IMG/VR virus record: IMGVR_UViG_3300037313_000136
Location: 1-51,701 of that record
Origin: a virus
Taxonomy: Duplodnaviria; Caudoviricetes
Reading direction: 5' to 3' (one strand)
Length of the DNA: 51,701 bases
Shown here piece by piece: positions 1-51,701 of this stretch. Below the pieces are notes generated by a model. The model searched no databases. It was not told the origin of the DNA and was given only the letters and a program-made list of their open reading frames with translations. Numbering within the stretch: position 1 is the first letter of the stretch; every line of letters starts with the position of its first letter. The translations under genes and the position numbers were made by a program.

Positions 1-127
1 CTGCCTGACGATGCTGACTTGGTTGTGTTCACGGGGTCGTCACACGATATTGACCCTCAGTTGTATGGGCAGCCACCACACAAATCGGTTACTCTCAATC
101 CTGCGCTGGACAAGGCAAATCTATCAT
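1..127. repeat. 127-bp direct repeat of 51575-51701 (circular assembly overlap)
   Basis: Identical sequence at both ends; it falls inside one continuous ORF, and 127 is a common assembler k-mer. Confidence 0.95.
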
Positions 128-672
128 TGTTCAGCTTTTGTAAAAACCGTGGCATTCCAATGTTTGGTGTGTGCGGCGGAGCACAGTTGCTTCACGTAGC
201 AAATGGTGGAGCGTTGTATCAGGACGTGGACGGACATAACTCCGGTCATACGATGTGGGACATTCGAAACAAGGAATTTATCCAGAGCGTTTCTTCAATA
301 CACCATCAGATGTGTATTCCAAACGAGAATATGGAAATTCTTGGCACATCTCACGCAGCCAAGGAACGGTGGCTAAATCCTCTTGAATGTGTGAGAGGGA
401 GTCGTGCAGATGTAGAGGCGTTCTTCTACCGTGAAACCATGTGTCTTGGTGTTCAGGGGCATCCTGAGTATGCAGGATACAACAAATATACGGTGTGGTG
501 CCTCAGGGAAATTGACCGTATGTGTAATGAAAACCCTGATCTCAGTTACAGAGTAAACGATGCAGGTGTAAATCATCTTCGTATTAACGAGGATTTGTTA
601 CAGAAAAGACAGTCAGAGACTATCACTATTCCTTCGGAAGATGTGATTATCGTTGAGCCGATAAAGGAATAA
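1..672 (+). CDS. Class I glutamine amidotransferase / peptidase C26-like protein, 3' part (gene starts at 51218 and wraps)
   Basis: LVVFTGSSHDIDPQLYG, GVCGGAQLLHVANGG (nucleophile Cys), SIHHQ and GVQGHPE (His-x-Glu) motifs. Confidence 0.9.
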   Translation: MPDDADLVVFTGSSHDIDPQLYGQPPHKSVTLNPALDKANLSLFSFCKNRGIPMFGVCGGAQLLHVANGGALYQDVDGHNSGHTMWDIRNKEFIQSVSSIHHQMCIPNENMEILGTSHAAKERWLNPLECVRGSRADVEAFFYRETMCLGVQGHPEYAGYNKYTVWCLREIDRMCNENPDLSYRVNDAGVNHLRINEDLLQKRQSETITIPSEDVIIVEPIKE

Positions 673-677
673 CTAAC

Positions 678-686
678 ATGTGTGGT
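678..686 (+). other. Original start (Met-Cys-Gly) of the class II amidotransferase, separated from its body by the HNH insertion
   Basis: AAAGGA RBS (663-668), then ATG TGT GGT; TGTGGT recurs at 1198-1203, where CGIVGIAG continues. Confidence 0.8.
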
Positions 687-1109
687 TTATTGAGAAGCCT
701 CTATCCAATCTGCAATTCTTCGTAGTTCTTGCGGAGTAGAATTGCCTTTCTTTGAGTTGCAAAGCTTACATATAACTGCAATGTTACCTTTGAAATAGCC
801 CTCTACTGGGTTAATTCTGTCAAGAGTTGGGCTAAAAATCGAACCTCCTTTAGTTCCAATTGCTACTTTCATTTCCGTAAAACAGATGGGACAAATCTTA
901 GGAACAATAATATCTTCCGGGGTTATGTTGTAAGCAACTCTTCGTTGAAGCATTGATCGAAACAATTTTTCATTTACAGGCCTATTTCGTTCGTATTCTT
1001 TAGCATAACTTCTTCGCTTGTCCATATTACGGTGTTTCCAACGTAAGTGAGCAGCTCTTGCCTTTTGTTTTCTTTCTTCTGGCCAATCTCTATAAGAAAG
1101 CTTAGAAAT
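687..1109 (-). CDS. HNH-family homing endonuclease, probable ATT start at 1109
   Basis: CPIC...PTLDRINPVEGYFKGNIAVICKLCNSKK; frame open 28 codons upstream of ATG 1025 to an ATT 7 nt after AAGGAG. Confidence 0.85.
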   Translation of the reverse strand: MSKLSYRDWPEERKQKARAAHLRWKHRNMDKRRSYAKEYERNRPVNEKLFRSMLQRRVAYNITPEDIIVPKICPICFTEMKVAIGTKGGSIFSPTLDRINPVEGYFKGNIAVICKLCNSKKGNSTPQELRRIADWIEASQ

Positions 1110-2388
1110 GTTTGCACTCCTTTCTACTATCTATACACTATTATACCATATTTGTGCGGGATTGTCAAGTGCAAACACATCGCACTTCATTCTTGGCTGT
1201 GGTATTGTAGGAATTGCTGGTGACATCTTCTACAAAGAGGAGCGTACCATGCAGGCTTTGTTCTTGGCGGATTACCTTCGTGGTACCGACTCAACGGGTC
1301 TTGCGGCGGTAAGGAACAATGGTGATGTTAAGATAGCAAAACTAGCCAGCGACCCAATCACTTTGTTCCAAATGACCCAGTTTAAGAATGCTCTTAATGG
1401 CAACAACAGTAAGTTGTTCCTTGGCCATAACCGAGCAAGCACGTCAGGTAGTACAACCAACTACAACGCTCACCCTTATCAGTTTGGTCATATCGTAGGC
1501 GTTCAGAACGGAACGCTTGCGTATGGCGACCAGACAATGCTGGAAGAAATTCTTGATGAGAAGTACGAAGTTGATAGTCAGGCTTTGTTTGCTTGTATTG
1601 CCAAGATCGGTGTGAAAGACACCGTGAGTATGCTCAAGGAAGGTGCCACGTATGATCGTGGCGCTTGGGCATTGGTTTGGTATGACATGAAGGAAGATAC
1701 AATTAACTTCCTTCGTAACAAGCACCGTCCGATGTGGATGGCGTGGGATGAAGGCTTCAAGCGGCTGTTCTTCGCCTCACAGTGGAGGATGCTGGACTAC
1801 GCTAGTGACATGGCCTCTTCTCCGTATAAGTGGGAGATATACGAACGTAAGGAAGAACCCGGCAAGTTCTACAGGTTCTTCCAGCTTCCTGAGAACCAAC
1901 ACTGGAAGTTCAACCTAGATGAAATGAGAAAGGGCAGTAAGTCTAGGCCGAAGCCAATTGTTCGGGAAATCAAGGGAAGGGAGCCTGCACCGGCGGCAAA
2001 GAAGCCGGTGTACGACCCTTTTCCAGTTCGTGGCACTATCCAGACGACTCCTCAACCTTCCTCGACGACGACCTCCCACCTTGGTACTAACAGACGTGGT
2101 GAAAAGTTAATTCACTTCACAGCTACACCAGATGAGCCGTATGCCAATGTTATTGGTATGATGAGGTTCGCAGAACTCACCGGCATGTCTGGAAATGGAA
2201 CTCAAACGGGCTGTTCGTTCTGTTACGCAGATATTCCTTATGGTTCACCGGGGATTACTGTGTATGAGGAACAGGATACAATCTTGTGCAGACATTGTAG
2301 TGGTCACGGCCCCGGTGAGGAGCTACCTGCTGCCAAGGTGTATGTAAGTAGTAAAGACTTTGAAACTCTACAGAAGAAGGCTGCATAA
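1108..2388 (+). CDS. Class II (Ntn) glutamine amidotransferase; mature start Cys at 1198
   Basis: CGIVG, LRGTDSTG, LGHNRAST, NAHPY, GVQNGT and EVDSQ motifs; C-terminal CxxC/CxxC domain. Confidence 0.9.
   Translation: MFALLSTIYTLLYHICAGLSSANTSHFILGCGIVGIAGDIFYKEERTMQALFLADYLRGTDSTGLAAVRNNGDVKIAKLASDPITLFQMTQFKNALNGNNSKLFLGHNRASTSGSTTNYNAHPYQFGHIVGVQNGTLAYGDQTMLEEILDEKYEVDSQALFACIAKIGVKDTVSMLKEGATYDRGAWALVWYDMKEDTINFLRNKHRPMWMAWDEGFKRLFFASQWRMLDYASDMASSPYKWEIYERKEEPGKFYRFFQLPENQHWKFNLDEMRKGSKSRPKPIVREIKGREPAPAAKKPVYDPFPVRGTIQTTPQPSSTTTSHLGTNRRGEKLIHFTATPDEPYANVIGMMRFAELTGMSGNGTQTGCSFCYADIPYGSPGITVYEEQDTILCRHCSGHGPGEELPAAKVYVSSKDFETLQKKAA
1140..1168 (-). promoter_or_regulatory. Consensus sigma70 promoter for the HNH gene
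   Basis: TTGACA-atcccgcacaaatatgg(17)-TATAAT with extended -10 TG. Confidence 0.85.
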
Positions 2389-2390
2389 CA

Positions 2391-3488
2391 ATGCCAACGC
2401 TTTATAATCCTGAAGTCTCTGCTTTTGGGCAATACACACCCAATTTCATTGTTGGTAATCCTCAGCATATCGCTGAAATAATGCTGCATCCATACAATGA
2501 ATCTGCGCTTAATTCTTGGCGCGCTCTAGGGCTGTATCCTGATGTGATAGCCATTATAGATAACACCAACAAGGGTGAGGCGGCACAGGTGAAAATGGCT
2601 AAGAGAGCTAGGACTGTCAAAGAAAACAAACCCGGTAAAATCCTTGAAGGGTTTACGTTGGGAGCTGACCCGGAATTGTTCGTGGTTGATACCGATGGAG
2701 TACCGGTCTGCGCGGATATGATACCCGGCACCAAGGATGAACCTTACAAGGTAGAATTTGGTGCAGTTCAGCGTGACGGTTTCGCCGCTGAATACAATAT
2801 TGACCCCTGTTCCACATTTGAGGAGTGGAACCGCAACCACAAGGCGGTTCAGGGGCAGCTACAAGACATGTTGCCGAAGGGCTTTAAGCTGGTGGCAACC
2901 CCGGCAGTTCGCTTCTCCCCGGAAGTCTTTGATGCTGCCCCTGACATGGCAAAGGAGTTGGGTTGTCAGCCTGACTGGAATGCGTGGGAGGCTGCGCTCA
3001 ATCCTCCACCACGTTTGCCCGATGATCCTCGTCTTAGGTGTACTGGTGGCCACATTCACGCTGGATGGTTGCCGAAGGGCGAAGAGGGTTACGATGTACA
3101 CGACACTCAGCACATGATGAATTGTTTTGATCTGACCAAACAGTTTGATTGGTTCCTTGGTACTTGGTCACTCAAGCATGACAAGGACGTGGAGCGTCGT
3201 CGTCTCTACGGTAAGGCCGGTTCGTGCCGAATAAAACCTTATGGTGTTGAGTATAGGGTTCTATCCAGTTTTTGGGTACTCGAAAAAGAACTGAGACTTG
3301 AGGTGTGGAACCGAGCTTGTCTCGCCATTACCTGCATGTCGAAGTACTTCTTGCCCGAACAAATCTCACCGGGGTTTAGTGATATTCTCCGAAGCTCCAT
3401 CAACAATGGACATTTGGACAGTAGCATAACATCTAATGTTAAGTTCCCCGTTAGCACTCTAACCCCTCCATTTTCTATGGCCGCCTGA
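2391..3488 (+). CDS. phiEco32-like COOH-NH2 ligase type 2
   Basis: TLGADPELF, VQRDGFAAEYNIDP, LGCQPDWNAW, GGHIH, RRLYGKAG and YGVEYRVLS; an alternative start near 2594 is possible. Confidence 0.88.
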   Translation: MPTLYNPEVSAFGQYTPNFIVGNPQHIAEIMLHPYNESALNSWRALGLYPDVIAIIDNTNKGEAAQVKMAKRARTVKENKPGKILEGFTLGADPELFVVDTDGVPVCADMIPGTKDEPYKVEFGAVQRDGFAAEYNIDPCSTFEEWNRNHKAVQGQLQDMLPKGFKLVATPAVRFSPEVFDAAPDMAKELGCQPDWNAWEAALNPPPRLPDDPRLRCTGGHIHAGWLPKGEEGYDVHDTQHMMNCFDLTKQFDWFLGTWSLKHDKDVERRRLYGKAGSCRIKPYGVEYRVLSSFWVLEKELRLEVWNRACLAITCMSKYFLPEQISPGFSDILRSSINNGHLDSSITSNVKFPVSTLTPPFSMAA

Positions 3489-3495
3489 GGTTAAT

Positions 3496-4257
3496 ATGGA
3501 ATACAAGAATTTCTTCGAGAACCAGAAAGAAGCAGCGATGCGTCTTCAGCAAACTGTCGTCCTGTACGATGGTTCGCCTGTGGAGATTGTGTGTGTTGCC
3601 GATCATCCTGATGGGATACTCAGGGCTTACATCAGACCCACAGGATATACACCTGCCGAGTTTGATAGTATGCCGAAGCCTTCTTCGTCGCACATGGCGA
3701 ACGCCGCGTACACTTCTAGTTTGGCTACATACATGGACACGTTCATCCAAGATAATCCCGGTTGTGGTATTATTCGCAAACATCTGAACTCACCACTGTT
3801 CAACAAGTTCAGGCCGTTTGAACTTGGAATGTACTGGAACCCGCCACATGTATATTATGTGGAGAGACAGCCTAATCGCCGAGTGGAGCAGGGCCTAATC
3901 AAACCCATGATCGTAGCCACGAAGCTTACACCAATTCCTGAGAAGGGTGAGAACGTCAGTGGTGACGTTGACTTATTTGGTCCTGAGATGAAGCGGTGCA
4001 TCATTGGTGAGCATCCAAGTCCCAAGCGGTGTTTGGAAGCTATCCATGATGATAGGCTTGACTGTAAGGCCGCAGCATTTGATCGCCACTTCGCATTGGT
4101 TCGTGGTCCAATCGGAACTCTGTTCCTTGCATACAAGAACAATGTGATTGGTCAGTTACCCAATGGTGACTATGACAAGGTTAAGCTAGGAAAAGCCTAC
4201 ACCTATTGTAAAGAGGCAGTTGCCGATTTACATCTATTTAACAATATCATTAGCTAA
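3496..4257 (+). CDS. Hypothetical protein of the amidoligase cluster
   Basis: 253-aa ORF with GAGG RBS between the two ligase genes. Confidence 0.8.
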   Translation: MEYKNFFENQKEAAMRLQQTVVLYDGSPVEIVCVADHPDGILRAYIRPTGYTPAEFDSMPKPSSSHMANAAYTSSLATYMDTFIQDNPGCGIIRKHLNSPLFNKFRPFELGMYWNPPHVYYVERQPNRRVEQGLIKPMIVATKLTPIPEKGENVSGDVDLFGPEMKRCIIGEHPSPKRCLEAIHDDRLDCKAAAFDRHFALVRGPIGTLFLAYKNNVIGQLPNGDYDKVKLGKAYTYCKEAVADLHLFNNIIS

Positions 4258-4278
4258 GAAAGGACAAAGGTTGTTGAA

Positions 4279-5349
4279 ATGCGGGAACCATTCGTAGAAA
4301 AGGTTACAAGGCAGAAACCGGGTTTCAACGTTGGAGTTATTCTTGGTTCCAAGACGCCACAGAAGGGTAAAGTTGGAATTGAAATCGAGCTAGAGGGAAA
4401 GAATTTTCTCTATCACGAAAACGTTCCGGCTCCTTGGGTGTACAAGGAAGATGGGTCACTTCGCGGGGAAGAGAGTGCCGAGTACGTCTTGAAGAACCCC
4501 ATCGAGTTCAATGAGGTTGAGAAGGTTCTCAAAACCTTGTTTGACAAACTTGCCGAGAAGAAGGCAAAGTTTGACGACAGCAACAGGACAAGCATCCACG
4601 TACACCTGAACTGTCAGGAATTCTATCTCAACAGGCTCGCAGCTTTCATGGGTCTGTGGTTCTGCCTAGAGGAAATTCTGACCCAGTGGTGTGGTGAGCA
4701 TCGTGTTGGCAACCTGTTCTGCCTGAGGAGCCGCGATGCAACAGCAATCATCTCACAGTTACGGAAGTTTCTCAAGTCTGATGGCAAGTTCGAGCTATCA
4801 GACAATCTCCACTATGCTGGCCTTAACGCCAACGCACTACGCAAGTTTGGCTCGTTGGAAATCAGGACGATGCGGGGAGTATCCGATCCCGATGTAATCA
4901 AGGATTGGGTGGAAATACTTCAACGTCTGTATGAATATTCAGCTGAGTTCAATGATCCTCGCAATGTATGTAGCTTGTTCTCAGGCCACGGACCATTACA
5001 GTACTTCTATGAAGTTCTTGGTGACAAGGCTTCGTGTGTTCGGGCTGGTGTGAACTGGACCGATGAAGAAATCAGAGCAAGCATGTATCGTGGTATCCGT
5101 CTCGCTCAGGATATTTGCTATTGCCGAGATTGGGACTTGTATCGTCCTCAGAGTTTGAAGCCTGACCCATTCAAGCGAGATATGAAGAAGGTTGCCAAGA
5201 AGGTTATTGGGTTTGACTATGAAGATAACCCTAGTCCATTCTCTATGGAAGCATTTCAGCAATACATACAAGGAGCAACAGCAGGGACAGTATATGTTAG
5301 CGGGTCTGATCCTTGGAATAATAGTGTTTCTTTTGATTTACCAAACTAA
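4279..5349 (+). CDS. Putative amidoligase (COOH-NH2 ligase)
   Basis: GIEIELEG, EDGSLRG, EYVL, TSIHVHLN, YAGLN and GSLEIR. Confidence 0.88.
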   Translation: MREPFVEKVTRQKPGFNVGVILGSKTPQKGKVGIEIELEGKNFLYHENVPAPWVYKEDGSLRGEESAEYVLKNPIEFNEVEKVLKTLFDKLAEKKAKFDDSNRTSIHVHLNCQEFYLNRLAAFMGLWFCLEEILTQWCGEHRVGNLFCLRSRDATAIISQLRKFLKSDGKFELSDNLHYAGLNANALRKFGSLEIRTMRGVSDPDVIKDWVEILQRLYEYSAEFNDPRNVCSLFSGHGPLQYFYEVLGDKASCVRAGVNWTDEEIRASMYRGIRLAQDICYCRDWDLYRPQSLKPDPFKRDMKKVAKKVIGFDYEDNPSPFSMEAFQQYIQGATAGTVYVSGSDPWNNSVSFDLPN

Positions 5350-5364
5350 GAAGGAGAAGTAAAC

Positions 5365-6336
5365 GTGACCACAACTAAGTATTTTGTTTATCCGTACACC
5401 ACCATGTCTGCCAGTTCCATTGTTCTTGCTGAGGAACTGGATGCTAAACGCATCAAGCTGAACCACAGTAATTACCATCACAAGCCAGAGAATGTGATTG
5501 TGAACTGGGGTAACAGTGGGTGTCCGTATCCACAGGCACTTAATCCTGCTGATGCAATTTCGGATATTATCAACAAGGTGAAGTTCTTCCAGAAAACGGC
5601 AGGACTTGCTTGTGTTCCGAAGTTCGCCACGACCAAGGCACAGGCAGCCAATCTATCATTTCCGGTGGTGTGTCGTACGGATATTGTTGGAGCTGATGGG
5701 GAAGGCATTAAAATAGCTGAAACACTCGCTCAGTTGCCTTCTTGCAGCTTGTACACTGAGTATATGGACAAGACCAGTGAGTATCGTATTCACCTCGGGC
5801 GGCTGCCTAACGGTGAAGTGACGGTGATCGCTCGTCAGAAGAAGCACAAGTCTGCTGCATTCACTGGCGATCAGCGTATCTGGACGGGATCGGAAACGAA
5901 GCTTGAGTGGATTGACACGGCAGTTTCTCAGGTAGTGTACGCTGCCAAGGAAGTGTTCGCTAAGTTCCCCGGACTTACGTTCGGTGCTTTCGATATTGTT
6001 TACAACAACAGTACGGAGAAGGCCTATGTCCTTGAGATTAACTCGGCCCCGATGCTCACAGCAAAGACGGCTGAGGCGTATGCTACATTCTTCAAGAACT
6101 ACAAAGGAGCAGAAAGTCCGACTATGGAAACAATTGTTGCACCGCCGCAGAGTGAGACTGTTACTAGCAGTCCAACCCCGAACCCCGCTCCGGCAAGTTC
6201 GACGGGTCTGTATGGGTTTGTGAAGAACCAACTTGCTCAGGGCCACATCACCAAGGCTCAGCTTGAGCAGTACACTCCACCAATTACAGAGGAGATTTTG
6301 ATTGGCAACTACATCAACGCGATTACCGCAGCATAA
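5365..6336 (+). CDS. ATP-grasp peptide ligase (RimK/glutathione synthetase-like)
   Basis: IVNWG, FPVVCR, EYRIH, FGAFDIV and VLEINSAP. Confidence 0.88.
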   Translation: MTTTKYFVYPYTTMSASSIVLAEELDAKRIKLNHSNYHHKPENVIVNWGNSGCPYPQALNPADAISDIINKVKFFQKTAGLACVPKFATTKAQAANLSFPVVCRTDIVGADGEGIKIAETLAQLPSCSLYTEYMDKTSEYRIHLGRLPNGEVTVIARQKKHKSAAFTGDQRIWTGSETKLEWIDTAVSQVVYAAKEVFAKFPGLTFGAFDIVYNNSTEKAYVLEINSAPMLTAKTAEAYATFFKNYKGAESPTMETIVAPPQSETVTSSPTPNPAPASSTGLYGFVKNQLAQGHITKAQLEQYTPPITEEILIGNYINAITAA

Positions 6337-6547
6337 TAATCCCTATGTAATAGATATGCAAGTAGTTAAGGCGTTGAATATCCTAATTATGCACAGTGAC
6401 CGTCTTCGCAGTGTTCAACACGGTGATTTGGTCAATGACAAAGATTATATACTTCGCCTATATAATAATTAACTCGTCGTGAGACGATTACCGGAAGATC
6501 GGGTGCGTGCGACACCCACTTCCACTTTTCCCGTAGAAGGAACGTAA

Positions 6548-6751
6548 ATGCGTTGTAACATATGCGATAGCCTGCTGTCGCAACCCCGATATAATAGAGA
6601 ACTAGAAGCGTGGGAACCATGTGATACTTGCATGGAAGTTATCCAAGAATGTCTAAATGACCTTAAGGATAACGCGGTCTTTGTCGAAGACGACGAGTTT
6701 GCCGCCATTGATGAAGCAGGAATTCCCCTACCAATTGAAGAAAGTACTTGA
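6548..6751 (+). CDS. Small CxxC-CxxC protein with acidic tail
   Basis: AAGGA RBS; CNIC and CDTC. Confidence 0.7.
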   Translation: MRCNICDSLLSQPRYNRELEAWEPCDTCMEVIQECLNDLKDNAVFVEDDEFAAIDEAGIPLPIEEST

Positions 6752-6776
6752 CAAGCCATACTAGTTATGGTATAAT
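6748..6776 (+). promoter_or_regulatory. Consensus sigma70 promoter upstream of primase/polymerase
   Basis: TTGACA-agccatactagttatgg(17)-TATAAT. Confidence 0.88.
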
Positions 6777-6894
6777 GCAATATAAGGTCGATAGCCTCCC
6801 TACTACAGACTAAGGAACTGTAGAGTTTAAGGGGGGTTTGGGGGGATGACCTCCTTTATATCCTATAAGATAATAATAAACAAGGATATTATCC

Positions 6895-7068
6895 ATGCCT
6901 AATCCTAATGAACTAGCTCGTATTGAAGATGAACTTCGATACTGGAAGAATAACCTGAAACATCACATTGGTTCTAAGAGTACGAAGGAGTACATTCTTC
7001 GTCAGATCAGACAATGTGAAGCTACTCTCGGTATAGAAAGTAAACCGTACAATTCAAACGAATTCTAG
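6895..7068 (+). CDS. Hypothetical protein (57 aa)
   Basis: AAGGA RBS, ATG, MPNPNELARIEDELRYW...; first ORF after the promoter. Confidence 0.65.
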   Translation: MPNPNELARIEDELRYWKNNLKHHIGSKSTKEYILRQIRQCEATLGIESKPYNSNEF

Positions 7069-8713
7069 TCACCTTCCATGTCCCAGTCCAGACTGTACTA
7101 GTTCTGATGGATATTCCGTCGATCCTAAGACTGGGTGGGGTCGATGCTTCGTCTGTAATTATAAGGTACCACCAAATGGCCGATCAGCTAATACAACCCT
7201 TAGTGGTAATGTTCTTAATAGTAGTGATTTTCCTAGGAGCAGTGTGTCTAGTAATCAACTAACTCCACTAACTACAGTATTCCGAGACATTGACCACCGA
7301 AAGATCAGTAAGGCTGCTTGTCAGAAGTACGGTATTGATGTTGTACTAAATGATCCTGTGATTGAAGCACGATTTCCGTACTTCATTAAAGGCAAACATG
7401 TAGTTAATAAAGTTCGAACTAAGAATAAGAAATTCTGGCAAGAAGGTTCTGAAGAAGATAAAAAGAAGGTAGAGCTATATGGCCAGCAACTCTTTGCTGA
7501 AGGTAGTGCAAAGGCTATCACAGTCGTCGAGGGGGAGTATGATGCTCCTTGTGCTTGGACTATGCTCGGTAGTCGTTATCCAGTGGTTAGTGTTGCTAGC
7601 GCTGGCACTGCTGTTAGAGACATTCAAAATAATTATGAATACCTTGATAGTTTTGAGCGGATAAATCTCTGCTTCGATGCAGATGAGGCGGGACAAAAGA
7701 TTTCCAAGGAAGTAGCGGAGCTATTCAAACCCGGCAAGTGTCGGATTATGCAGCTTACCGAAGGTAAGGATGCTAATGCTTATCTGTACGCTGACAAGCA
7801 GAAGGAATTTATTGATGCGTGGCACAGAGCAGTTCCGTTCATGCCGGATGGACTCAAAATCGGCACGGACATGTGGGACGAAATCATCAACCGTCCCCAA
7901 CACTACCAAGTTAATTACCCCTTCTCGGGACTTAACCGCCTCACATACGGGATACGACTCAGCGAGATGGTCGTGGTTACTGCGGAAACTGGGATCGGTA
8001 AGACTTCAATTCTTAAAGAGATCGAATACTCTTTACTTGCCAATCCTGATCTAAAGGAAAAGAACTATGGCGTCGGTTTCATCCACCTTGAAGAACCGAA
8101 CTATGATACCGCTCTCGGTCTTATGTCTATTCACGCCAATAAGCCTTTCTATCTTCCTGACACCGAGCGAACTGAGGATGAGCTGCGACAAGCCTACGAT
8201 GGCTGTATTAACTCTAGTCGGGTGGTTATTTGGGACCATTTCGGCAGCAACTCTGTCGAGGCAGTCCTCAACAAGATTAGGCACATGCACGCTCTTGGTT
8301 GTAAGTACATTGTTCTGGATCACCTTAGCATCGTTGTCAGCGATCAATCTGGTGATGAACGTAAGCAGCTAGACGAGATTGCCACTAAAGCCAAAACACT
8401 TTGTATGAACCTCAATATCGCCCTTATCTGTGTAATTCACCAGAACAGGCAGGGGCAGATTAGAGGTACTGCTGGTGTTGAGCAGTTGGCCAACATTGTA
8501 ATCAAGCTTTATAGGGACAATACAGATGTTAACGAATGGCGTAGGAACGTTACCAAAGTCGTGGTTGAAAAGAACCGTTTTTGCGGTCGTACTGGCCCTG
8601 CTTGCTACCTCTTCTGGAACGGCATCACCGGTCGTCTCGAAGAACTGGACATGGAACAAATCCAGAAGTACGAGGATGGAGAAAGTATCTCTGACGATCA
8701 AGTGGCCTTCTAA
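7052..8713 (+). CDS. T7 gp4-like primase-helicase with N-terminal Zn-binding domain (probable ATT start)
   Basis: HLPCPSPDCTSSDG...CFVC in frame upstream of GTG 7244; TOPRIM VVEGEYD and CFDADEAG; Walker A AETGIGKT, LDHLSI and KNRFCGRTG. Confidence 0.92.
   Translation: MQTNSSHLPCPSPDCTSSDGYSVDPKTGWGRCFVCNYKVPPNGRSANTTLSGNVLNSSDFPRSSVSSNQLTPLTTVFRDIDHRKISKAACQKYGIDVVLNDPVIEARFPYFIKGKHVVNKVRTKNKKFWQEGSEEDKKKVELYGQQLFAEGSAKAITVVEGEYDAPCAWTMLGSRYPVVSVASAGTAVRDIQNNYEYLDSFERINLCFDADEAGQKISKEVAELFKPGKCRIMQLTEGKDANAYLYADKQKEFIDAWHRAVPFMPDGLKIGTDMWDEIINRPQHYQVNYPFSGLNRLTYGIRLSEMVVVTAETGIGKTSILKEIEYSLLANPDLKEKNYGVGFIHLEEPNYDTALGLMSIHANKPFYLPDTERTEDELRQAYDGCINSSRVVIWDHFGSNSVEAVLNKIRHMHALGCKYIVLDHLSIVVSDQSGDERKQLDEIATKAKTLCMNLNIALICVIHQNRQGQIRGTAGVEQLANIVIKLYRDNTDVNEWRRNVTKVVVEKNRFCGRTGPACYLFWNGITGRLEELDMEQIQKYEDGESISDDQVAF
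7176..7262 (+). CDS. Candidate 28-aa single-pass membrane peptide nested in the primase linker
   Basis: TAAGGT RBS; MADQLIQPLVVMFLIVVIFLGAVCLVIN. Confidence 0.4.
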   Translation: MADQLIQPLVVMFLIVVIFLGAVCLVIN

Positions 8714-8775
8714 ATATTATCATGATGCCATGACACCTGCTCAAAGGTTAGAACTTCTATTTGAATTGGTGACTT

Positions 8776-8934
8776 ATGCTTGAAGTCCTCACAGATGAAC
8801 AGATCAATCAACTAATATCAGACCATTGGAGGGAGATACGAGGATTACTGAGAGAGAAGAAAAGGAGGCAGATTGTACCTAACACCGACGAAGAACCATT
8901 GGATACTGGACACGGAGACGGATGGGCTGCGTGA
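8776..8934 (+). CDS. Hypothetical protein (52 aa)
   Basis: GGTGA RBS and ATG; fills the gap between helicase and polymerase. Confidence 0.5.
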   Translation: MLEVLTDEQINQLISDHWREIRGLLREKKRRQIVPNTDEEPLDTGHGDGWAA

Positions 8935-10687
8935 CGACTGCACTCAAATCTTCGTTGTTTGTGTTGAGAATGCTGTAACACCTGAGAAGCATTCATTTCG
9001 TACAAAGGAAGAATTCAATGCGTGGCTATCAAAAGATTTTATTTTGGTTGGTCATAACATTGTGGCTTTTGATACTCCCGTTCTTAACTCTTTGTGGCAG
9101 TGTAAAATTCCTATACGCTTACTTGTGGATACTTTTGTTCTTAGTATGCTTTACTCTCCTAGTCTCAGCGGAGGCCATTCTTTGGAGTCGTGGGGGCAAA
9201 GGCTAAAGTTTCCTAAATTAGAGCACAAGGACTTCACTCAATACAGCGAAGAAATGAGGAAATATTGTGAGAACGATACAGCAGTTACCAAACGGTTATT
9301 CAGTCGTCTCACACAACGGATGCGTGATGTTGGCTTCACCGAACGGGGGGCCATGCTGGAAACTTATAGCTGGCATATCATACAGAATAAACAGAGACGA
9401 CACGGCTTTCCGTTTGACGTGGAACGGGCCGAAAGATTGTACGTGGAACTACGAGCCAGAGAAGAGGAACTAAAACGTGAAATCTACAAACAATGGCCAC
9501 CGCAGTTTCTACCTGTTGCAGAATTTAAGCAGCATTCTAAGAAAGACGGAAGCCCAACTGCCAATTTTACGCGCCATGAACAACAATATCCTGAGTTACG
9601 GAAACGTAAGGATGGGGGATATACGGCGTATGATTGGGTTGAGTTTAACCTTGGAAGCCCAACTCAGAGAGTACAGAAACTTATTGAAACAGGATGGGAG
9701 CCTACTGCTAGAACAAAAGCAGGCAACCCGAAGGTAGATGAAGACTCACTAAACAAGTTCGCGGAAACGTCCGGCAACGAGGCGGGCAAACTCCTAGCCA
9801 AGTGGGTAGTAATTAACAGCCGAGCCAACATGGTTAATACTTGGCTCAATGCTTACAATGAAAAGACGGGGGCTATACATGGAAATCTCTGGTTGGCTAG
9901 TACCCTTCGGTATCGTCACGACAACCCTAATAGCGCCAATATCCCTGCTGTTCGTCTGGACAAAGAGACTGAGCAAGTTCTTCGGGGTGAGGCCGGTTTT
10001 TGGACGTACGAAACTCGTGATCTTTGGACTTGTGGTGATGCTAGTAAATACAGTCTCGTGGGTATTGATGCTAAGGGCATTCAGCTCCGTGTTTTAGCTC
10101 ACTACCTAAACGACGAAGAATTCACAAGAGCTATTTTAAGTAAAGACCCCCATGAAGCAAACAAACAACGACTCGGCCTCAGTTCTCGTCCACTTGCAAA
10201 GACAATTGTATACGCTACCCTTATGGGAGCGGGAGACGGTAGAATTGCTAGTGAAGCAAATGTGTCGCTACCAGAGGCTCGATCTGCTAAAGCAAAATTC
10301 TTCGACACCGTACCACAATTGCCGATGCTTGTTCGGAGACTTCAGAAGGAAGTTGAAAGAACTGGACGAATTACTCTCTGCGATGGAAGCCGAGTTCTAG
10401 TATCAAGTCCACATATGGTTATTCCTTATCTCCTTCAGGGCGATGAGGCTAAAATTATGAAGCAAGCAATCATTTTTATTGATGAGATTTGCCGAAGAGA
10501 AAAGATTGATACACATTTAGTTGGATGGATACATGATGAATTTCAATTCGTAGTAAAGAACGAAGATGTAGAAAGATTTACAAAATTAGCACTATCCGTC
10601 TTTCCAAGAGCAGGGGCATCATTTGACTACAATGTGCCGATTGAAGGCTCTGCTGCTGTAGGCAAGACATGGAGCCAAACGCATTAA
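8873..10687 (+). CDS. Family A DNA polymerase with 3'-5' exonuclease domain
   Basis: LDTETDG, GHNIVAFD and YCEND exonuclease motifs; motif A DAKGIQLR, motif B AKTIVYATLMGAG, motif C IHDE; AGGAGG RBS with TTG start. Confidence 0.95.
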   Translation: MYLTPTKNHWILDTETDGLRDDCTQIFVVCVENAVTPEKHSFRTKEEFNAWLSKDFILVGHNIVAFDTPVLNSLWQCKIPIRLLVDTFVLSMLYSPSLSGGHSLESWGQRLKFPKLEHKDFTQYSEEMRKYCENDTAVTKRLFSRLTQRMRDVGFTERGAMLETYSWHIIQNKQRRHGFPFDVERAERLYVELRAREEELKREIYKQWPPQFLPVAEFKQHSKKDGSPTANFTRHEQQYPELRKRKDGGYTAYDWVEFNLGSPTQRVQKLIETGWEPTARTKAGNPKVDEDSLNKFAETSGNEAGKLLAKWVVINSRANMVNTWLNAYNEKTGAIHGNLWLASTLRYRHDNPNSANIPAVRLDKETEQVLRGEAGFWTYETRDLWTCGDASKYSLVGIDAKGIQLRVLAHYLNDEEFTRAILSKDPHEANKQRLGLSSRPLAKTIVYATLMGAGDGRIASEANVSLPEARSAKAKFFDTVPQLPMLVRRLQKEVERTGRITLCDGSRVLVSSPHMVIPYLLQGDEAKIMKQAIIFIDEICRREKIDTHLVGWIHDEFQFVVKNEDVERFTKLALSVFPRAGASFDYNVPIEGSAAVGKTWSQTH

Positions 10688-10695
10688 AATAATGC

Positions 10696-10724
10696 TTGAC
10701 AAATGCTAACTAACATGGTATAAT
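10696..10724 (+). promoter_or_regulatory. Consensus sigma70 promoter upstream of SSB
   Basis: TTGACA-aatgctaactaacatgg(17)-TATAAT. Confidence 0.88.
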
Positions 10725-10754
10725 TAAGTATAAAGATTGAAGGAGATTACTGAA

Positions 10755-11321
10755 ATTACTAATAAAGCTGTTGAATTTACTATTCGTGGTTCTGTTGATT
10801 GGTGCAAGCTTCTCGGAGATGCACGTCCTTATACCGGCAATCCCAAGTTTGACAAGGGACCTAGCTGGTCAGTTGAAATCAATCCTGATGATGCTTCTCG
10901 TGGCAAGCTTCTTAAGCACGGCCTAGAAGAGAAGTTCAAGAAGGACAAGCCAACCAAGGCTGATGGTACCCCGACGAAGAACCCTCGTGACTATGATTTC
11001 ATTCGTCTGACTATTCTTGAGAACCGTGCAGATGGTAAGAAGAATGCTCCGCCTGAGGTTCAGGATGGATATGGACGACCTTGGGATCAGAACGTTGAGA
11101 TTGGTAATGGTAGTGTGTGCGACATTCTAGTTCGCTACGTTGACTACGGTACCACCAAAGGTCTGTATTTCAAGAAGATGCGTGTACTGAAGCTTGAAGA
11201 GTTTACAGGTGGTGGTTCAGACTTTGAGCCGCTGAGTGAAGATGATGAGTTCTTTGCACGTCTACCTGATGGCATGGAGCCTCAGATGGAAGAGGATTTG
11301 AACGATGACATTCCTAACTAA
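10755..11321 (+). CDS. Single-stranded DNA-binding protein (gp2.5-like), probable ATT start
   Basis: EIGNGS motif, acidic C-terminus DDIPN, position after the polymerase; AAGGAG lies downstream of TTG 10737 and 9 nt before ATT 10755. Confidence 0.75.
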   Translation: MTNKAVEFTIRGSVDWCKLLGDARPYTGNPKFDKGPSWSVEINPDDASRGKLLKHGLEEKFKKDKPTKADGTPTKNPRDYDFIRLTILENRADGKKNAPPEVQDGYGRPWDQNVEIGNGSVCDILVRYVDYGTTKGLYFKKMRVLKLEEFTGGGSDFEPLSEDDEFFARLPDGMEPQMEEDLNDDIPN

Positions 11322-11493
11322 GCTTGGTCGGGCACTCGGCCTGATTGAGTATACCGATTATTACACGGTTCAGAAGAACCCAAGAACTGGCAAGTATGAA
11401 ATCTATGACGGAGACGGCCATGCTGTTCGCGCGTATACACGACGTAGTGATGCCATCCGTGGTGCAGAGCGATCTGGCCTAACGCTTGTCTGA
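11305..11493 (+). CDS. Hypothetical protein
   Basis: GAGG RBS; coupled to both neighbours. Confidence 0.65.
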   Translation: MTFLTKLGRALGLIEYTDYYTVQKNPRTGKYEIYDGDGHAVRAYTRRSDAIRGAERSGLTLV

Positions 11494-12118
11494 ATTAGAA
11501 CAAAGAAGTCCCGAGTGGTACGCAGTTCGTTGTGGTAAAGTTACCGCCAGTCGTATCGGGGATATTCTAAAGACACTACGCAATGGTTCTTGGGCTGCCT
11601 CTAGGCGTAACTATGCAGCCCAACTTGTTACTGAACGTTTGACGGGTAAGGTAATTGAACACCCGTATACGAATGAGTACATGGAGTGGGGTAAGGAACA
11701 AGAGCCGCTCGCCCGCGATCTTTACCAAGAGCTTCATGGACCTGTCAGTGAGGTTGGCTTCGTTCCACACCCATCCATTCCTGCCTCGGGGGCTTCTCCT
11801 GATGGATTGGTTGGGGACGATGGGTTGCTTGAAATCAAGTGTCTCATTAAGGCCAACCACATTGACATTCTTCTGACCGAGAAGATTGACGATAAACACA
11901 TGTACCAGATGCTTTGGCAAATGGCATGTACAGGTCGTCAATGGTGTGATTTCGTTAGTTATAATCCAGAGTTACCAGAACACATGCGTTTGTTTGTAAA
12001 GCGTGTTCATCGGGACGAAGAAGAGATTAATCGCATTGAGTGGGAAGTAAAGACCTTCTTGGATGAAGTTGACACTACCACCAAGGCGTTAAGTGAAAAG
12101 TTCAGTAGTGTCGAATAA
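11486..12118 (+). CDS. YqaJ / lambda-exonuclease family nuclease
   Basis: QRSPEW, VTAS, MEWGKEQE, GASPDG, LEIKC and YQMLWQM. Confidence 0.92.
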   Translation: MSELEQRSPEWYAVRCGKVTASRIGDILKTLRNGSWAASRRNYAAQLVTERLTGKVIEHPYTNEYMEWGKEQEPLARDLYQELHGPVSEVGFVPHPSIPASGASPDGLVGDDGLLEIKCLIKANHIDILLTEKIDDKHMYQMLWQMACTGRQWCDFVSYNPELPEHMRLFVKRVHRDEEEINRIEWEVKTFLDEVDTTTKALSEKFSSVE

Positions 12119-12506
12119 GAAAATTCGAAACCCTAAGTTCAAATCCCGCTTTGAGGAATGGATTTGGGAAGTCTGTCAGAAGTACAACCACCCAATTGAA
12201 TATGAACCGGTACGACTTTCATACAGACTAGAAAAGACTTATACACCGGATTTCCGCCTAAAGAACGGTATTATCATTGAAGCCAAAGGTCGGTTCGATG
12301 CCGACATGCGGAGGAAGATGCTGGCTGTAAAGCGAGCGCATCCTAAACTGGATATTCGTTTTGTATTCCAGAACGCACAGAACAAGTTGAGCAAGAAGGC
12401 TAAGATGAAATACTGGGAATGGGCGGAACTCCATAATTTCAAATGGGCTGAGGGTACTATTCCTCAAGCTTGGTTTAAGGAAAAAAGACCATCAGCAAAA
12501 TCTTAG
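12093..12506 (+). CDS. T7 endonuclease I-like Holliday junction resolvase
   Basis: KSRFE, YTPDF, IIEAKGRF and DIRFVFQ. Confidence 0.9.
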   Translation: MKSSVVSNKKIRNPKFKSRFEEWIWEVCQKYNHPIEYEPVRLSYRLEKTYTPDFRLKNGIIIEAKGRFDADMRRKMLAVKRAHPKLDIRFVFQNAQNKLSKKAKMKYWEWAELHNFKWAEGTIPQAWFKEKRPSAKS

Positions 12507-13204
12507 TACTAGACATTGAAACAATGGCTGCGCTCCAATGGGGTTGGGGCATGTACAACCAGAACTTCGGTGTCAATCAGATTGAGCAGTTTCCAGAGAT
12601 TATCTGTATAGGGTACCAGTGGTTGGGTGAGGGGCCAGCCGAGTGTCTTACCCAGTGGGATATGACTCAGGAGGAAATGCTTCTGACTACGTTGGACCTA
12701 ATTCAACAGGCTGATGCAGTTGTGGGCAAGAACAGTGACAAGTTTGATCTAAAGTGGATTAGAACAGAACTGCTTAGATATAAGCTTCCGCCTCTTCCAC
12801 CAATTACAAGTATTGATCTAGAGAAGGCAGCTAAGAACTACTTCCGGTTTCACAGTAACAAGCTTGAGTATATTCTTCTTTATCTTGGTATGCAGGGTAA
12901 GTTGGAGCACGAGGGCTTCGGATTGTGGCACAAGGCTTATCATGGACATGAACCAAGTCGTCGCAAGATGATACGGTACTGTATTCGTGATGTAGCACAG
13001 ACCGGCAAGTTGTACAGGAGAATGCGTCCGTTCATTGAGAACCATCCTGCTTTGCGTTCTCTTGGTTCAGAAGCTTGTCCTAAGTGTCAGAGCAAGAATA
13101 CCAAGAAAGATGGTATCCGTAGGACAGCTTGTTTTCATATTCAGGTGCACCAGTGTAATAACTGTGGTGGTTACTTCTCAGGTAAAAGGACTAAAGTGGC
13201 TTAG
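12491..13204 (+). CDS. RNase H-fold / DnaQ-like 3'-5' exonuclease with C-terminal Zn ribbon (probable ATC start)
   Basis: KILVLDIET (ExoI) lies upstream of ATG 12524; GKNSDKFD, YCIRDV and CPKC...CNNC. Confidence 0.85.
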   Translation: MSKILVLDIETMAALQWGWGMYNQNFGVNQIEQFPEIICIGYQWLGEGPAECLTQWDMTQEEMLLTTLDLIQQADAVVGKNSDKFDLKWIRTELLRYKLPPLPPITSIDLEKAAKNYFRFHSNKLEYILLYLGMQGKLEHEGFGLWHKAYHGHEPSRRKMIRYCIRDVAQTGKLYRRMRPFIENHPALRSLGSEACPKCQSKNTKKDGIRRTACFHIQVHQCNNCGGYFSGKRTKVA

Positions 13205-13365
13205 TGGACGCAGAAACTAAAAAGCGTATTGAAGATTTCTTCGAGGGGTTCGAGTTGGTTGAATTCCTACAGTTACCTGTGTCCGAAATCATTGAACGAT
13301 TTGAAGATGAAATTGAAGAGGCTTTAGATGAAATTGAAGAACTCATGCAAGTGCGAGGAAATTAA
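13204..13365 (+). CDS. Small acidic hypothetical protein (53 aa)
   Basis: GTG overlapping the upstream stop; MDAETKKRIEDFFEGFELVEFL... Confidence 0.6.
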   Translation: MDAETKKRIEDFFEGFELVEFLQLPVSEIIERFEDEIEEALDEIEELMQVRGN

Positions 13366-13403
13366 AGATCGAAAAGGACGTAGAGTTAGCGAGGTATTCT
13401 ACT

Positions 13404-13787
13404 ATTTCTGGCTTGGCCGGGACGGTGAACGGGAGCAGCATCCCCTTGGCTAAGGAATTTACTACAGACGATCCCTCTCTTATTGGTACAGGGGCAATTA
13501 AGTACGATGGTGGAAAGCCCTGCTCTTTCAGGGGAGCTATTGAGTATTTTCCTAGGGCAATCACAGCTGTCGCTGAGATTAGCACTTTCGGTGCTCAGAA
13601 GTACGCTTGGAAAGGATGGGAGGGCGTAGATGATGGTATCAATCGGTACTCAGATGCTATGGTCCGCCACATGCTGAAGGAAGCGATGGGTGAAGAAGTT
13701 GATCCTGATAGTGGCCTTCTTCACGCTGCTCATTTAGCTTGGGGTGCTCTAGCTCGACTAGAGCTTATTCTACGTGAACGTAAGTGA
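13404..13787 (+). CDS. dATP/dGTP diphosphohydrolase-domain (DUF5664-like) protein, probable ATT start
   Basis: KYDGGK, FGAQKY, DAMVRH and DSGLLHAAH; GAGGT 8 nt before ATT. Confidence 0.8.
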   Translation: MSGLAGTVNGSSIPLAKEFTTDDPSLIGTGAIKYDGGKPCSFRGAIEYFPRAITAVAEISTFGAQKYAWKGWEGVDDGINRYSDAMVRHMLKEAMGEEVDPDSGLLHAAHLAWGALARLELILRERK

Positions 13788-14079
13788 TTTCGTAAACGGA
13801 CTATTCGAATTCACAGGAGCGTTAATGACACTGTTGAGTGTTAAAGCACTTCTGAGAGACAAAGAAATCAAAGGTATTCATTGGGGACCAATTGTATTCT
13901 TTACTAGTTGGTCCTCATTCAATCTTTGGTTTTATCCTTTCAACAAGCTTTGGTGGAGTTTCTTTGGTGGTGCAACCATCTTTGTTGTAAACTCTATTTG
14001 GCTTTATTTGGTATGGTACTACAGTGGAATTAAAAACAGGACTAGACGATCAGTGGATTTCTCTGCTCAGCGGAGCTAA
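13774..14079 (+). CDS. Small 3-TM membrane protein (SemiSWEET/PQ-loop-like)
   Basis: Three hydrophobic segments with a KEIKGI loop. Confidence 0.6.
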   Translation: MNVSDFVNGLFEFTGALMTLLSVKALLRDKEIKGIHWGPIVFFTSWSSFNLWFYPFNKLWWSFFGGATIFVVNSIWLYLVWYYSGIKNRTRRSVDFSAQRS

Positions 14080-14638
14080 GTTCAATTACAACAAACCAGA
14101 GGAAAGTGATGTTACACTTCACGACATTGCTTCTGCTCTATCAAACGTATGTCGGTTTAGTGGGCACCTTCCGCGCTTTTATAGTGTTGCTCAGCATCTC
14201 GTTAACGCAAGTTATATTGTTACCAGTGAGAATGCGTTCACGGCTCTGATGCACGATACGGCTGAAGCGTTTACTAACGATCTTCCCACTCCACTTAAGT
14301 GGGCGCTTCCTATCTTCAAGGAATTGGAAGTTAAGATCGAAGGTGCAATGGGTCAGAAGTTTGGATTTCAGTACCCATATCCGCCAGAAGTGAAGACTGC
14401 CGATACAATCATGCTTATGCTTGAGAAGTATCATGTCAAGCAGTGTGATGATTACTGGCCGGGATATTCAGATGAGTACCCACGCGAGAGTGTGGAACAG
14501 TATCTTAATCGTGTTGACTTGACTAGCTGGCGTCCAAGTATTGCACGTAATAAGTTTCTAGCACGTTATGAGGAATTGACTAATGCCCGGAATGCGGTCC
14601 TTCTCTCCGAAGCAGCGACGGGAGCAGAGGCGGCGTAA
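14024..14638 (+). CDS. HD-domain deoxynucleotide phosphohydrolase (YfbR/DatZ-like)
   Basis: CRFSGH, YSVAQH, ALMHDTAEA, DLPTPLK and VKTAD. Confidence 0.88.
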   Translation: MELKTGLDDQWISLLSGAKFNYNKPEESDVTLHDIASALSNVCRFSGHLPRFYSVAQHLVNASYIVTSENAFTALMHDTAEAFTNDLPTPLKWALPIFKELEVKIEGAMGQKFGFQYPYPPEVKTADTIMLMLEKYHVKQCDDYWPGYSDEYPRESVEQYLNRVDLTSWRPSIARNKFLARYEELTNARNAVLLSEAATGAEAA

Positions 14639-14738
14639 TCACATCGCTAAGGACTTGAATACACCTAAGTACAGACAGCGTAAAGTTGAGAACAAGAAGA
14701 GGAAGCCACGTATTGAAGAAGCGGAAGACAGCTATTGA
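14583..14738 (+). CDS. Small basic hypothetical protein
   Basis: GAGG RBS and ATG; RRNHIAKDLNTPKYRQR. Confidence 0.55.
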   Translation: MPGMRSFSPKQRREQRRRNHIAKDLNTPKYRQRKVENKKRKPRIEEAEDSY

Positions 14739-14853
14739 TTTGTGTATTGATTGGAACAGAAACAAGGCACGTCTAGCAAAGGACCCGAAGGATCGTGCCC
14801 GTTACGAAGATAACATTAAGAACCTAGAGGCTTTTCGAGATGCCAACCTGTGA
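14713..14853 (+). CDS. Small hypothetical protein
   Basis: GAGGA RBS and TTG; fills the gap. Confidence 0.45.
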   Translation: MKKRKTAIDLCIDWNRNKARLAKDPKDRARYEDNIKNLEAFRDANL

Positions 14854-15214
14854 TGAACCTGTAAGTCTTCCTGCATATAAGCTTTACTACAGTCGAGAAG
14901 ATCGTATTGCTGAACTACACGATCAAAAAGATCGCATTCAGTACGATGGTAATGATGGTCTTCGTATCACTGACGTAACGGACACTGCTGCTGAATTCTG
15001 TGAGAAAATGTGTGACGCACTGGATCGTTATGTTGATAGTGAAGACGATGAAGAACTTGAATACAACAGACGTAATGCCATTGAGTGTTGGGCGCTTGCA
15101 CAGGCATCTCTATCAAAGGTGGCATGGGTAATGCGGTTCGACGGTAATGCCGCTTATCAACGGATGATTAACGCTCTCCACACAGGAGCAGCAGCGGATA
15201 TGAGAGGTTTGTAA
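14840..15214 (+). CDS. Hypothetical helical protein, possibly a diverged MazG-like NTP pyrophosphohydrolase
   Basis: GAGG RBS; all-helical acidic pattern in a nucleotide-metabolism block; catalytic motif not clearly intact. Confidence 0.5.
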   Translation: MPTCDEPVSLPAYKLYYSREDRIAELHDQKDRIQYDGNDGLRITDVTDTAAEFCEKMCDALDRYVDSEDDEELEYNRRNAIECWALAQASLSKVAWVMRFDGNAAYQRMINALHTGAAADMRGL

Positions 15215-15609
15215 TGAGAGTTCTTGTCTGTGGTGGTCGAGACTTCCTTAACAAGAAGTTGATGTATAATACTCTGGACGCTCTTTGCGAAGAATTTAAT
15301 CTCAAGGGTGAACCAGATGAATATGGCAATTGGATGCCACAAGGCATAACAATCATTAATGGTAAAGCTGCGGGTGCGGATACTCTATCGAGCGATTGGG
15401 CTATAATCAATTGGACTCACTTCGAAGAGTATCCAGCTGATTGGGAAACTCATGGTAGAGCCGCTGGTCCTATTAGAAACAAACAGATGTTGGTTGAAAG
15501 TAAACCAGACCTTGTTCTAGCTTTTCCCACAAAGAGAAGCAAAGGAACTTGGAATATGGTTAAGATAGCCAAAGAAGCCGGAGTTCCGGTAAGAGTTATT
15601 GGAGAATAA
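15214..15609 (+). CDS. YspA/DUF2493 SLOG-family protein
   Basis: RVLVCGGRDF, GKAAGAD, AGPIRNKQM and GTWNMV. Confidence 0.88.
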   Translation: MRVLVCGGRDFLNKKLMYNTLDALCEEFNLKGEPDEYGNWMPQGITIINGKAAGADTLSSDWAIINWTHFEEYPADWETHGRAAGPIRNKQMLVESKPDLVLAFPTKRSKGTWNMVKIAKEAGVPVRVIGE

Positions 15610-17527
15610 GATAGACGATTATCAACGATTTATACATGCGTCACGCTATGCTCGGTGGCGTGATGATATAGGACGACGAGAGACGTGGGAAGAAACTGTA
15701 CAGCGTCTCATTGAATATTATCGTAATATTTGTGATGATATTTATCAAACTCCCAAGGGTTATATATCCGGTCAGTTTGAAAGAGAGTTTGCTGAATTAG
15801 AAGCTGCAATAGTTAACATGGAAGTCATGCCCAGTATGCGGGCAATGATGACAGCCGGACCCGCACTAGATAGGTGTAACGTGGGTGCGTACAACTGTGC
15901 GTACTTGCCTGTTGACTCCCCTAGAAGTTTCGACGAAGCCATGTACATCTTGATGTGCGGGACCGGTGTTGGTTTTAGTGTAGAGGAAAAATATGTCAGT
16001 CAACTTCCACGGATTTCCGAATACTTTGATTATACCGATACCACAATTGTCGTTGCAGATAGCAAGGAGGGATGGGCAAAGTCTCTACGGGAACTCATTA
16101 CCCTCCTTATTGCAGGCCAAGTACCCAAGTGGGATACAAGTAACGTACGCCCTGCCGGTTCACGATTGGTCACATTTGGGGGACGTGCTAGCGGACCCGA
16201 ACCGCTTGAACGGCTTTTTGAGTTCTGTGTTTCAGTTTTTAAGCGAGCAGCGGGTCGCAGACTAACTTCTCTTGAATGCCACGACCTGATGTGTATGGTT
16301 GCCGATGTAGTTGTAGTCGGTGGTGTTCGTAGAAGTGCAATGATTTCTCTATCCGATTTGGGTAGTGAAGCAATGGCCACAGCTAAGTCTGGAAGCTGGT
16401 GGGAAGGTCACGTTCACAGACAACTTGCTAACAACAGTGCGGTGTATAATGGTAAACCAGAAATCGGAGAATTCCTCAAAGAGTGGAAAGCCCTCTACGA
16501 CTCCAAATCAGGAGAGCGTGGAATCTTCAATCGAGACGCATCTAAACGCATCGTTGAAAAACTTGGAAAGCGCGATCCGAACTTTGACTTTGGCACTAAC
16601 CCTTGCTCAGAGATCATCCTTCGACCTTTCCAGTTCTGCAACCTTACGGAAGTCGTTGTACGGCCTGAGGATGATTTTGCCAGCCTTGCAAGGAAAGTTC
16701 GCCTCGCTACTATTCTCGGCACAATCCAATCAACCTTCACCGACTTCCGATACCTCAGGAAAATCTGGCAAAAGAACACGGAAGAAGAAAGACTCCTTGG
16801 AGTCAGTCTCACAGGAATAGCAGATAATGAGTGGGTCTTCAACAATAGAACCTATGCAGAACAAGAAGAACTTTTACAAAAACTCAAGAAAGTCGCTAAC
16901 GATACTAATGCGGAGTGGGCAGACCGTTTGGGCATTAATAAATCTGCTGCTATTACTTGTGTCAAACCTAGTGGCACTGTTAGCCAGCTTGTTAATAGTG
17001 CTTCTGGTATTCATCCAAGATGGTCAGCATACTATCTTCGTACGGTACGCAATGATGCCAAAGACCCGATTACTAGATTTCTCATGGAGGCTGGCGTACC
17101 GGCGGAGCCTGACCAGCGCAATCCTTCAGCGGTTGTATTCTCATTTCCCCAAAAGTCGCCTAGTGGGTCGATTGTACGGAGCGACCTTGACGCTCTGAGC
17201 TTTCTAGAAACGTGGAAGTGGTATCAAGAGAACTGGTGCGAGCATAAACCAAGTGTAACTATTTCGGTGAAAGAAGATGAATGGCTTGATGTGGCTTCTT
17301 GGTGCTATAGGAATTTTGATTTGCTTTCGGGTGTGTCTTTTCTTCCTTTTGACCCCACGGAGTATCCTCAGGCACCTTATCAAACACTAACCGAAGAACA
17401 ATATAATGAATGGGTACAGAAGATGCCCAAGTCTATAGATTGGAGCAAATTAGCTGAATACGAACGAGAAGATAACACAACCGGAAGTTTTGAACTCGCT
17501 TGCGTTGCAGGAGTCTGTGAGATTTAG
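15599..17527 (+). CDS. nrdJ: Class II (adenosylcobalamin-dependent) ribonucleotide reductase
   Basis: SRYARW, YNC, VVVGGVRRSA, TNPCSEI, CVKPSGT and C-terminal CVAGVC; no beta-subunit gene present. Confidence 0.92.
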   Translation: MENKIDDYQRFIHASRYARWRDDIGRRETWEETVQRLIEYYRNICDDIYQTPKGYISGQFEREFAELEAAIVNMEVMPSMRAMMTAGPALDRCNVGAYNCAYLPVDSPRSFDEAMYILMCGTGVGFSVEEKYVSQLPRISEYFDYTDTTIVVADSKEGWAKSLRELITLLIAGQVPKWDTSNVRPAGSRLVTFGGRASGPEPLERLFEFCVSVFKRAAGRRLTSLECHDLMCMVADVVVVGGVRRSAMISLSDLGSEAMATAKSGSWWEGHVHRQLANNSAVYNGKPEIGEFLKEWKALYDSKSGERGIFNRDASKRIVEKLGKRDPNFDFGTNPCSEIILRPFQFCNLTEVVVRPEDDFASLARKVRLATILGTIQSTFTDFRYLRKIWQKNTEEERLLGVSLTGIADNEWVFNNRTYAEQEELLQKLKKVANDTNAEWADRLGINKSAAITCVKPSGTVSQLVNSASGIHPRWSAYYLRTVRNDAKDPITRFLMEAGVPAEPDQRNPSAVVFSFPQKSPSGSIVRSDLDALSFLETWKWYQENWCEHKPSVTISVKEDEWLDVASWCYRNFDLLSGVSFLPFDPTEYPQAPYQTLTEEQYNEWVQKMPKSIDWSKLAEYEREDNTTGSFELACVAGVCEI

Positions 17528-17675
17528 GGAGATTGCTACTAACCTCCTGTTTGACTGCAAGCTAATGGATACTGGTGTAATTGTGCGTCAGTGTTATCCA
17601 TTTGATATGAATATCTCTTTTGTTGACTTTGATGAATTCGTGGAAAGGTTTGAGGTTTCCTATGCAGCTAGTTGA
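17490..17675 (+). CDS. Hypothetical protein (start uncertain)
   Basis: ORF fills the gap after RNR. Confidence 0.45.
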   Translation: MNSLALQESVRFREIATNLLFDCKLMDTGVIVRQCYPFDMNISFVDFDEFVERFEVSYAAS

Positions 17676-17874
17676 TGTTCATGGTAATGACCTTACCACA
17701 AAGAAACGTAGGCGTCAGATCAGCCAGATGAAAAAGGAAACCCGTCACGGCGATGTTCTATTTCGCCTGACGGTTGATATGCCTGAGGGAGTGGGTGTAG
17801 ATGAATTCAACCAGTTGATGGTTGAGTACTTTGGTATTGGTTATGAAGCCTTTAAACAGAAAGTGCGACTATGA
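17662..17874 (+). CDS. Hypothetical protein
   Basis: GAGG RBS and ATG 17662; ATGA coupling to the next gene. Confidence 0.65.
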   Translation: MQLVDVHGNDLTTKKRRRQISQMKKETRHGDVLFRLTVDMPEGVGVDEFNQLMVEYFGIGYEAFKQKVRL

Positions 17875-18197
17875 TGGGTCTTCCTAATCCTTACGTTCTT
17901 GCTGGCGGTGGCGTAGCTGTTTTGATGATTGGGGCTTCTATTTATATTCAGAGTACACTAATTCACAAGTGGCATGTTCAGTACGACAATGAAGTAATCG
18001 CCTTCAATCTGGAACACCAGAAAGTAGTGGATATGACTACTGAGCAAAACAACCAGACTGGTAAATCTGAACAGGCAGTTATTAAGGTTGTGCAGGGTCC
18101 ACGTGAAGTGCAATCTATCATCAAAGAAATAGAGGCTGCACCGGCAAAACCGTGTACAGCCCCAGTAGATTCTGACGAGGTGAAGAATGCGTTTTAA
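17871..18197 (+). CDS. Inner-membrane spanin (Rz-like)
   Basis: N-terminal TM, periplasmic helical region, C-terminal Cys; overlaps a lipoprotein gene. Confidence 0.7.
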   Translation: MMGLPNPYVLAGGGVAVLMIGASIYIQSTLIHKWHVQYDNEVIAFNLEHQKVVDMTTEQNNQTGKSEQAVIKVVQGPREVQSIIKEIEAAPAKPCTAPVDSDEVKNAF

Positions 18198-18453
18198 GTG
18201 GTTACTTCTTATCCCTTGCCTAGCAGCTTGCGGAGTAATGCCAAAGCCTGAGCCACGAATTCAGACTGTCCACTGTTTGACACCGGAGCAGTACTTGAAA
18301 CTGGTGCAGGCGGAGCCACAGAAGATTGGTCAACACTTGGACCCGGATTTGCAGAAGCAGAACCGTCAACTGAAGGAACAGAATGTTCTGGTACGTCAGT
18401 ATGCGGATGGTCTGCTACAGGTTCTTGGCGGGTGTACAGCTCCCGCTCCTTAG
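18187..18453 (+). CDS. Outer-membrane spanin lipoprotein (Rz1-like)
   Basis: GAGGTG RBS; MRFKWLLLIPCLAA-C lipobox followed by a Pro-rich segment. Confidence 0.75.
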   Translation: MRFKWLLLIPCLAACGVMPKPEPRIQTVHCLTPEQYLKLVQAEPQKIGQHLDPDLQKQNRQLKEQNVLVRQYADGLLQVLGGCTAPAP

Positions 18454-18847
18454 CTCGTCTAGTAACTAAACCCGATTCGACTTTGCCGTTGTCGTATTTC
18501 CACTTAGGGAATTCGTCAGCGGCTTTGTCGTATTGACCAGTCTTATGATAGGTGAACAAATGACTACTGAGGAATTGAGCGGGTCCGACATTGAACACGA
18601 AGTCTACGAGAGCATCGAACTGAGACTGTGTGCAGGGCAGACAATGAGTATTGACAATGTTGACAGCGTATTGAATGTCTGCATTAAGCAAGGACTCAGC
18701 GACCGATTGAGTTATAACTTGGTTGGGTTTTACCCCCTTAGTATGACCGTAACCGATAGTCCAGACACCTCCGGTATCTTGATATGCCTTAAGCGAACAG
18801 CCTTCCGATGATTCTGTAAGATGAAGGCCCTCATTACTTATTTGCAT
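18209..18847 (-). CDS. GH24 lysozyme endolysin with low-complexity C-terminal extension
   Basis: SEGCSLKAYQDTGGVWTIGYGHT (E-8x-D-5x-T), FDALVDFVFNVG and GLVTRR. Confidence 0.93.
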   Translation of the reverse strand: MQISNEGLHLTESSEGCSLKAYQDTGGVWTIGYGHTKGVKPNQVITQSVAESLLNADIQYAVNIVNTHCLPCTQSQFDALVDFVFNVGPAQFLSSHLFTYHKTGQYDKAADEFPKWKYDNGKVESGLVTRRAKERELYTRQEPVADHPHTDVPEHSVPSVDGSASANPGPSVDQSSVAPPAPVSSTAPVSNSGQSEFVAQALALLRKLLGKG

Positions 18848-19010
18848 TTGGAGTGTAATCCGGCATCATTACGGCAATAGCTCCGCAGATAACTGCACCA
18901 ATAATTAGTTCTTTGTAGAAAGCTGCACCAGCAGTAAAAGCTACACCGATACCCGCCCAAGTGCTAGCCTCAAGGAAACGGTTCTTCAGATAGTTAAAGG
19001 TTTTTAGCAA
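18834..19010 (-). CDS. Putative holin (58 aa, two TM)
   Basis: GAGAGG RBS and TTG; KNRFLEASTWAGIG plus two hydrophobic segments; directly upstream of the endolysin. Confidence 0.72.
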   Translation of the reverse strand: MLKTFNYLKNRFLEASTWAGIGVAFTAGAAFYKELIIGAVICGAIAVMMPDYTPNANK

Positions 19011-19149
19011 TTTGAACAGCCTCTCTTACTTTACTGTAGTGGACGCGATTGTTTATATAGACCTGACGGAATAGTTCATCAGGGTCGTAGATACCCTGCT
19101 TCATCAGTCTACGAACTTGAAGAATTAAGTTAGTACCGGACATATCCAT
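18994..19149 (-). CDS. Small hypothetical protein
   Basis: ATG ORF of 51 aa overlapping both neighbours. Confidence 0.5.
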   Translation of the reverse strand: MDMSGTNLILQVRRLMKQGIYDPDELFRQVYINNRVHYSKVREAVQIAKNL

Positions 19150-21649
19150 ATCTCTTGAGGTTATCAGGACTGATGGAACTCATGCCAACCACACCAGCGG
19201 TGTAGTCAGTGGTTGCAATGTTTCCGTCATTAAGCTTCAATCGGGCTGCATCAGCAAGTGTATGTCCTGAGTGGTACATACTTACTGCGTCTTCCCAGTT
19301 ACCGGTTCTGGCGTGGTTGTCTGCTAGGATACGCATAGCCAAGTCCACGTTTTCTTCTGGTGTAAGTTTGGTAACATCAGCTCCATACCTAGCAGCAGTT
19401 GTCGGCATAATCTGACCGGGGCCAACTGCACCTTTCTTACTTACTCCAACATTAGGATTGCCTCCACTTTCCTGATGTATTAGACGCAGGGCAATATCAG
19501 TTGGTACTCCGTGCTTCTCAGCAGCAGTCGTGACTGCACCAGCGAGTGGCATATTAGCAACCTCTGCAACAGGCTTAGGTGTTGGCATTTTGTTAACGAA
19601 GTCCAGCATGTGACTGATAGCATCGTCAACATTCTGTTCGGGTGTCTTGCCATTCTTCTGCGTGGCAGTGGGCTTCTGAAGTGACTGTGGAATTTGACCA
19701 GTAGCGAAGTACTTGCGAGCTTCCTGATAGTTAACACCTTTACCGAGAGTAGGATCATAACCCTTTGAACCCGCATCACTTAAGTTATTAAGCATGTGGT
19801 TAAGAGTTGAAACCTGCTCCAATACCTTTGTGGATGGTGAAGGCTTAGTCAACTCATTAGCGTATGTACCAGGGCTTGCAGCCTCAGCAAGACTAAAAGC
19901 ACCAGCAGCCATTCCACCTTTCTGAAGGGGGGCTTCAACCTTCTTACCATTCCACACGGCTTTCCACGTTAGAGTGTGAGGATCAAGCTGTGCTGAGTAA
20001 TACTGATCGCCACTCGGCATCTGCGAAAGAGTCATGTAAGTACGAGTTGTGGCCGGTATCCAAGCTCGGACTGCATCCATACGATCAGAGACGTTGGCAG
20101 AAGTATTAAAGAGTGCAGTGGTTACACCACGAGTATTCAGAGCTTTGCCCTGCATCAATACATTACCAAAACCCCACTGAGGAACAACGTCCACAGCCAA
20201 GCTGGCAGTCTGCTTAACAGAGTTAACCAATGCAAGGTGAGCTTGCTTGTCTGTACCATTAGTAGCCGGATCGTTGTGAGCCAACGCATTCATGGAGATA
20301 AGAGCGGCAGGAGCAGCGGCCTTGATTTTCTCCGGGTCCCATGAGGATGGGTCAATGGTTCCGTTCAAGGTCTGTACAAATTCAGTGAAACTCGGCATCT
20401 TCGAAGGGTCTTGAATAACACCTTTAAGTTCGTTGCCAAGCATATCCATCAATTGTTTGTTTCCCTGAATGGATGGACTGAGTAGAACACCAACAGCCTG
20501 AGGACCAATCAACTTCTGAAGGCGAAGGAGGGTTGGTGCAGCTTTAGCATAATCTATACCGTACGTATCAGTGATTGTCTGTAGTGCTCTTTGCTGAGCT
20601 GCCACAACTGACTGAGGACCAGAAATAAGATTGACAAGTGCCTCTCTCTGCTGATGATACATTGTATCCAGCCGAGTAGCATCATCCGAAGACAATAGTG
20701 AACCAAGCTGTCCTTTCTGGTTGATGTACTCAGCATCCAAGGCAGGAAGTGCTACACTAAGCCAGTGGGACTGAAGCTGCTCAAGCCTTCCCGGTTGATT
20801 AGCCAAAGAAGGATCAGCAAGTTGGTTGACAGCCATTTTCATAAGGTTGCTGAAGTTACTAGTCAGGTAAGTGTTAGCACTGTCAAACAACGTAGAGCTA
20901 TTTTGAGTTTGAAGCTGTTTACGCTGTTCATCTGTTAGTTGGACATTCTTTAGAGTAAGGTCTGCAAGAGTGCTCTTTGTTTTTAGATCAGCTTCCTGAG
21001 CCTTGAGATTACCCACCGTAGCAAGTATCTGCGCCTGTTCTGATGGACTTCTCTTGTAGTAATCTGAATATCCGTACTCATTAACAGCAGCATCTTCCAA
21101 CTTGTGCTGCGTGTCTAGTTGAGCAGACTGGTTATTCTCAATGGCTTTTTCAGCATTGTTGTACTGCTGCATAATCATGTTGTCTACGCCAGCTTCTTTG
21201 AATACCTGATACACAGCATATTCATGGCCGGGGTTGGCAGCAAGAGCCTGTCTCAGTACAGCAAGAGATTTAGCCTGAGCCATTGATGGATCAATCTTAC
21301 CCTGAGCAGCAGCCTGCTGAGAATTAGCAGCCTGAGCAGCAAGAGGCTTAACATTAGCAGCAGCTTGTTCACTACCGGGGGGAATGTTGGCCTTGGGTGC
21401 AACCGAGGAATCGGAAAAGATACCCGTAGTAATATCTAGAACTGCATTGTTCCTTGCTTGTTCATCAGCAGCAGCTCGTTTCTGAGCAGCATTTCGATTA
21501 AGCGAAGTCCATGCATCGCCAGCCACACCAGCAAGGTTGCCCGCGAAGTCAGCAATAGCTGTTAGCGGAGATGGAGTGGCAGGAGCCGCCTGAATAAATC
21601 TCTGCTGACTATCAATTTCAGTTGGCAGTGTTTTAGAAAGATCGGCCAT
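19130..21649 (-). CDS. Internal virion (ejectosome) protein with C-terminal lytic transglycosylase domain
   Basis: IHQESGG, GAVGPGQIMP and AVSMYHSG SLT motifs; helical Ala/Gln-rich body. Confidence 0.85.
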   Translation of the reverse strand: MADLSKTLPTEIDSQQRFIQAAPATPSPLTAIADFAGNLAGVAGDAWTSLNRNAAQKRAAADEQARNNAVLDITTGIFSDSSVAPKANIPPGSEQAAANVKPLAAQAANSQQAAAQGKIDPSMAQAKSLAVLRQALAANPGHEYAVYQVFKEAGVDNMIMQQYNNAEKAIENNQSAQLDTQHKLEDAAVNEYGYSDYYKRSPSEQAQILATVGNLKAQEADLKTKSTLADLTLKNVQLTDEQRKQLQTQNSSTLFDSANTYLTSNFSNLMKMAVNQLADPSLANQPGRLEQLQSHWLSVALPALDAEYINQKGQLGSLLSSDDATRLDTMYHQQREALVNLISGPQSVVAAQQRALQTITDTYGIDYAKAAPTLLRLQKLIGPQAVGVLLSPSIQGNKQLMDMLGNELKGVIQDPSKMPSFTEFVQTLNGTIDPSSWDPEKIKAAAPAALISMNALAHNDPATNGTDKQAHLALVNSVKQTASLAVDVVPQWGFGNVLMQGKALNTRGVTTALFNTSANVSDRMDAVRAWIPATTRTYMTLSQMPSGDQYYSAQLDPHTLTWKAVWNGKKVEAPLQKGGMAAGAFSLAEAASPGTYANELTKPSPSTKVLEQVSTLNHMLNNLSDAGSKGYDPTLGKGVNYQEARKYFATGQIPQSLQKPTATQKNGKTPEQNVDDAISHMLDFVNKMPTPKPVAEVANMPLAGAVTTAAEKHGVPTDIALRLIHQESGGNPNVGVSKKGAVGPGQIMPTTAARYGADVTKLTPEENVDLAMRILADNHARTGNWEDAVSMYHSGHTLADAARLKLNDGNIATTDYTAGVVGMSSISPDNLKRYGYVRY

Positions 21650-24600
21650 TACTGTTGTGGTTCCTCTGCGTTCATAGTTGCATCTTGATTGTTGAATTGT
21701 TCATTGATCTGGTTAATTGCTTCATCTTGGGTCTGTGTACTCTGACGTATACGTAGCAACCTGCTGTAGTCAGATGGGTCACGACCAAGGTGAGCTTTCT
21801 GTAGTACTTCCATCTTATCTTCGGGCGGAAGCATATTAACGAACTGACTTACAATACGAGAGTTTTGTTTGAACTTATCTGGTTCACGTACGCTTTCAGC
21901 CCAACGGGCGTTAACGAAGTCAGCAGCGTTCTGTACGAAGTCTTGACGGTTCTTCTTCCATTCCATGATAGCACTACGATCTCTTAGTTCTCCGGGAGCA
22001 AACCCAAGAGCAAGGAACGCAGCATCAGCCGGAGGAAGATTATCAATCAGTACTCGACCCTTCTGGCTGGTGTAGATACCGTACTTCTTAGCGAAGTAAG
22101 CCTTAAAGGCGATGTTGTTGACTGAGCTAATCTGTTTGAATAAAGTATCCCAATCATCCTGCGTCATATCGTAGGGGTCTTCACCACCAGTTTCCGCAGC
22201 AACCCAATGTTGGATTAAAGCATATGCAGAACCCATTGCCTCACCGAATACGCTGTAAGTCGCTCCGCCAAGCATATCTGCTGGCGTGGTTTTATCACCG
22301 TATTCGCTATAACCCATCAGCTTTTCCGCTGTCTGCTGAAAGAAGTCGCCGGTGGCCAAACGTTGACCTATCTGAACATCAGCACCAGTGGTTAGATGAA
22401 CTAGCTCGTCAACCATACCCCGCTGGACAGTGGCCCACGCCACTTCTCCGGGAGAACCGTTCAAGTTGGGCGCTGATCCTGTGCGAGAATTAATGTAGTC
22501 AGTAATAAGGCCAGCAGCTGGTACACCAGCAGCACCACCCATGAACAGCTGGGCCATAAGCAGGCGAGCCTTCTGAGCGTTGGTGAACTGGTGTCCAACC
22601 AAAGCTTCCATCATACGCCAGTTGTATGCCCAAAACTGAGTAGGAATAGAAAGGAGTCCCTTTTGCCAAGCAGCAGCACTAGTCTGAGACATGTTAAAAC
22701 TGTAGTTTTCCGTCCTAGCGCGGAAGAACTCATTGAACTCGAAGTTTTCAAAATCGGCAGAACCAAAACGTTTTACCGCTTCATCATAGGCAATACGAGC
22801 AGCAACCAAGCGGTTAGCGTCCTCTGCGCGGTTAAAGAAAAATCTTCCAGACGTACGAACTGCGTCTTGCTTGGAGAGGAAGCTGTAAGCCGCTGCTGGA
22901 TGAGAGCTGTTGACAAGGAGGTGACTGTCTCCAAATGCAAATATACCCGACTTGTCAAGGAACTTCATGTAGTTCTTAAATTCCTGCTCACTTCCGAAGC
23001 CAGCAAGTTTGGATATGCCTCTCTTCGCGAGAAGGTCGAGAACGTTGTCTCCAACTCCATTCTTAAGTGCTGTCCTGTACGCAATCATCGCAGGAATGGT
23101 AGCCATACCCTTGAGTCCAGCGCCGGGGGACATGGCAAGAGCGGAGAATGCAGTGCTGATCTGTACGAACAACTGACCGGGGTTCCACAGTCCAAGCTTC
23201 ATATCGAAGGTTAGGCCACGGAGAATGTTAACTGGATTGTGGTCAATCACCCACAACGGAGCTTTACTAATCCACTTGCGTAGTTCGTTATCACTATTAC
23301 CAACCATCCATTCGTGGAGACGACGCATAGCGTTGGTCTTCTCCATGTCGAACTCACCACGAAAGTTCAGCATACGCTTGATAGCTTCACGCTGTCCTTC
23401 GATCTGATGGACTAGCTCACGATTGGCTCCGCGACTTACAGTAGCCGAGTTGAAAATTTCGGCAGGACTTGCATTTTGGTTGTACTCAAGAAACTGACCG
23501 TAAGTGTTAACCCAACGCTGAACCGCTGAAGTCTTGAAGTCATCGAATGAACTTAGACGAGCAACGTTGAACAAAGCGTTGTTCTGCATCTTGAATGGAT
23601 CAATGGTCGGTGCAAGATCGCCATTGACATTCTTTAGGACATCGCCCTTGGCACTGTAGTACAGTTGCCCATTAGTACGGTAGAAGCCATTGGCTCCCGA
23701 CTCATCAGCAAACTTCCCTCCACCTTTGGCATACTCAACCGGAAGCTCTCTATCGAAGAGTGCCTCAAACGGATAGTCAGTATTCCACGTACCATCCTGA
23801 ATGCCTTTCATAAAGTCGTCACCGCTGGGCAGTCCACGCTGTCCCTTGAAGATGTTGTCATCGAGGTACGCAGCATCTTTACCATCACGGACAGCAAGAC
23901 GAGCTAGTTCCATCTGCTGTGCCCAGCGAGCTACGTCAGCCTTGGTAGCACCTGTTACGTACACCTGAGGCTTGTCTAGCCTTTTAACACCGTCAGCAGT
24001 CTGAATGTACTTGGCTTGCTTGACAAAGAACTTATCTGCGTACACACGATGCCCACCTTCTGAATACGGAAGTACGTAATCAGGAAGTTGGTTAGCCTCT
24101 AGTTCAGTTTTATTAACTAGGAATTTACGGTAGTAGTTACCGTCCTTAAGTTTCACTGGGTCTTCAGTAGTAACAATGAAGTGACCCTCACCCTCAAGCT
24201 CCTTCAGTCGAGCTTCAGTCATATCTCCCGGTTTGATAGTAACGCCGGTTGAGATATGGAGCATCGGTTCATCAGGAACCTTCAAATCATGCTCAACAAT
24301 TCCCAACTTATTTATATCAGTACCAAGCGCGTCAAAGCGGACCTTCTCTACTCCACGAGTAGCAAGATCAGCCAGAGAATTCGCATTACGCATCTCGAAG
24401 TCAATTTCGTCAGCGGTCCTGTAATTAAGATAAGCAGCTTTGACTTTACCACTTGGAAGACTACCGGTTGCCCTTTCCCACACAGTATCGAACTCTGTTG
24501 GGGATAGCCAACGAGCCTCATTTACACCTTTCTGCACAACCTCACGGAGATACGTCCTATCGGTTGGCGAAAGCTTAGTTACAGTTTTATTGAGGTCCTT

Positions 24601-26406
24601 AATTTCACGCATCCACTGCTGCTGAACTTGACCCGCCTGCGTTCCTTTAGCGAACAGTTTGGGATCAGAAGTAACAGTGTTGCTACCAAGCCACCTAGCA
24701 ACATAGTGCTGGTTAGGTGGATTAAGGTCATTAGTGTAGAAGCCAGTTTCACGCATGTACATCTTTACACGCGGGAAGAACAGACCAGATGTATCTTCAA
24801 CCACGTTAGTTACATCAGCACCATATCCCTGATTGTGTAGCCACAGTCTTGCTTCATCCTGAGAAGCGAAGGATTTGTTGAGAGTTACATCAAGTTGAGT
24901 AATCTGCTGTCCATTAGACAGACGAACATCTTCAGGAGTGTAATCAAGGACGTTAGAGTTAGTACGAGCCTTGATCGTGTCCAGTGTGTTCTGGATCGCT
25001 ACTCCCTTTTCCTCCGGGCTGAAGAACCTGTTCGGAGATTGAATCATCTGGAACTCTGGTGAGTTCAGAACCTCCCTCGCATAAGCAACCTGATCGGCCA
25101 CATCTCCCGCGCGGGACACAGGCTGGATATTTGGAACTGTGAAATCTGGATTGATCTTTGCAGTGCTTGATAGCAAGTCTCCCCTAGTAATAGGTTTGGA
25201 CTCTGGCATTAATAGTGGATTAACTGAACGAGGAAGACCTTGCTCGATAAGCTCGTCAGGAACCACCGCTGTCTGCTGCGTCATGGCAGGCAAACCATCT
25301 TTCGATGCAATCTCGAAAGCGTTAGCTACACGATTAGTAGCGGCAGAACGAGCACCCATACCGGTGATAATATCACTACCATGAGTTAATGCAGTACCAA
25401 CACCCTTGAACAACGGAGCAATCAGCACCATGTCAAGAGCATTGCCAGCATCCATCTCGCTACGCTGCCACGTATCAACACCGCCCTTAAAGGCAGCGAG
25501 AAGTTCATTAGCCTTACCGGGATCGCTCAGAATACCAGCGTACGAGCTGTTGCTCTGAATATTAGCCAGCAGCTTTGGAAGATACTTAGCCTGCTGCTCA
25601 ACAGGCATTGACTGCCAAGCTAAAACCTGCTTACCAAGTTCTCCACCGGGATCAAATAGTCCACGAAGTAGGCTTGAACTGTATCCACCAGTACCGCTCT
25701 GTACGTTACCCCAAAGGGAGCGAGCAGTCTTCAAGGTGAAAGACTCAGGCAAGCTAGCAATCGTAGTAAGTACTTTGTGGAGAGCCGATTCTGATTGAGC
25801 ATCAACACCAGCCTTCTCAATCGCATTGGCAATCACCAAGTTGCGAGTGTAGAAGTCTTTCATTACCCCAAACGAAGTAGCCTTGGCAGGATCGAGTCTA
25901 TTATACAAGGCTCGCGCTCCAACCTCATCGCCAGCAGCAAGCTTTTCCTGAATGGCATGAACTGCTGCTTCCTCAGTTGAAGAATATGACAAATCATCAA
26001 TACGGTTGGCACGATCAGCGGCGGTAGTCTGTTGGACATTCCGTACTAGGTCAGGTGTGAAGAGTTGACCTGTCTGTGGGTCCTGAGTACCAACAATACC
26101 CTGAAGACCCTTCATTCTATCTTGCGTACCGGCTATAACTGCCTGCATACGAGTAGTGGCTTCCTGACCACTCTGGATAATCTGAGTAGCCTGATCCATT
26201 GCTTTGCCAAGCGTGCTTGACAGGTCATCAATAGTTGCTTGATGGCTCTGCTGAATAAGAGCGAGCGCTGTCGTAGCAGTACGACTAGGAGTAGCTACAT
26301 TATCATTGGTTGTAGCTTCGCTCTCAGCCTGAACGTTATCACCGAACGGACTTTCAGGCTGCTGAATAAAAGGGGAGGCACTGGGGGTAGTGATGGGATC
26401 AGCCAT
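21649..26406 (-). CDS. Large internal virion protein (1585 aa)
   Basis: Size and position in the podovirus core-protein block; no RNA polymerase motifs recognised. Confidence 0.75.
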   Translation of the reverse strand: MADPITTPSASPFIQQPESPFGDNVQAESEATTNDNVATPSRTATTALALIQQSHQATIDDLSSTLGKAMDQATQIIQSGQEATTRMQAVIAGTQDRMKGLQGIVGTQDPQTGQLFTPDLVRNVQQTTAADRANRIDDLSYSSTEEAAVHAIQEKLAAGDEVGARALYNRLDPAKATSFGVMKDFYTRNLVIANAIEKAGVDAQSESALHKVLTTIASLPESFTLKTARSLWGNVQSGTGGYSSSLLRGLFDPGGELGKQVLAWQSMPVEQQAKYLPKLLANIQSNSSYAGILSDPGKANELLAAFKGGVDTWQRSEMDAGNALDMVLIAPLFKGVGTALTHGSDIITGMGARSAATNRVANAFEIASKDGLPAMTQQTAVVPDELIEQGLPRSVNPLLMPESKPITRGDLLSSTAKINPDFTVPNIQPVSRAGDVADQVAYAREVLNSPEFQMIQSPNRFFSPEEKGVAIQNTLDTIKARTNSNVLDYTPEDVRLSNGQQITQLDVTLNKSFASQDEARLWLHNQGYGADVTNVVEDTSGLFFPRVKMYMRETGFYTNDLNPPNQHYVARWLGSNTVTSDPKLFAKGTQAGQVQQQWMREIKDLNKTVTKLSPTDRTYLREVVQKGVNEARWLSPTEFDTVWERATGSLPSGKVKAAYLNYRTADEIDFEMRNANSLADLATRGVEKVRFDALGTDINKLGIVEHDLKVPDEPMLHISTGVTIKPGDMTEARLKELEGEGHFIVTTEDPVKLKDGNYYRKFLVNKTELEANQLPDYVLPYSEGGHRVYADKFFVKQAKYIQTADGVKRLDKPQVYVTGATKADVARWAQQMELARLAVRDGKDAAYLDDNIFKGQRGLPSGDDFMKGIQDGTWNTDYPFEALFDRELPVEYAKGGGKFADESGANGFYRTNGQLYYSAKGDVLKNVNGDLAPTIDPFKMQNNALFNVARLSSFDDFKTSAVQRWVNTYGQFLEYNQNASPAEIFNSATVSRGANRELVHQIEGQREAIKRMLNFRGEFDMEKTNAMRRLHEWMVGNSDNELRKWISKAPLWVIDHNPVNILRGLTFDMKLGLWNPGQLFVQISTAFSALAMSPGAGLKGMATIPAMIAYRTALKNGVGDNVLDLLAKRGISKLAGFGSEQEFKNYMKFLDKSGIFAFGDSHLLVNSSHPAAAYSFLSKQDAVRTSGRFFFNRAEDANRLVAARIAYDEAVKRFGSADFENFEFNEFFRARTENYSFNMSQTSAAAWQKGLLSIPTQFWAYNWRMMEALVGHQFTNAQKARLLMAQLFMGGAAGVPAAGLITDYINSRTGSAPNLNGSPGEVAWATVQRGMVDELVHLTTGADVQIGQRLATGDFFQQTAEKLMGYSEYGDKTTPADMLGGATYSVFGEAMGSAYALIQHWVAAETGGEDPYDMTQDDWDTLFKQISSVNNIAFKAYFAKKYGIYTSQKGRVLIDNLPPADAAFLALGFAPGELRDRSAIMEWKKNRQDFVQNAADFVNARWAESVREPDKFKQNSRIVSQFVNMLPPEDKMEVLQKAHLGRDPSDYSRLLRIRQSTQTQDEAINQINEQFNNQDATMNAEEPQQ

Positions 26407-26849
26407 TATAGATGACTTGCTCCCATATCTGCAACCTTAAATCCGAAGTTTGTAATAGTTCCCCACATATCTGCTTTCGCTTTGTACTTCTCAGCCGTAG
26501 CACCAAACTGCTCAGCAAGATCAGTCATGTGATTATATTCATCCAAGAAGGAAACATTGCTTATCATCTGGCTGACGATACTTGACTGACCACCTTGAGC
26601 ACTAGAGCTAGAAGCAACTCCCTGATTTTCAGCATTCTGTTCTGCTGAAGCAAGAGCTTGCCTACCGGCCCGAATGGCATCAGTACGTTGCCGCATTCCT
26701 TGTAGTTGCGTTTGCTGACGGAGGACTGCATTCTGATCTTGTAGAGCATTGGCAGCCTTTTTCTGAGCATGAGCACTTTCAACGGTGCCGACTGCTGCAA
26801 CACCAACTCCGACCGCTAAAGCGCCAATTGCAATCGCCACTGGGGGCAT
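26406..26849 (-). CDS. Small internal virion protein (gp14-like)
   Basis: Hydrophobic Gly/Ala N-terminus followed by a Gln-rich helix; synteny. Confidence 0.7.
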   Translation of the reverse strand: MPPVAIAIGALAVGVGVAAVGTVESAHAQKKAANALQDQNAVLRQQTQLQGMRQRTDAIRAGRQALASAEQNAENQGVASSSSAQGGQSSIVSQMISNVSFLDEYNHMTDLAEQFGATAEKYKAKADMWGTITNFGFKVADMGASHL

Positions 26850-26850
26850 A

Positions 26851-27261
26851 TTAGAACTTAATCCTCATTTCAGTTAGGTTCTGCTTGATACCATTCTCGT
26901 AATATAGGACCTTATCGAAACCAGTTTTCCTAAATCCAAAGGACTCAGCGAACTTAATCTCTGGTTCCATTTCAGGTGGTATCCATGTATCGAGATGATG
27001 CCAACCTTTTTCTGTAAGTGCAACTAGAAGACAATCAAACACTTCTCTCAGGTGCTTTAGCCGAGCTGCATCAATTTCAATCTCATTATCAATATGGAAT
27101 GACAATTGACCACATACATCAATCAGATATAGTCGCAATCCATCTTCTTCGTAAATCGTATTACGGAATGGGCGAGCCACTGGCTGCGATGGACCATCCA
27201 ACGAGGTCGAAGTTTTTTCCTGCTTCACTGCTGCTGTATCTGAATTGGATTGATTTTCCAT
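26851..27261 (-). CDS. GNAT-like virion assembly protein (gp13-like position)
   Basis: KFAESFGF motif; lies between tail tube B and internal proteins. Confidence 0.55.
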   Translation of the reverse strand: MENQSNSDTAAVKQEKTSTSLDGPSQPVARPFRNTIYEEDGLRLYLIDVCGQLSFHIDNEIEIDAARLKHLREVFDCLLVALTEKGWHHLDTWIPPEMEPEIKFAESFGFRKTGFDKVLYYENGIKQNLTEMRIKF

Positions 27262-28654
27262 TGCCTCTAACCTTATTCTTAGTCACAACCATACTGAAAC
27301 CGGTATCTGCTGTATCCATCAGCAATCTGCCCGGACGATAAACTTCAGTAGGAATTGTCCATTTGTTACTGCCTGAGGAACTTGACCACTCCCACTTAAC
27401 TTGCATGTTACAAGAACTCGGATAATCTGGTTGGCCGCTAACGATTGCTGAGTCCGTTCTAGTTAGATACGTGAAAAGATAAGTAATGTTCTTTTTACGC
27501 ATAGCATCTGAGAACAGCTCATATCCTGTTTCTATGTAAGAGTCATATGTAACGCCTACATTATCAGCAGAATACCAATCAACAAATTGACCGCTACGTG
27601 ACTGAGCAATGCGAACAGAAGTTCCGTGACTTACAATGTACTCAATCTGACTTGGCATTATATCAGTAGGTATCGTGTAGCTATTATTCCTATTAGCGAT
27701 ATAAATACCTTTAACAACACCGTTAGAACTGGCTGAAAACTTCCACGGGTAAAAGGCCCCTAGAGCTGCATCGAAAATCAGAACTTTATCATAGTTGGTA
27801 GAACTAGCATTTTCTCTATAGAGCCAGTAAATACAATTGCGCTTAGGATCAAATACACCTTTAACATCTTCACGAGCATCATCAGAGATTTTATTATAGT
27901 AGGATTGGATGGTCTGCTCAGTAATGTTTAGCTTATCAGTAGTGGCTTGACTGCCTGAAATAGGGCCATACAAACCAAGATTGCTTTGACTAGCTGCCAT
28001 GATCCCCACATCACTCCACCAGAAAATAGCTTTATCTGTTTCAACTACTGAGTTGGGAGATTGACAACCAATTGGTGAAATCTTATTAACTGAGTAATCA
28101 AGGGCGGAAAAACCATTCTGTCCACCTGTTACAGCCCATACTCCGTTATGAGCAAAAACAATGACCCCGCCGCCATAAGCCGCCAACTTAACAATGTGAC
28201 TTGCCTCAGGGATCGGAATGTAACCACCGTCGGTAGCAACTAGATCAGAAACTTCTTCACTAGTAGGATCAGCGTCCATATAGCAGTTAGCTGCTTGTGT
28301 GGGGTCGAGAAGAACCTGACTAAACAGAACATTGCTTCCTTGCCCATACCAAACTCGACCAGAGAAGAAAGTTATACTTTTGGGACGTTCATTAATTGTT
28401 TCAACTGGCAGGCTAGGGATACTACTAATCAAACTTCTATCTTTATTGAAGAAGTCAAGAATGTAGTGCCCACGAGGGGCATGCATATTACCCATGTACA
28501 ACTTCTGAAGGGTTTCTGGCATAAAATCACCAACCTTCAGATTACGAGTGCTGTCGTCAATCTGAGAACGAGCAAGCCACCACTGTTGGTTATTACCGGG
28601 GTAACGACCAATTATATTAAAGTATTGAATTACAGGATCAGGACTATTCGCCAT
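27161..28654 (-). CDS. Tail tubular protein B / nozzle, C-terminal part
   Basis: FFSGRVWY, DPTSEEVSDLVATDGG, NGVW and KNKVRGNGKSIQFRY; beta-rich. Confidence 0.8.
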   Translation of the reverse strand: MANSPDPVIQYFNIIGRYPGNNQQWWLARSQIDDSTRNLKVGDFMPETLQKLYMGNMHAPRGHYILDFFNKDRSLISSIPSLPVETINERPKSITFFSGRVWYGQGSNVLFSQVLLDPTQAANCYMDADPTSEEVSDLVATDGGYIPIPEASHIVKLAAYGGGVIVFAHNGVWAVTGGQNGFSALDYSVNKISPIGCQSPNSVVETDKAIFWWSDVGIMAASQSNLGLYGPISGSQATTDKLNITEQTIQSYYNKISDDAREDVKGVFDPKRNCIYWLYRENASSTNYDKVLIFDAALGAFYPWKFSASSNGVVKGIYIANRNNSYTIPTDIMPSQIEYIVSHGTSVRIAQSRSGQFVDWYSADNVGVTYDSYIETGYELFSDAMRKKNITYLFTYLTRTDSAIVSGQPDYPSSCNMQVKWEWSSSSGSNKWTIPTEVYRPGRLLMDTADTGFSMVVTKNKVRGNGKSIQFRYSSSEAGKNFDLVGWSIAASGSPIP

Positions 28655-29415
28655 TATGGAAAGTTATCCGCAGTTTCACCAGTGGGATCATAATATTTAC
28701 CACCGCCACCGGGACCTGTTCCTGAACCAGCAGGAGGGGTGCCAGTATAAGTGGTGGTTGGAGTTCCATCCACTACACCAAGAGGACCGGGTTGAACCCA
28801 CCCCTGATTTCGAAGATTGTAGTAATGCTCATTGCTCAAAGTATCTGGTTGAGCCTCGTTGTTGAGATTATCAATCACACCAACAAAATCCCGAATTTTT
28901 AGAATCAATCTAATTATGCTTACATTATCTGTATCAGCATCATACTGAATTAGAATAGGGTCAATCACAGGAGAAGCTACAAACAGATAACCCTTTCCTG
29001 ATGCCATTTGCACCGGGTTGTTATCTACATCTGTAGTTGTAGCAAAAGGAGCTACATATGTACTAAGATCAACAGTGAAAGATTTAGGGCTGCCCGTTAT
29101 AGGAACAGCGTCTAAATCAAAGAAGTGCAGTGTTCGTTTTACTTGCATTACTAGGAAATTCACATCGGCATCATTACCGACACTCTTCCAAGCAAATTCA
29201 GAAATAAACTTTGTATCATCAAGATCAGAAAGAGTTGCAGCAACACTAGAAGGTTCGTAATCTAATCCAAGACGACGACTGCGACTGCCTTTAACTTTAA
29301 TTACAGTATTAAGCTCATCAATCGAAGCATTCTCAGGGTAAGTGAGAGGGCCTGCCTCAGTTATGAGGCCCTTAATGAAGCTCTGATAAAGCTTATTCTG
29401 TACTGGTCTTGGCAC
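28654..29415 (-). CDS. Tail tubular protein B / nozzle, N-terminal part
   Basis: FIKGLITEA, PENASIDELN, RSRRLG, IRDF and YNLRNQGW. Confidence 0.78.
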   Translation of the reverse strand: MPRPVQNKLYQSFIKGLITEAGPLTYPENASIDELNTVIKVKGSRSRRLGLDYEPSSVAATLSDLDDTKFISEFAWKSVGNDADVNFLVMQVKRTLHFFDLDAVPITGSPKSFTVDLSTYVAPFATTTDVDNNPVQMASGKGYLFVASPVIDPILIQYDADTDNVSIIRLILKIRDFVGVIDNLNNEAQPDTLSNEHYYNLRNQGWVQPGPLGVVDGTPTTTYTGTPPAGSGTGPGGGGKYYDPTGETADNFP

Positions 29416-29689
29416 TCTTTCCCTTCCGAGGATATTCTCTCTCAGCGATTTCCATAATCATTTTCTTCTTTTCAATCGCAGCTCGGTTCTCATTCACGTA
29501 GGCACTTACTGCCCTCCGAGCTTCCTGAAGAGATGTGAAGATGTGATCGCATAGGGCAGGCTTGTCACCCGACCCATCAATATCAATCCTGTAATAACCC
29601 TGTTCATTAATCTTAATGCAGATGTTCCGACCGCTAACGGTCATTTCATCCGTCTTGTAGCTATCAGCGTTTCCGCGAGTAATCGACAT
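29393..29689 (-). CDS. Hypothetical protein
   Basis: ORF between tail tube A and B genes. Confidence 0.6.
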   Translation of the reverse strand: MSITRGNADSYKTDEMTVSGRNICIKINEQGYYRIDIDGSGDKPALCDHIFTSLQEARRAVSAYVNENRAAIEKKKMIMEIAEREYPRKGKSAKTSTE

Positions 29690-30434
29690 GCGTTAGTACG
29701 CCTTTCTTTTGACCAGATACAGAAACAGGACGACGCTGAGAACGAACTAGCTGTCGTCTTGCACGAGATGCTTCGTTAGAATTAGCAATCTCTTTGATGT
29801 TAATGAAGCAAGCATTCTTTGCTTCTGCTAGCAAGTGAGGAAATTCACTGGCTGGAATAGGAGGAATAAAACTATCCGTCATGCTGAATGTCTTGTACTG
29901 AATAGCCCAAGCCAAAGCATTACTTCCAGTTAGATAGCTTTCATTAGTAGCATCGAAAGCATCGAAAACGATAGACTGAGTATCTTCGAAGATAGTGTAA
30001 TACCTTGGAGCGCGATCATTAGCAATAGGATAAGTAATAGGAGAGGTCGAAAGTAGTTGGACATTTACATTTGACGCCGGATCGGCTTGCTCCACGATAT
30101 TCCTAATGAAGACTTCAGGATCGACATATACGCAGTCAATATAGGTAATGTCGGAAGAAGTATTGCGATAATCTCTGTACTTAATCCACTTAACGAACTG
30201 AACATTAGTTGGCAAAGTCAAAACGTTTGGGGTTGAAGTGCTTCCGGGACTTACAAGGTTAACTAGTCCTTCGAAAGTACCGAAGTCGTGGTTAGTGTAC
30301 AAGTCTCTAAAGGTATTCTGAATTTCATCGGCCACCTGCTGAGACTCCACAGTATCAGTGATGCTGTTCACCTCGTCGGAGTTCATTGCCGACAAGATGT
30401 TCTGAGTCATCTGAAGCAGGGTTAGTTTTTCCAT
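29664..30434 (-). CDS. Tail tubular protein A / adaptor
   Basis: TLLQMTQNILSAMNSDEVNSITDTVESQQVA; synteny after capsid. Confidence 0.8.
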   Translation of the reverse strand: MEKLTLLQMTQNILSAMNSDEVNSITDTVESQQVADEIQNTFRDLYTNHDFGTFEGLVNLVSPGSTSTPNVLTLPTNVQFVKWIKYRDYRNTSSDITYIDCVYVDPEVFIRNIVEQADPASNVNVQLLSTSPITYPIANDRAPRYYTIFEDTQSIVFDAFDATNESYLTGSNALAWAIQYKTFSMTDSFIPPIPASEFPHLLAEAKNACFINIKEIANSNEASRARRQLVRSQRRPVSVSGQKKGVLTHVDYSRKR

Positions 30435-30445
30435 CTATTCCTCGT

Positions 30446-30481
30446 AAAATAAGGTCCGAGAAGCTATTAACCTCTCGGACC
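30446..30481 (-). terminator. Intrinsic terminator after the capsid block
   Basis: GGTCCGAGAG-gttaatag-CTTCTCGGACC followed by TTATTTT. Confidence 0.75.
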
Positions 30482-30486
30482 AGATA

Positions 30487-30660
30487 TTAGTCAATTGGTT
30501 TCTTATACTTGAACCAATAATAGAAGCGAACGCCATACCAAGCCAAACCCGCAATTGCCGTAAGGAAAATTACAATAGGTTGGACGACCGGAATAACTTG
30601 ATTAAGAAAATAAGCGAGGGCTATTCCGGGGCCTGAGGCATCTGCAACATGTTTAAGCAT
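30487..30660 (-). CDS. Small membrane protein (holin-like, 57 aa)
   Basis: GGAGG RBS; hydrophobic segments and a basic C-terminus. Confidence 0.6.
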   Translation of the reverse strand: MLKHVADASGPGIALAYFLNQVIPVVQPIVIFLTAIAGLAWYGVRFYYWFKYKKPID

Positions 30661-30724
30661 CACTCGTCCTCCGTAAGAAGAGGGCAAGCGGTCCCCCACG
30701 AATAGAGAACCGCCTACCATATTG

Positions 30725-31231
30725 TTACGGCTTCAGAGCGATAGCCGGGTCAATGTAACTGATGATGAACTTCAGTTTACCGGCGGTATAAGTACCGACA
30801 GTAGAGGCCGTGATATACGAGTCCTGCGCCAGAGCGGAGAGCGGCACGGTAGCCACTGTACCCGCGTTAATCAGCGCAGTCGCCGAAATCGCTGTACCGT
30901 CAACCTGATACGTACCAAGCGAGTAGCTAGTACCACCAGCCGGAGCAACAATCGTCATCACTTCAATCGAAGTAACTACAGCACCACTCGGAATGAAAGA
31001 GTCAAGACCCTTCTCAAATCCATCCATAGTACCATCGTTGTTGCGGTCAGCGGTGTACATCGTACGCGCAGCACCAGCCAGTTCAACGTTAAGCTCGACT
31101 TGCTTACGCTCGCCAAGGGTGTTAACCGCACCGAGCTTGCCAGCACCGCTGACAGTGTTCTTGCGGCGACCCTGAGACAGACCGAAGCGAACCGGAAGAC
31201 CATCAGAGTTATGCCAAAGCTGTTCTGCCAT
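30725..31231 (-). CDS. Capsid-associated (decoration) protein
   Basis: AAGGAG RBS; directly after MCP; WHNSDGLPVRFG start. Confidence 0.65.
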   Translation of the reverse strand: MAEQLWHNSDGLPVRFGLSQGRRKNTVSGAGKLGAVNTLGERKQVELNVELAGAARTMYTADRNNDGTMDGFEKGLDSFIPSGAVVTSIEVMTIVAPAGGTSYSLGTYQVDGTAISATALINAGTVATVPLSALAQDSYITASTVGTYTAGKLKFIISYIDPAIALKP

Positions 31232-31244
31232 GTTATATTACTCC

Positions 31245-32222
31245 TTAGGCGATCACGTTGGGGGAACTGAGAACAGTAATGAAGTTCTCAGGGCGGAAAA
31301 GCTTCAGACCGTAACGGCAAGTCGTAACGTACTCTTCACGCTGGAAGTCCTTGTTGAACTCGCTGTCAACCTTCGGATGCTGAGCAAACGCGCCGACAAA
31401 CGGAACCACAGACTGGTCACACGAGAAGAAGAGGTTAGCAACTGCGTTGGTACCCGAGGCAACCGAGTTAATCGTCTCGCCAGCCGCAATAACGGGCAGG
31501 TAGTTCGAAACGTAAATATCGAAGCCATAGATATTACGCGAGAAGCGCATTCCCGAAGCAATACCCGTCTGGATAATACCGTCCCACATGGGGTTGTACG
31601 AAACAGAAAGAGTGTCACTCAGAGTGTTGAAGTGGTACTCGACCGAAGGATCAACAATGGCGCAGAGATTACGCTGGGGAACGTTTGCCCTCTTGAGAGA
31701 GAAAAGTGCCTGAGCGAAATCCTTGAAACCAAGGGTCTTGTTCGAGTTCGCCGTATCCGAACCAACCCAACGGTGGTTTGCACCATTGATCGGGTTAAGC
31801 GAAGAGGCCGTTTGGCCATTCGCCGTACCGGGCTGACCACAATTCAGAATGTCTCCTTCGAGACGAACTGAAATGGCACGAGCCTGCTTCGGAACAAAGG
31901 ACGCCTCAACACGGGCAGCATACATACTGTCCTGACGTTCCTTAACGGTGATATACGTGGCCGACGAGAGGTATTCCGTGATCGTGAACTGGAAGTTACC
32001 GGATGCCAGTGCAGTGTACTGGACCGGAGTATCCTCCGCGTAGTCGTTCACATCGAGATCACCAATCGACGGGATATTAAGCGTAGCGCCAGTATCCGGC
32101 ATCTGAATCCAGTCAACGTACTGCTGAGCATTAAGCTCGTCCAGTAGCACGTCCTTAAGCTGGTTAGACCAGACATTAGAACGGATCAGAAGCGGAGTAA
32201 CGCCAGTGGTAACACCAGCCAT
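31245..32222 (-). CDS. Major capsid protein
   Basis: 325 aa after the scaffold; LNIPSIG, IYGFDIYVSN and RYGLKLFRPE. Confidence 0.88.
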   Translation of the reverse strand: MAGVTTGVTPLLIRSNVWSNQLKDVLLDELNAQQYVDWIQMPDTGATLNIPSIGDLDVNDYAEDTPVQYTALASGNFQFTITEYLSSATYITVKERQDSMYAARVEASFVPKQARAISVRLEGDILNCGQPGTANGQTASSLNPINGANHRWVGSDTANSNKTLGFKDFAQALFSLKRANVPQRNLCAIVDPSVEYHFNTLSDTLSVSYNPMWDGIIQTGIASGMRFSRNIYGFDIYVSNYLPVIAAGETINSVASGTNAVANLFFSCDQSVVPFVGAFAQHPKVDSEFNKDFQREEYVTTCRYGLKLFRPENFITVLSSPNVIA

Positions 32223-32244
32223 TAGTAATTAACTCCTAGTAAAG

Positions 32245-32976
32245 TTAGTTGAAGAACGCTTCACCCATTTCCTGAGCCGCTTTGTGCATTGCAGCCTGCG
32301 TCTTAGGATTCCAATAAAGCTTAGCGTCAGATTTACGAATCTGCTCGAAATACGCATAAGTATTGGGCTTAGGGGCACCAGTATTCATATTATGCGGATT
32401 AACGTCAGAGCTAGGAGCGGGAGTCGAGTTGCTCGTCGGCTTACTATCAGCATCAATGCCCATCGTAGTTAGAAAAGCTTTAGGGGACTTTGCTGCCAGT
32501 TCCTTCATGTCCGAGGGCTGAAGCCCAAGTTCACGAGCCTTTGCAACAACGGCCTCCGCCGCCTTAGTAACATCGCCAAGTCGTTCGACTAGAACTTCCT
32601 GTACGAGATTGGCATTGCCCTGAAGTCGCTTAAGAGTATCTCTCTCTTCCAACGCCTTAGCAATTCGCGTGTCAAGGTCTTCAGCCGGATCACTAGCAGG
32701 AGCCACAGGAGCGAGGTTCTGATTGCCCCCTGTCTCGGTAACTGGTTTAGGCGGTTCTTGATTACGCTGTTCTGCAAGTTTCTTCAGCTCATCGCTGATA
32801 AACTCGCGGGTGCTCTGTAGGTCAGTACGAAGTTCATCAATGTGATTATTAGCATTGGCATAAGCCTTAGCTAGTTCATCAACAGACTTGAACTTCTTGC
32901 CCTCGCCTACGAGCTGTTCGAGAGCATTATCATCCGATGGGGTCACACCGTCATTATTAAAAATATCATCGGCCAT
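32245..32976 (-). CDS. Capsid scaffolding protein
   Basis: LVGEGKKFKSVDELAK; coiled and acidic; upstream of MCP. Confidence 0.8.
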   Translation of the reverse strand: MADDIFNNDGVTPSDDNALEQLVGEGKKFKSVDELAKAYANANNHIDELRTDLQSTREFISDELKKLAEQRNQEPPKPVTETGGNQNLAPVAPASDPAEDLDTRIAKALEERDTLKRLQGNANLVQEVLVERLGDVTKAAEAVVAKARELGLQPSDMKELAAKSPKAFLTTMGIDADSKPTSNSTPAPSSDVNPHNMNTGAPKPNTYAYFEQIRKSDAKLYWNPKTQAAMHKAAQEMGEAFFN

Positions 32977-32996
32977 TGGTCATGGTCCTTTTCTAG

Positions 32997-33260
32997 TTAG
33001 GGTTTGGATTGGTCATCCTTAGGAGTACAAAGCATTGCGATTTGTCGCATCGCCTTGCGGTACCCTAACCAGTGAGCTTGTTTCATAGCCCAGTTAGGGT
33101 TTTCGAAGTCAGTGTCACTTACTTCTGAACTCTTACACATATTATAACATATTTCTGCGAGTTTGTCAAGTAGTTTTTGATTTCCTTCCAACAAACCGAG
33201 AAATTGCATCTTCTCGGGATTGCTTAGCCCTGTGGTCCAGTGGGGGTCGTACTTGATGAT
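32997..33260 (-). CDS. Hypothetical protein between portal and scaffold, probable ATC start
   Basis: AAGGAG 7 nt before an in-frame ATC at 33260; ATG 33209 lacks an RBS. Confidence 0.65.
   Translation of the reverse strand: MIKYDPHWTTGLSNPEKMQFLGLLEGNQKLLDKLAEICYNMCKSSEVSDTDFENPNWAMKQAHWLGYRKAMRQIAMLCTPKDDQSKP
33141..33169 (-). promoter_or_regulatory. Consensus sigma70 promoter for scaffold/capsid genes
   Basis: TTGACA-aactcgcagaaatatgt(17)-TATAAT. Confidence 0.85.
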
Positions 33261-35092
33261 GACGGTGCTCCTTTACTCGCGTTACTCTGAGGATTAAGCG
33301 GGGATGGCATTCCCATTGGAGCATCTGGTGCCTCAGTAGGTTGTGTACCCGCAGCTTGGTTCTCAGCTCCAAGCATTTGCTGAATTGACTCCTTAAGTCG
33401 CTGTGTCTCAGCCATTTCAAGAAGACGGACATTATCACCGTAAATGCCCATACGTTCCCAACCAAGAAGTCTCTCCATAATCTCGGCAATCTTCTTGCCA
33501 GATAGGTGAACTTGAACTGCCGGGTCTTGTCCTATAGCGGAATTGTATAGTTGAGTGAGATTCTGAACGAGGGTCGCATATTGCGCGAAGTGCCGCGCTC
33601 CCACGGGTCTAATCTTCCCATTAGCGGATAGGTCTTCTTTACTGATTGACTGAAAGAGGACTGCACCACTGGCGTCATCAAGCACTCTGATGAGGTCGTT
33701 CTCATTGAGGTTACGTCGAGAAAGCTCAAGCATATCGTTAAGAAGAGGTTCAAGAAATACTTCCTCGAAATAAGATGTTTTGTTTAAGAAGATACGATTA
33801 GCCCCATTTTCAAGTATCTGTACCTCGTATGCCGTTTTCTCACCGGGAGTGCGGAAGCCCATAGCTTGTTTGGGAGCACCAGCCATTTCTTCCATCTTGG
33901 CTTCAATCTGAGCTACCTGCGTATCAGCAGACAACATGGTAACATCAGGAGCCATGAAGGCTGCATCACCTTCATCACCCACGATAATCTCAGCTCCGGG
34001 ACCATACTCAAATGGTTCACAGAAACCTTTAATCTTGATTACTGGATGGATGATGAGGTCGTAAGCGTCAGACTTTGCGTTTTCAAGGTGGTCAATACGG
34101 TACTGCATTCCAACAAGGTTTTCGAGTGGTCCCATCGCGTAGAGGTTATCGGGACGCTGACGCCAACCACAGTGACGGATCGGGGGCACACCCAACCAAG
34201 AGTCATCATTCTTATTCCTTACAATCCAGTGGCGATCCACCACAGTAATTAGATGGTCGCGGTACAGTTTACCAGTTTCGTGATCGTACAGGTCCCCATA
34301 AAAATCAAGAACCTCTACGTACGAACTGCCAAAGTAATTAACCCAACTAGTAAAACCGTCAACAGAAAAAGCCTCATTCTTGCTAAAGTCACCTTCAGCA
34401 TAGTTGCCCATCTTCTGACGGGCCTCCTGCATTTTATCAATACCTTCTTTTAGGTATGCGAGTTCCGGCCTTTCTTCAATTTCTGAAAGGAATGTCCCGA
34501 TGTTTTTGACCGTGCGGATGATTTTAGGACTCGCTTCAAAGGCTGCCGCCGTTGGGTCAAAAACGAGGTCAAACGGACTGATCCTTTGGAGTGAAGGACC
34601 GATGTAGGTCGGATATTTCTCTCCTGTATTTTTATCTGTTTTATAATCAGCAATAAACACTGGCATGGCAAACACATTGCCAAAGTCAATGAAATCATAC
34701 AGAAGGTCTGAAACAGTCGTGCGAAACTTAGATTGTCGCATCTTATTCTGCATGTAGTTCTCAATCGTTTCACGTTTAGCTTTCGATTGAGCATCTTCAT
34801 CATCACCTTCCCACACAATAGCATATTCCTGAGGAAACAGGGCTGCCATATAGTTGGCGTGAAGGTTATCTCTGATTTGACAGAGCTTTGGGATATGTAC
34901 GCTATTCTTCCAAGGAAGATTCGCATTGGTGGTTGTACGTGTGCTTGTAGCAAACACGTATTCCCTAATCTCTTTAACAGTAGCAAGCCAAGCATTTCGA
35001 TAGCTTTGCCACTCTTGATACTTATTAGCGATTTGACTGGCTAGCTTTTCTGGCTGACCAATTACATCGCAAAGTTCTAATGTTTGTGCCAA
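33224..35092 (-). CDS. Portal protein
   Basis: 622 aa after terminase; PKLCQIRDNLHANY and GFRTPGEKTAYEV. Confidence 0.88.
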   Translation of the reverse strand: MAQTLELCDVIGQPEKLASQIANKYQEWQSYRNAWLATVKEIREYVFATSTRTTTNANLPWKNSVHIPKLCQIRDNLHANYMAALFPQEYAIVWEGDDEDAQSKAKRETIENYMQNKMRQSKFRTTVSDLLYDFIDFGNVFAMPVFIADYKTDKNTGEKYPTYIGPSLQRISPFDLVFDPTAAAFEASPKIIRTVKNIGTFLSEIEERPELAYLKEGIDKMQEARQKMGNYAEGDFSKNEAFSVDGFTSWVNYFGSSYVEVLDFYGDLYDHETGKLYRDHLITVVDRHWIVRNKNDDSWLGVPPIRHCGWRQRPDNLYAMGPLENLVGMQYRIDHLENAKSDAYDLIIHPVIKIKGFCEPFEYGPGAEIIVGDEGDAAFMAPDVTMLSADTQVAQIEAKMEEMAGAPKQAMGFRTPGEKTAYEVQILENGANRIFLNKTSYFEEVFLEPLLNDMLELSRRNLNENDLIRVLDDASGAVLFQSISKEDLSANGKIRPVGARHFAQYATLVQNLTQLYNSAIGQDPAVQVHLSGKKIAEIMERLLGWERMGIYGDNVRLLEMAETQRLKESIQQMLGAENQAAGTQPTEAPDAPMGMPSPLNPQSNASKGAPSSSSTTPTGPQG

Positions 35093-35096
35093 TTGA

Positions 35097-35330
35097 TTAA
35101 TCCATGCTGTTCATAAGATAAGTTCGAGCACGTTCTAGTGCATAAGACCAGAACATCGCGTCTCCGTTACTTGCACGATAGGCGAAACCTGCATCGGTAA
35201 CTCCAATCAGAAATACTTCACGATAATGGCCAAGGTTGTTGGCAAGGACACTATCAGCAGTTAGAGTCAAATCTTCAAAGTAAATATTTTCATCTTCTAC
35301 TGAAGGCAGTGGGAGTTCCAGTTGTTCCAT
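35097..35330 (-). CDS. Hypothetical protein
   Basis: 77-aa ORF between terminase and portal. Confidence 0.6.
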   Translation of the reverse strand: MEQLELPLPSVEDENIYFEDLTLTADSVLANNLGHYREVFLIGVTDAGFAYRASNGDAMFWSYALERARTYLMNSMD

Positions 35331-35331
35331 A

Positions 35332-36900
35332 TTAAAAAGACATTCCCCCGAACTTAGGGTGATACAACACATTATCACGCGAGGTTGTCCTATCGCGGCC
35401 TACAATACCCATAGGCGGAATAGCAATGCTAACAGCGGCGGCTAAGGCGTCTTTGCAGTCATCGTGCGGAGGATGCTGCTGTACAAGCTCATCTTCCAAG
35501 GTCTGACAGTGACCGCCTTTGAAATGCCACATGGCCATCATATCGTAGCGAGGTTCCAAAATAGCGCCAATACGTTCTTCCTTGGAGCCTTGTTTACTTG
35601 TGTGTTTTAGTTCCTCAACGCTAATGTACAATCCGTTGGGCCTGAAGTAAGAATCTTTGAGATCATTGACAATAGCCTTTTGGAAAGCGGTGATCTCTGC
35701 ACCAAGCTTTCTAAATCCCCATTTGGTATGGAGGTCCAAGATATGTTTGTAGTAATCACTAATCTTATCCGTTCTAAACCTGTCAACGTCTAGGACGTAG
35801 ATGTTCCTATCTCTGTCAATGCCGATGACAACAATGGCCGTGTAATCGGAGCGATTCCCCGTGCTAGTAGCAAAGTCCACGCTAGCGTAAAGATTGAGTT
35901 TGTGTCCATTTAAGAACCAACTTCCGTTCTCATAGGAAAGGTGCTTTGGAGAATAATACTGAAATTTGTCCCGACTAATTCCAATTCCGTCACCACTGTT
36001 GGGATCATTGTAGTACTGTGCTCGAAATTGAGTACGATCAATGTATTTCGCACGCTTACGAGCCAAGATTTGAGCATCGAAGCCAAACCATTTACCATCG
36101 GAACGTTGCTGCCGTGGCCAAAGGAACATTCCTGTTCCATCTCCAATATCTTCGACTTGTCGTTCGAAGATGGAATAAACGTTCTCGAAGTCAAGTACTT
36201 CTCCTTGGTCGCCATAAACCTCATGCCTCATATCAAGCATCTGAGAATAGAGGTCCTTGGGGTGGTATCTAGTTCCTACAACCCACTCTTCCATATCGCT
36301 GCCTTCGATGGACGAAAGCAACGAATACTGGCGGTTTACAGTTTCTCGTCCTTCTTCGGTGTACGCGTTTTCGGGTACCACCACGTCATCGAGGACTGCA
36401 ACATCGCAGTGGAGTCCTGTGAGTCCAGTCGTGAGGCCTCCCGTAAATACTGTAGGGTCACGAATAGCCTCAGCTTTTCGCTTGGGGTGATCGACTGCAA
36501 TTTCTGATTTAGTCCAGAGTTCCCTATCGTTTTCATTTTGAAGAACCATTTCTGGCCAGTACCTACGGTAAATAGGACTGAGCAAGATTTGCTTGATAAA
36601 GTGAAGCTGCTTCTGTGCAAGATTGCTGGTAGCTGAGATGTACAGAATACGTACTTCGGGCTGTCTGGTAATTCGCCACGCAACCTTAAAGGCAATCATA
36701 CGAGACTTGCCGTGGTCACGAGGCAGAAGAGTTAGTTGGTGATTGCTAGTAGCCTGTGAGGTTGCCCAACGACACCACTCTTGATGAATAGACCCTAAGA
36801 CTTGGTAAGGGGCTACGAGACGAATAAACGTCTCTAGGTCAGCCTCAGCGGCCTCCCTTACGTCCTTTAGTCTTGGGTCCACTCTTCTTTCCTTTACCAT
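35332..36900 (-). CDS. terL: Terminase large subunit
   Basis: Walker A LPRDHGKS, Walker B VAVLDD, VGTRY, nuclease VDFA and HDDCKDALA. Confidence 0.93.
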   Translation of the reverse strand: MVKERRVDPRLKDVREAAEADLETFIRLVAPYQVLGSIHQEWCRWATSQATSNHQLTLLPRDHGKSRMIAFKVAWRITRQPEVRILYISATSNLAQKQLHFIKQILLSPIYRRYWPEMVLQNENDRELWTKSEIAVDHPKRKAEAIRDPTVFTGGLTTGLTGLHCDVAVLDDVVVPENAYTEEGRETVNRQYSLLSSIEGSDMEEWVVGTRYHPKDLYSQMLDMRHEVYGDQGEVLDFENVYSIFERQVEDIGDGTGMFLWPRQQRSDGKWFGFDAQILARKRAKYIDRTQFRAQYYNDPNSGDGIGISRDKFQYYSPKHLSYENGSWFLNGHKLNLYASVDFATSTGNRSDYTAIVVIGIDRDRNIYVLDVDRFRTDKISDYYKHILDLHTKWGFRKLGAEITAFQKAIVNDLKDSYFRPNGLYISVEELKHTSKQGSKEERIGAILEPRYDMMAMWHFKGGHCQTLEDELVQQHPPHDDCKDALAAAVSIAIPPMGIVGRDRTTSRDNVLYHPKFGGMSF

Positions 36901-37096
36901 AATTGAAGTTGAGAGCTATCTGAGCCTCTCGCCCTTCTTTTCCACCAGCTTGAGCAGCTTTACGCAAACGAGCAGCACCAATTTTCTGATTAGGCGGAAT
37001 TCCTAATCTTTTGTGTAGAGTTCCTTTCTTACCAAAAGCCTTCTTAATCTGGCTGTTGGTAAGATGCCTATTAGGGCCTTTAGTTGGATAAGCCAT
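36845..37096 (-). CDS. Small basic protein
   Basis: KKGTLHKRLGIP; Lys/Arg-rich. Confidence 0.7.
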   Translation of the reverse strand: MAYPTKGPNRHLTNSQIKKAFGKKGTLHKRLGIPPNQKIGAARLRKAAQAGGKEGREAQIALNFNYGKGKKSGPKTKGRKGGR

Positions 37097-37099
37097 TTA

Positions 37100-37384
37100 T
37101 TATTCCCACGGATGAAGTTTGTGAGCTTTCTTTGTACGCTTGTAAGAACGGTTCTGTCTCTTGGTGCCCATTTTGAAGTTACTCAACTTGTCATCAAGAG
37201 CATTACCGTTCTTGTGCATAACATCTTTACCGTCGCCCTTGCGCGCTTTCCCCGCCTTAATCATCATGCGGCGGGCTTTATTACGACTGGCTCGTTTCTT
37301 CTTCTGAAGAGGTTTCGAGTTGTATTTAGCCTGAGCACGTTGACGAGCAAGAGTGTTCTTTTCGCTATTAGGTCCTGTAGCCAT
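37100..37384 (-). CDS. Small basic HNH-like protein next to terminase
   Basis: KGDGKDVMHKNGN...SN...NRS. Confidence 0.65.
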   Translation of the reverse strand: MATGPNSEKNTLARQRAQAKYNSKPLQKKKRASRNKARRMMIKAGKARKGDGKDVMHKNGNALDDKLSNFKMGTKRQNRSYKRTKKAHKLHPWE

Positions 37385-39652
37385 TTAGATTTTCTGCTTG
37401 AGTGATACGTTGTCGATTGTGCCATTGAACAGCGCGGAATCCGCCTCAATCGAAATGTCCGAACCCGTTGCGGTGAAGTCGAACTGAAGGCTTCCGCTCG
37501 ATCCCAATGCCGCTGAAGTCACCAGGATCGCAGCGCCGTTGGTCGTGCTGTTGTTGACCCGGAGCTTCGATCCTGAAGTCATCGTATAGTCGAGCGTCAT
37601 CCGGTAGACGTTTCCCGCAGTCGTAAGCCCAGTTTCCCAACAGAGCTGTGCGCCGCCCGAACAGTTGAGTTTGCCGCCAGAAACCGTGCAGCCCGAGCCG
37701 GGGGTTGGCGGGGGTGCGGCAGATGCGAACGTGCCGTTGCTGAACAGCTCGGAACCGAACGTGAAGGCGTTAAAGGTCTTGGTCGTATCGAAGAAGCCGG
37801 TTGGGTCTGCGGGATTGGTTTCGCGGATCGTGAAGACCAGTGGCCCACTCCCGGTAATCAGCGAGGTATTTGTGAGCGTGACCACGCCGGTCGAGGTATT
37901 GAGCGAAAATGCTCCGGCGGGATAGCTCGAGATCATCGAAATGGTTGATGAGCTAAATGTCTTTGTGACCGTTCCGATAACGGTCCCGTTGGCCGCCCCA
38001 ACCTGAACGTCGGACATGGTACCCGACATGGCGAACAGCTTCCGAGTCCCGGCCTGATAGTCGATAATCGCTTGCCGCTCTGGCAGATGCGCCTTGTCGT
38101 ATGTTGCGCCGAGGACCGAAGGGAAGATGTGCCCGTAGATGCCGTCCGGCGTAGAAAGCGGCTCGCAGAACATGAACATCGTGATGCGCGACAGGCCCGC
38201 GCCCTGCATCTTCTGCAAATAATAGAGCGTGTAATCGTACATCAGCGGATCGGTCTTGATCGCCGTCAGCGTCGTCAGGTCGTTGAGGTCGTGTCCGAAG
38301 CTTGCCTCATAGGTGACGTATTCGAACCCGTAGAGGTCTGCGATTGTCTTGTGCTGAGCGGCGAGGGCGGCAATGGCGTCGATCCCAAGCTTTGCTGCCG
38401 CGAAGAAGGTTGCGGTGGTTCCAGTGAACGTCGCGTCAAGTCCCTGCGCGTTCCAATACGGGGCCGTGGCATAGGCCTTGATGTTCGCAAGCCAACCCTG
38501 CGTATTGGCATAAGCGAGCGCGAGCGAGAACGGCGTCGTCTGCGCGTGCTGAAAGCACAGCATCGGCTTGAGGCGCGAGGTCTGACCTGCGAAAACGCTC
38601 AGCCAAATATCGTGGACGCGTTTGCAGACGTGAATATAGCGAAGGTGCAGCGGAGTCGTGCCGTCGCCACCTTGGACCGGGTAGGTCGCTGAAACAGCGG
38701 GATCGGCGGCCTCCGCCGCCATCCTATGGTTGGCATCGTAGGTGCTGTTCCACACCTCGTTGTCGATCTCGATGTAGATGATTTTCGAAGTGTCGAGGTT
38801 GTCGCGGACGTAGGTGGCGAAGCGGGTGATGTAATCGTCATCGGCCATTGACGTGATCGGAATGTGGACCGCATCACCGGTGAAGGCGTTGGCGGCTGCG
38901 ACGATCATCTCGACCGGGACGCCGTCACCACCGTATGTGCCCTCCTGCCACGTGCTCGCGGTTGGCGTGTTGCGGTTGGCCCAGAAGATTTTGTAGGTCG
39001 GTGAGGCGGCGGTCCCGCCACCCCATGCAGCCGTCCATACTCCGCCCAGCTTTTCTACCGGCGGAAGCCATTTGGTGAAGCGGAGCGTGCCCGTGTACTT
39101 GTTAAGCTCGGTCACATATTGAGGGGTCAAAGCACCTTGCGTAGTGCTGTCCCCGTTCTTAATGAAGCGAATGTTGCGGACGTAATTGCCGCCGGTCGTG
39201 TCGAAGGTGTAGGTGAACTGGATTCCATCGGTCGAGATGGTCGCCGGAGTATCCCACTGAACGGTTCGATTCACGGAGTCATAGCTGGCGGCAACCTGGG
39301 TCGCTCCATTGAGATTCATCGAGCTGGTGGTAGCATCGACAAAATTGCCGTCCCAGTACATCGTGTACCGGGTACTCGGCTCCAAATAGCAGGTCCACAG
39401 TGCACACTCGCCCGCGCTCGGGAAGGTTTTCGGCCACTTCTCCTGAACCGAATCGAGATTGGCGGACGGGAATAGTCCCAAATCGCTGCCGAACATGCTG
39501 GCGCGGAGGTTCGGGCCAGTGTTGGGAGAACCGTGAAACCGCTCGACGAACGGCGTTGCGTACTGCCAACCCGCAATATCGCTCTGGTTGATCCCAACCT
39601 TCATGCTGGACAGAGCTGTGCGGCTGCGGAGGTGCAGTCTGACACGACCCAC
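37385..39652 (-). CDS. GC-rich glycoside hydrolase-like (clan A type) protein with cadherin/CBM-like C-terminus; probable receptor-binding depolymerase
   Basis: GVPVEMIV, DDYITRFATYVRDNL, IYIEIDNEVWN, APYW and VTYEAS. Confidence 0.65.
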   Translation of the reverse strand: MGRVRLHLRSRTALSSMKVGINQSDIAGWQYATPFVERFHGSPNTGPNLRASMFGSDLGLFPSANLDSVQEKWPKTFPSAGECALWTCYLEPSTRYTMYWDGNFVDATTSSMNLNGATQVAASYDSVNRTVQWDTPATISTDGIQFTYTFDTTGGNYVRNIRFIKNGDSTTQGALTPQYVTELNKYTGTLRFTKWLPPVEKLGGVWTAAWGGGTAASPTYKIFWANRNTPTASTWQEGTYGGDGVPVEMIVAAANAFTGDAVHIPITSMADDDYITRFATYVRDNLDTSKIIYIEIDNEVWNSTYDANHRMAAEAADPAVSATYPVQGGDGTTPLHLRYIHVCKRVHDIWLSVFAGQTSRLKPMLCFQHAQTTPFSLALAYANTQGWLANIKAYATAPYWNAQGLDATFTGTTATFFAAAKLGIDAIAALAAQHKTIADLYGFEYVTYEASFGHDLNDLTTLTAIKTDPLMYDYTLYYLQKMQGAGLSRITMFMFCEPLSTPDGIYGHIFPSVLGATYDKAHLPERQAIIDYQAGTRKLFAMSGTMSDVQVGAANGTVIGTVTKTFSSSTISMISSYPAGAFSLNTSTGVVTLTNTSLITGSGPLVFTIRETNPADPTGFFDTTKTFNAFTFGSELFSNGTFASAAPPPTPGSGCTVSGGKLNCSGGAQLCWETGLTTAGNVYRMTLDYTMTSGSKLRVNNSTTNGAAILVTSAALGSSGSLQFDFTATGSDISIEADSALFNGTIDNVSLKQKI

Positions 39653-39655
39653 TAT

Positions 39656-40609
39656 TTAGTACTCGTAACCGATTACAGTGATCTTAATACGGCCCGTAGC
39701 AGTTGAAGTAACCCAGTCAGGCGTTTCAAGAGTGAAACCGAAAGTAGCAACACCGTCTCCATTCATCTCAAGACTGTCAGGAACTTCGTAATCCATGCTG
39801 AAACCTGATTTGACTACTGCGGTCGAGTTGACGAAGCCCCACACTGCCTGAAGTGGGCTTGAGGCCGTAGTCGCACCGGCATTGTTCCTGCGAAGTCTCA
39901 GATACGCTCGCTGCGGAGCCGTGCCTGAACCCAAAGATTCAATCGTTGCGCTGATACCTTGAATACGAAACTTCTTACCGCTAGTAATTGCGCGAGAACT
40001 AAAAGTTGAAGTGGTTGCACCATCAACAGAAAGAGTCATAGTCAAAAGTGTTTCAGCTGTCTGTGCAAACGTGAATTCAGCAGTCATTGCCAAACAGGAT
40101 CGTCCAGCATCATGCAAGTCCTGAACACTGAACCCGTTGGCGCCCTGCGTTCCCTTGGTTAGAGTTGGAGCAGATACCGGACTTGCCGTGGTCGTATCGG
40201 TTGCAGCATCCTTGATAGCGCGAAGATATGCTTCCATTGAACCAGTAGCACCATTGGCTGCCGCAGCATCCGTAGGGGCACCAATAGCCGTTACAAGAGA
40301 GTCATCGCTTGCGTGAGTAATCGACAGACTGTTAGCAGCTGTCTTAACACCAAGAGAGGCAGGAAGCTGTGCAATCAGACTGGTAAGGCGCTGAGCAATT
40401 CGCTGAAGCCTACCATTCAGACCACTGGAAGCTGTATCACTAGCGGGAGCTGTTTCTGTAACAATACCAAGCTTAGCCTGAATATCATCATCTGATGCAA
40501 GAACGACACCGAGACTATTCGCCTTCGTTGCCTGTCCCGCATTTGGGAGAGTGTTGACAGTTACCGGTGTAGATGTACTGTCAAGAATAGTCGTAGTCGG
40601 AAATGCCAT
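39656..40609 (-). CDS. Tail fibre / virion structural protein
   Basis: Ala/Thr/Ser-rich with a beta-sandwich-like C-terminus; in the fibre block. Confidence 0.6.
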   Translation of the reverse strand: MAFPTTTILDSTSTPVTVNTLPNAGQATKANSLGVVLASDDDIQAKLGIVTETAPASDTASSGLNGRLQRIAQRLTSLIAQLPASLGVKTAANSLSITHASDDSLVTAIGAPTDAAAANGATGSMEAYLRAIKDAATDTTTASPVSAPTLTKGTQGANGFSVQDLHDAGRSCLAMTAEFTFAQTAETLLTMTLSVDGATTSTFSSRAITSGKKFRIQGISATIESLGSGTAPQRAYLRLRRNNAGATTASSPLQAVWGFVNSTAVVKSGFSMDYEVPDSLEMNGDGVATFGFTLETPDWVTSTATGRIKITVIGYEY

Positions 40610-40626
40610 TCGTTAGGTTGTCCTTG

Positions 40627-40992
40627 TTAGAAAGAGATTAAAGGAAGATACATATTGTTAGTGTTGACATTAAATATAAGGCCTGGTGTTCCACCACTAC
40701 CGCCGCCTAGAGGGGTACCAAGCGGGGTTGTAACTACCGTCCCATTTTCATCAACACGAACTACAGGGTGTCCGTTTGGTGACAGAGTTACAGCCCTGTA
40801 CACACCATAAATGTAGAGGCTATTTTCCGTTGCGCCTAGGTTAGTAACTGTTACCACAGGCTTAGCAACAGAATAGGTCGTTACTCCGTCATCCAGAGCA
40901 ACTCCATTAGCATCTACCTGACGAACAAGCCAACCACCGCTTCCAACAACAAATACGGGGAGAACCGTGCTAAACTTACTGGTTAGGGCCAC
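40627..40992 (-). CDS. Putative virion structural protein
   Basis: Val/Gly/Thr-rich; FNVNTNNMYLPLI C-terminus. Confidence 0.55.
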   Translation of the reverse strand: MALTSKFSTVLPVFVVGSGGWLVRQVDANGVALDDGVTTYSVAKPVVTVTNLGATENSLYIYGVYRAVTLSPNGHPVVRVDENGTVVTTPLGTPLGGGSGGTPGLIFNVNTNNMYLPLISF

Positions 40993-41520
40993 TTAGTTGA
41001 TTCCCCTAATTCTTTTCAAATCTTCTTCAAAGTCTTTTTCAGAATCCGCCAAATCCCTCGCAGCCTTGTCTATGTCTTCGCGTTTTGGCCTTCCTTTTTG
41101 AGTGGATTTGTCTTTACGGTATTCCTTGTTGGCTAGGAACTTGGCAGCAGCTAAACGCTGTGCAGGCATTCCTTCTTTGGCCAAGGTTCGAATCTCATCC
41201 ATACCTTCGGAATACAGTTTAGCATCAAGTTCTCGATCCCAAACTTCCTTGGCTGCAATAAACCAACGGCAGCCCATGAGGACTGTCCAAAGGGTGTAAT
41301 CACCATCAAGGATACGTTGGGCAACCTTGTACCCACTAGGATCACCTTCCTCTACGTACACCTTACCGAAGTTAATCATCCCCGGCTTATCCATGTGCAA
41401 GGTGAACAAGGCTTCACGATCACGACACTCAAGAGGAAGCAGACGCATCTGTTCCCAAAAGAGTTGCTTAGTGAAGTACTTTCCTGTTGTACCTTTGAAC
41501 CTGCTCAACCAATCCTCCAA
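40993..41520 (-). CDS. Putative terminase small subunit
   Basis: 175 aa, helical, AAAKFLA...KGRP; family recollection only. Confidence 0.5.
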   Translation of the reverse strand: MEDWLSRFKGTTGKYFTKQLFWEQMRLLPLECRDREALFTLHMDKPGMINFGKVYVEEGDPSGYKVAQRILDGDYTLWTVLMGCRWFIAAKEVWDRELDAKLYSEGMDEIRTLAKEGMPAQRLAAAKFLANKEYRKDKSTQKGRPKREDIDKAARDLADSEKDFEEDLKRIRGIN

Positions 41521-43160
41521 GTTGTACCGTCACGATAAACTGGAACGATGTTGGAGCCACCACCAACAACGGCTGCACCAAAGTTGCCTGCGGCAACAAC
41601 GGTTGAGTCACTGACCATAGCCTTTCCGAAACCAGTCGAAGGAAGGGTAGCTACGGTGTAAGTTGTAGTGAATCCGATTGATTTCAGGTTATTTAGATTA
41701 CCGTATACAATTGAGTTAATTCCATCCCCACCGAACTGAAGGTCTTGCGGATCGCCGATACGAATAATCGTTGGAGCGCTGTTGTTCTGATCCTTCTTAT
41801 TACTGAAAATCCAGAGGTCAGTTGTATCGCTTGTTATGTTGGCCGGATCAGAATACCAGAAGTTATTGGTCAAGGTAACAGCTCTGCAAGTCTTGCTACA
41901 GAAGTCTACGAATGACAAACTGTTGCCTGAAATAAGCAGACCACTTGTACTACCACCAGAAATTCTAATACTTGGATACGTGACAACATTAGAGAACAGA
42001 TTTCCCATAATCACACCAGTCATAGGTGCTAAGTTGGGATCAATCCATGCCACGCTGACATTGGTTGCGTCTCCAAGCCAGTTACCAGTAAACATACCCA
42101 CGTTAATTGCGGCACCCAAAGCAACACTGGCGCTTGAGAAGTCGCAATAGATGGCCTTAGGCATACCGCCTGTGAAGCCATCGTTAGTCCCTTCGAACCA
42201 ATTCCCAGCAATGTGCCAACCCTGACTGGGGTTGATAATAGCTCCAATGGTAACGTTCTGGAAGGTGTTGCGTGTAACGACAATACCGTTAGAGTAAAGA
42301 ATGTTTCCTACTCCACGTTCCTTCTGACCTCGTATACAAGCTTGTGCCCATCCAAGGTTATTGTCCACTACCGAGGAAAGAATTGCTCCTTCCAAACTAA
42401 TGCAGCTACGAGCTGAGTGGATTCCACCAAGACCCCCAACCAGACACCGCTCCACTAGCGCGTAAGCAGGATCAGGCGTTGAAGGAGCGGCTAGGTTAGT
42501 AAAGGCGATCAGATCACCAGTAAAGGAGGACGAAGAATTCCGAACACCAAGGTTGGAAACTGTAACTGCGTAAGAACTGGCACCGTTGATAAAAGGACTC
42601 GAACCACCACCAGTGTAAATCAACTGAGACGGTGGCGGAATGTGATAACCAATACCACTACCGGCAGCGCCTACCAAACGAATGTTGTACTTGTTGTTTA
42701 GATTGATTTGACCCGAACAAAGAGTGTGGGCCGGAATGTACACTATGCCCCCACCAACTGCTTCAGCGGCTGCAATAGCCGCGTTAACAGCGGTGACATC
42801 ATCTGTGCCAGTAATGGTGGCTACGTTAGTCCAGTCGGTGGCAGCACCATCACACTTAGCTCCATAGTCCCTAATATCAAAAACTGGCAAGCCGGAAAGC
42901 TCACCAGACTGTACAGGATTAAGAGCTGTGATAAGTGCGTTGACCTGACCAAGATTCACTGCATCTGAGTTACTCACGCCATCCGCTAGGTTACGAACAG
43001 CGAAGTGGTTCATATCCAGATCGACCTGCATACTATTAGTGCCGTCACCGGTTCGGGACAGCATCTCATCCAGTAGGCTGGCAATCTCAGTGAAGTTATC
43101 GTTCAGGGCTGCAATGGCATCGTAGGCCGAGAGGATATTGGTGGGTGTAAAACGGGACAA
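41505..43160 (-). CDS. Tailspike with pectin-lyase-like beta-helix
   Basis: N-terminal anchor LNDNF..LSRTG..NSMQVDLDMN; IRDYGAKCDG, DDVTAVNAAI and GGIVYIP; Asn ladder. Confidence 0.82.
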   Translation of the reverse strand: MSRFTPTNILSAYDAIAALNDNFTEIASLLDEMLSRTGDGTNSMQVDLDMNHFAVRNLADGVSNSDAVNLGQVNALITALNPVQSGELSGLPVFDIRDYGAKCDGAATDWTNVATITGTDDVTAVNAAIAAAEAVGGGIVYIPAHTLCSGQINLNNKYNIRLVGAAGSGIGYHIPPPSQLIYTGGGSSPFINGASSYAVTVSNLGVRNSSSSFTGDLIAFTNLAAPSTPDPAYALVERCLVGGLGGIHSARSCISLEGAILSSVVDNNLGWAQACIRGQKERGVGNILYSNGIVVTRNTFQNVTIGAIINPSQGWHIAGNWFEGTNDGFTGGMPKAIYCDFSSASVALGAAINVGMFTGNWLGDATNVSVAWIDPNLAPMTGVIMGNLFSNVVTYPSIRISGGSTSGLLISGNSLSFVDFCSKTCRAVTLTNNFWYSDPANITSDTTDLWIFSNKKDQNNSAPTIIRIGDPQDLQFGGDGINSIVYGNLNNLKSIGFTTTYTVATLPSTGFGKAMVSDSTVVAAGNFGAAVVGGGSNIVPVYRDGTTWRIG

Positions 43161-43245
43161 GAAGCTTCTGTTCCTTAGATATCGCAGATATTCTGCTCAT
43201 TAGAATCTCAACCGGAGGTCGATAGACCGACGCTCCTATACACAT

Positions 43246-43274
43246 ATTATAACATATTTAAATCTAAATGTCAA
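43246..43274 (-). promoter_or_regulatory. Consensus sigma70 promoter heading the structural arm
   Basis: TTGACA-tttagatttaaatatgt(17)-TATAAT. Confidence 0.88.
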
Positions 43275-43363
43275 GCTTTATTTTCGGGGCTCAGAACGCT
43301 GCGAAGCTGCGCTTCACTTCGCTGCGCTCATCCTAAAGAAATCAAGTACTTACAAAAAAAGAC

Positions 43364-43392
43364 TTGACAAACCCTTCAGTATATGTTATAAT
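43364..43392 (+). promoter_or_regulatory. Consensus sigma70 promoter, divergent from 43246-43274
   Basis: TTGACA-aacccttcagtatatgt(17)-TATAAT. Confidence 0.85.
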
Positions 43393-43619
43393 ACTCTTAG
43401 TTGGCACGCCGGTAAATATATCTATTACTAATTATAGAAGAAACTATTAGCATATGGGCGATCCATATATAAGTCAATAGTCAAATCATAAAATATCTGT
43501 AGTCCTTCCGAGAATTCTCCATTTTCTTGGTGGGACTTTTTTGGTGTGTGGTGCAGCAGACAGGCCACCCCCACTCCCCCGGCTCCCCCGCAGCATGATA
43601 TAACGTCCCCGGCATTGCT

Positions 43620-43683
43620 ATTGCGAGTCATTCTCAGCACTCCTGAGCGGCACGTGTCCCTGCTAATGCGAATCATTCTCAAC
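43620..43683. promoter_or_regulatory. Two Fur-box-like sites 45 bp apart
   Basis: ATTGCGAGTCATTCTCAGC (43620-43638) and AATGCGAATCATTCTCAAC (43665-43683). Confidence 0.55.
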
Positions 43684-43696
43684 TGTCTGTAATCCA

Positions 43697-43713
43697 TGCA
43701 ATATCCGTGCCAA
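43697..43713 (-). promoter_or_regulatory. sigma54 (-24/-12) consensus site
   Basis: TTGGCACG-GATA-TTGCA. Confidence 0.6.
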
Positions 43714-43821
43714 TCCTCGCGCGTAAGTCTATCTCTCCGCGTACACCTGAATGATACAACATATCATCTCATCAACCAGTAACTATTTGATACTAACTTT
43801 CGATATGGGTATTCTTACAGC

Positions 43822-43849
43822 TTGCAACCATCCGGCGTTCTGCTAGTTT
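43822..43849 (+). promoter_or_regulatory. Candidate early promoter
   Basis: TTGCAA-16-TAGTTT (GCTAG -10 context) directly before the structured leader. Confidence 0.4.
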
Positions 43850-43852
43850 TGT

Positions 43853-44000
43853 TGCTGTCGCCGATGCAGACGCTCCCGACACGCTCTCGTGAGAGCAACA
43901 GGGACGCAAACCCGGACGCGACAAACATAGTCATGGGTTGTCCTAGTGACTGCCCACCAATCAGGCCCCTCTAGGGCGTACGAATACGTACACTATGGGC
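43853..44000 (+). ncRNA. Structured leader RNA (two multibranch domains)
   Basis: TGTCG/CGACA closing a domain with GCTCTC/GAGAGC; CATAGT/ACTATG closing a domain with GCCC/GGGC and GTACG/CGTAC. Confidence 0.45.
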
Positions 44001-44022
44001 CGTTAAAATGGGATGACGTTTA

Positions 44023-44301
44023 ATGACTAGGCATCAGCGGCGCAAGGCTGCGCGTGCCAGAAAGGATGCTAAAGGCGAGTTGCTGAACAGTCGTGCACTG
44101 CACGTTCTACAGCAAGCGAAGCTGAAGGCGAACTTGATGGAACGCAAAGCCAAGCGAAGTCCGAAAGGGCTAGGCAACCGTGGCATTTACTCGGGTATGG
44201 GTTTGTATCCTGCGCCGGGATATGGTACGGGAGCGTTCAAAGAGAAGCCATTGAGTGAGCGGCAATGCCGTGAGCACAGGGCACTTGACAAACAACGCTA
44301 G
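44023..44301 (+). CDS. First early protein, basic, with N-terminal arginine-rich motif
   Basis: MTRHQRRKAARARK. Confidence 0.7.
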   Translation: MTRHQRRKAARARKDAKGELLNSRALHVLQQAKLKANLMERKAKRSPKGLGNRGIYSGMGLYPAPGYGTGAFKEKPLSERQCREHRALDKQR

Positions 44302-44304
44302 GTG

Positions 44305-44855
44305 CATTACCTAGTCACACATAACTATCGCAAACGGTACGCCGCAAACGATAGTGCGGATTAAGGCAAGCCAGTCTCTTGTCTAGGTAGCTGGAACGGC
44401 GGCCCTCACCTTGAATGTCACAAGGTAGAGAAAGCATCCTCTGTCCCGTAGGGATATGATGGTAAGCTATGCGCTCTAGGCGCGGGCTGTTAGTCACGCT
44501 AAAGCGGTGACGCACAATCTATCATCGTGCGTTGCTGTGGCGGCTAGGCTGGTTGTAGGCGACACGCAAGTGTTGTCCCGGATTATTCCGAACCGGCGAC
44601 AAGATTAACGGTGACTGTGCAAATAACCTAGGGTTAGTGTATTGAGTTACACGTATGGTCGCGGTACGCCCGTTCATTGCGTTGTAAGTGATGGACGCGA
44701 GCTAGAAAGCTCCTCGGTAATGGCAATCCTTTGTGGTTGCGGCAACAACCTAACAAGGTTGTGATGGCAAGCGCCGAAGTTGTGTATGAGGCACAAGCCT
44801 AGGCCAACAGGTATTAATGAGCTAGCGGACGCGCTACGGGAGTTGCCCGCTTGCT
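44305..44855 (+). ncRNA. Candidate large structured ncRNA (about 550 nt)
   Basis: No + strand ORF in the track; more than a dozen consecutive helices with G-U pairs on the + strand. Confidence 0.65.
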
Positions 44856-44879
44856 TTCACAGCTTTGGAGGGAAAGACA

Positions 44880-45134
44880 ATGCTGGTACTTATCGGACAA
44901 ACTGAAGAATTGAATTGTTGGGCCGATCAGCCACACGCCTATAACGTGTACTATCGGAACGAACAAAGCGGGAGATTGTGCCGCTATTGCATAACTCCAA
45001 TGTCTCGTGAACTTGCTGAGGAATATGCTCGCAAGTTTAATGAGCGATACTTGGATATACACGGACGCGGGAAAGCTTTTCCCAATGGCCGTGGCTATTA
45101 TCCGTACAGTAAAGCGTGGGTTGATTTCCACTAA
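44880..45134 (+). CDS. Hypothetical early protein
   Basis: GGAGG RBS and ATG 44880. Confidence 0.7.
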   Translation: MLVLIGQTEELNCWADQPHAYNVYYRNEQSGRLCRYCITPMSRELAEEYARKFNERYLDIHGRGKAFPNGRGYYPYSKAWVDFH

Positions 45135-45147
45135 GAGGATTAAGAAA

Positions 45148-45360
45148 ATGGTTATGCTCCGTAGTCCTAGCACGGCAGGCGAACGTAAGTTCGATGTGTA
45201 CGTGCGGGAAGTCGGCGGATACGTCCACAAGGTTGGAACAGTGTTCGCCAACAACAAGATACAAGCAGATACTAAGGTCCGCATGATGTACGGGCGAACG
45301 CTAACTGATGGGCGCGTCGCTTATGCGGTGGACCCGATGCCAATGGGAGCGAACGCATGA
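45148..45360 (+). CDS. Hypothetical early protein
   Basis: GAGGA RBS and ATG 45148. Confidence 0.65.
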   Translation: MVMLRSPSTAGERKFDVYVREVGGYVHKVGTVFANNKIQADTKVRMMYGRTLTDGRVAYAVDPMPMGANA

Positions 45361-45467
45361 GGAAACATGATGCACTTCAATCGCGCTTGTGGCGCGAGCA
45401 GATACAGCGAGACTTGCAAGGTTATCGGCATCCGCTGAAAAATAATCGAAGCCAAGAACAAAACTAA
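45357..45467 (+). CDS. Small early peptide (36 aa)
   Basis: GGAG RBS and ATGA coupling. Confidence 0.5.
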   Translation: MRKHDALQSRLWREQIQRDLQGYRHPLKNNRSQEQN

Positions 45468-45618
45468 TCTATCATCGTCGTTGCACACACGTTTGCAATA
45501 GGCACACAGAGAAGCTGGTGCATGATATGACTTTGCATTGACGCCTCTGTGTGTCTTCTCCAAGCGTGTGCTTGGCCGTGGACAACCTACGGGATTACCA
45601 CAAAAGGAGAAGTGAATT

Positions 45619-46404
45619 ATGGCACGTAGAGCAGCAGGATTACTTGTCGGTTTGACTGCTATTTCAGCAGGCATCCGCGAATTGAAGGGCGTCATTAACA
45701 ACGTGTACGACCGTGCACAGCTTGTTGGTGTGTCCATCATCAACCATGACCTGAATGGCGGCAATGACGGCTCACCTACTGGTGACTGTTCAAAGGCCAA
45801 GGATTTGGTCAATGTGCTCAAGACGCAGGAAGATAAGCGTAACATGGTCGCTTGGCTTGCGTATTTCGGCAACATCGGCGTGAAGATGGAAAACGGTACT
45901 GCTACCGAGGTCCGTCACTTTCAGGCCGACAACAAGCGTTACCGTCAGCCTGACTTGGACGGCGCGAAGGCTAACAAATGGTATGAACCCTATCTGCCCA
46001 ACGGCGAGAAGGCTCATTGGTTTGAAGGCCCGGCCAAGCCGCTCTATACGCCGGGAACCCTTGGCGACATTGGCGACAATGTTATCACGTTTGCTGAGCG
46101 GTTCCTTGGAACTGATCGACGCATCGGCCAGCTTTATGACAAGGTTGATGCAGGCAACGGTGACAAGGTTAATCGGTACAATCTCAGTGATGAGGAAATC
46201 CAGCAGGCTGAGGCGCTGTTCAATGGCGTCCGCAAGTTTGGCTTGATGCTCATGGCTCGGGAACGTGCCGAGGAATACACGGCTGAAGTCGTGAAGCTCA
46301 ATGAGTTTCTCGATCAGGCAACCAAGGTTATCAACGATGTGAATAACATCGGAGAGAACCCAACGGAAACCACGACTGAAGATGTTCAGGAAATGGTTGC
46401 CTGA
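45619..46404 (+). CDS. Hypothetical early protein (261 aa)
   Basis: AAGGAG RBS; long ORF. Confidence 0.8.
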   Translation: MARRAAGLLVGLTAISAGIRELKGVINNVYDRAQLVGVSIINHDLNGGNDGSPTGDCSKAKDLVNVLKTQEDKRNMVAWLAYFGNIGVKMENGTATEVRHFQADNKRYRQPDLDGAKANKWYEPYLPNGEKAHWFEGPAKPLYTPGTLGDIGDNVITFAERFLGTDRRIGQLYDKVDAGNGDKVNRYNLSDEEIQQAEALFNGVRKFGLMLMARERAEEYTAEVVKLNEFLDQATKVINDVNNIGENPTETTTEDVQEMVA

Positions 46405-46485
46405 ATAATCCCCTGTATCTAGCTTTCATCCCTCCGTTGGCTAGATGCTCGGCGCTGCTCCGACGCTAGAAAATATCGGGCACTT

Positions 46486-46665
46486 AATTTATATAGACTG
46501 TCGCAATCGGGTTGATTGGGATAACGACATACAACTTATAATGACCATTGATGGCCTAGCCTAGAGTATGGTCGGAGTTGGACAGACGCAATCTAATTTG
46601 TTGGTTGCTACCAGCTGTCTAGTTATCTAATCCTTTCAATGGGATATGGGCAGTCTTTATAAGTT
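46486..46665 (+). ncRNA. Candidate structured RNA (about 180 nt, closed multibranch)
   Basis: AATTTATA-T-AGACTGTC / GGCAGTCT-T-TATAAGTT closing stem; nested GATTGGGATAAC/GTTATCTAATC. Confidence 0.5.
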
Positions 46666-46678
46666 GGTGAGAATTATT

Positions 46679-46765
46679 ATGGTTGTATATGCCATATACG
46701 CCTATGTAATAATTGTTGTTGTAGTCGCTCTTGTATGGAGTAAACACAATGGCAAAGACAAGTGA
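46679..46765 (+). CDS. Small single-pass membrane peptide (28 aa)
   Basis: GGTGAG RBS; MVVYAIYAYVIIVVVVALVWSKHNGKDK. Confidence 0.55.
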   Translation: MVVYAIYAYVIIVVVVALVWSKHNGKDK

Positions 46766-46994
46766 CAAACCAATCTATCATCGGCGCATGTCAGCGGCGC
46801 AGTTAAGGCGTCGTTGGCGTAATAAGCGAACACATCAGCAGCTGTATGACGCCAGCGATTGGCTCCGGTCTGTTGAAGTTGACGCCACTGGATTTGCGAG
46901 AGTTTGGATTGGCGTCGGTCTGCAAATAGCGGCGTCACACTTGGAAGAACTAGCCAATGAGATATTGGTGGAGGATATAATCAATGACCAATAA
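46749..46994 (+). CDS. Hypothetical early protein
   Basis: GGAG RBS and ATG 46749. Confidence 0.65.
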   Translation: MAKTSDKPIYHRRMSAAQLRRRWRNKRTHQQLYDASDWLRSVEVDATGFARVWIGVGLQIAASHLEELANEILVEDIINDQ

Positions 46995-47160
46995 ACCACT
47001 TCACATCATATTTGATGGTCCGCCCGGACCTGAGGCTGGTCGTTTTGTAGAGTGTGAAACTCCCGATGGTCAGAGCATAAACGCAGGAGAATGGCGTGAG
47101 AGGGATGATGGTTATTGGGAATTAATCATTCCTGACCGCATTTCGATGGACGATAATTAA
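46984..47160 (+). CDS. Hypothetical early protein (58 aa)
   Basis: GGAGG RBS; FDGPPGPEAGRFVECE. Confidence 0.7.
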   Translation: MTNKPLHIIFDGPPGPEAGRFVECETPDGQSINAGEWRERDDGYWELIIPDRISMDDN

Positions 47161-47190
47161 GTTACTCAACGGCATAGTAGGAGAACGAAC

Positions 47191-47790
47191 ATGCCAAACA
47201 GTAAGCGCGAAACCAAGCCCAAGCTTGGTATTAAAGCCGATAAGCCTGCAAAGACGCGGGTTGAGGAAATGTTCGGAGGCGTTGGCTACGTCAGTCAAGA
47301 CGGGCCAGTGATGAAGGTGGATGCGGAAATCCCACTGCCTGAACACGCTGACCCTGAACCTGACCAACCATCTGTACGAGATATTAAGGATCGGGTGGAA
47401 GGATTGTTTCGCTCTATCGGTACGGCGGCCTTGCCCGATACAGTCTTTCCATCCGGTACTCGCAACAATGGTCCGCAAGCTGCTGAGTTTGTTGTGGCCG
47501 AACAGCTTAAGAAGCTGGCTGAGAAGCGGTACGAAGAAGCCAAGAAAAATGGCAAGGACGCTGGTTGTTTTGGTGATGAAACCAAATACGTTGCTGGCGA
47601 GACTGTTGAGGTTTATCGTACGCCCAACTTCACATTCAGTGTTCAGCGCAATCAGGACAGCAACATGATTGACCGTAAGGCAGTTGAAGACTTGCTGCGT
47701 GATATTGCGCCAACCAAATGGCAGGAATTGCTGAAGCGTTGTGAGAAGCCGAAGGCAGGAGCCACACGGTTTATTGTTGCGCTTCGGTAA
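47191..47790 (+). CDS. Hypothetical early protein
   Basis: AGGAG RBS; 199 aa. Confidence 0.8.
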   Translation: MPNSKRETKPKLGIKADKPAKTRVEEMFGGVGYVSQDGPVMKVDAEIPLPEHADPEPDQPSVRDIKDRVEGLFRSIGTAALPDTVFPSGTRNNGPQAAEFVVAEQLKKLAEKRYEEAKKNGKDAGCFGDETKYVAGETVEVYRTPNFTFSVQRNQDSNMIDRKAVEDLLRDIAPTKWQELLKRCEKPKAGATRFIVALR

Positions 47791-47829
47791 ACGAGGTCAC
47801 TCACTAACGGGTGACACAAAGGAGAGAGT

Positions 47830-48015
47830 ATGAAGCAGACCATTTGGTACGGCTCGACACCGCAGGGTGTTACCTTCGCCAAGTCGAAGAACCAGCTTGA
47901 GCAGTCAAGCCAGCTCTCCGGCAACATTGGAAGCTTCACTGTGGACGGTGAAATCACTGGGTTGAACTACGTGGACAACACGCAGTCATCTCAGTCATCG
48001 ACACAGCACGCTTAA
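47830..48015 (+). CDS. Hypothetical early protein
   Basis: AAGGAG RBS. Confidence 0.65.
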   Translation: MKQTIWYGSTPQGVTFAKSKNQLEQSSQLSGNIGSFTVDGEITGLNYVDNTQSSQSSTQHA

Positions 48016-48155
48016 TCCAACGAGACTTGACAGTTTTGTTTAAACTGTCCGTTGAGCCAACTGGAAACGGGGCGCTCTCACATACGGTACGTCAAGCCGT
48101 ATTCATTCCCCAGCGGGGGCTGGGTTAGCTTACTTTGAGCGGGAGTAGTGGCATC

Positions 48156-48314
48156 ATGGAACAGGCACAACTGTTTGTAGCAGCCAAGAAGAATGGCAAC
48201 ATCTTGTTGAACGTCGGTGGTTGTGGTTTTCCACAGAGTATTAGTCCCAAGGATTTAATTAATATCTGCGTACGCCGAGTTGATACTCGGAATAGAAGTC
48301 GAGACACGGCCTAA
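48156..48314 (+). CDS. Small hypothetical protein (52 aa)
   Basis: GGGAG upstream of ATG. Confidence 0.4.
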   Translation: MEQAQLFVAAKKNGNILLNVGGCGFPQSISPKDLINICVRRVDTRNRSRDTA

Positions 48315-48587
48315 GAAGCCGGTCTAACCAATCGAGAACAAAGCATAAATGAGATTGGGTAAACTCCGCATCGTTCTGATGCGTTGAGTATTTTCCCAAA
48401 CAAGAATGAATTTAGTTTCGAGCCGGTTTTCGGAACCGGCCTGTCGGCAACCAACAGAGTGGTTGCAAACTCAGACCTGAGCTAGCGGGTTGCTGAGAGG
48501 CCAGTGGAAATCTGGCCAACCAATCTATCATCGTCGGCGGCGCATACGTGCGTCCAGCAATTCTAACAGCAGTAGTGAGAAGCAACA

Positions 48588-48938
48588 ATGCACGTCCATG
48601 ACAAGATATTTGTGTACGGAACTCTTAAGCAAGGGTTCGGTGCCAACAGCATTCTACAAGGTAGAGCGGAGTTTATAACTGATGATCGGATTGAAGGATC
48701 GTTGTATAATTTGGGAGCCTTTCCGGGGTATAAAACCTCGGGTTCCGGCATGGTCGCTGGTGAAGTCTATGAGATCACCGACGAGAACCTTCCTGCCATG
48801 CTTGACAACTATGAGAACTACCCAAGTTTGTACACAAGAGTAAAGATGCACACCGAAAAGGGATACAACGCTTGGGTGTATGTAATCAATGAGAACATGT
48901 ACGAGAAGAACCTAATTCAAGAGGGAGTTTGGGCATAA
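48588..48938 (+). CDS. Gamma-glutamylcyclotransferase (AIG2-like)
   Basis: IFVYGTLKQG, GAFPG, GEVYEI, LDNYE, YTR and AWVY. Confidence 0.9.
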   Translation: MHVHDKIFVYGTLKQGFGANSILQGRAEFITDDRIEGSLYNLGAFPGYKTSGSGMVAGEVYEITDENLPAMLDNYENYPSLYTRVKMHTEKGYNAWVYVINENMYEKNLIQEGVWA

Positions 48939-49165
48939 TGTCTGCATCAAAAAGCAGGTATCCAGAAAGACCACAGCGACCGCCGCCTAAGAAACCAAAC
49001 AAGGGTCGTGGTCGTCCTTCTTCGGAGAAGAACCACAAGAAGTCAAAAGTTTGGCTATCTTCCAACAACATCTTCAATGAGAAGATTGATGTGTCACCTC
49101 CCACCAGCGATCCTTGGTGGAAGTGCCCGATGATGAAAGCAGAAAGGCTGTTGAAATGGCGCTGA
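48938..49165 (+). CDS. Basic hypothetical protein
   Basis: TAATG coupling to GGCT. Confidence 0.5.
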   Translation: MSASKSRYPERPQRPPPKKPNKGRGRPSSEKNHKKSKVWLSSNNIFNEKIDVSPPTSDPWWKCPMMKAERLLKWR

Positions 49166-49569
49166 GACTTGTCTTTCATGGTGGGAAATGCTGCGGGATT
49201 AAGACTATTCACGGCCTTGAATATAATCCTACCGATAATGTTCCGGCTGTGGAAAAGAAAAAATTCATGGAGAACGATGAGTATGGTCAAGAAGTTAAAT
49301 CGGATTTAGACTTCTTCACAGATGCAGCTCCGAAGGAAACGTATCTACAACGTGTAGATAGGATGATTGCTTTCTGTGAGAGACATCGTCCTCAAGGTAT
49401 TATTGAAATTGTATTGGCTGATACAACTTATGAGCCGGGGGGTTATTACGATCAAACAAGAAACTGGGCACCGTTGCTCAGACGACGAAAGTTCAGATGT
49501 GTTAACAAGTGTAAGAACAGTAACAGCGGTAACACTGTGCATGTGTTCCACCGCAACAGTGGAGAATAG
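49156..49569 (+). CDS. Hypothetical protein with Cys-Cys motif
   Basis: AAGG RBS and ATG 49156 (frame open from 49114). Confidence 0.7.
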   Translation: MALRLVFHGGKCCGIKTIHGLEYNPTDNVPAVEKKKFMENDEYGQEVKSDLDFFTDAAPKETYLQRVDRMIAFCERHRPQGIIEIVLADTTYEPGGYYDQTRNWAPLLRRRKFRCVNKCKNSNSGNTVHVFHRNSGE

Positions 49570-49571
49570 CA

Positions 49572-49952
49572 ATGAAATGGGAACCCAGTGTTGCCCCGTT
49601 AATTGGAAAAACATTCACAAAAGTCCATTCATACGGCGAATTTGATTGTAACCCCTGTATAACTTTTGAAGTTAATGATGAAATCGAATACATTCTTGGC
49701 AAGCGGCAAGATTGTTGTGAGAGTTTTTATTTGGATGAAGTGCATGGAGATTTATCTGATTTAGAAAACACTCCAATTATTCAGGCAGAAGAAAGCACAG
49801 GGTCAATACCAACGGCATCTGAAAGTGGTACATGGACTTTCTATAAATTAGCTACAATTAAAGGACACGTGACTATTCGCTTCGGCGGTGAGAGTAATGG
49901 TTATTATTCTGAAGCCGCCAGTTTATATTCCAAGGAGAAGCAAAATGCCTGA
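49572..49952 (+). CDS. Conserved-type phage hypothetical protein
   Basis: GGAG RBS; QDCCE, SGTWTFYKLATIKG and SNGYYSE. Confidence 0.8.
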   Translation: MKWEPSVAPLIGKTFTKVHSYGEFDCNPCITFEVNDEIEYILGKRQDCCESFYLDEVHGDLSDLENTPIIQAEESTGSIPTASESGTWTFYKLATIKGHVTIRFGGESNGYYSEAASLYSKEKQNA

Positions 49953-50733
49953 TGCAACTAAGATTGAATTCCTCCGGTTTGGAAGTAGCATTCCCGGTGC
50001 TTATTGGGGTTGCTGTTGTGCTGATATTATTCAGTGTTTCAGTGGCGATCCTGACGCCAAGGCATCTATCCAGATGGTGGACGGTGATGGTTGTTCACCA
50101 ATGTTCATTCAACGTGATGGAAGACAGAAGCAGGCTTTCGCTGGTCCAACCAACCGTGACATTTTCATGCAGCGAATTAGGGTTGGTACGTTTGGTATCA
50201 GCGACATGCCCAATCATGCGTTCTTCGCTATCCTGACTGACGAGCAGTGCAACAGTTCGAATGGCAAGAAGTGGTTGCAAATCCTCAAGGAGACTGGGTT
50301 TGAATTCCTGAGACGAGTGAATAACTCTGTGTGGAATGTCAACAACAATATCTTTGTGTTGATTAGAAACTGCGGCGCGAACTCAGTAAAGGATCAGTTC
50401 GAACCGCCTAAGTACTGGACTGAACTACCATCGGTCGTTCCCGAGCCGTGGGAAGATTATGGTCATACAGATTTTCCTGCCGTTGACTACTGTGAGGGTA
50501 AAGACTTCGACACTGTAGAATATACCAAGCGGATCAAGACTGCTCAGAAGGAGATTTGGGACAAGATAGGTCCAGCCAAGTTCCTGACTGAAGCGGAGAT
50601 TGAAGCTGCTGGTGCTCCGGTTATCCTTGCTGCCAAGCGAGACTATACACCGCAGCAAGATAAGAAATTGCGAGAAGCGAGAGAGAAAGCTAAAACAGCA
50701 ACAACAACACCATCACTTAAGAATTACGCATAA
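49945..50733 (+). CDS. Hypothetical protein with Cys-Cys-Cys motif
   Basis: AAGGAG RBS and ATG 49945. Confidence 0.8.
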   Translation: MPDATKIEFLRFGSSIPGAYWGCCCADIIQCFSGDPDAKASIQMVDGDGCSPMFIQRDGRQKQAFAGPTNRDIFMQRIRVGTFGISDMPNHAFFAILTDEQCNSSNGKKWLQILKETGFEFLRRVNNSVWNVNNNIFVLIRNCGANSVKDQFEPPKYWTELPSVVPEPWEDYGHTDFPAVDYCEGKDFDTVEYTKRIKTAQKEIWDKIGPAKFLTEAEIEAAGAPVILAAKRDYTPQQDKKLREAREKAKTATTTPSLKNYA

Positions 50734-51031
50734 CTACACATGACGACTGACCAAGAAGCTGCCTCTAAGTGAGATGGGTGCAAGTCCCATCCGCCTCTTA
50801 GACCATTATCAAATGGTATTCAACTGTGAGTGTCGTCCCTGCATCTGGTGCAAAGGTAAGAGCTTAATAGCTAATGACCGGTTAGCTGCCTTTGAGTAAG
50901 ACATACGGCCCACACGTCCCGCGCCCAAATTATGTAGCTGTGAAAGGTGAGTTGAGGCCCGACCACAGGTGTCGGTGGCCGAGACAATTTGGGAAGGATC
51001 AGCGTAGGAGGTGCAAGTCAGTGTGTGTAGT
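50733..51031 (+). ncRNA. Candidate structured ncRNA (about 300 nt) with T-loop hairpin
   Basis: Ends pair over 15 bp; GATGGG-TGCAAGT-CCCATC; several nested helices. Confidence 0.65.
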
Positions 51032-51032
51032 C

Positions 51033-51080
51033 GGGGGCAGGGAGCAGGTATCCAACACCGGCTTCCTGCCTTCACAATTT
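51033..51080 (+). terminator. Strong hairpin after the ncRNA (terminator-like, weak U tract)
   Basis: GGCAGGGAGC / GCTTCCTGCC followed by TTCACAATTT. Confidence 0.4.
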
Positions 51081-51093
51081 AGGGATTAGCGCC

Positions 51094-51315
51094 GTGCTAA
51101 ACTTATATCTAATCCAATTGAAATGGGAGTTGCACGACGCAGCTTGGGCTAATCTCATGGGAGACACCCAGTATGCGGAGGAAAAACTCCGAGACATAAC
51201 GAGAAGGTACATAGAATATGTCTACGAAGGGAAAAAGAAAAATAAGAACCGCAAACAAGAGAGCGAAGAAAACAACAACGAAGGGTCTGAGCGGTCTGAT
51301 CCCGCTTTCAAGTGA
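51094..51315 (+). CDS. Hypothetical protein
   Basis: AGGGA upstream of GTG; overlaps the next gene. Confidence 0.5.
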   Translation: MLNLYLIQLKWELHDAAWANLMGDTQYAEEKLRDITRRYIEYVYEGKKKNKNRKQESEENNNEGSERSDPAFK

Positions 51316-51701
51316 AGAGATAAACAAGAAGATTGAAGATAACAGGCAGATGCAACTCCCAACACAGCTACCAGCCATTTCTCACAATGATACTGCGCCA
51401 CTAGACCTCCTTGGTCGTAAGAAAAGTGACTACGCACAAACCCGAAGGGTGACAGTTTTGGAAGATAGTTCAATACCATATCCAGAGCTTTGGTTGACTG
51501 TGTACATTCACGGACCTGAGGCTGGTTTCAACTTCAACAAGATGTTTGCTAGGGCCAAGTGCTACAAGGCCAATCTGCCTGACGATGCTGACTTGGTTGT
51601 GTTCACGGGGTCGTCACACGATATTGACCCTCAGTTGTATGGGCAGCCACCACACAAATCGGTTACTCTCAATCCTGCGCTGGACAAGGCAAATCTATCA
51701 T
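51218..51701 (+). CDS. Class I glutamine amidotransferase / peptidase C26-like protein, 5' part (continues at position 128)
   Basis: Open frame from ATG 51218 into the terminal overlap, in frame with 1-672; ATG 51350 is an alternative start. Confidence 0.8.
   Translation, partial: MSTKGKRKIRTANKRAKKTTTKGLSGLIPLSSEEINKKIEDNRQMQLPTQLPAISHNDTAPLDLLGRKKSDYAQTRRVTVLEDSSIPYPELWLTVYIHGPEAGFNFNKMFARAKCYKANLPDDADLVVFTGSSHDIDPQLYGQPPHKSVTLNPALDKANLS

Follow-up and report, generated by a model that had tools for sequence, protein, structure and literature searches.

Insertion of a Cassette After the Third Codon of an Amidotransferase Gene

How can a gene whose enzyme depends on the residue following the initiator methionine accommodate a mobile element directly behind its third codon? 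The question is raised by the first part of the window, the whole 51,701-nt stretch analysed here, which is a Caudoviricetes sequence (IMG/VR record IMGVR_UViG_3300037313_000136). Class II amidotransferases require a free N-terminal Cys, and intronless homing endonuclease genes are not known outside intergenic DNA or sites at which the halves of a split gene can reassemble. Here the first residue after Met must be a free N-terminus, yet a cassette has entered behind codon 3 of a gene that is apparently under selection. A 517-nt cassette (687-1203) separates ATG TGT GGT (678-686) from the remaining class II (Ntn) amidotransferase gene, and the features of the region are the following:

1-672, plus strand: 3' part of a GATase1/C26-like gene (class I glutamine amidotransferase / peptidase C26-like), an ORF with its stop TAA at 670-672
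664-669, plus strand: native SD of the amidotransferase gene, AAGGAA (duplex energy -5.6 kcal/mol), now stranded left of the insert
678-725, plus strand: native start ATG TGT GGT and the 15-codon stub MCGLLRSLYPICNSS, stop at 723-725
681-686, plus strand: left TGTGGT copy, the recipient's Cys-Gly codons by sequence reading
687-1109, minus strand: putative PacI-like HNH / endonuclease VII-like homing endonuclease ORF, 140 aa plus stop (689-687), probable start ATT 1109-1107
1108-1197, plus strand: 30-codon in-frame leader MFALLSTIYTLLYHICAGLSSANTSHFILG, antisense to the endonuclease start, 5' UTR and promoter; frame open from 1096
1117-1124, minus strand: endonuclease SD GAAAGGAG, 7 nt before the ATT (-8.2 kcal/mol)
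1140-1168, minus strand: sigma-70 consensus promoter, TTGACA (1168-1163), 17 nt, TG-extended TATAAT (1145-1140), a 12/12 match
1169-1197, plus strand: right arm of the cassette, spanning the 29 nt from the -35 box to the second TGTGGT; it lacks an SD and has no start codon adjoining Cys
1198-1203, plus strand: right TGTGGT copy, Cys31-Gly32 of the ORF and the family's catalytic Cys (C31 and G32 invariant in alignment A1)
1198-2388, plus strand: class II (Ntn) glutamine amidotransferase body, 396 codons plus stop, with a C-terminal Cys-rich domain (PF13522, phrog_4736)
2391-3488, plus strand: phiEco32-like COOH-NH2 ligase, the gene that follows in the cluster (PF14395, E 2.3e-05, marginally short of the cut-off)

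The upstream gene matches PF07722 (E 3.1e-19) and PF00117 (E 4.3e-08), and its 5' end crosses the terminal repeat of the record. Direct reading bears out the initial annotation on the layout of the junction, including the ribosome-binding site, the duplicated TGTGGT, the ATT GTA GGA directly 3' of its right copy, and a native start that now yields only a short stub. The insert is placed directly 3' of GGT because the stop of the minus-strand ORF occupies 689-687; this ORF takes up 423 of the 517 nt, and the remainder is, as first described, essentially about 90 nt of promoter region. The target, the M-C-G-(I/L/H)-V-G codons, is the most conserved N-terminal block of the family.

The Cassette as a Putative Free-Standing Endonuclease

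The minus-strand product matches phrog_3322 ('endonuclease', E 1.5e-21, residues 11-138), phrog_1035 ('endonuclease VII', E 1.9e-13) and phrog_3118 ('HNH endonuclease', E 7.6e-06), while Pfam HNH_5 (E 0.0018) stays below cut-off and the PacI structure 3ldy (E 0.15) below significance, with the motif LDR..GY..N..CN..K in common. The residues LDR..GY..N..C..CN..K are invariant or nearly so across five cassette endonucleases, and the canonical His of the HNH motif is replaced by Arg, as in PacI. Both are small proteins with paired Cys motifs; PacI, however, is an unusual HNH restriction enzyme (PDB 3ldy/3m7k) and not a homing endonuclease.

On the minus strand, a TAG at 1133-1131 closes the frame, in which the first ATG, GTG or TTG is ATG1025, whereas homologues align from residues 3-15 of the ATT-started ORF, and the N-terminus of the ATG-started homologue in locus L158 aligns with it as well. 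The SD of ATT1109 is the best of the region. The reach of homology, the alignment with L158 and the strength of the SD all place the true endonuclease start, in all probability, at this ATT. The cassette thus carries its own expression signals, which are a strong SD and a TG-extended consensus promoter; a homologous promoter is present in the cassettes of loci L016, L158 and L159. Compared with the variant lineage described below, the listed differences in HNH codons comprise 10 synonymous and seven non-synonymous changes.

Within the whole record the endonuclease gave only one significant match (E at most 0.001), and a second copy of it in the genome was rejected on this ground. None of 80 loci with endonuclease relatives, kept from 410 confirmed viral_contigs stretches, had an amidotransferase, GATase1 or ligase neighbour, and most of the endonuclease family therefore appears to live elsewhere. 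The cassette is best explained as a free-standing (intronless) homing endonuclease, with putative cleavage of the empty site.

The Amidotransferase Family Starts at the Cysteine

The body of the interrupted gene is recognized by PF13522 (E 2.3e-11) and phrog_4736 (E 1.3e-55), its domain matching GATase_6 and the protein not being a PurF orthologue. Residues C31, R109, N134, G135 and D156 are invariant in alignment A1, the catalytic columns being assigned from GlmS/PurF. Close homologues, 55-65% identical, begin M-C-G-I-V-G, and 14 of the 15 closest start M/L-C-G-I-(V/G)-G, the exception (P0014) having been called from an internal Met. The same placement recurs on a wider scale: the start codon lies directly before Cys in 65 of the 67 metagenome loci examined, all 40 phage tblastn matches among those listed begin at Cys, Cys is residue 2 in 115 of the 123 homologues collected, and in 129 of 150 representatives residue 2 is the one that pairs with residue 31 of the query. 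This constancy across homologues argues that the displaced start in the window is real. The start used is not always canonical, as ATT or ATC directly precedes Cys in 13 of 65 family loci, where it sits behind a clear SD-like motif of the AGGAG/GGAG type.

As encoded in the window, the only ORF that has a start places Cys at position 31, behind a GGC codon. This Cys cannot become residue 1 by removal of Met, and the product would therefore need processing. No propeptide was found in family members free of the cassette, whether among the 67 metagenome loci, the 123 homologues or the 150 representatives; relatives that lack the HNH gene but carry the 30-aa leader, a case considered in the initial annotation, were not seen. 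Outside the cassette-bearing genes, self-cleavage would thus never have been required in this family, which counts against the leader reading.

The Insert Is Real and the Gene Appears to Be Selected

As the window is a metagenome-assembled record, a misassembly or chimera, with the cassette not truly inside the gene, has to be weighed. Independent contigs bridge both junctions, the left one in X10 (record 4) and X12 (record 18), the right one in X10 (record 5), X11 (record 14), X9 (record 24) and X12 (record 19). At least half of the words of the stretch are held by 11 runs, an identical 426-aa ORF is on record from eight contigs, and L158 has the same architecture. An assembly artefact, which had initially been allowed for, is thus contradicted by contigs of four other runs and appears negligible as an explanation.

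Runs X9-X11 hold 0.56-0.60 of the words of the stretch. This low share does not reflect an empty allele, as their contigs represent a 2-4% diverged variant that carries the insert. In this variant lineage the cassette and its flanks have diverged to the same extent, which speaks for an old insertion, and the leader is again free of in-frame stops. For the mature part of the amidotransferase (1198-1674), eight synonymous and no non-synonymous changes are listed, compared with 11 and one in the upstream GATase1 gene; these counts come from 40 of 78 differences as listed from contig tables, of which the eight lie in the amidotransferase part. With 104 synonymous and 373 non-synonymous sites, such a result would arise about five times in a million if the gene evolved neutrally. 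Across the 218-396 mature residues that each of them covers, the protein variants from other contigs show a single substitution, and this is the only amino-acid difference in total among the four members of the 90% protein cluster of the window. The pattern argues that the amidotransferase is still under purifying selection, on the presumption that both lineages inherited the insert; a gene so selected must be translated from inside the cassette. The antisense cassette has thus very probably inserted after codon 3 with the amidotransferase retained, and the suggestion of a simply dead gene does not fit these counts.

Removal of the interruption at the RNA or translational level would provide another route to the family's M-C-G-I-V-G. 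Splicing, autonomous or assisted in trans, or a long ribosomal bypass could join the matched GGT codons at 684-686 and 1201-1203, and the native SD is strong with its ATG kept. However, a search of 400-1600 against Rfam returned no family at E up to 10 besides two chance-level matches, and the fold energy equals that of shuffled sequences (z-score 0.11). Contigs of the RNA library X12 cross both junctions unspliced, at a depth of 2-4 with rare forms dropped and DNA carry-over possible, and no joint skipping the insert occurs in the four runs X9-X12. The claim that the insert lacks an intron core is therefore upheld. In bypass of the T4 gene 60 type, the untranslated gap likewise has a matched Gly codon on either side. 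A mobile endonuclease insertion also lies upstream of the bypass region of T4 gene 60. The gap there is about 50 nt, against 514 nt here, and the codon following the take-off GGT in the window is TTA instead of a stop. Moreover, the stub is not conserved, its stop at 723-725 being CAG in the variant lineage, and L158 has the same layout with an explicit replacement start. Programmed bypass was rejected on these grounds, and splicing or bypass in any form appears highly improbable. Routine precise deletion between the 6-nt repeats as a means of restoring the gene was likewise discarded, given that none of the four runs contains a skipping joint.

Sister Cassettes, Remnants and Empty Alleles at the Same Junction

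Three further full cassettes occupy the same region, and together with that of the window the four map within about 12 nt at the amidotransferase gene start. In L016 the HNH protein is 38-40% identical, the promoter is homologous, and the insert lies between the stop of the upstream gene and the amidotransferase ATG. In L159 a full cassette with an HNH protein 50% identical to that of the window is found at the same junction. The closest parallel in layout is L158, where the insert follows ATG TGC GGA C and the right arm reads GAAAGGAA, then 6 nt, then ATT TGT GGT, providing an SD, a start and a second Cys-Gly; the repeat in this case is 10 nt long and diverged. All three of these cassettes provide the amidotransferase with an SD and a start codon on their right arm.

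Promoter-only remnants remain at the junction in L009 and L017-20, and empty alleles are found in L156 and in most of the 67 loci. L157, also considered, is unrelated to the cassette junction. The search for an empty allele among related phages, as proposed at the outset, succeeded for one sister cassette: L015 is the empty allele of L016, with identical left flanks, which reveals a presence/absence polymorphism at the site. None was found for the window's own phage by megablast against phage records, by a viral_contigs scan for close relatives or in the contigs of the four runs, and an exact pattern across the right junction recovered no further close relative, insert-bearing or empty. The COOH-NH2 ligase neighbour is common to L015, L016, L158 and L159. 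The best explanation of this distribution is that the cassette lineage specialises on the junction between the class I and class II amidotransferase genes of a conserved phage cluster.

The Leader and Its Candidate Starts

The plus-strand ORF of 1108-2388 encodes 426 aa and coincides with the JGI gene call P0121, leader included. The extension lies directly N-terminal to the Ntn nucleophile, as 30 residues that end in Gly at the junction ILG/CGIVG, and ATG 1108-1110 overlaps the endonuclease ATT (1109-1107) on the other strand, both as originally reported. None of the three plus frames contains a stop between 1111 and 1197, and the leader frame is open in 24% of mononucleotide shuffles; an open leader is on its own weak evidence, as this degree of openness is within chance.

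None of the in-frame candidates has convincing translation signals. The SD energy of ATG1108 is -1.5 kcal/mol against a background median of -2.4 kcal/mol, which amounts to no usable SD; TTG1162 has an SD match with no spacing (-3.4 kcal/mol), and ATT1189 has none (+0.9 kcal/mol). No plus-strand promoter was found inside the insert. The ATG1108 region would pair with the endonuclease mRNA, and the consensus promoter fires head-on into the gene, both of which count against the leader reading. In an AlphaFold model, the leader forms a helix (residues 2-23) of low confidence (pLDDT 42-50) that is detached from the enzyme body. The leader is hydrophobic and its end fits what we take to be a relaxed lipobox-like pattern, so that it might misdirect the amidotransferase. 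Lipoprotein-type processing itself was rejected, since a basic n-region is missing, the enzyme belongs in the cytoplasm, and a lipid attached to the Cys would leave its thiol blocked.

These weak signals lend some substance to the view that the insertion inactivated or crippled the amidotransferase, the 426-codon ORF being a construct of the gene caller and the gene dispensable under many conditions, so that the selfish cassette would spread by homing regardless of its effect there. An SD is missing ahead of every in-frame start that lies 5' of Cys31, the leader is no more open than chance allows, and those sister cassettes that keep the gene have an explicit SD and start adjoining Cys, whereas the window has neither. 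The strict conservation of the mature protein and of its catalytic columns speaks against inactivation, and so does the persistence of the leader type in more distant genes. Proteins P0045 and P0133, from genes 45-48% identical to that of the window, carry leaders of 34 and 32 residues, respectively, which read ...LLYHI...LG/CG. An antisense HNH gene and promoter may lie behind these two leaders, judging from the leader sequence only. P0133, one of the three leader-bearing proteins, has an aberrant C-terminus and has lost the family's C-terminal domain, as inactivation would have it. On balance, we regard loss of the enzyme as rather unlikely.

Translation could also begin at the near-cognate ATT1189, giving Met-Leu-Gly before Cys, in which case only a tripeptide would be removed and the long leader would be irrelevant. 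Penicillin V acylase provides a parallel, with a three-residue propeptide that ends in Gly before Cys, and ATT starts are used both in the family, as described above, and in the right arm of L158. The family's ATT/ATC starts, however, sit behind an SD-like motif that ATT1189 lacks. Nor is its position conserved: the P0045 junction reads AALG/CG with no Ile nearby, and in P0133 the Ile is one codon further away. This start is consequently improbable.

Additional leader-bearing genes were sought in several ways. A word search with the leader profile found only the three known clusters, a blank that is weak evidence; three pattern matches to further 'LG/CG' right arms in viral_contigs included none at an amidotransferase gene; and viral_contigs scans gave nothing for P0045 and, for P0133, only L156, a 49%-identical relative with an empty site.

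Proposed Route and Comparison with Known Systems

In the explanation we favour, an antisense HNH cassette, with its ATT start, strong SD and sigma-70 promoter, would have homed into the gene after codon 3 (Met-Cys-Gly). Homing would have been one-sided: the recipient's first codons would be kept on the left up to the break, and a donor copy of the gene's 5' end would have come in with the right arm through right-side homology. The TGTGGT repeat is most simply regarded as one recipient and one donor copy, which accounts for it better than a target-site duplication; the same layout in L158, with its diverged repeat, counts against such a duplication. Translation would most likely start at ATG1108 and yield a leader of 30 residues, whose codons overlie the start, 5' UTR and promoter of the endonuclease. 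The Gly30/Cys31 bond would then be cut, probably by self-processing of the kind attributed to class II amidotransferase propeptides, freeing the catalytic Cys. What the sequences display directly is the make-up of the cassette, where it sits, its sisters and the empty alleles, its survival in diverged lineages and the selection acting on the gene; the homing route, the choice of start codon and the cleavage are inferred. Taken as a whole, the scheme of one-sided homing, a start of translation within the cassette and loss of the leader seems to us about as likely to be correct as not; initiation at ATG1108 with self-cleavage, considered by itself, is a tentative proposal whose chances fall slightly short of even.

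The proposed cleavage draws on other class II amidotransferases, whose propeptides self-cleave, including a plant enzyme extension that is removed in E. coli (PMC7056826, PMC9140057). The resemblance to the glutamine PRPP amidotransferases of Bacillus subtilis and plants is that the extension directly precedes the catalytic Cys. PurF-type propeptides, however, are native and inherited with the gene, whereas the leader of the window is absent from all cassette-free relatives and lies antisense to a promoter.

Interrupted phage genes form the second point of comparison, among them nrdA of Aeromonas phage Aeh1 with mobE, the T4 topoisomerase gene with mobA, and gene 43 with seg43, as reviewed in PMC2988022. 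As in the mobE-type split genes, an intronless endonuclease with its own signals lies inside a conserved, functionally critical stretch of a phage gene that is uninterrupted in relatives, and there the interrupted host gene keeps working, as selection suggests here. The two systems differ in how function would be maintained. Split genes produce two sizeable polypeptides that reassemble, whereas here the upstream piece consists of three native codons and complementation in trans cannot work, since Cys is needed as the free N-terminus. The present cassettes are also antisense, and they bring either an SD, a start and Cys-Gly (the sister cassettes) or an in-frame leader (the window). Among the papers listed in literature searches on homing endonucleases in phage glutamine amidotransferase genes and on split-gene precedents, none showed a description of such an arrangement. 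What is new in it are the sister cassettes at the same junction, the remnants, the replacement start of L158 and the common leader type.

Implications for Intronless Homing and Ntn Enzymes

The initial annotation proposed that the element repairs its own target. The right arms of the sister cassettes, with their SD and start, and the leaders of P0045 and P0133 favour this idea, but ATG1108 has no SD and the openness of the leader is within chance. The sister cassettes represent a plain solution in that they replace the ribosome-binding site, the start codon and the first codons of the target; the window would represent a second, putative one, in which an N-terminal extension may be removed by the Ntn enzyme that it precedes. 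It is possible, although we lean towards doubt, that the lineage evolved to bring along a substitute for the 5' end of the interrupted gene, placed on the arm upstream of the cassette promoter, either as SD, start and Cys-Gly or as an in-frame leader. If so, this works only because an Ntn target can remove whatever precedes its nucleophile, and about 90 nt would serve as a promoter on one strand and as propeptide coding on the other.

For annotation, the locus would on confirmation serve as a practical warning that gene callers truncate or extend such genes, through ATT/ATC starts and false leaders, and miss the ATT start of the endonuclease. Should the leader reading be confirmed, the locus would be a clear case in nature of a mobile element that compensates for its insertion with one sequence serving a different function on each strand, and it would indicate that Ntn self-processing tolerates an arbitrary extension. 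Intronless homing into a gene with a catalytic first residue would in that case become harmless.

Anatomy of the Insertion

The record is complete (51,701 bp, with direct terminal repeats), and its run labels point to soil and rhizosphere metagenomes. Over positions 1–2700, every anatomical item listed in the initial annotation (Shine-Dalgarno (SD) sequence, Met-Cys-Gly start, 517-nt insert, TGTGGT repeat, stub, and 30-codon leader) was found as described:

664–669 (+): AAGGAA, native SD of the amidotransferase gene (−5.6 kcal/mol)
670–672 (+): stop codon of the upstream class I amidotransferase/peptidase C26-like gene (GATase1; domain match)
678–686 (+): ATG TGT GGT, native start (read directly)
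689–687 (−): endonuclease stop codon, beginning at the base right after GGT (read directly)
723–725 (+): stop codon of the 15-residue native-frame stub (read directly)
1108–2388 (+): 426-aa ORF with 30 codons preceding the Cys (ORF call)
1198–1203 (+): second TGTGGT, 517 nt beyond the first, followed by ATT GTA GGA

When contigs of four further sequencing runs were compared with positions 1–2600, the left junction was bridged by one DNA contig (X10 record 4) and the right junction by three (X10 record 5, X11 record 14, and X9 record 24), and RNA-library contigs (X12 records 18 and 19) spanned both junctions with the insert included. No joint skipping the insert was present in the contigs of these runs, at a low depth at which rare spliced or empty forms may escape. 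The absence of an intron core noted previously was borne out, with no intron family in an Rfam search at E up to 10 and plus-strand RNA 660–1230 folding no better than shuffled sequences (z-score 0.11). A terminator-like hairpin with a T run (608–624, −) lies 63 nt downstream of the endonuclease stop, within the upstream GATase1 coding sequence; one such site was found against 0.6 expected by chance.

The minus-strand ORF (690–1109) matches PHROG 3322 "endonuclease" (E 1.5e-21, residues 11–138 of 140), as well as PHROG 1035 "endonuclease VII" and PHROG 3118 "HNH endonuclease"; its score against Pfam HNH_5 was below the cut-off. Its start codon is placed at ATT 1109–1107, because the frame is closed upstream by TAG 1133–1131 with no ATG, GTG, or TTG before Met29, homology with relatives extends to residue 3–15, the N-terminus of an ATG-started homologue (viral contig L158) aligns with the ATT codon, and GAAAGGAG, the best SD in the region (−8.2 kcal/mol), lies 7 nt upstream. 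In the cassette promoter (1168–1140, −), 17 nt separate TTGACA from a TATAAT with an upstream TG. Six perfect consensus promoters of this kind (TTGACA-17-TATAAT) occur in the window against 0.01 expected, at 1140–1168 (−), 6748–6776 (+), 10696–10724 (+), 33141–33169 (−), 43246–43274 (−), and 43364–43392 (+), and most share TTGACAA...ATATG(G/T)TATAAT. The promoter of the endonuclease resembles those that the phage itself has for host polymerase.

Ancestral Start of the Amidotransferase Gene

The amidotransferase body matches GATase_6, the class II amidotransferase domain (E 2.3e-11), and PHROG 4736 (E 1.3e-55). Its ancestral start was Met-Cys-Gly, as the sets compared show. The N-terminus was M/L-C-G-I-(V/G)-G in 14 of the 15 closest homologues (55–65% identical), the exception (P0014) being called from an internal Met; tblastn matches to phage records began at the Cys in 40/40 among the matches listed; the Cys was residue 2 in 115 of 123 stored family proteins; and window residue 31 aligned to residue 2 in 129 of 150 representatives from a 50%-identity library. 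Among 74 metagenome loci, 67 had the N-terminus on the contig, and in 65 of these the Cys directly followed the start codon (ATG 46, ATT 10, ATC 3, TTG 5, GTG 1), with an SD-like motif ahead of it within the 42 nt displayed. The 13 ATT/ATC starts (L007, L027, L030, L034, L036–L039, L053, L057, L065, L069, and L070) stand behind a clear AGGAG/GGAG-type SD-like motif. Non-canonical starts are unusually frequent for a single gene family, and some may have been left behind by the right arms of cassettes (the segment between the −35 box and the Cys codon) such as that of L158. At these starts, gene callers either over-extended to an upstream ATG (P0229, P0268) or truncated to an internal Met/Val (P0130, P0143, P0201, and others).

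A Cassette Lineage at the Same Junction

The main new point beyond the first reading is a lineage of related cassettes. Locus L016 carries one in the same antisense orientation, with an endonuclease 38–40% identical and a clearly homologous promoter, located after the stop codon of the upstream gene and before the ATG of the amidotransferase; in L015, an L016-type flank lacks the cassette, and stop and start overlap. A pattern scan of viral contigs added L158 and L159. The L158 cassette (38% identical) sits after ATG TGC GGA C, which matches its position in the window and leaves the stub MCGLRL. Its right arm carries GAAAGGAA, six bases, and then ATT TGT GGT CTC GTA GGT, a replacement for the ribosome-binding site, start codon, and Cys-Gly; a TGA six codons upstream of the Cys closes the amidotransferase frame. 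L159, with the closest endonuclease (50% identical) and a right arm carrying GGAG and ATG, adjoins an earlier cassette reduced to a promoter-only remnant, a tandem that suggests repeated invasion and decay at one site. Promoter-only remnants also lie upstream of the amidotransferase gene in L009 and L017–20; those delimited, with −35, −10, and SD and no endonuclease ORF, are L159:7734–7900, L017:2860–3100, and L009:2150–2245. Since cassettes and remnants recur at this gene start, and none of 80 kept loci of more distant endonuclease relatives was near the amidotransferase gene cluster, a sub-lineage of the endonuclease family specialises on the opening codons of the amidotransferase. Paralogues 25–34% identical also precede other genes elsewhere in the same phages (L016:203–715 (−); L158:311–613 and 3705–4019).

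In L158, the gene start is repeated over 10 nt, with three differences between the copies, all at third-codon positions; the left copy would be the recipient's and the right copy would have arrived with the cassette. A transposon-type target-site duplication was rejected for the TGTGGT pair of the window, which fits one-sided homing as in L158, whereby a break after the Gly codon would be followed by end joining on the left and, on the right, by homologous repair inside the amidotransferase gene.

Constraint on the Amidotransferase and the Endonuclease

A variant lineage in runs X10 and X11, differing at 2–4% of positions, also carries the insert.

Codon changes between the window and the variant lineage (the 40 of 78 differences listed)
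Upstream GATase1 gene: 11 synonymous, 1 non-synonymous
HNH endonuclease: 10 synonymous, 7 non-synonymous
Mature amidotransferase part, 1198–1674: 8 synonymous, 0 non-synonymous
Leader: 1 synonymous, 1 non-synonymous (T7S)

The dead gene proposed as an alternative in the initial annotation is disfavoured by the mature amidotransferase counts, small as they are at 8 changes (probability about 5e-6 under neutrality by our own arithmetic, with 104 synonymous and 373 non-synonymous sites), by the ORF from 1108 still being open in the variant lineage, and by the 90% protein cluster, whose four members differ at one residue over the 218–396 mature residues covered. Changes per synonymous site were alike in GATase1, HNH, and amidotransferase (about 0.12, 0.11, and 0.08), and therefore the cassette probably diverged with its flanks and predates the lineage split; conceivably, though, each lineage acquired it separately.

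The endonuclease counts, together with the motif LDR..GY..N..CN..K, invariant across five cassette proteins, argue that the enzyme is active. This motif resembles that of the PacI restriction endonuclease (E 0.15) rather than the usual D-H motif, and the protein may be a PacI-like catalytic variant serving homing. In the motif, which lies near residues 96–121, Leu-Asp-Arg replaces the Asp-His usual in endonuclease VII/HNH proteins; the invariant Gly-Tyr is also kept in the endonuclease family, and PacI is the sole solved look-alike.

Proposed Translation Start and Leader Removal

The window's right arm (1169–1197) has neither an SD nor a start codon adjoining the Cys. The in-frame candidates upstream are ATG1108 (−1.5 kcal/mol, weaker than the median background value, −2.4), TTG1162 (−3.4 kcal/mol, at zero spacing), and ATT1189 (+0.9 kcal/mol). 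All three plus frames are stop-free over 1111–1197, and 24% of shuffles are open, so the openness of the leader alone means little. Two family proteins, P0045 (Logan, 407 aa, 45% identical) and P0133 (JGI, 364 aa, with 48% identity across the part that aligns and an aberrant C-terminus), carry 34 and 32 residues before the Cys, and both share LLYHI, which corresponds to the −10 box on the other strand, and the LG|CG end; by sequence, their leaders appear to be of the same kind as the window's. Leader-profile searches found no further leader-bearing clusters, a count biased by ascertainment in that only in-frame, open cases are visible as proteins. In P0133, unrelated sequence replaces the family's C-terminal Cys-rich domain (residues ~320–364), which could reflect frameshift or decay of that copy.

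AlphaFold modelled the leader as a low-confidence helix (pLDDT 42–50) standing apart from the body, which was modelled reasonably well (mean pLDDT 75.6). The leader is hydrophobic, without a basic n-region. Its residues 21–30 (1169–1197) end in FILG before the Cys, as those of P0045 and P0133 end in AALG and ITLG, endings that fit a relaxed lipoprotein lipobox; this fit probably arises because the antisense promoter DNA is rich in T.

The best reading would be that translation starts inefficiently at ATG1108, independently of an SD, and that the product then cleaves itself at Gly30|Cys31, the latter because native propeptides of class II amidotransferases are removed by autocatalysis, as also happens with a plant enzyme made in E. 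coli (PMC7056826 and PMC9140057). The propeptide step is rated at slightly less than even odds. Initiation at ATT1189 would be a variant of the same idea, against which its lack of an SD speaks.

Comparison with Known Systems

Both the anatomy and the comparisons stand on solid ground. Phage genes divided into functional pieces by free-standing endonuclease genes are on record, with mobE in nrdA, mobA, and seg43 as examples (PMC2988022). In contrast to these, the window's cassette is antisense and interrupts the opening codons of an enzyme that uses its N-terminal residue for catalysis, the cassettes of this lineage bring replacement 5' ends, and the window's type possibly exploits the self-processing of an Ntn enzyme. 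No account of such an arrangement was found in the literature searched.

Follow-up and report, generated by a model that had tools for sequence, protein, structure and literature searches.

Seven genes of the phage analysed here, most of them for DNA replication, appear from their sequence to begin at one of the weak start codons ATT, ATC and ATA, in positions that are ATG in relatives. The window, by which we mean the whole 51.7-kb stretch of DNA, is a complete phage record with terminal repeats, and in our curated gene list isoleucine codons account for 7 of its 64 starts, about one gene in nine. We think it likely that these near-cognate isoleucine starts, led by Shine-Dalgarno (SD) sequences, act as attenuators, and this is the most likely of the readings weighed below. 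A literature search, with subscription journals and supplementary files outside its scope, found no description of systematic isoleucine-codon starts in phage replication genes.

Start codons and SD sequences in the window

The set comprises HNH, primase-helicase, single-strand DNA-binding protein (SSB), exonuclease, dGTP_diPhyd_N, nrdJ and a portal-adjacent gene. The features referred to are as follows.

687..1168, minus strand: free-standing HNH cassette; perfect promoter 1168-1140, AAGGAG 1122-1117, ATT 1109, ORF to 687
6895..7068, plus strand: upstream 57-aa ORF ending in KPYNSNEF and its stop, overlapping the primase start, frame 1 nt behind
7052..8713, plus strand: primase-helicase (zinc finger, Toprim, DnaB_C; Pfam), proposed start ATT 7052-54
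7244..7246, plus strand: in-frame GTG in the linker after the zinc finger, AGGAG 4 nt upstream; codon 65 from ATT 7052
10696..10724, plus strand: perfect TTGACA-17-TATAAT promoter ahead of SSB
10740..10757, plus strand: SSB initiation region; AAGGAG 10740-45, 9-nt spacer, ATT 10755-57
10755..11321, plus strand: Gp2.5-like SSB (phrog_112)
12093-12506, plus strand: endonuclease I gene, a complete Pfam domain by itself
12476..12493, plus strand: exonuclease initiation region, within the 3'-terminal part of endonuclease I; TAAGGA 12476-81, 9-nt spacer, ATC 12491-93
12491..13204, plus strand: DEDD-type exonuclease (RNase_H_2), Exo I motif DIET upstream of the first ATG, 12524
13355..13787, plus strand: dGTP_diPhyd_N (formerly DUF5664) gene; GAGGA 13355-59, 8 nt, ATC 13368, 2 nt past the upstream TAA
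15611..17527, plus strand: nrdJ, class II ribonucleotide reductase (Pfam), proposed start ATA 15611
32997..33273, minus strand: portal-adjacent 87-aa gene (phrog_8956); AAGGAG 33273-68, then ATC 33260 and ATC 33257

The original prediction described isoleucine codons as starts of replication and some late genes, and this descriptive part is supported, with a concentration in the replication module: five of 15 starts in the module fall on isoleucine codons compared with 2 of 49 outside it (Fisher p = 0.006, a post hoc test on our own gene list). All the coordinates that it named are present in the sequence, and the TTG starts of the polymerase (8873), YqaJ (11486), portal (35092) and a 551-aa tail protein (43160) were found as described. 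Its assignment of the early genes, scaffold and capsid to ATG was borne out by the curated list, in which ATG begins 11 of 11 early genes between 44023 and 51218 and the highly expressed late genes, capsid and scaffold, start with ATG as well. Since capsid and scaffold retain ATG, isoleucine codons are probably still treated as weak starts in the host, which fits the fallback offered by that prediction, a dampening of strong promoters. The six perfect consensus promoters are genuine. A six-frame search found no T7-type RNA polymerase domain in the window, although the control for this search was also detected in no genome, which leaves the negative unvalidated.

An SD at working distance precedes six of the seven sites (AAGGAG at 7, 9 and 7 nt, TAAGGA at 9, GAGGA at 8 and GGAG at 6); the exception is the primase ATT 7052, whose SD is very weak (duplex energy -0.4 kcal/mol). 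Compared with the 57 canonical starts, the SDs of the seven isoleucine sites are not significantly stronger (medians -5.8 and -6.4 kcal/mol, respectively; one-sided p = 0.17). For a chance test we asked how many AAGGAG hexamers have, 4-11 nt downstream, a candidate start with an open frame of at least 45 codons and an in-frame stop no more than 7 codons before it. Nine of the 36 hexamers in the window have one, five with canonical codons and four with isoleucine codons, and one of these four, at 31858, lies in another frame inside the capsid gene and is probably due to chance. These counts make the SD pattern by itself weak evidence, and the main weight is carried by sequence comparison, in which isoleucine codons of the window (ATT, ATC or ATA; ATH) align with an ATG or TTG of relatives.

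Corresponding codons in relatives

A comparison of start codons across relatives, which the original prediction had proposed, showed this replacement of ATG or TTG by ATH in four genes: SSB, exonuclease, nrdJ and the portal-adjacent gene. Between the upstream stop and the essential part of the protein there is no canonical codon for primase and exonuclease in the window and for SSB and nrdJ in close relatives. Among unique relatives, ATG, GTG and TTG are absent between stop and motif in 12 of 49 primases (7 excluded), 6 of 57 SSBs and 3 of 37 exonucleases; the same count gave 2 of 22 for the polymerase (41 excluded), 2 of 29 for endonuclease I and 0 of 33 for g5350, which served as control genes. 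CTG is also seen at start positions.

The primase frame contains, as predicted, TAG 7034-36 and then ATT 7052-54, and HLPCPSPDC...CFVC precedes the first canonical codon, GTG 7244. ATT 7052-54 lies 9 codons ahead of the first zinc-finger Cys, and the codon at this distance is ATG, TTG or CTG in many relatives, a match that is positional; in cultured phages, HLPCP is where the tblastn matches begin. Because ATT 7052 is almost without an SD and a relative (L009) has ATG at the window's ACG 7058, it is uncertain exactly where the primase starts. A tree of 61 primases includes 15 without a canonical start and needs 12 changes, at least 8 of them independent as forced by well-supported branches, and the start states are no more clustered on it than shuffled labels (12 changes compared with a shuffled mean of 13.5). 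The GTG at 7244 may, by analogy with T7 gp4B, be an internal start for a helicase-only form. An SD-led in-frame start in this linker is found in 5 of the 28 relatives listed. The window carries one, as do L009, L011, L029/L031 and L034, and the remaining listed relatives do not.

In the exonuclease gene TAA 12476-78 is in frame, TAAGGA is followed after 9 nt by ATC 12491, and KILVLDIET precedes ATG 12524, all as predicted. The initiation region is identical in two related assemblies (L002, L003); the start codon is ATC in L009 and G002 also, ATG in G003, L051, L063 and L008 and TTG in L014, with the same residues after it.

Could the letters be wrong, or the true starts lie at downstream ATG or GTG codons with the upstream motifs untranslated? 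Standard ORF calling yields precisely the truncated genes, and GTG 7244, preceded by AGGAG, has a precedent in the helicase-only gp4B of T7. Protein conservation, however, runs through the upstream parts. A DEDD exonuclease without Exo I loses a catalytic element, and a primase without its zinc finger loses the element for template recognition. The possibility that reads would show ATG was met by independent assemblies and RNA-library contigs with the same letters: positions 6800-7597 and 12258-12594 are covered by DNA contigs from run X8, and 6983-7177 and 10750-11001 by RNA-library contigs from X12, both with 0 differences. Sequence error is thus largely refuted by contigs from other runs and by the two identical related assemblies, and we regard artefact or truncation as extremely improbable.

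For both primase and exonuclease, the overlapping upstream ORF lies in the frame that recoding would require. A +1 shift out of the 57-aa ORF, whose KPYNSNEF overlap is conserved in 4-5 relatives, including L009, L010, L016 and L066, could yield the primase, and a -1 shift on the endonuclease I A6 run, where GAAAAAAG lies at 12480-87 at the junction of the two genes, could yield the exonuclease; both products would be fusions. In L009, however, the run reads A5 and in L066 A4, with AAGGA and its spacing retained. The primases of L052, L021 and L030, without canonical starts, have no overlapping upstream ORF, and others overlap in another frame. An unconserved slippery run and relatives without the upstream ORF argue against frameshifting. 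In addition, the L052 and L021 primases show TATAAT, SD and ATT in order and that of L030 TAAGAG and then ATA, SSB and HNH are without any upstream ORF, and our reading of the sequence found no good +1 slip site at TTC TAG. Endonuclease I is complete as a domain, and distant exonucleases have an ATG start 6-8 codons ahead of DIET. We consider recoding highly improbable; the 57-aa ORF is possibly a coupling partner of the primase.

The AAGGAG-9-ATT 10755 arrangement of SSB is in place. ATT with the SD and without an in-frame canonical start recurs in L003, L009, L010, L014 and L016, and L066 combines AAGGAG and ATT with a GTG in frame 5 codons further on. The start is ATT in G000 (the window) to G002, the first canonical codon of G001 coming not before codon 148; in the window a TTG lies in frame further upstream, but its position relative to the SD is poor. 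The equivalent codon in more distant loci is ATG in 12 and TTG in 3, followed by the same residues. ATT is retained in relatives as distant as 33-37% identity, and in 7 lineages it stays ATT and is not swapped among synonymous isoleucine codons.

For two genes the predicted start had to be moved. GAGGT-8-ATT 13404, proposed for DUF5664, is present in the sequence, but conserved ARYSTISG precedes ATT 13404, which makes ATC 13368 the better start of dGTP_diPhyd_N. ARYSTISG is preserved through synonymous changes, and L002 and G002 share the ATC. The ATC of the window precedes the conserved ARY by 7 codons; in G001 an in-frame ATG, 5 codons further downstream, precedes it by 8. Alternative starts in the window are ATT 13404 and TTG 13413. 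Similarly, AAGGAG-7-ATC 33260 of the portal-adjacent gene is there as described, but the codon that aligns with the ATG of relatives is the second ATC, 33257. This codon is ATC in G000 and G002 and ATG in G001 and G004, with K-Y next in each, and the PHROG profile of the protein reaches residue 8 at profile position 5.

The suggested ATA 15611 of nrdJ was found, and the same codon is ATG in some relatives: it is ATA in G000, G001 and G003 and ATG in G002, G004 and G005, with DDYQ next in each. The first canonical codon is number 64 in G001 and 53 in G003; in the window an in-frame TTG at 15599, 4 codons upstream, is an alternative badly placed relative to the SD. The HNH cassette has the AAGGAG, 7 nt and ATT 1109 that were reported on the minus strand. 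No close relatives of HNH were found; its match to HNH_5 is weak (Pfam), its homologues align from residues 13-22, ahead of the first ATG at residue 29, and annotated homologues have N-termini as long or longer. A group I intron carrying HNH was considered and rejected, with no Rfam match and, as read from the sequence, a duplicated TGTGGT that makes the last exon base the same as the last intron base at every possible junction, where such an intron should have U closing exon 1 and G closing the intron.

Attenuation and competing accounts

At the seven starts the initiator tRNA would read AUU, AUC or AUA with a third-position mismatch. The SSB and HNH starts lie close behind a perfect promoter and a full AAGGAG, whereas the remaining five lie inside or a few bases past the end of an upstream gene, where terminating ribosomes could add to initiation. 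The result would be a fixed several-fold drop in protein from strongly transcribed mRNAs, setting low levels for replication enzymes and nucleases; in the primase, the ratio of full-length to helicase-only protein may also be set. What the sequences show is which codons stand there, in what context, and that relatives have ATG or TTG in their place; from this we infer initiation at these sites and its weakness. In S. aureus, output from AUU or AUA behind an extended SD was ~10-30% of that from AUG (PMC13009471), and in E. coli AUU was 6-8 times below AUG, or 4 times when coupled (PMC3592434).

By our own reading, 3-7 isoleucine starts are present in each of G000-G003 and 0-1 in G004 and G005, a clustering suggestive of some factor at the level of the genome or the host. 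A host that discriminates weakly against AUU, AUC and AUA would make changes from ATG to ATH near neutral, so that they drift in. The frequent start flips, tree clustering no greater than that of shuffled labels, the several genes affected together in G000-G003 and the occurrence of CTG agree with this. On the other hand, the most highly expressed genes (capsid, scaffold and early genes) are never on isoleucine codons and the SSB ATT is unscrambled in 7 lineages, and we hold such tolerance to be distinctly unlikely as the explanation. The phage is present in soil and rhizosphere runs; a lysozyme search gave no lead to the host.

SSB is usually required in bulk, and this need fits the attenuation reading poorly. 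That SSB nevertheless keeps ATT would be more in keeping with conditional control, in which isoleucine starts sensitive to IF3 level, ppGpp or competition from AUG tie the replication proteins to host state, or, in a variant, a late flood of ATG-led mRNAs outcompetes and lowers the middle genes with transcription unchanged. The enrichment in the replication module points the same way, although the test was post hoc, as does the soil and rhizosphere source, where hosts are often starved. In vitro, AUU mRNA loses to AUG mRNA, and non-AUG starts are lowered by ppGpp and by nutrient limitation, but AUA behaved like AUG (PMC5499595); a Streptomyces GTC start is repressed by IF3, which sets SigR levels (PMC5472188). 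The first of these results was obtained in E. coli extracts and the second in Streptomyces, either of which may differ from the host here. We judge conditional control, in either variant, to be possible but unlikely, and somewhat more doubtful still that initiation of the replication module is deliberately sensitive to IF3, ppGpp or competition, so that its output reports the host translational state or a phage-induced change in fidelity. If so, temporal or physiological control would be achieved with constitutive promoters and without a phage RNA polymerase, and its most widespread form would be the loss of the canonical primase start, which recurred in 8 or more lineages.

The original prediction went further and suggested that an early product relaxes IF3 fidelity, the isoleucine-start genes being translated once it accumulates. 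Isoleucine starts are indeed 0 of 11 in the early region and frequent in the next module, and G000-G003 share genes absent from G004 and G005 (for example 3496-4257, 11305-11493, 14840-15214 and 49945-50733, function unassigned), but six genomes are too few for linking any gene to the trait. T7 protein kinase has been reported to phosphorylate initiation factors. Against the switch, non-canonical primase starts occur in at least 8 independent lineages, each of which would require such a factor. A six-frame search found no IF3_C domain in the window (the control was detected in 10 of 14 genomes), the window yielded no tRNA genes and no Rfam match, and the early and middle proteins scanned (20 for Pfam) have no Pfam or PHROG match to translation-related domains. 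The switch therefore seems to us very unlikely.

Comparison with known systems

The isoleucine starts probably turn protein output down, and the matched ATG and ATH initiation regions of this phage and its relatives form a natural series for measuring how start codons tune expression. Gene finders restricted to ATG, GTG and TTG clip the zinc finger from the primase and the first catalytic motif from the exonuclease and shorten SSB and nrdJ; virome catalogues probably carry many such truncations, 15 of 61 related primases being affected.

T7 gene 4 produces gp4A and gp4B from two in-frame starts, gp4A from an ATG. The primase here resembles it in its N-terminal zinc finger and later SD-led in-frame start (GTG 7244), but the long form would start at ATT, and the internal start is limited to 5 of 28 listed relatives. 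Cultured SIO1-like and related podophages (SIO1, P12053L, HTVC115P, HTVC103P, vRsoP-WF2, Pasto and CRP-361) have a similar primase, 35-41% identical over 94-98% of its length, but in the seven checked the annotated start upstream of the zinc finger is canonical in each, six ATG and one TTG.

In E. coli infC and pcnB, AUU behind an SD keeps translation low, and the same type of codon and SD is found here. The infC start lies 3 nt past an upstream stop (PMC3592434), and nrdJ and dGTP_diPhyd_N are similar. Dependence on IF3 has been shown for infC, whereas the phage sites are predicted from sequence, and infC and pcnB represent one or two genes in ~4000, in contrast to 7 among the 64 curated starts here. 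This share, roughly one gene in nine, is also far above the one to four such genes reported for bacterial genomes in two studies (PMC13009471, PMC3592434). S. aureus cvfC1 (AUU), ccpN (AUA) and infC (AUA) have conserved isoleucine starts with long SDs, like the four of our seven sites with a 6-nt SD; that study describes four non-canonical sites in a whole bacterial genome, mapped by Ribo-seq (PMC13009471), whereas ours lie in phage replication genes, are read from DNA and include a primase without SD. In Streptomyces sigR a non-canonical start sets the stoichiometry of a coupled gene pair; it differs in being a GTC, in a single gene, with genetic proof through IF3 mutants (PMC5472188).

Isoleucine codons at gene starts in the window

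Curation of 64 gene starts in the window gave 41 ATG, 9 GTG, 7 TTG, 3 ATT, 3 ATC and 1 ATA. Isoleucine (Ile) codons start 5 of the 15 genes in the replication block vs 2 of the 49 elsewhere (Fisher p = 0.006, a post hoc test on a list that we curated ourselves). The window is a complete virus record of 51,701 bp with direct terminal repeats. Rightward genes, running from ~43.8 kb across the ends to ~18.4 kb, are first the early genes and then those of replication and nucleotide supply; the minus strand from ~43.2 kb back to 18.2 kb carries structural and lysis genes. Pfam and PHROGs named a T7-type primase-helicase, a gp2.5-like SSB, a YqaJ-type recombinase, a phage endonuclease I, a DEDD-type exonuclease, a dGTP_diPhyd_N protein (formerly DUF5664), a class II ribonucleotide reductase, a lysozyme and an SLT-domain internal protein. 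The window has six perfect TTGACA-17-TATAAT promoters vs 0.01 expected by chance, each with a TG ahead of its -10 element:

1140-1168, minus strand, perfect promoter of the HNH cassette
6748-6776, plus strand, perfect promoter
10696-10724, plus strand, perfect promoter
33141-33169, minus strand, perfect promoter within the portal-adjacent gene
43246-43274, minus strand, and 43364-43392, plus strand, divergent pair of perfect promoters between the late and early blocks

A search of the window for a T7-type RNA polymerase domain gave no match; its control matched no genome, hence the search is uninformative. Soil and rhizosphere runs contain near-identical DNA. A protein-atlas search with the lysozyme for a host lead returned viral clusters only and no host, and megablast of 6800-13500 against cultured phages gave no match. 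One gene apparently spans the record ends (51215-51700 and 1-672) and is a single ORF in relatives; a permuted or terminal-repeat assembly would be expected to cut a gene in this way. A phiEco32-like peptide-modification set (GATase_6, COOH-NH2 ligase, Amidoligase_2 and gamma-glutamyl cyclotransferase, GGACT) occupies 1198-5349 and 48588-48938.

All letters named in the original prediction are in place, and one of its starts had to be reassigned. ATT 7052 is the sole Ile codon in the only open stretch ahead of the primase zinc finger (7037-7078), which holds no ATG, GTG or TTG; the first canonical codon in frame, GTG 7244, is downstream of the zinc finger. The exonuclease frame is open from 12479, with TAAGGA and ATC 12491 spaced 9 nt apart as predicted, and its first ATG (12524) falls just past the DIET motif. 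At the HNH, SSB and portal-adjacent genes AAGGAG precedes the Ile codon by 7-9 nt, again as predicted, and this codon is at most 7 codons from an in-frame stop. The dGTP_diPhyd_N gene had been assigned ATT 13404, and this start had to be moved: the conserved peptide ARYSTISG, identical in the window and in the complete related genome G001 despite synonymous changes (GCG AGG vs GCC CGA), lies upstream of both ATT 13404 and TTG 13413. The window's only start-like codon upstream of ARYSTISG is ATC 13368, with GAGGA 8 nt before it, and ATC is kept at the equivalent position in the related locus L002 and in G002. In G001 an in-frame ATG lies 5 codons further downstream; it precedes ARY by 8 codons, and the window ATC does so by 7.

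Start codons of the same genes in relatives

The predicted starts were compared across 87 related loci from viral contigs (L numbers) and five complete genomes (G001-G005; the window is G000). At the position of the window Ile codon the relatives have ATG or TTG, followed by the same residues.

Start codons in the window and complete relatives
nrdJ: ATA-GAC-GAT/C-TAT in G000, G001, G003; ATG-GAY-GAY-TAY in G002, G004, G005
Portal-adjacent gene: ATC-AAG-TAC in G000, G002; ATG-AAG-TAC/T in G001, G004
Exonuclease: ATC-AGC/T-AAA-ATC in G000, G002; ATG-AGT-AAA-ATC in G003
SSB: ATT-ACT-(A/G)AT-AAA-GCT in G000-G002

In nrdJ the first canonical codon comes no earlier than codon 64 (G001) or 53 (G003), and the G001 SSB has none before codon 148. 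With a Shine-Dalgarno sequence (SD) 8-9 nt upstream, the SSB ATT recurs in L003, L009, L010, L014 and L016, where no canonical start is in frame, and in L066, which adds a GTG 5 codons downstream; it is kept down to 33-37% identity to the window (two loci). L011 has ATA as the equivalent codon; among more distant loci, 12 have ATG there and 3 have TTG. For the exonuclease, distant relatives place an ATG 6-8 codons before DIET, where ATC 12491 also falls. Loci L011, L051, L063 and L008 have ATG at the equivalent codon and L014 has TTG; in L010 a CTG comes one codon further on, preceded by AAGGA at 8 nt. Position 5 of the PHROG profile matches residue 8 of the ATC-started portal-adjacent protein. 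A further toggle comes from G003, in which the homologue of window gene 6548-6751 has ATT vs ATG in the window, G001, G002 and G004, with R-C after it.

Nine codons ahead of the first zinc-finger Cys, the primase gene has ATT in the window, ATG in L072-L077, L065 and L059-L061, TTG in L038 and L044, and CTG in L058, L069, L070 and L087. Counting unique relatives with no canonical codon between the upstream stop and the motif residue, we found 12/49 for the primase (7 excluded because the extrapolated residue was mismatched), 6/57 for SSB and 3/37 for the exonuclease; control genes gave 2/22 (polymerase, 41 excluded), 2/29 (endonuclease I) and 0/33 (g5350). On a maximum-likelihood tree that includes the window, 15 of 61 primases have no canonical start and 12 state changes are needed, with starred branches forcing at least 8; the labels are not more clustered than shuffled ones (mean 13.5 changes, 85 of 500 shuffles as low). 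A canonical annotated primase start is present in each of the seven cultured relatives checked. An automated screen for conservation ahead of the first canonical codon picked out 22 of the 65 window ORFs, because close relatives align through their 5' leaders too; we set it aside except where G001 and G003 showed large gaps.

A CTG behind a good SD occupies the start position of the G002 polymerase and endonuclease I, the G001 exonuclease and the L058, L069 and L087 primases, in the last three as a CTGA stop-start overlap analogous to the common ATGA overlap. A small ORF overlapping the nrdJ end (17454-17675, kept in G001 and G002) has CTG as first codon with GGAG 8 nt upstream; this is possibly a further non-canonical start, or else the ORF is no real gene.

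For the HNH gene, no close relatives were found in viral contigs. Distant homologues align from residues 13-22, the first ATG being residue 29, and the N-termini of two annotated homologues are no shorter than that of the ATT-started protein. The HNH cassette (664-1212) sits within the 5' end of a class II glutamine amidotransferase gene; a group I intron was considered here and rejected, with no Rfam match and an unsuited junction sequence. The 5' part has an SD and ATG TGT GGT at 678-686, abutting the HNH stop on the opposite strand (687-689), and the body resumes at 1198 (TGT GGT ATT GTA) without an SD or start of its own, so that the obligately N-terminal catalytic Cys is severed from its start. 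A pro-peptide form would be possible only from the in-frame ATG 1108 or TTG 1162. The HNH promoter spacer (1152-1166) resembles the first 14 bases of the G002 amidotransferase gene.

Sequencing error, frameshifting and truncation as rival readings

Sequencing error was rejected, as contigs of other assemblies and runs carry identical letters at the starts that they cover. Two related assemblies match the window exactly at the exonuclease junction, and contigs of the DNA run X8 (not flagged as source; 6800-7597 and 12258-12594) and of X10 (10361-10784) show 0 differences from the window. The same holds for contigs of the RNA library X12 (6983-7177 and 10750-11001), giving no sign of editing; stretches that no RNA-library contig covers carry no weight either way. 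Among the contig matches listed, no start codon differs from the window.

Alternatively, the genes could be expressed as frameshift fusions to upstream ORFs. This was rejected as a general explanation, since the slip run is not conserved and the upstream ORFs are variable or absent. In place of the A6 run at the exonuclease (12481-86), L009 has A5 and L066 has A4, with AAGGA and the spacing unchanged. Among primases without a canonical start, those of L052, L021 and L030 have no overlapping upstream ORF, and the first two lie directly behind TATAAT, followed by an SD and ATT; L058, L069 and L087 have the CTGA overlaps, and the frame of the upstream ORF varies among relatives. SSB and HNH have no upstream ORF whatever, and by our reading the window primase appears to offer no usable +1 slip site. 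Initiation at downstream canonical codons would instead give truncated products that miss catalytic or template-recognition motifs, and protein conservation extends through the upstream parts. The observation of Ile codons at start positions is real and reaches beyond this genome.

GTG 7244, preceded by AGGAG in the linker after the zinc finger, could in addition yield a helicase-only primase isoform. T7 makes such a form of its primase-helicase (gp4B), to which GTG 7244 is a possible counterpart, patchy among relatives: SD-led in-frame linker starts also occur in L009, L011, L029, L031 and L034, and some relatives have none. The primase-operon leader (6783-6900) folds no better than shuffles (z = -1.49); the 110 nt that separate the perfect promoter from the small ORF and primase (6783-6894) include a listed hairpin at 6840-6854, G-rich and terminator-like.

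Probable attenuation and possible conditional control

The best-supported reading is that SDs direct initiation at near-cognate codons, which would lower output. Coupling to the upstream gene would help initiation at five sites. The proposed start precedes the upstream stop by 14 nt for the primase and by 13 nt for the exonuclease, and follows it by 2 nt for the dGTP_diPhyd_N gene and by 1 nt for nrdJ; that of the portal-adjacent gene precedes the portal stop by 34 nt.

For the primase, coupling is likely because its overlap with the upstream ORF ending in KPYNSNEF is kept in five relatives. As reported in PMC13009471, AUU or AUA with an extended SD gives ~10-30% of AUG output in S. aureus; in E. 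coli, PMC3592434 puts AUU 6-8x below AUG, and 4x below when coupled. Low output would suit an exonuclease, a primase and an HNH nuclease of the homing type. Attenuation fits less well with SSB, a bulk protein that retains ATT, with the clustering of Ile starts in G000-G003, and with SDs that are not significantly stronger at Ile starts than elsewhere (p = 0.17). These three points leave room for conditional control of the Ile-start genes, and also for host-level tolerance of such starts. Conditional control is in keeping with the in vitro finding described in PMC5499595 that mRNAs starting with AUU are poor competitors of those with AUG and that ppGpp depresses them, and with the repression of a Streptomyces GTC start by IF3 described in PMC5472188.

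The original prediction also proposed that an early product relaxes IF3 start-codon fidelity, and the sequence lends this improbable reading no support: searches of the window found no tRNA, no Rfam family and no IF3-like protein, and the early and middle proteins scanned gave no translation-related domain. A phage initiator tRNA with altered anticodon was discarded on the same tRNA search.

These starts have an immediate practical consequence for phage genome annotation. Near-cognate start codons acting as attenuators are a known kind of element; new within the literature searched are their density in one phage, their concentration in replication genes and their recurrence in primase genes.

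What the first reader, a model, noticed from the sequence alone, without database searches (positions are those of the whole stretch)
43820..51090. Integrated hypothesis: an RNA-centred early module controlling host takeover
Seen: roughly 1.8 kb of this 7.3-kb block is non-coding yet densely base-paired in six separate units, in a genome whose other genes abut or overlap. The units share a looped motif, the first gene is an arginine-rich candidate RNA binder, and downstream genes rely on non-AUG starts and unregulated-looking promoters. Inference only: a processed set of phage RNAs plus a small protein that act on transcription elongation, translation initiation or host defence. The links between these parts are not demonstrated by the sequence.
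Basis: inference. Interest (0 to 1): 0.8.

Follow-up and report, generated by a model that had tools for sequence, protein, structure and literature searches.

The report
Phage early operon: RNA cassette, nick-like motif
This is the early-gene region of an uncultured soil phage, in which a small arginine-rich protein gene is always followed by one conserved folded RNA, while the repeated "motif" is a one-strand DNA word spread over half the genome that most resembles the programmed nick sites of some Pseudomonas phages.

Summary
The block is real but is not one RNA-centred module. About 2.0 kb of 7.3 kb has no conserved ORF. One gap hides a conserved 52-aa gene. Only unit B (44302-44879) is a demonstrably conserved structure. 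Its core (44372-44472) lies just downstream of the arginine-rich (ARM) gene in 13 of 15 loci searched and shows compensatory pairing. It matches no Rfam family.

Local folding of the gaps is no stronger than in coding sequence.

The shared motif is a 9-mer, ATCTATCAT. It has 7 unique copies in the genome, all on the + strand, and 3 of them lie inside genes outside the block. It recurs at syntenic places in relatives: 42 copies on the ARM strand, 0 on the other. This matches the published pattern of nick-associated 9-mers in tf/LUZ24-like phages, to which this phage is distantly related. No nick could be shown, because only contigs were available.

All 17 gene starts checked are ATG, bar one GTG. 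The only strong promoters lie outside the block.

Verdict: partly supported. A new variant of known kinds.

The parts
43364..43392 (+). Perfect consensus sigma-70-type promoter (TTGACA, 17 nt, TATAAT, with TG before the second hexamer). It is the presumed early promoter and lies upstream of the finding.
   Evidence: A perfect promoter lies 631-1013 nt upstream of the ARM start in 10 of 10 loci that hold enough upstream sequence.
43400..44022 (+). Long untranslated leader. Its 5' two-thirds are conserved, and it holds a C-rich, G-poor tract at 43565-43594 (21 C and 4 G in 30 nt).
   Evidence: Fold z-score only -1.45.
44023..44301 (+). Gene of the 92-aa arginine-rich (ARM) protein. It has 24 Arg+Lys, and the N-terminus is invariant at M1, R3, R6, R7 and K8.
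   Evidence: AlphaFold2 predicts a helix at residues 3-40, with pLDDT 94-97 over the first 30 residues. No Pfam or PHROG family.
44325..44560 (+). Conserved multi-helix structured RNA, the 5' part of unit B. The covariance-model core is 44372-44472. It includes a hairpin with a 7-nt loop at about 44408-44426.
   Evidence: RNA-library contigs cover 44344-44765.
44517..44525 (+). Motif copy 1 (ATCTATCAT). Here it lies in the 11-nt loop of a 12-bp hairpin.
45467..45475 (+). Motif copy 2, at the start of unit C.
45486..45570 (+). Long, imperfect hairpin of about 30 bp in unit C. Behind it, a CUUCUCC stretch (about 45556-45562) can pair with the Shine-Dalgarno GGAGAAG of the 261-aa gene.
   Evidence: The 3' 45 nt are nearly invariant in three genomes.
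46773..46781 (+). Motif copy 3, 24 nt inside the 81-aa gene that starts at 46749. It is read in a different frame in G1 and G3.
48156..48314 (+). Conserved 52-aa ORF hidden inside the fifth 'non-coding' unit.
   Evidence: relatives in G1 (45% identity, E 3e-8) and G3 (E 0.002).
48367..48383 (+). Small conserved hairpin behind the 52-aa ORF, followed by a conserved CUCCCAAAC-like box.
   Evidence: stem pairs change on both sides among W, G1 and G3.
48523..48531 (+). Motif copy 4, 57 nt upstream of the GGACT gene (48588-48938).
50734..51093 (+). Unit F. It holds two hairpins that carry GGTGCAAGTC (50777-50786 and 51010-51019) and a 13-bp hairpin at about 51033-51072. It is conserved in G1 and absent from G3.
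   Evidence: RNA-library contigs cover 50752-51259. Fold z-score -0.93.
51693..51701 (+). Motif copy 5 (the same copy as 119-127, through the 127-nt assembly overlap), inside the GATase-like gene. The contig ends on its last base.
5651..5659 (+). Motif copy 6, inside the ATP-grasp gene (5365-6336), 286 nt after its start.
18113..18121 (+). Motif copy 7, inside the last plus-strand gene (17871-18197).

Best explanation
The block is the early operon of an uncultured soil or rhizosphere podovirus that is distantly related to the tf/LUZ24-like Pseudomonas phages. It encodes no RNA polymerase. The operon is read from one perfect consensus host-type promoter at 43364, through a leader of about 630 nt. 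Three separate things are overlaid in it.

(1) A conserved cassette. It consists of a 92-aa protein with an N-terminal arginine-rich helix and, immediately behind its gene, one multi-helix structured RNA. I infer that the protein binds this RNA on the nascent early transcript. I further infer that the complex acts like an N/nut-type antiterminator or transcript protector, which lets host polymerase run on through the long untranslated gaps into the delayed-early genes. The co-occurrence and the RNA structure are shown. The binding and the effect are inferred.

(2) A strand-specific DNA word, ATCTATCAT. The genome has 7 copies, all on the sense strand of the early/middle block. Its relatives carry it at syntenic places. 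It most likely marks site-specific single-strand nicks in packaged DNA, like the TACTRTGMC sites of phage tf. It is not an RNA loop motif. This step rests on analogy only.

(3) Ordinary untranslated-region elements in the other gaps: a long processing-type hairpin, a helix that sequesters a Shine-Dalgarno sequence, small conserved hairpins, and one overlooked small gene.
For: THE PHAGE.
- The window is a complete 51.7-kb virus record.
- The structural genes lie on the minus strand and the replication genes on the plus strand. No RNA polymerase family was hit among the ORFs scanned.
- 9 window ORFs hit phage tf by tblastn at 24-53% identity. They include the amidoligase, GATase, ATP-grasp, COOH-NH2 ligase and AIG2 set. 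The convergent two-block layout is the same.

THE CASSETTE.
- The ARM family has 40 protein clusters, none with a Pfam family. M1, R3, R6, R7 and K8 are invariant.
- AlphaFold2 predicts a helix at residues 3-40 with pLDDT 94-97 over the first 30 residues.
- RNAalifold on four genomes gives 55 pairs, of which 27 have changes on both sides. 93.6% of cells are paired, 0 of 500 shuffles reach this, and slid controls give 4-5 such pairs.
- Covariance model R1 hits 13 of the 15 loci searched that carry an ARM-type gene, always just downstream of that gene. Each record gives one hit, apart from a partial re-hit in L012, which overlaps L011.
- In the 11-sequence alignment, 90.9% of cells are paired and 13 of 22 pairs have changes on both sides.
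- A perfect consensus promoter lies 631-1013 nt upstream in 10 of 10 loci with enough sequence.
- Contigs from three RNA libraries cover 44344-44765.

THE MOTIF.
- Copies on the two strands (with the reversed-pattern control) are: G000 8/0 (control 1/0), G001 7/0, G003 8/0, G004 6/0. One copy in each of G000 and G003 is counted twice through the assembly overlap.
- A further 15 copies, against 0 on the other strand, lie in the fetched parts of L016, L025, L028, L029 and L030.
- The spacing is syntenic in W, G1 and G3.
- Information is confined to positions -2 to +9. There is no second box.
- The flanks are near-random at most sites.
- Copy 3 is read in different frames in different genomes.
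- Published behaviour of the tf and Rembedalsseter nick motifs: a 9-mer, 9-14 copies, one strand only, similar positions among relatives, mostly on the coding strand, often at gene starts.
- In tf, 12 of 14 nicks lie in the plus block. The last lies about 300 nt before the end of that block. One lies 266 nt into the ATP-grasp gene. Here copy 7 ends 76 nt before the end of the last plus-strand gene. The ATP-grasp gene carries a copy at +286 (W), +283 (G1) and about +163 (G3).
- Contig ends fall 0, 6, 29 and 30 nt after a motif copy in four records.

THE OTHER GAPS..
Against: - No nick was observed. Every run that holds the sequence is kept as contigs, which cannot show molecule ends.
- The motif sequence differs from the tf consensus. 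The tf word is absent from the window's plus strand and occurs once on the minus strand.
- No nickase candidate turned up among the ORFs scanned.
- All copies lie on the sense strand of transcribed genes, which an RNA-level signal would also explain. In four genomes copy 1 is displayed in a hairpin loop inside the structured RNA.
- Two of the four contig-end coincidences are the same place in one sample, and branching between strain variants could cause them.
- The ARM protein matches no antiterminator family.
- No boxA/boxB-like pair was identified.
- The terminator scan found no plus-strand terminator-like site in the gaps. Its 3 plus-strand sites all lie within 49992-50100, inside a gene. 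There is therefore no visible terminator to override.
- RNA-library contigs do not prove transcription.
Confidence: 0.5

Rival explanations
1. The motif is an RNA signal, displayed in loops or single-stranded stretches of the early and middle transcripts. The ARM protein or a host RNase recognises it, so the units, the motif and the protein form one RNA-based control circuit.
For: - All 42 copies lie on the strand of the ARM gene, that is, in sense transcripts.
- Copy 1 sits in an 11-nt hairpin loop whose stem changes on both sides among W, G1, G2 and G3.
- Four copies lie at or near the ends of non-coding units.
- RNA-library contigs span copy 1.
Against: - A hairpin that encloses the motif is clearly stronger than with shuffled flanks (z -3.05) at only 1 of the 7 window copies. 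Among all 20 copies tested, only one more (G3, z -2.69) is below -2.
- Three of 7 copies lie inside genes far from any unit.
- G4-type relatives keep the ARM gene and the RNA but have no motif copy in that RNA.
- L032 has an ARM-type gene but no motif in the 10 kb fetched.
- The last copy lies at the very end of the transcription block, where a control signal has nothing left to control.
Confidence: 0.15
2. The motif is a compact promoter element: a '-10-like' TATCAT core read by host polymerase together with a phage factor. It would drive delayed-early and middle transcription.
For: - The phage has no RNA polymerase of its own, and only one strong plus-strand promoter was found for a 26-kb gene block.
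- Copies 1, 2 and 4 lie upstream of genes.
- The same motif-plus-Shine-Dalgarno cassette precedes different genes in W and G3.
Against: - There is no conserved second box or spacing.
- Copy 3 lies downstream of the only usable start codon of its gene in G1 and G3.
- Copies 5-7 lie inside genes, and the last would drive transcription into the convergent late genes.
- There is no copy at all on the late-gene strand.
Confidence: 0.1
3. Nothing integrated at all. The gaps are spacer or decayed-gene sequence with incidental folding. The ARM protein is a DNA-binding, nucleoid or other host-takeover protein, and the conserved element behind it is a DNA site or part of a replication origin rather than an RNA.
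For: - Local fold z-scores in the gaps equal those in coding sequence.
- Units D and E2 give weak consensus structures.
- Unit F is missing in G3.
- The cumulative GC-skew minimum lies at 43-44 kb.
- An 18-nt core of the element is invariant in several relatives, which also fits a protein-binding DNA site.
Against: The compensatory changes in four helices are hard to explain for a duplex DNA site: 7 of 8 pairs in the main hairpin change on both sides, with 97% of cells paired. RNA-library contigs cover the element.
Confidence: 0.15

Closest known systems
Localized single-strand interruptions (nick motifs) of LUZ24-like phages: tf, 5'-TACT/RTGMC-3' (PMC3517423), and Rembedalsseter, WACTRTGAC (PMC11780129)
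   Same: A 9-nt word with 7 copies (9-14 in those phages), all on one strand. The places are syntenic among relatives that share little flanking sequence. Copies lie mostly or wholly on the coding strand of the early/middle block, often at gene starts, and one lies near the end of that block. The genome layout is the same, and a module of replication and amidoligase genes is shared.
   Different: The word is different (ATCTATCAT). There is no copy in the late block, where tf has 2 of 14. Nicks are not demonstrated here. The structural genes are nearer to SIO1-type phages, with the capsid protein at most 53% identical.
Lambda-type N protein with its nut-site RNA (processive antitermination). 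This comparison is recalled from general knowledge and rests on no call.
   Same: A small, basic, largely disordered protein with an N-terminal arginine-rich helix. It is encoded as the first gene behind the main early promoter. There is one conserved hairpin-bearing RNA element per operon.
   Different: There is no sequence membership (no Pfam hit). The RNA is a multi-helix domain of about 235 nt rather than a short box-plus-hairpin, and it lies downstream of the gene. No terminators are visible in the gaps. Function is untested.
5'UTR-derived non-coding RNA candidates and structured untranslated regions of virulent Pseudomonas phages found by ONT-cappable-seq (PMC10914365)
   Same: These are phages that depend on host polymerase and carry conserved, structured, possibly regulatory RNA pieces in untranslated regions. 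LUZ24 is listed with 2 such candidates.
   Different: Those candidates are defined by transcript ends. Here only sequence, covariation and RNA-library contigs are available, and homology to them was not tested.
RNase III processing hairpins between the early genes of T7-type phages (recalled from general knowledge)
   Same: A long, imperfect intergenic hairpin of about 30 bp between early genes, in unit C.
   Different: No cleavage data exist. The hairpin is only loosely conserved in G1 and G3.

Membership tests
Nick-associated one-strand motifs of tf/LUZ24-like phages | A short exact word far over-represented in the genome | tested here: met
   There are 7 unique copies of a 9-mer in 51.6 kb. 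The reversed-pattern control gave 1 copy in G000 and 0 in G001, G003 and G004.
Nick-associated one-strand motifs of tf/LUZ24-like phages | All copies on one DNA strand | tested here: met
   42 copies on the ARM-gene strand and 0 on the other, in 9 records. Four records were searched whole and five only in the part fetched.
Nick-associated one-strand motifs of tf/LUZ24-like phages | Similar positions among relatives despite diverged flanks | tested here: met
   Offsets from copy 1 are: W 0, 950, 2256, 4006, 7176, 12708, 25170; G1 0, 995, 2330, 3743, 6743, 11171, 24731; G3 0, 980, 2416, 4076, 7402, 11462, 23750 (computed). Identity of the flanks is about 0.5-0.6 at most sites.
Nick-associated one-strand motifs of tf/LUZ24-like phages | The published consensus word (TACTRTGMC / WACTRTGAC) | tested here: not met
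   There are 0 copies on the plus strand of the window and 1 on the minus strand. ATCTATCAT is absent from tf.
Nick-associated one-strand motifs of tf/LUZ24-like phages | Physical single-strand breaks at the word in virion DNA | not testable with these tools
   All runs that hold the sequence are kept as contigs. The only indirect hint is that contig ends fall 0-30 nt behind a copy in four records.
Nick-associated one-strand motifs of tf/LUZ24-like phages | Kinship with the LUZ24-like group | tested here: inconclusive
   9 ORFs hit tf at 24-53% identity and the layout is the same. The capsid protein is nearest to SIO1-type phages, and there is no nucleotide-level match.
Lambda N / nut antitermination | Protein belongs to a described N family by sequence | tested here: not met
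   No Pfam or PHROG family at E <= 0.01. The profile search of PDB sequences gave only a non-significant match (E 0.82) to the N-terminal arm of a plant-virus coat protein.
Lambda N / nut antitermination | Small basic protein with an N-terminal arginine-rich helix, encoded first behind the early promoter | tested here: met
Lambda N / nut antitermination | Cognate RNA site (box plus short hairpin) on the same transcript | tested here: inconclusive
   One conserved structured RNA per genome lies next to the gene. It is much larger than a nut site, and no box-like element was identified.
Lambda N / nut antitermination | Downstream terminators that are read through | tested here: not met
   The consensus scan found no plus-strand terminator-like site in the gaps. 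Rho-dependent sites cannot be scanned with these tools.
Any Rfam family, or tRNA/tmRNA | Match to a curated covariance model, or an ARAGORN call | tested here: not met
   No Rfam match at gathering score. Only 4 chance-level matches at E <= 5 in 43100-51701, none of them in unit B. None in the relatives except a spurious hit in a repeat-rich gene. No tRNA in the window.

The most novel reading that the evidence does not exclude
A conserved leader / ARM-protein / structured-RNA cassette is a new ribonucleoprotein switch of early phage transcription. It would be N-like in logic but unrelated in sequence. The cassette is: perfect promoter, then a 0.6-1 kb leader with a C-rich tract, then the arginine-rich protein gene, then a folded RNA of roughly 235 nt or more. 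It occurs in a whole clade of uncultured soil phages. The same clade also carries a previously undescribed nick-type DNA word, ATCTATCAT. In one subclade that word has been placed in a loop of this RNA, which would couple a DNA mark to the early transcript.
Probability: 0.25. Interest if true: 0.75.

Novelty: new variant of a known kind. Interest (0 to 1): 0.55.

Why it matters
The function of programmed nicks in phage DNA has been unexplained for about 50 years (PMC11780129, section 3.9). A second, unrelated word with the same one-strand, syntenic behaviour in a distant clade would show that the habit is older and wider than the Pseudomonas phages. It would also give a comparative handle on which features matter: strand, gene starts, and the end of the early block.

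Separately, the ARM gene with its adjacent covarying RNA is a compact protein-RNA pair that can be tested directly. It is found in at least 13 loci of uncultured phages and matches no Rfam or Pfam family. If it proves to be an antiterminator or transcript protector, it would be a new example of RNA-based early control in phages that rely wholly on the host polymerase.

Tried and rejected
- Megablast of the block against 50,697 phage records found no match. tblastn of the 261-aa protein found no match either.
- Rfam gave nothing relevant at gathering score or at permissive E-values, in the window or in the relatives. ARAGORN found no tRNA or tmRNA in the window. One doubtful minus-strand call lies inside a gene of L012.
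- I tested whether the motif is always shown in a hairpin loop. This is rejected: it is clear only at copy 1.
- I tested whether the motif encodes a conserved peptide. This is rejected: copy 3 is read in different frames in different genomes.
- I tested whether sequence diverges more on one side of the motif. No asymmetry was found.
- I tested whether the six units are copies of one RNA. This is rejected: model R1 finds one copy per genome, and the 7-nt-loop hairpin is unique.
- Units D and E2 gave weak consensus structures with three sequences.
- I looked for a nickase (HNH or similar) among 10 further ORFs and found none.
- I looked for an ARM homologue in tf and found none.
- The ESM Atlas gave only unnamed clusters at 0.76. 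The PDB profile search gave one non-significant hit.
- Read laying: parts of the block without RNA-contig cover, and the break points of the DNA contigs of run X8, say nothing either way, because only contigs were available. No silent stretch was laid as a control for DNA carry-over.
- A literature search for the 9-mer together with 'phage' returned 53 papers. The 8 listed are on unrelated topics by title, and I opened none of them.

Full report
WHAT THE WINDOW IS. The window is a complete virus record of 51,701 bases whose two ends repeat 127 bases, which is an assembly overlap. PHROG and Pfam scans show a podovirus-type structural block on the minus strand (19.1-43.2 kb). It holds terminase, portal-type adaptor, major head protein, a 1,585-aa internal virion protein and tail proteins. 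A plus-strand block runs from about 43.4 kb through the record junction to 18.2 kb. It holds primase/helicase, DNA polymerase, exonucleases, endonuclease I, ribonucleotide reductase, and a set of glutamine amidotransferase, COOH-NH2 ligase, amidoligase, ATP-grasp and GGACT genes. No RNA polymerase family was hit among the ORFs scanned. There is no nucleotide-level match in 50,697 phage records. The capsid protein is at most 53% identical to SIO1-type marine phages. However, 9 ORFs hit Pseudomonas phage tf at 24-53% identity, and the layout matches tf: two convergent blocks, with the amidoligase set ahead of the replication genes. The DNA occurs in soil and rhizosphere metagenomes.

THE OBSERVATION. 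Comparing stop-to-stop frames with two relatives (G1 and G3) confirms these genes: the ARM gene (44023-44301), 45148-45360, 45619-46404, 46749-46994, 47191-47790, 47830-48015, 48588-48938, 49156-49569, 49945-50733 and 51094-51315. It also reveals a conserved 52-aa ORF at 48156-48314, inside the fifth 'unit'. About 2.05 kb of the 7.27-kb block has no conserved ORF. A crude greedy ORF call leaves 744 of 24,960 nt uncovered in the structural block, against 4,474 of 26,614 nt in the plus block. So the early region really is unusually loose.

The claim of dense base-pairing holds only in part. Whole-unit z-scores are -4.4 for units B and E, about -2.5 for C and D, and -1.45 and -0.93 for A and F. 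Coding controls of equal length gave -0.7 to -2.2, with one at -4.49. A 120-nt scan found no difference between non-coding and coding windows (20 against 199 windows, p = 0.39).

Sixteen of the 17 starts I checked are ATG, most with a purine-rich stretch upstream, and one is GTG. Promoter-like matches are not enriched. The two perfect consensus promoters, one on each strand, lie at 43246-43392, outside the stated coordinates.

THE MOTIF. The shared element is ATCTATCAT, preceded mostly by CA and followed mostly by C. It occurs at 44517, 45467, 46773 and 48523 in the block. It also occurs at 119 (the same copy as 51693), at 5651 and at 18113, inside genes. All copies are on the plus strand.

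Three complete relatives carry 7, 7 and 6 copies, again all on the strand of the ARM gene, with 0 matches of the reversed control. The fetched parts of five further records add 15 more copies and none on the other strand. In W, G1 and G3 the seven copies have nearly the same spacing. Even so, the 60-nt flanks are close to random identity at most sites, and copy 3 is read in different frames in different genomes. The word is therefore selected as nucleic acid.

There is no second conserved box. A hairpin that presents the motif in its loop is clear only at copy 1.

This is the published signature of nick-associated motifs in the tf/LUZ24-like group: a 9-mer, 9-14 copies, one strand only, similar positions in relatives with little nucleotide similarity, mostly on the coding strand, and often at the start of coding sequences. 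I read passages of PMC3517423 and section 3.9 of PMC11780129.

In the annotated tf record, 12 of 14 nicks lie in the plus block. The last lies about 300 nt before the end of that block, and one lies 266 nt into the ATP-grasp gene. Here the last copy ends 76 nt before the end of the last plus-strand gene. The ATP-grasp gene carries a copy at +286 (W), +283 (G1) and about +163 (G3).

One further hint points to a DNA-level discontinuity. The window's contig ends exactly on the last base of a copy. Three other contigs end 6, 29 and 30 nt behind a copy. The last two are the same place in one sample. By simple arithmetic, an exact coincidence has a chance of about 7 in 51,574. A strain variant in the RNA-library contigs also diverges from the window exactly after the last base of copy 1. 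None of this shows a nick, and raw reads were not available.

THE ARM GENE AND THE RNA BEHIND IT. The 92-aa protein has 24 Arg+Lys, 9 of them in the first 30 residues. It has 40 related protein clusters in metagenomes, none with a Pfam family. The N-terminus is the most conserved part: M1, R3, R6, R7 and K8 are invariant. AlphaFold2 predicts a helix over residues 3-40 with pLDDT 94-97 over the first 30 residues. The middle is disordered, and a weaker C-terminal helix follows.

Directly downstream, four genomes share a multi-helix fold. RNAalifold predicts 55 pairs, and 27 of them have changes on both sides. 93.6% of cells are paired and 0 of 500 column shuffles reach this. When the partners are slid by 1-3 columns, only 4-5 such pairs remain. 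The caveat is that the structure was derived from these same sequences.

A covariance model of the 100-nt core finds one hit per record, apart from a partial re-hit in L012, which overlaps L011. The hit always lies 60-220 nt behind the ARM stop. This holds in 13 of the 15 loci searched that carry an ARM-type gene. The two misses are a locus that ends too early (L031) and the most distant one (L032). The model finds nothing in tf.

In the 11-sequence alignment, 90.9% of cells are paired. Thirteen of 22 pairs, and 7 of 8 pairs in the main hairpin, change on both sides. This alignment is fitted to the model, so it leans that way. An 18-nt core is invariant in several relatives. No Rfam family matches. 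Contigs of three RNA libraries cover 44344-44765, and one spans copy 1 without a break. This is weak evidence of transcription, because DNA carry-over was not controlled.

Upstream, a perfect consensus promoter lies 631-1013 nt before the ARM start in 10 of 10 loci with enough sequence. Each leader holds a C-rich, G-poor tract.

THE OTHER UNITS.
- Unit C holds a long imperfect hairpin. Its 3' 45 nt are almost invariant, and an upstream CUUCUCC stretch can pair with the Shine-Dalgarno sequence of the 261-aa gene.
- Unit E2 holds one small covarying hairpin and a conserved box.
- Unit D aligns poorly. In the window it contains an unconserved 39-aa hydrophobic ORF.
- Unit F is conserved in G1, where one of its hairpin loops resembles the T-arm of a tRNA, but ARAGORN calls no tRNA. 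Unit F is absent from G3.

These look like ordinary untranslated-region elements rather than members of one family.

HOW IT MOST LIKELY WORKS. What is shown: one strong host-type promoter, a long leader, the ARM gene, one covarying RNA, long untranslated gaps, and a strand-specific DNA word. What I infer:
- The ARM helix binds the adjacent RNA on the nascent transcript. The complex then keeps host polymerase, or the transcript, going through the untranslated gaps. This is N/nut-like logic without family membership.
- The word marks nicks made late in infection on the strand that is sense for the early block, as in tf.

The two features are separable. G4-type relatives have both, but the word is not in the RNA. 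tf has a nick word but neither the ARM gene nor the RNA. L032 has an ARM-type gene but no copy of the word in the 10 kb fetched.

COMPARISON AND NOVELTY. The nick reading makes this a new word for a known but unexplained kind of signal. The ARM-RNA cassette resembles N/nut in logic only. The published 5'UTR-derived RNA candidates of virulent Pseudomonas phages (passages of PMC10914365) show that such elements are expected in phages that depend on host polymerase. I found no description of this 9-mer as a phage signal, but I only saw the listing of 8 of 53 papers that hold the string.

Earlier notes of this scan reach the same nick reading for other phages. I treat them as leads, not as evidence.

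Noticed in passing
window 43333-43829: The early leader is better conserved than most genes (77-85% identity to G1). It contains a C-rich, G-poor tract (43565-43594; 21 C and 4 G in 30 nt) that recurs in the leaders of all 10 relatives with enough upstream sequence. It looks like a Rho-loading site, or a G-quadruplex on the opposite strand. Its function is unknown.
   Followed up: partly
window 43246-43274 (minus strand): A second perfect consensus promoter (TTGACA, 17 nt, TATAAT, with TG) points the other way, towards the tailspike and late genes. It lies only about 90 nt from the early promoter.
   Followed up: no
window 43616-43636 and 43661-43681: Two 21-nt direct repeats (90% alike) lie 45 nt apart in the leader. 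They could be an operator or another binding site.
   Followed up: no
window 51701 (contig end); L016 2982-2996; L010 and L011 ends: Contig ends fall 0, 6, 29 and 30 nt behind a copy of the 9-mer in four records. The G2 and G3 ends are the same place in one sample.
   Followed up: partly
window 44526-44591: In contigs of three RNA libraries, a co-occurring strain replaces these 66 nt with 33 other letters. The replacement starts exactly after the last base of motif copy 1.
   Followed up: no
window 48523-48590 and L012 4165-4192: The same cassette (9-mer, short spacer, GAGAAGCAACA, ATGCAC) precedes the GGACT gene in the window but a different, Cys-rich gene in G3. This is a mosaic junction at a motif copy.
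   Followed up: partly
window 46646-46765: A 39-aa ORF encodes a strongly hydrophobic, membrane-helix-like peptide inside unit D. It is not conserved in G3.
   Followed up: no
window 50768-50800 and L007 about 14345-14385: A hairpin in unit F has a 7-nt loop that in G1 reads like a tRNA T-arm followed by an acceptor-like strand. ARAGORN calls no tRNA. It could be a tRNA remnant or a tRNA-like processing signal.
   Followed up: partly
window 51218-51701 + 128-6336: A cluster of GATase-like, class-II glutamine amidotransferase, COOH-NH2 ligase, amidoligase and ATP-grasp genes, plus GGACT at 48588, is shared with phage tf (24-36% identity). It is a peptide-ligase-type module of unknown target.
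   Followed up: partly
window 673-1107: Another gap of 435 nt without a plus-strand ORF of 45 aa or more lies between the GATase-like and amidotransferase genes, outside the finding.
   Followed up: no
L032 (contig of 50,234 nt in a MAG titled uncultured Cellvibrionaceae bacterium): The most distant ARM-type gene lies on a phage-sized contig binned with a gammaproteobacterial MAG. A perfect promoter lies 864 nt upstream and the leader is C-rich. There is no 9-mer copy and no RNA-model hit in the 10 kb fetched. As a clue to the host it is weak at best.
   Followed up: no

Follow-up and report, generated by a model that had tools for sequence, protein, structure and literature searches.

What, if anything, is encoded by the roughly 500 bases of non-coding DNA at the head of the early genes of this soil phage (positions 44302-44864 of the window, i.e. 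of the whole stretch of 51,701 nucleotides that was analysed)? The phage belongs to a clade of podoviruses from soil and rhizosphere that has not been cultured and whose closest cultured relatives are the Zobellviridae. A sequence-only reading had taken this region for a large, ornate and unrecognised non-coding RNA of the + strand, and our analysis supports that view through the absence of an open reading frame (ORF), covariation, G-U pairs, the lack of Rfam matches and contigs from RNA libraries. Because it encodes no protein, has undergone compensating mutations in relatives and is present in RNA libraries, we regard the element as a real structured RNA, and very probably as one representative of a genuine, previously undescribed family of ~0.5-kb structured phage RNAs whose role is unknown. 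Its parts and the neighbouring features are collected in Table 1.

Table 1. Features of the early region (positions are those of the window)
Feature	Position	Strand	Sequence and remarks
Rightward early promoter	43364..43392	+	TTGACA-17-TATAAT with TG extension; 12/12 consensus match; function inferred
Leader hairpin	43501..43543	+	Hairpin, then U6, in conserved leader; terminator- or attenuator-like; MFE -18.6 kcal/mol, z -4.47
Basic protein gene	44023..44301	+	Encodes a very basic 92-aa product (MTRHQRRK...); opens the early operon and immediately precedes the RNA
Promoter-like sequence	44285..44313	+	TTGACA, 17 nt, TACCTA; ends 10 nt before P1; not canonical
Conserved structured RNA	44321..44812	+	Family-wide 5' core, then group A middle and 3' domains; homologous to L002, G001 and L017
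P1	44324-30/44349-55	+	ACTATCG/CGATAGT (7 bp); part of element 44324..44355
P1a	44335-44	+	CGG-TACG-CCG (3 bp, UACG loop); inside P1, across a symmetric CAAA/CAAA internal loop
P2	44365..44383	+	Hairpin GGCAAG/CTTGTC, loop CCAGUCU
GGUAG, P3, GGCC	44386..44404	+	Invariant GGUAG, P3 (GCUG-GAA-CGGC) and invariant GGCC; invariant alignment columns
P4	44408..44426	+	ACCUUG/CAAGGU (CCTTG/CAAGG 44409-13/44421-25); conserved loop AAUGUCA
P5	44435..44461	+	UGUCCC/GGGAUA, loop GUA (44442-47/44451-56); possible outer CAUC/GAUG
GCGC/GCGC hairpin	44471-74/44480-83		Window-specific
P8	44505..44537	+	ACGCAC/GTGCGT (44510-15/44527-32); 11-nt loop AAUCUAUCAUC (44516-26); MFE -14.2 kcal/mol, z -4.11
P9	44548..44597	+	GCUGGUU/AACCGGC (44548-54/44591-97); encloses GGCGACAC-GCAA-GTGTTGTC (44558-77)
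P10	44611..44662	+	Three-way junction stem GTGACTGTGC/GTATGGTCGC (44611-20/44653-62); encloses P11 and P12
P11, P12	within 44611..44662	+	P11 AACC/GGUU; P12 GUGUA/UACAC, loop UUGAGU
P13	44671..44697	+	CGTTCATTGC/GTGATGGACG (10 bp, 44671-80/44688-97); loop GUUGUAA
P14	44699..44722	+	GAGCU/AGCUC (44699-703/44708-12), then conserved linker CUCCUNGGUAAUGG
P15, P16	44723..44762	+	P15 GCAAUC/GGUUGC (44723-28/44735-40), linker UGCGGCAA, P16 ACAACC/GGUUGU (44745-50/44757-62)
Poorly conserved tail	44813..44879	+	Runs to the ribosome-binding site (RBS) GGAGGG (44867-72) of the next ORF (44880-45134)

Neither an ORF longer than 41 aa on the + strand nor one longer than 66 aa on the - strand was found inside the region. 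Small ORFs running across it, which would have refuted the non-coding reading, were looked for, and no conserved one was detected in 44302-44864: no similarity is seen between the longest ORFs found in the window and those of its close relative L002, and the RNA homologs are separated in alignments by frame-breaking indels. The degree of conservation of the RNA region (69-77%) is comparable to that of the flanking genes (74-78%). The tail that follows is not conserved in L002 or in G001, a second close relative, and the fold of 44815-64 is unremarkable (z -0.12). Downstream of the RNA the window has an 84-aa ORF, of which no relative was found in viral contigs, while L002, G001 and the more distant phages carry other small ORFs.

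Homologs of the RNA were identified in three close phages (group A: L002, G001 and L017) and in four more distant ones (group B), in both groups at the same place, in one copy each and on the + strand. The copy of L017 is truncated and was recovered by a DNA pattern scan of viral contigs. Usable sequences amount to eight only, four of them from one metagenome, and a further locus, L032 (truncated 45-aa ORF, no RNA, downstream sequence not homologous), was omitted from all counts. The covariance model R1 gave a single match in the window and one in each of 5/5 relatives' records. Searches of 50,697 phage records with the DNA of 43200-45200, or by tblastn with the 261-aa protein (of which 22 homologs were identified) and the 92-aa protein, returned no match; a protein-pattern scan of metagenome contigs (alignment A2) yielded 190 pattern matches and no relative, and DNA pattern scans of viral contigs retrieved only the known relatives and L017. 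Five pattern matches, four on metagenome contigs (L018-L021) and one on a genome contig (L022), were discarded as unrelated chance matches, none of the five having an R1 match. In Pseudomonas phage PA11, which shares the genome layout, R1 gave 0 matches at E<=5.

The evidence that carries our conclusion comes from these few relatives. In a plain MAFFT alignment of the four group A sequences, 15 of the 29 pairs tested had changed on both sides and 91.3% of cells were paired; none of 500 shuffles reached these values, and slid controls gave 27-42% of cells paired with 1-3 pairs changed on both sides. Comparison of the 3' half between the window and L002 led to a similar picture, with 85.7% pairing over 50 pairs, 11 of them changed on both sides (0/500 shuffles). 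The 85-nt 5' core (P1/P1a/P2/P3) is common to groups A and B, and 14 of its 21 pairs had changed on both sides among nine distinct rows from both groups, again with 0/500 shuffles reaching the observed figure, in an alignment that was fitted to the model. The layout P1/P1a/P2 was also found automatically in seven of the eight sequences, where 0-2 of 300 shuffles attained the observed values; L031 was mis-picked (17/300).

All 11 helices that the sequence-only reading had listed are present in the sequence at their places, and this part of the reading held; support from relatives was obtained for most of them, 8/11 keeping their pairing through two-sided changes. The GCGC/GCGC hairpin and the three-way-junction stem P10 are present but have no counterpart in relatives (for P10, none in L002 or G001) and are thus specific to the window, and the ACGCAC/GTGCGT helix P8 is backed only in part. 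In the group A alignment both sides had changed in 4/5 aligned pairs of P1, 2/3 of P1a and 5/6 of P4, with 100% of cells paired in each, and in 3/6 pairs of P5 (95.7% paired); P4 appears with other letters and retained pairing, as read by eye, in variant RNA-library contigs. The tetraloop of P1a, likewise read by eye, is UACG or UGCG in six of the eight sequences (the automatic search counts the closing U-G pair as stem and therefore prints 2-nt loops). The eight sequences spell the stem of P2 in six different ways, always at the same position ahead of GGUAG, and 4/5 of its pairs have changed on both sides in the 5' core alignment (A8). P3 varies little and is therefore untested by covariation; its closure by GGU...GCC is possible, individual folds pairing GGU with GCC in 4/8 sequences. 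The stem of P8 has 1/7 pairs changed on both sides and 75-83% of cells paired, with L002 misaligned, and its loop is invariant in 4/4 group A sequences.

Farther 3', the stem of P9 is written with other letters in L002 (GCCGUUU/GAACGGU) and G001 (GCUGAU/AUCGGC), and the two-hairpin insert that it contains in the window (44558-44590, a GCAA tetraloop stem plus CGGA/UUCCG) is found nowhere else in group A, being missing from L002, G001 and the variant RNA-library contigs; peripheral hairpins in general come and go between strains. P11 never varies in the 3' half comparison, and P12 has a counterpart in L002 (GCUAC/GUAGC), seen by eye and misaligned in alignment A5. Between the window and L002, P13 has 5/10 pairs changed on both sides and four on one side (95% of cells paired), P14 1/5 (100% paired), P15 one and P16 three; in G001, P14 reads GGGUU/AACUC and the place of P15 is taken by an 8-bp stem that 1/300 shuffles matched. 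The linker following P14 is conserved in the relatives' alignments. As a separate observation, GGUAG (44386-90) could pair over a long range with CUAUC in the P8 loop (44519-23), a contact that covariation cannot test because both sides are invariant. An anti-Shine-Dalgarno reading of a conserved CUCCU was set aside, only 4 bp being possible.

A referee may object that the hairpins are chance products of a spacer, or that unrecognised small ORFs are hidden among them, and that the region has no function as RNA. What favours this explanation is folding energy, since the z-scores are no better than those of neighbouring coding windows: -3.30 and -2.57 for the two halves of the region versus -3.51 and -3.49 for flanking coding windows, the stretch as a whole scoring -3.14 on the + and -2.47 on the - strand. 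In a partial scan of the genome (100 of ~184 windows, 12 shuffles each, the RNA region not among them) seven of the 100 windows had z <= -3.13. The folding z-score against shuffles, put forward in the sequence-only reading as a check, is thus non-discriminating in this genome, and we have dropped folding energy as evidence because coding neighbours score as well. Shuffle tests of single hairpins, mostly non-significant alone (e.g. 42-105 of 300), were given no weight either, since short stems arise easily in short segments. Nonetheless, covariation far above shuffled and slid controls, conservation equal to that of the flanking genes and the absence of a conserved ORF all but exclude this explanation.

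Many of the conserved pairs are G-U (e.g. GU in 4/4 sequences at one P5 pair) and would become A-C mismatches on the opposite strand; since they work only on the + strand, the RNA is assigned to it, and the earlier claim that the G-U pairs fit this strand held in the group A alignment. The same pairs count against a DNA-level element, be it an origin of replication, a site for packaging or the primer RNA of a T7-like replisome, whose hairpins would act at the level of DNA or within an R-loop. Such an element could be invoked on the grounds that the region lies near the divergent promoter region and that a family A DNA polymerase and a primase/helicase are among the products of the phage genome. 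However, neither iterons nor long inverted repeats were found inside 44302-44864, whose GC content is above the genome mean and which is not AT-rich, and we consider this alternative very unlikely. The high density of CTAG that had also been pointed out held as a count, with eight sites in 44302-44864 versus ~1.5 expected (140 in the whole window) and 34 versus 19.0 in shuffles over seven family members (z 3.7), most sites not being conserved in position among relatives.

Transcription of the RNA is inferred from promoter sequences. The consensus promoter lies 930 nt upstream, is conserved in L002 and G001 and is likely to be the main source of transcripts through the RNA. The leader hairpin, whose stability none of 200 shuffles equalled, is present in L002 and partly deleted in G001. 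The TTGACA noted in the sequence-only reading is indeed present (44285-90), no canonical -10 box follows it and the promoter scan did not list it. Six of the eight sequences do share a TTGAC, 17 nt, TAMNTR arrangement placed 30-39 nt before the RNA core, inside codons in some of them and after the stop codon in L026, and given this recurrence a weak promoter belonging to the RNA itself is still a possibility. Under this scheme, the RNA would be made immediately on infection by the host sigma-70 RNA polymerase, mostly, it may be supposed, by read-through from 43364 and to some extent perhaps from the weak promoter ~10 nt before P1.

RNA libraries, which make up 13 of the 24 runs listed and hold 20-36% of the sampled words, provided sightings of the sequence. 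Contigs from 4/4 soil/rhizosphere metatranscriptome runs examined cover parts of 44344-44765, and three RNA-library contigs (two from run X12 and one from X14) show 0 other letters with respect to the window. No contig of the four RNA runs fell on 42000-43900 or 44814-45014, an absence of cover that proves nothing, and the depth of the window-identical contigs of run X12 (16.7-18 over the RNA versus 2.5 at 47125-47334) cannot rank regions. Contigs of this kind give no information on the ends, strand or level of an RNA, and carry-over of DNA into the libraries is not excluded.

The protein encoded upstream has 114 homologs, all unnamed, that form a conserved alignment, and measures 77-92 aa in RNA-bearing phages. 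The RNA core comes after its ORF in the window as in 7/7 distinct relatives, and nine of the ten loci retrieved with this ORF have an R1 match, the tenth being that with the truncated ORF. There is some circularity in this argument from synteny, given that the basic ORF itself served to find the group B loci, and in L002 a 66-aa ORF is inserted between gene and RNA; therefore, tight adjacency is not required. AlphaFold2 predicts a long, arginine- and lysine-rich N-terminal helix (residues 3-39, block-mean pLDDT 88-96) and a second helix at residues 79-91, with a disordered stretch between the two. Searches of the protein against Pfam (E<=0.1), PHROGs and PDB sequences gave no match, and neither did the ESM Atlas, where the best score, 0.76, is below the level of a usable lead. 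The lack of any Pfam, PHROG or PDB match leaves it outside the known families of lambda N-like antiterminators, to which its likeness is limited to a basic N-terminal helix in general.

We infer that the RNA acts in its own right, as RNA, and most likely within a ribonucleoprotein (RNP) formed with this basic protein. In this model the N-terminal basic helix would dock on the 5' core, made up of P1 and its A-rich internal loop, P1a, P2 and GGUAG-P3-GGCC, and the lineage-specific 3' domains would be the effector, controlling early transcription or translation or capturing a host factor. This RNP mechanism is the one we prefer, with doubt still slightly outweighing confidence: it is inferred without binding data, the protein matches no RNA-binding family, and the basic helix could equally bind DNA.

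The RNA may never exist as a separate molecule, since no terminator closing it was found and, in group B, the RBS of the next ORF directly follows its last helix. The main rival to the RNP, which we keep as a possibility, is a segment of the polycistronic early mRNA that acts in cis and is never free, such as a processing or stabilising element, a translational control of the small ORFs that follow or a nut/put-like antitermination site. Besides the group B helix, it is favoured by the failure to find a + strand terminator from the 43364 promoter up to the genes that follow the RNA, by one RNA-library contig that is continuous from the basic ORF into the RNA, by the terminator-like hairpin in the leader and by the arginine-rich N-terminus of the basic protein, which may resemble that of lambda N. 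On the other hand, the downstream ORFs differ between relatives while the RNA is kept, and it is therefore not the leader of one particular gene; furthermore, ~500 nt, more than 12 conserved helices and invariant loops go far beyond the needs of known cis elements. In nut sites boxA reads YGCUCUUWA and boxB is a short stem with a purine-rich, GNRA-like pentaloop. Against a nut-like site, no boxA-like motif with <=1 mismatch was found on the + strand of 43203-46039 (36 matches in the window versus a shuffle mean of 43.7), and the P1a loops are of the 4-nt UNCG type and not boxB-like. Nor are terminator-like sites enriched downstream (10 versus 6.9 and 15 versus 14.8 in shuffles).

A trans-acting RNA that needs no neighbouring protein, whether it titrates a host RNA-binding factor or a defence nuclease as a decoy or sponge, is a self-assembling, ROOL/GOLLD-like architectural RNA or is a ribozyme, appears unlikely to us. 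It would fit the invariant loops and linkers (AAUCUAUCAUC, GGUAG, GGAAAGC) beside covarying stems, the enrichment of A-rich motifs typical of tertiary contacts (AAAGC, 25 occurrences versus 9.8 expected in the family word count, z 5.3), the peripheral hairpins varying by strain and expression from the immediate-early region. Nevertheless, no repeated protein-binding motif stands out in the family word-enrichment count, where CsrA-type GGA repeats are absent from the list of enriched words, no known ribozyme or large-RNA model matches, and evidence for a defined 3' end was not found.

Going beyond the RNP that we prefer, a bolder reading can be entertained, in which the RNA, alone or with the basic protein, might form a higher-order particle in the first minutes of infection; conceivably, such a particle would commandeer one of the host's machines, be it RNA polymerase, the ribosome or a defence that targets RNA. 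Very few RNA classes of >400 nt still lack a known function, and if this were true the family would join that short list as a protein-partnered member from an early operon. Few RNA classes reach several hundred nucleotides and conserve many helices, and most of these have proved to be ribozymes, ribonucleoprotein cores or unexpected assemblies. Zobellviridae-like soil podoviruses devote ~1% of the genome to an RNA that no cultured member carries (none in PA11). Its clear genomic address, as the first non-coding element of a presumably host-polymerase-driven early operon, its obvious candidate partner and its natural occurrence in soil/rhizosphere metatranscriptomes make direct tests possible without the uncultured phage or its host.

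A match in Rfam would have removed the novelty of the RNA, and this check was run. Rfam 15, whose models include GOLLD, ROOL, OLE, HEARO, raiA, group I/II introns, phage pRNA, 6S, tmRNA and RNase P, gave 0 matches at the gathering threshold over the whole window, three weak hits at E<=10 in 43000-45500, all outside 44302-44864, and, at E<=1 over seven relatives' loci, one sub-threshold CRISPR-repeat hit on the opposite strand.

Among known systems, an arginine-rich peptide is combined with a structured RNA in the lambda N/nut pair and, as an analogy, in HIV Rev and its response element. Like lambda N/nut, our locus has a small basic protein, largely disordered or helical, with an arginine-rich N-terminus, encoded by the first early gene beside a structured RNA on the same transcript; unlike the nut site, the RNA follows the protein gene and is ~30 times larger, and unlike boxB, P1a has a UNCG-type loop instead of a GNRA-like pentaloop and forms part of a larger helix that contains an internal loop. 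The prohead RNA of phi29 is a structured phage RNA whose early promoter is located close to an end of the gene map, features that are shared here; however, the present RNA is about three times longer and has no Rfam match, and the phage has a conventional large terminase and portal and kin that are not phi29-like. The 8,495 candidate structured RNAs (DNAVirus_N) predicted from IMG/VR are motifs of 29-151 nt (PMC10690425), similarly intergenic, carried by uncultivated phage contigs and predicted by covariation, whereas our element extends over ~490 nt; a piece of it may be among them. GOLLD and ROOL are large ornate RNAs, often found in phages or prophages, of unknown function and reported to form RNA-only multimers (PMC12286853). 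The RNA described here is not their homolog, as no Rfam 15 model matches it, and yet it resembles them in being phage-borne, several hundred nucleotides long, rich in helices of which the peripheral ones vary, without known function and recognised by covariation; unlike them, it is shorter and is placed inside an early operon, beside a dedicated gene for a small basic protein.

Relatives of the phage carry the main evidence for a structured RNA. They were retrieved as IMG/VR records of identical gene order, reached through the 261-aa protein encoded 750 nt downstream of the RNA; with a DNA pattern from two invariant RNA blocks, which gave one further, truncated copy (L017, 5' 250 nt only) and only chance matches in metagenome and genome collections; and with the small basic upstream ORF as query, which returned 10 loci. 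After removal of duplicates, group A comprises the window, L002, L017 and G001, whose copy spans the ends of its record, and group B comprises L026 (L027 being nearly identical), L028, L029 (same record as L006) and L031; L032, with a truncated ORF and nothing homologous downstream, was excluded. All eight keep one order: basic ORF, 470-760 nt without a credible ORF, small ORFs and a 240-268-aa protein. A small ORF 3' of the RNA, with the motif (R/K)(V/I)G.(V/I).AN(N/M)....A..K, has homologs in L002, G001 and L026-L031 (both groups) and no match in Pfam or PHROG.

The unfitted MAFFT alignment of the four group A 5' halves (A3), with P1, P1a, P4, P5 and P8 marked by window coordinates, shows standard pairs in 91.3% of 115 cells and both sides changed in 15 of 29 pairs. 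Neither value was attained by any of 500 column shuffles, and moving the 3' partners by 1-3 columns left 27-42% paired and 1-3 pairs changed on both sides. Pairing is complete (100%) in P4, P1a and the inner five pairs of P1, with both sides changed in 5/6, 2/3 and 4/5 pairs respectively; in P5 it is 95.7% (3/6). The 3' half could be aligned over its whole length for just two sequences, the window and L002 (A5): 85.7% of cells in 50 pairs are paired and 11 pairs changed on both sides, unmatched in 500 shuffles, with slid controls at 31-39% and 0-3. P13 alone has five of its 10 pairs changed on both sides and four on one. The unpaired cells stem from P8, P9 and P12, where MAFFT misaligned L002; rows read directly show P9 and P12 formed with other letters in L002 and G001, and the latter retains P14, P15 and a P16-like stem, preceded by about 230 extra nt. 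This lineage-specific expansion, with its own stems, lies between the P12 region and P14. Covariation thus exceeds shuffled and slid controls, and an absence of function is all but excluded.

The initial 85-90 nt of group A can be recognised in group B as well. In this 5' core an invariant G-C closes P1, and an A-rich internal loop leads to P1a, whose loop reads UACG or UGCG; next come P2, with its outer G-C invariant, AAN-GGUAG, the small hairpin P3 and GGCCAC. An automatic layout search upstream of the GGUA anchor found P1 (6-9 bp), P1a (4-5 bp, including the closing U-G pair) and P2 (4-7 bp) in all eight sequences, the pick in L031 being wrong; dinucleotide shuffles of the same 80 nt attained the observed values in 0-2 of 300 cases for seven sequences and in 17 of 300 for L031. 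P2 occurs as six distinct stem sequences. The covariance model of the core (R1) matches every copy, always on the + strand (E 1e-11 to 1e-23, as expected by construction for training sequences), once in the window and once in each of five relatives' whole records, with no match in five unrelated loci or in Pseudomonas phage PA11. The early region of PA11 has unannotated gaps of 300-600 nt, also without an R1 match, where an early RNA, unrelated or strongly diverged, might lie. Alignment A8, which was fitted to the model and has 9 distinct rows including a spurious E 0.49 match, has 86.3% of its cells paired and both sides changed in 14 of 21 pairs (0/500 shuffles match); since fitting favours structure, A3 weighs more. 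Outside the core the conserved blocks and helices of group B are its own; P4, GGAAAGC, P5 and GGAUAGC there appear by eye to be homologs of those in group A, but single-sequence folds disagree on them.

The sequence-only reading had proposed a large, unrecognised + strand non-coding RNA, and this held. Its 11 helices were all found in place, yet two, a GCGC/GCGC hairpin and the stem of a three-way junction, lack support in relatives. The TTGACA it reported is present, as is its dense CTAG, with 8 sites in the RNA against 140 across the whole window. The CTAG excess is family-wide (34 observed versus 19.0 in shuffles, z 3.7), the sites mostly do not keep their position among relatives, and we read it as a probable by-product of a frame-free, stem-rich stretch. 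Folding energy is another matter. The + strand reaches -210.8 kcal/mol (z -3.14, 0/100 shuffles equally stable) and the - strand -178.3 kcal/mol (z -2.47), but the two 280-nt halves of the RNA score -3.30 and -2.57 and the flanking coding windows -3.51 and -3.49; in a partial genome scan that did not reach the RNA, 7 of the 100 windows covered had z <= -3.13 (12 shuffles each). The signal is not specific to the RNA, and because coding neighbours score as well, folding energy cannot carry the claim.

No ORF in the region exceeds 41 aa on the + strand or 66 aa on the - strand, no similarity links its longest ORF in the window to that in L002, and most indels separating homologs have lengths not divisible by three. 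G-U pairs recur at conserved positions: one P5 pair is GU in all four sequences, and UG/GU variants occur in P1, P1a and P8; the window-specific P10 stem has four G-U pairs. Read from the - strand, or in a DNA cruciform, each such pair becomes an A-C mismatch, and a DNA-level element is accordingly very unlikely. Conservation is higher in loops and linkers than in stems: all four group A sequences carry the identical 11-nt P8 loop AAUCUAUCAUC and three of them the P4 loop AAUGUCA. A-rich words are enriched (e.g. AAAGC, 25 versus 9.8 expected). Such a pattern fits an RNA with tertiary or partner contacts, not independent hairpins.

The record is a complete phage genome of 51,701 bases with terminal repeats. 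By portal protein its closest cultured phages are Zobellviridae (47-51% identity), namely Roseobacter phage CRP-4, Celeribacter P12053L, Lentibacter ICBM phages and Pseudomonas PA11, whose gene layout is that of the window. Divergent promoters separate the gene blocks, and the RNA accordingly lies within the rightward early transcription unit, about 930 nt from its beginning. The phage appears to depend on host RNA polymerase, with promoters of maximal strength.

Features of the phage genome and of related loci (window positions unless another locus is named)
Feature	Coordinates	Strand	Remarks
Structural genes	19130-43160	-	large terminase, portal, major head protein, tail proteins, 1,585-aa internal virion protein
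Replication/metabolic genes		+	primase/helicase, family A DNA polymerase, ribonucleotide reductase, glutamine-amidotransferase/amidoligase cluster
Divergent promoters	43364-43392; 43274-43246	+; -	between gene blocks; perfect 12/12 sigma-70 consensus, TG extension
Further perfect promoters	6748-6776; 10696-10724; 1168-1140	+; +; -	12/12 sigma-70, TG extension (five in all)
13-nt inverted repeat	43245-57/43381-93		formed by -10 regions of divergent pair
Leader	43399-44022		~620 nt, early promoter to first ORF
Leader hairpin	43501-43543		U6, terminator-like, z -4.47
Leader C-rich tract	near 43560-43590
Leader 21-nt direct repeat	43616-36 / 43661-81		90% identical; recurs in relatives
Basic ORF	44023-44301	+	92 aa
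TTGACA	44285-90
RNA	44302-44864	+	stretch analysed; conserved RNA 44321-44812
Unresolved fold	44465-44510
GCGC/GCGC hairpin	44471-83		no counterpart in relatives
Hairpin pair within P9	44558-44590		window-only insertion; missing in L002, G001 and variant RNA-library contigs
Three-way-junction stem	44611-20/44653-62		no counterpart in relatives
ORF 3' of RNA	45148-45360
Amidoligase region	1108-6336		glutamine amidotransferase-like, COOH-NH2 ligase, amidoligase, ribosomal protein S6 glutaminyl transferase-like genes; likewise in PA11
Gamma-glutamyl cyclotransferase-like ORF	48588-48938
755-aa ORF	37385-39652	-	55-59% GC vs ~47% genome; no PHROG match; possibly a recently acquired tail or receptor-binding module
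Additional 66-aa ORF, L002	4493-4693		between basic protein gene and RNA; own TTGACA immediately upstream; absent from window, G001
Expansion, G001 (join of L009 + L012)	~1800-2100 of join
Unannotated early gaps, PA11 (L033)	42594-43211; 43338-43641; 44336-44690

Among 24 public runs listed for the stretch, 13 are rhizosphere metatranscriptomic libraries holding 20-36% of sampled words; the other 11, from soil or rhizosphere and marked 'DNA?', hold 94-100%, five being possible sources of the record. Logan contigs from four RNA runs, matched to 42000-48000 at >=85% likeness, fall on the RNA within 44344-44765 in every run. Three (X12 44360-44512, X12 44483-44621, X14 44522-44672) show no letter difference from the window, diverged-strain contigs retain P1 and P4 with other letters (read by eye in their loose ends), and one bridges the basic ORF and the RNA. 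Such contigs give no ends, strand or level, and DNA carry-over into the libraries is not excluded. As no terminator-like site was found on the + strand of 43100-45700, read-through from the 43364 promoter is the simplest source of the transcript. TTGAC, 17 nt and a TA-initial hexamer (TACCTA, TACATA, TAAGTG, TAAATA or TAAGTA) lie 30-39 nt before the core in six of the eight sequences, within basic-ORF codons in some and after the stop in L026. This points to a possible conserved signal that would set transcription to begin only a few nucleotides from P1; the usual final T is missing from the hexamer, however, and the site was not called by the promoter scan.

The leader, 75-91% identical to L002 and G001, is conserved as well as or better than coding DNA; operators, an attenuator or another structured RNA could lie within it. 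Its terminator-like hairpin makes an antitermination scheme attractive under the main rival reading, a purely cis role of the RNA in the early mRNA, which remains possible. Against this, the + strand of 43203-46039 has no boxA-like motif at up to one mismatch, the loop of P1a does not resemble boxB, terminator-like sites are not enriched downstream over chance, and the genes 3' of the RNA vary between relatives. The one constant neighbour is the basic ORF. The 114 homologs of its product, all unnamed, fall into two length classes; the N-terminus (MTRHQRRK.AR.RKDAK) is nearly invariant, and no known family matches in the databases searched. In the AlphaFold2 prediction residues 3-39 form a single long helix (block-mean pLDDT 88-96), the middle is disordered and a short helix lies at the C-terminus. 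Because a small arginine-rich helical protein is encoded beside a large structured RNA, we propose a ribonucleoprotein of the two, in which the 5' core common to both groups would be the binding platform. We prefer this mechanism to each rival, with slightly more doubt than confidence in the absence of binding data. A trans-acting RNA independent of the protein, serving as decoy, in assembly or as ribozyme, is unlikely and ranks below the cis role.

Searches of Rfam 15 returned no match at gathering score for the whole window, and nothing relevant for 43000-45500 at E<=10 or for seven loci of relatives at E<=1; the full-text literature searched describes no such element. What comes closest is the collection in PMC10690425, where 8,495 candidate motifs, all short (29-151 nt), were drawn from IMG/VR; a fragment of the RNA may be among them, their supplementary tables not having been covered. 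It is very likely that the RNA is real and, as far as Rfam and searchable literature go, undescribed. The set is small, at eight sequences, the fold of the middle section is unresolved, and neither transcript ends nor binding have direct support; within these limits we consider it in all likelihood a new family among the large structured phage RNAs of unknown function, one with a tie to a dedicated small basic protein that is both unusual and testable.
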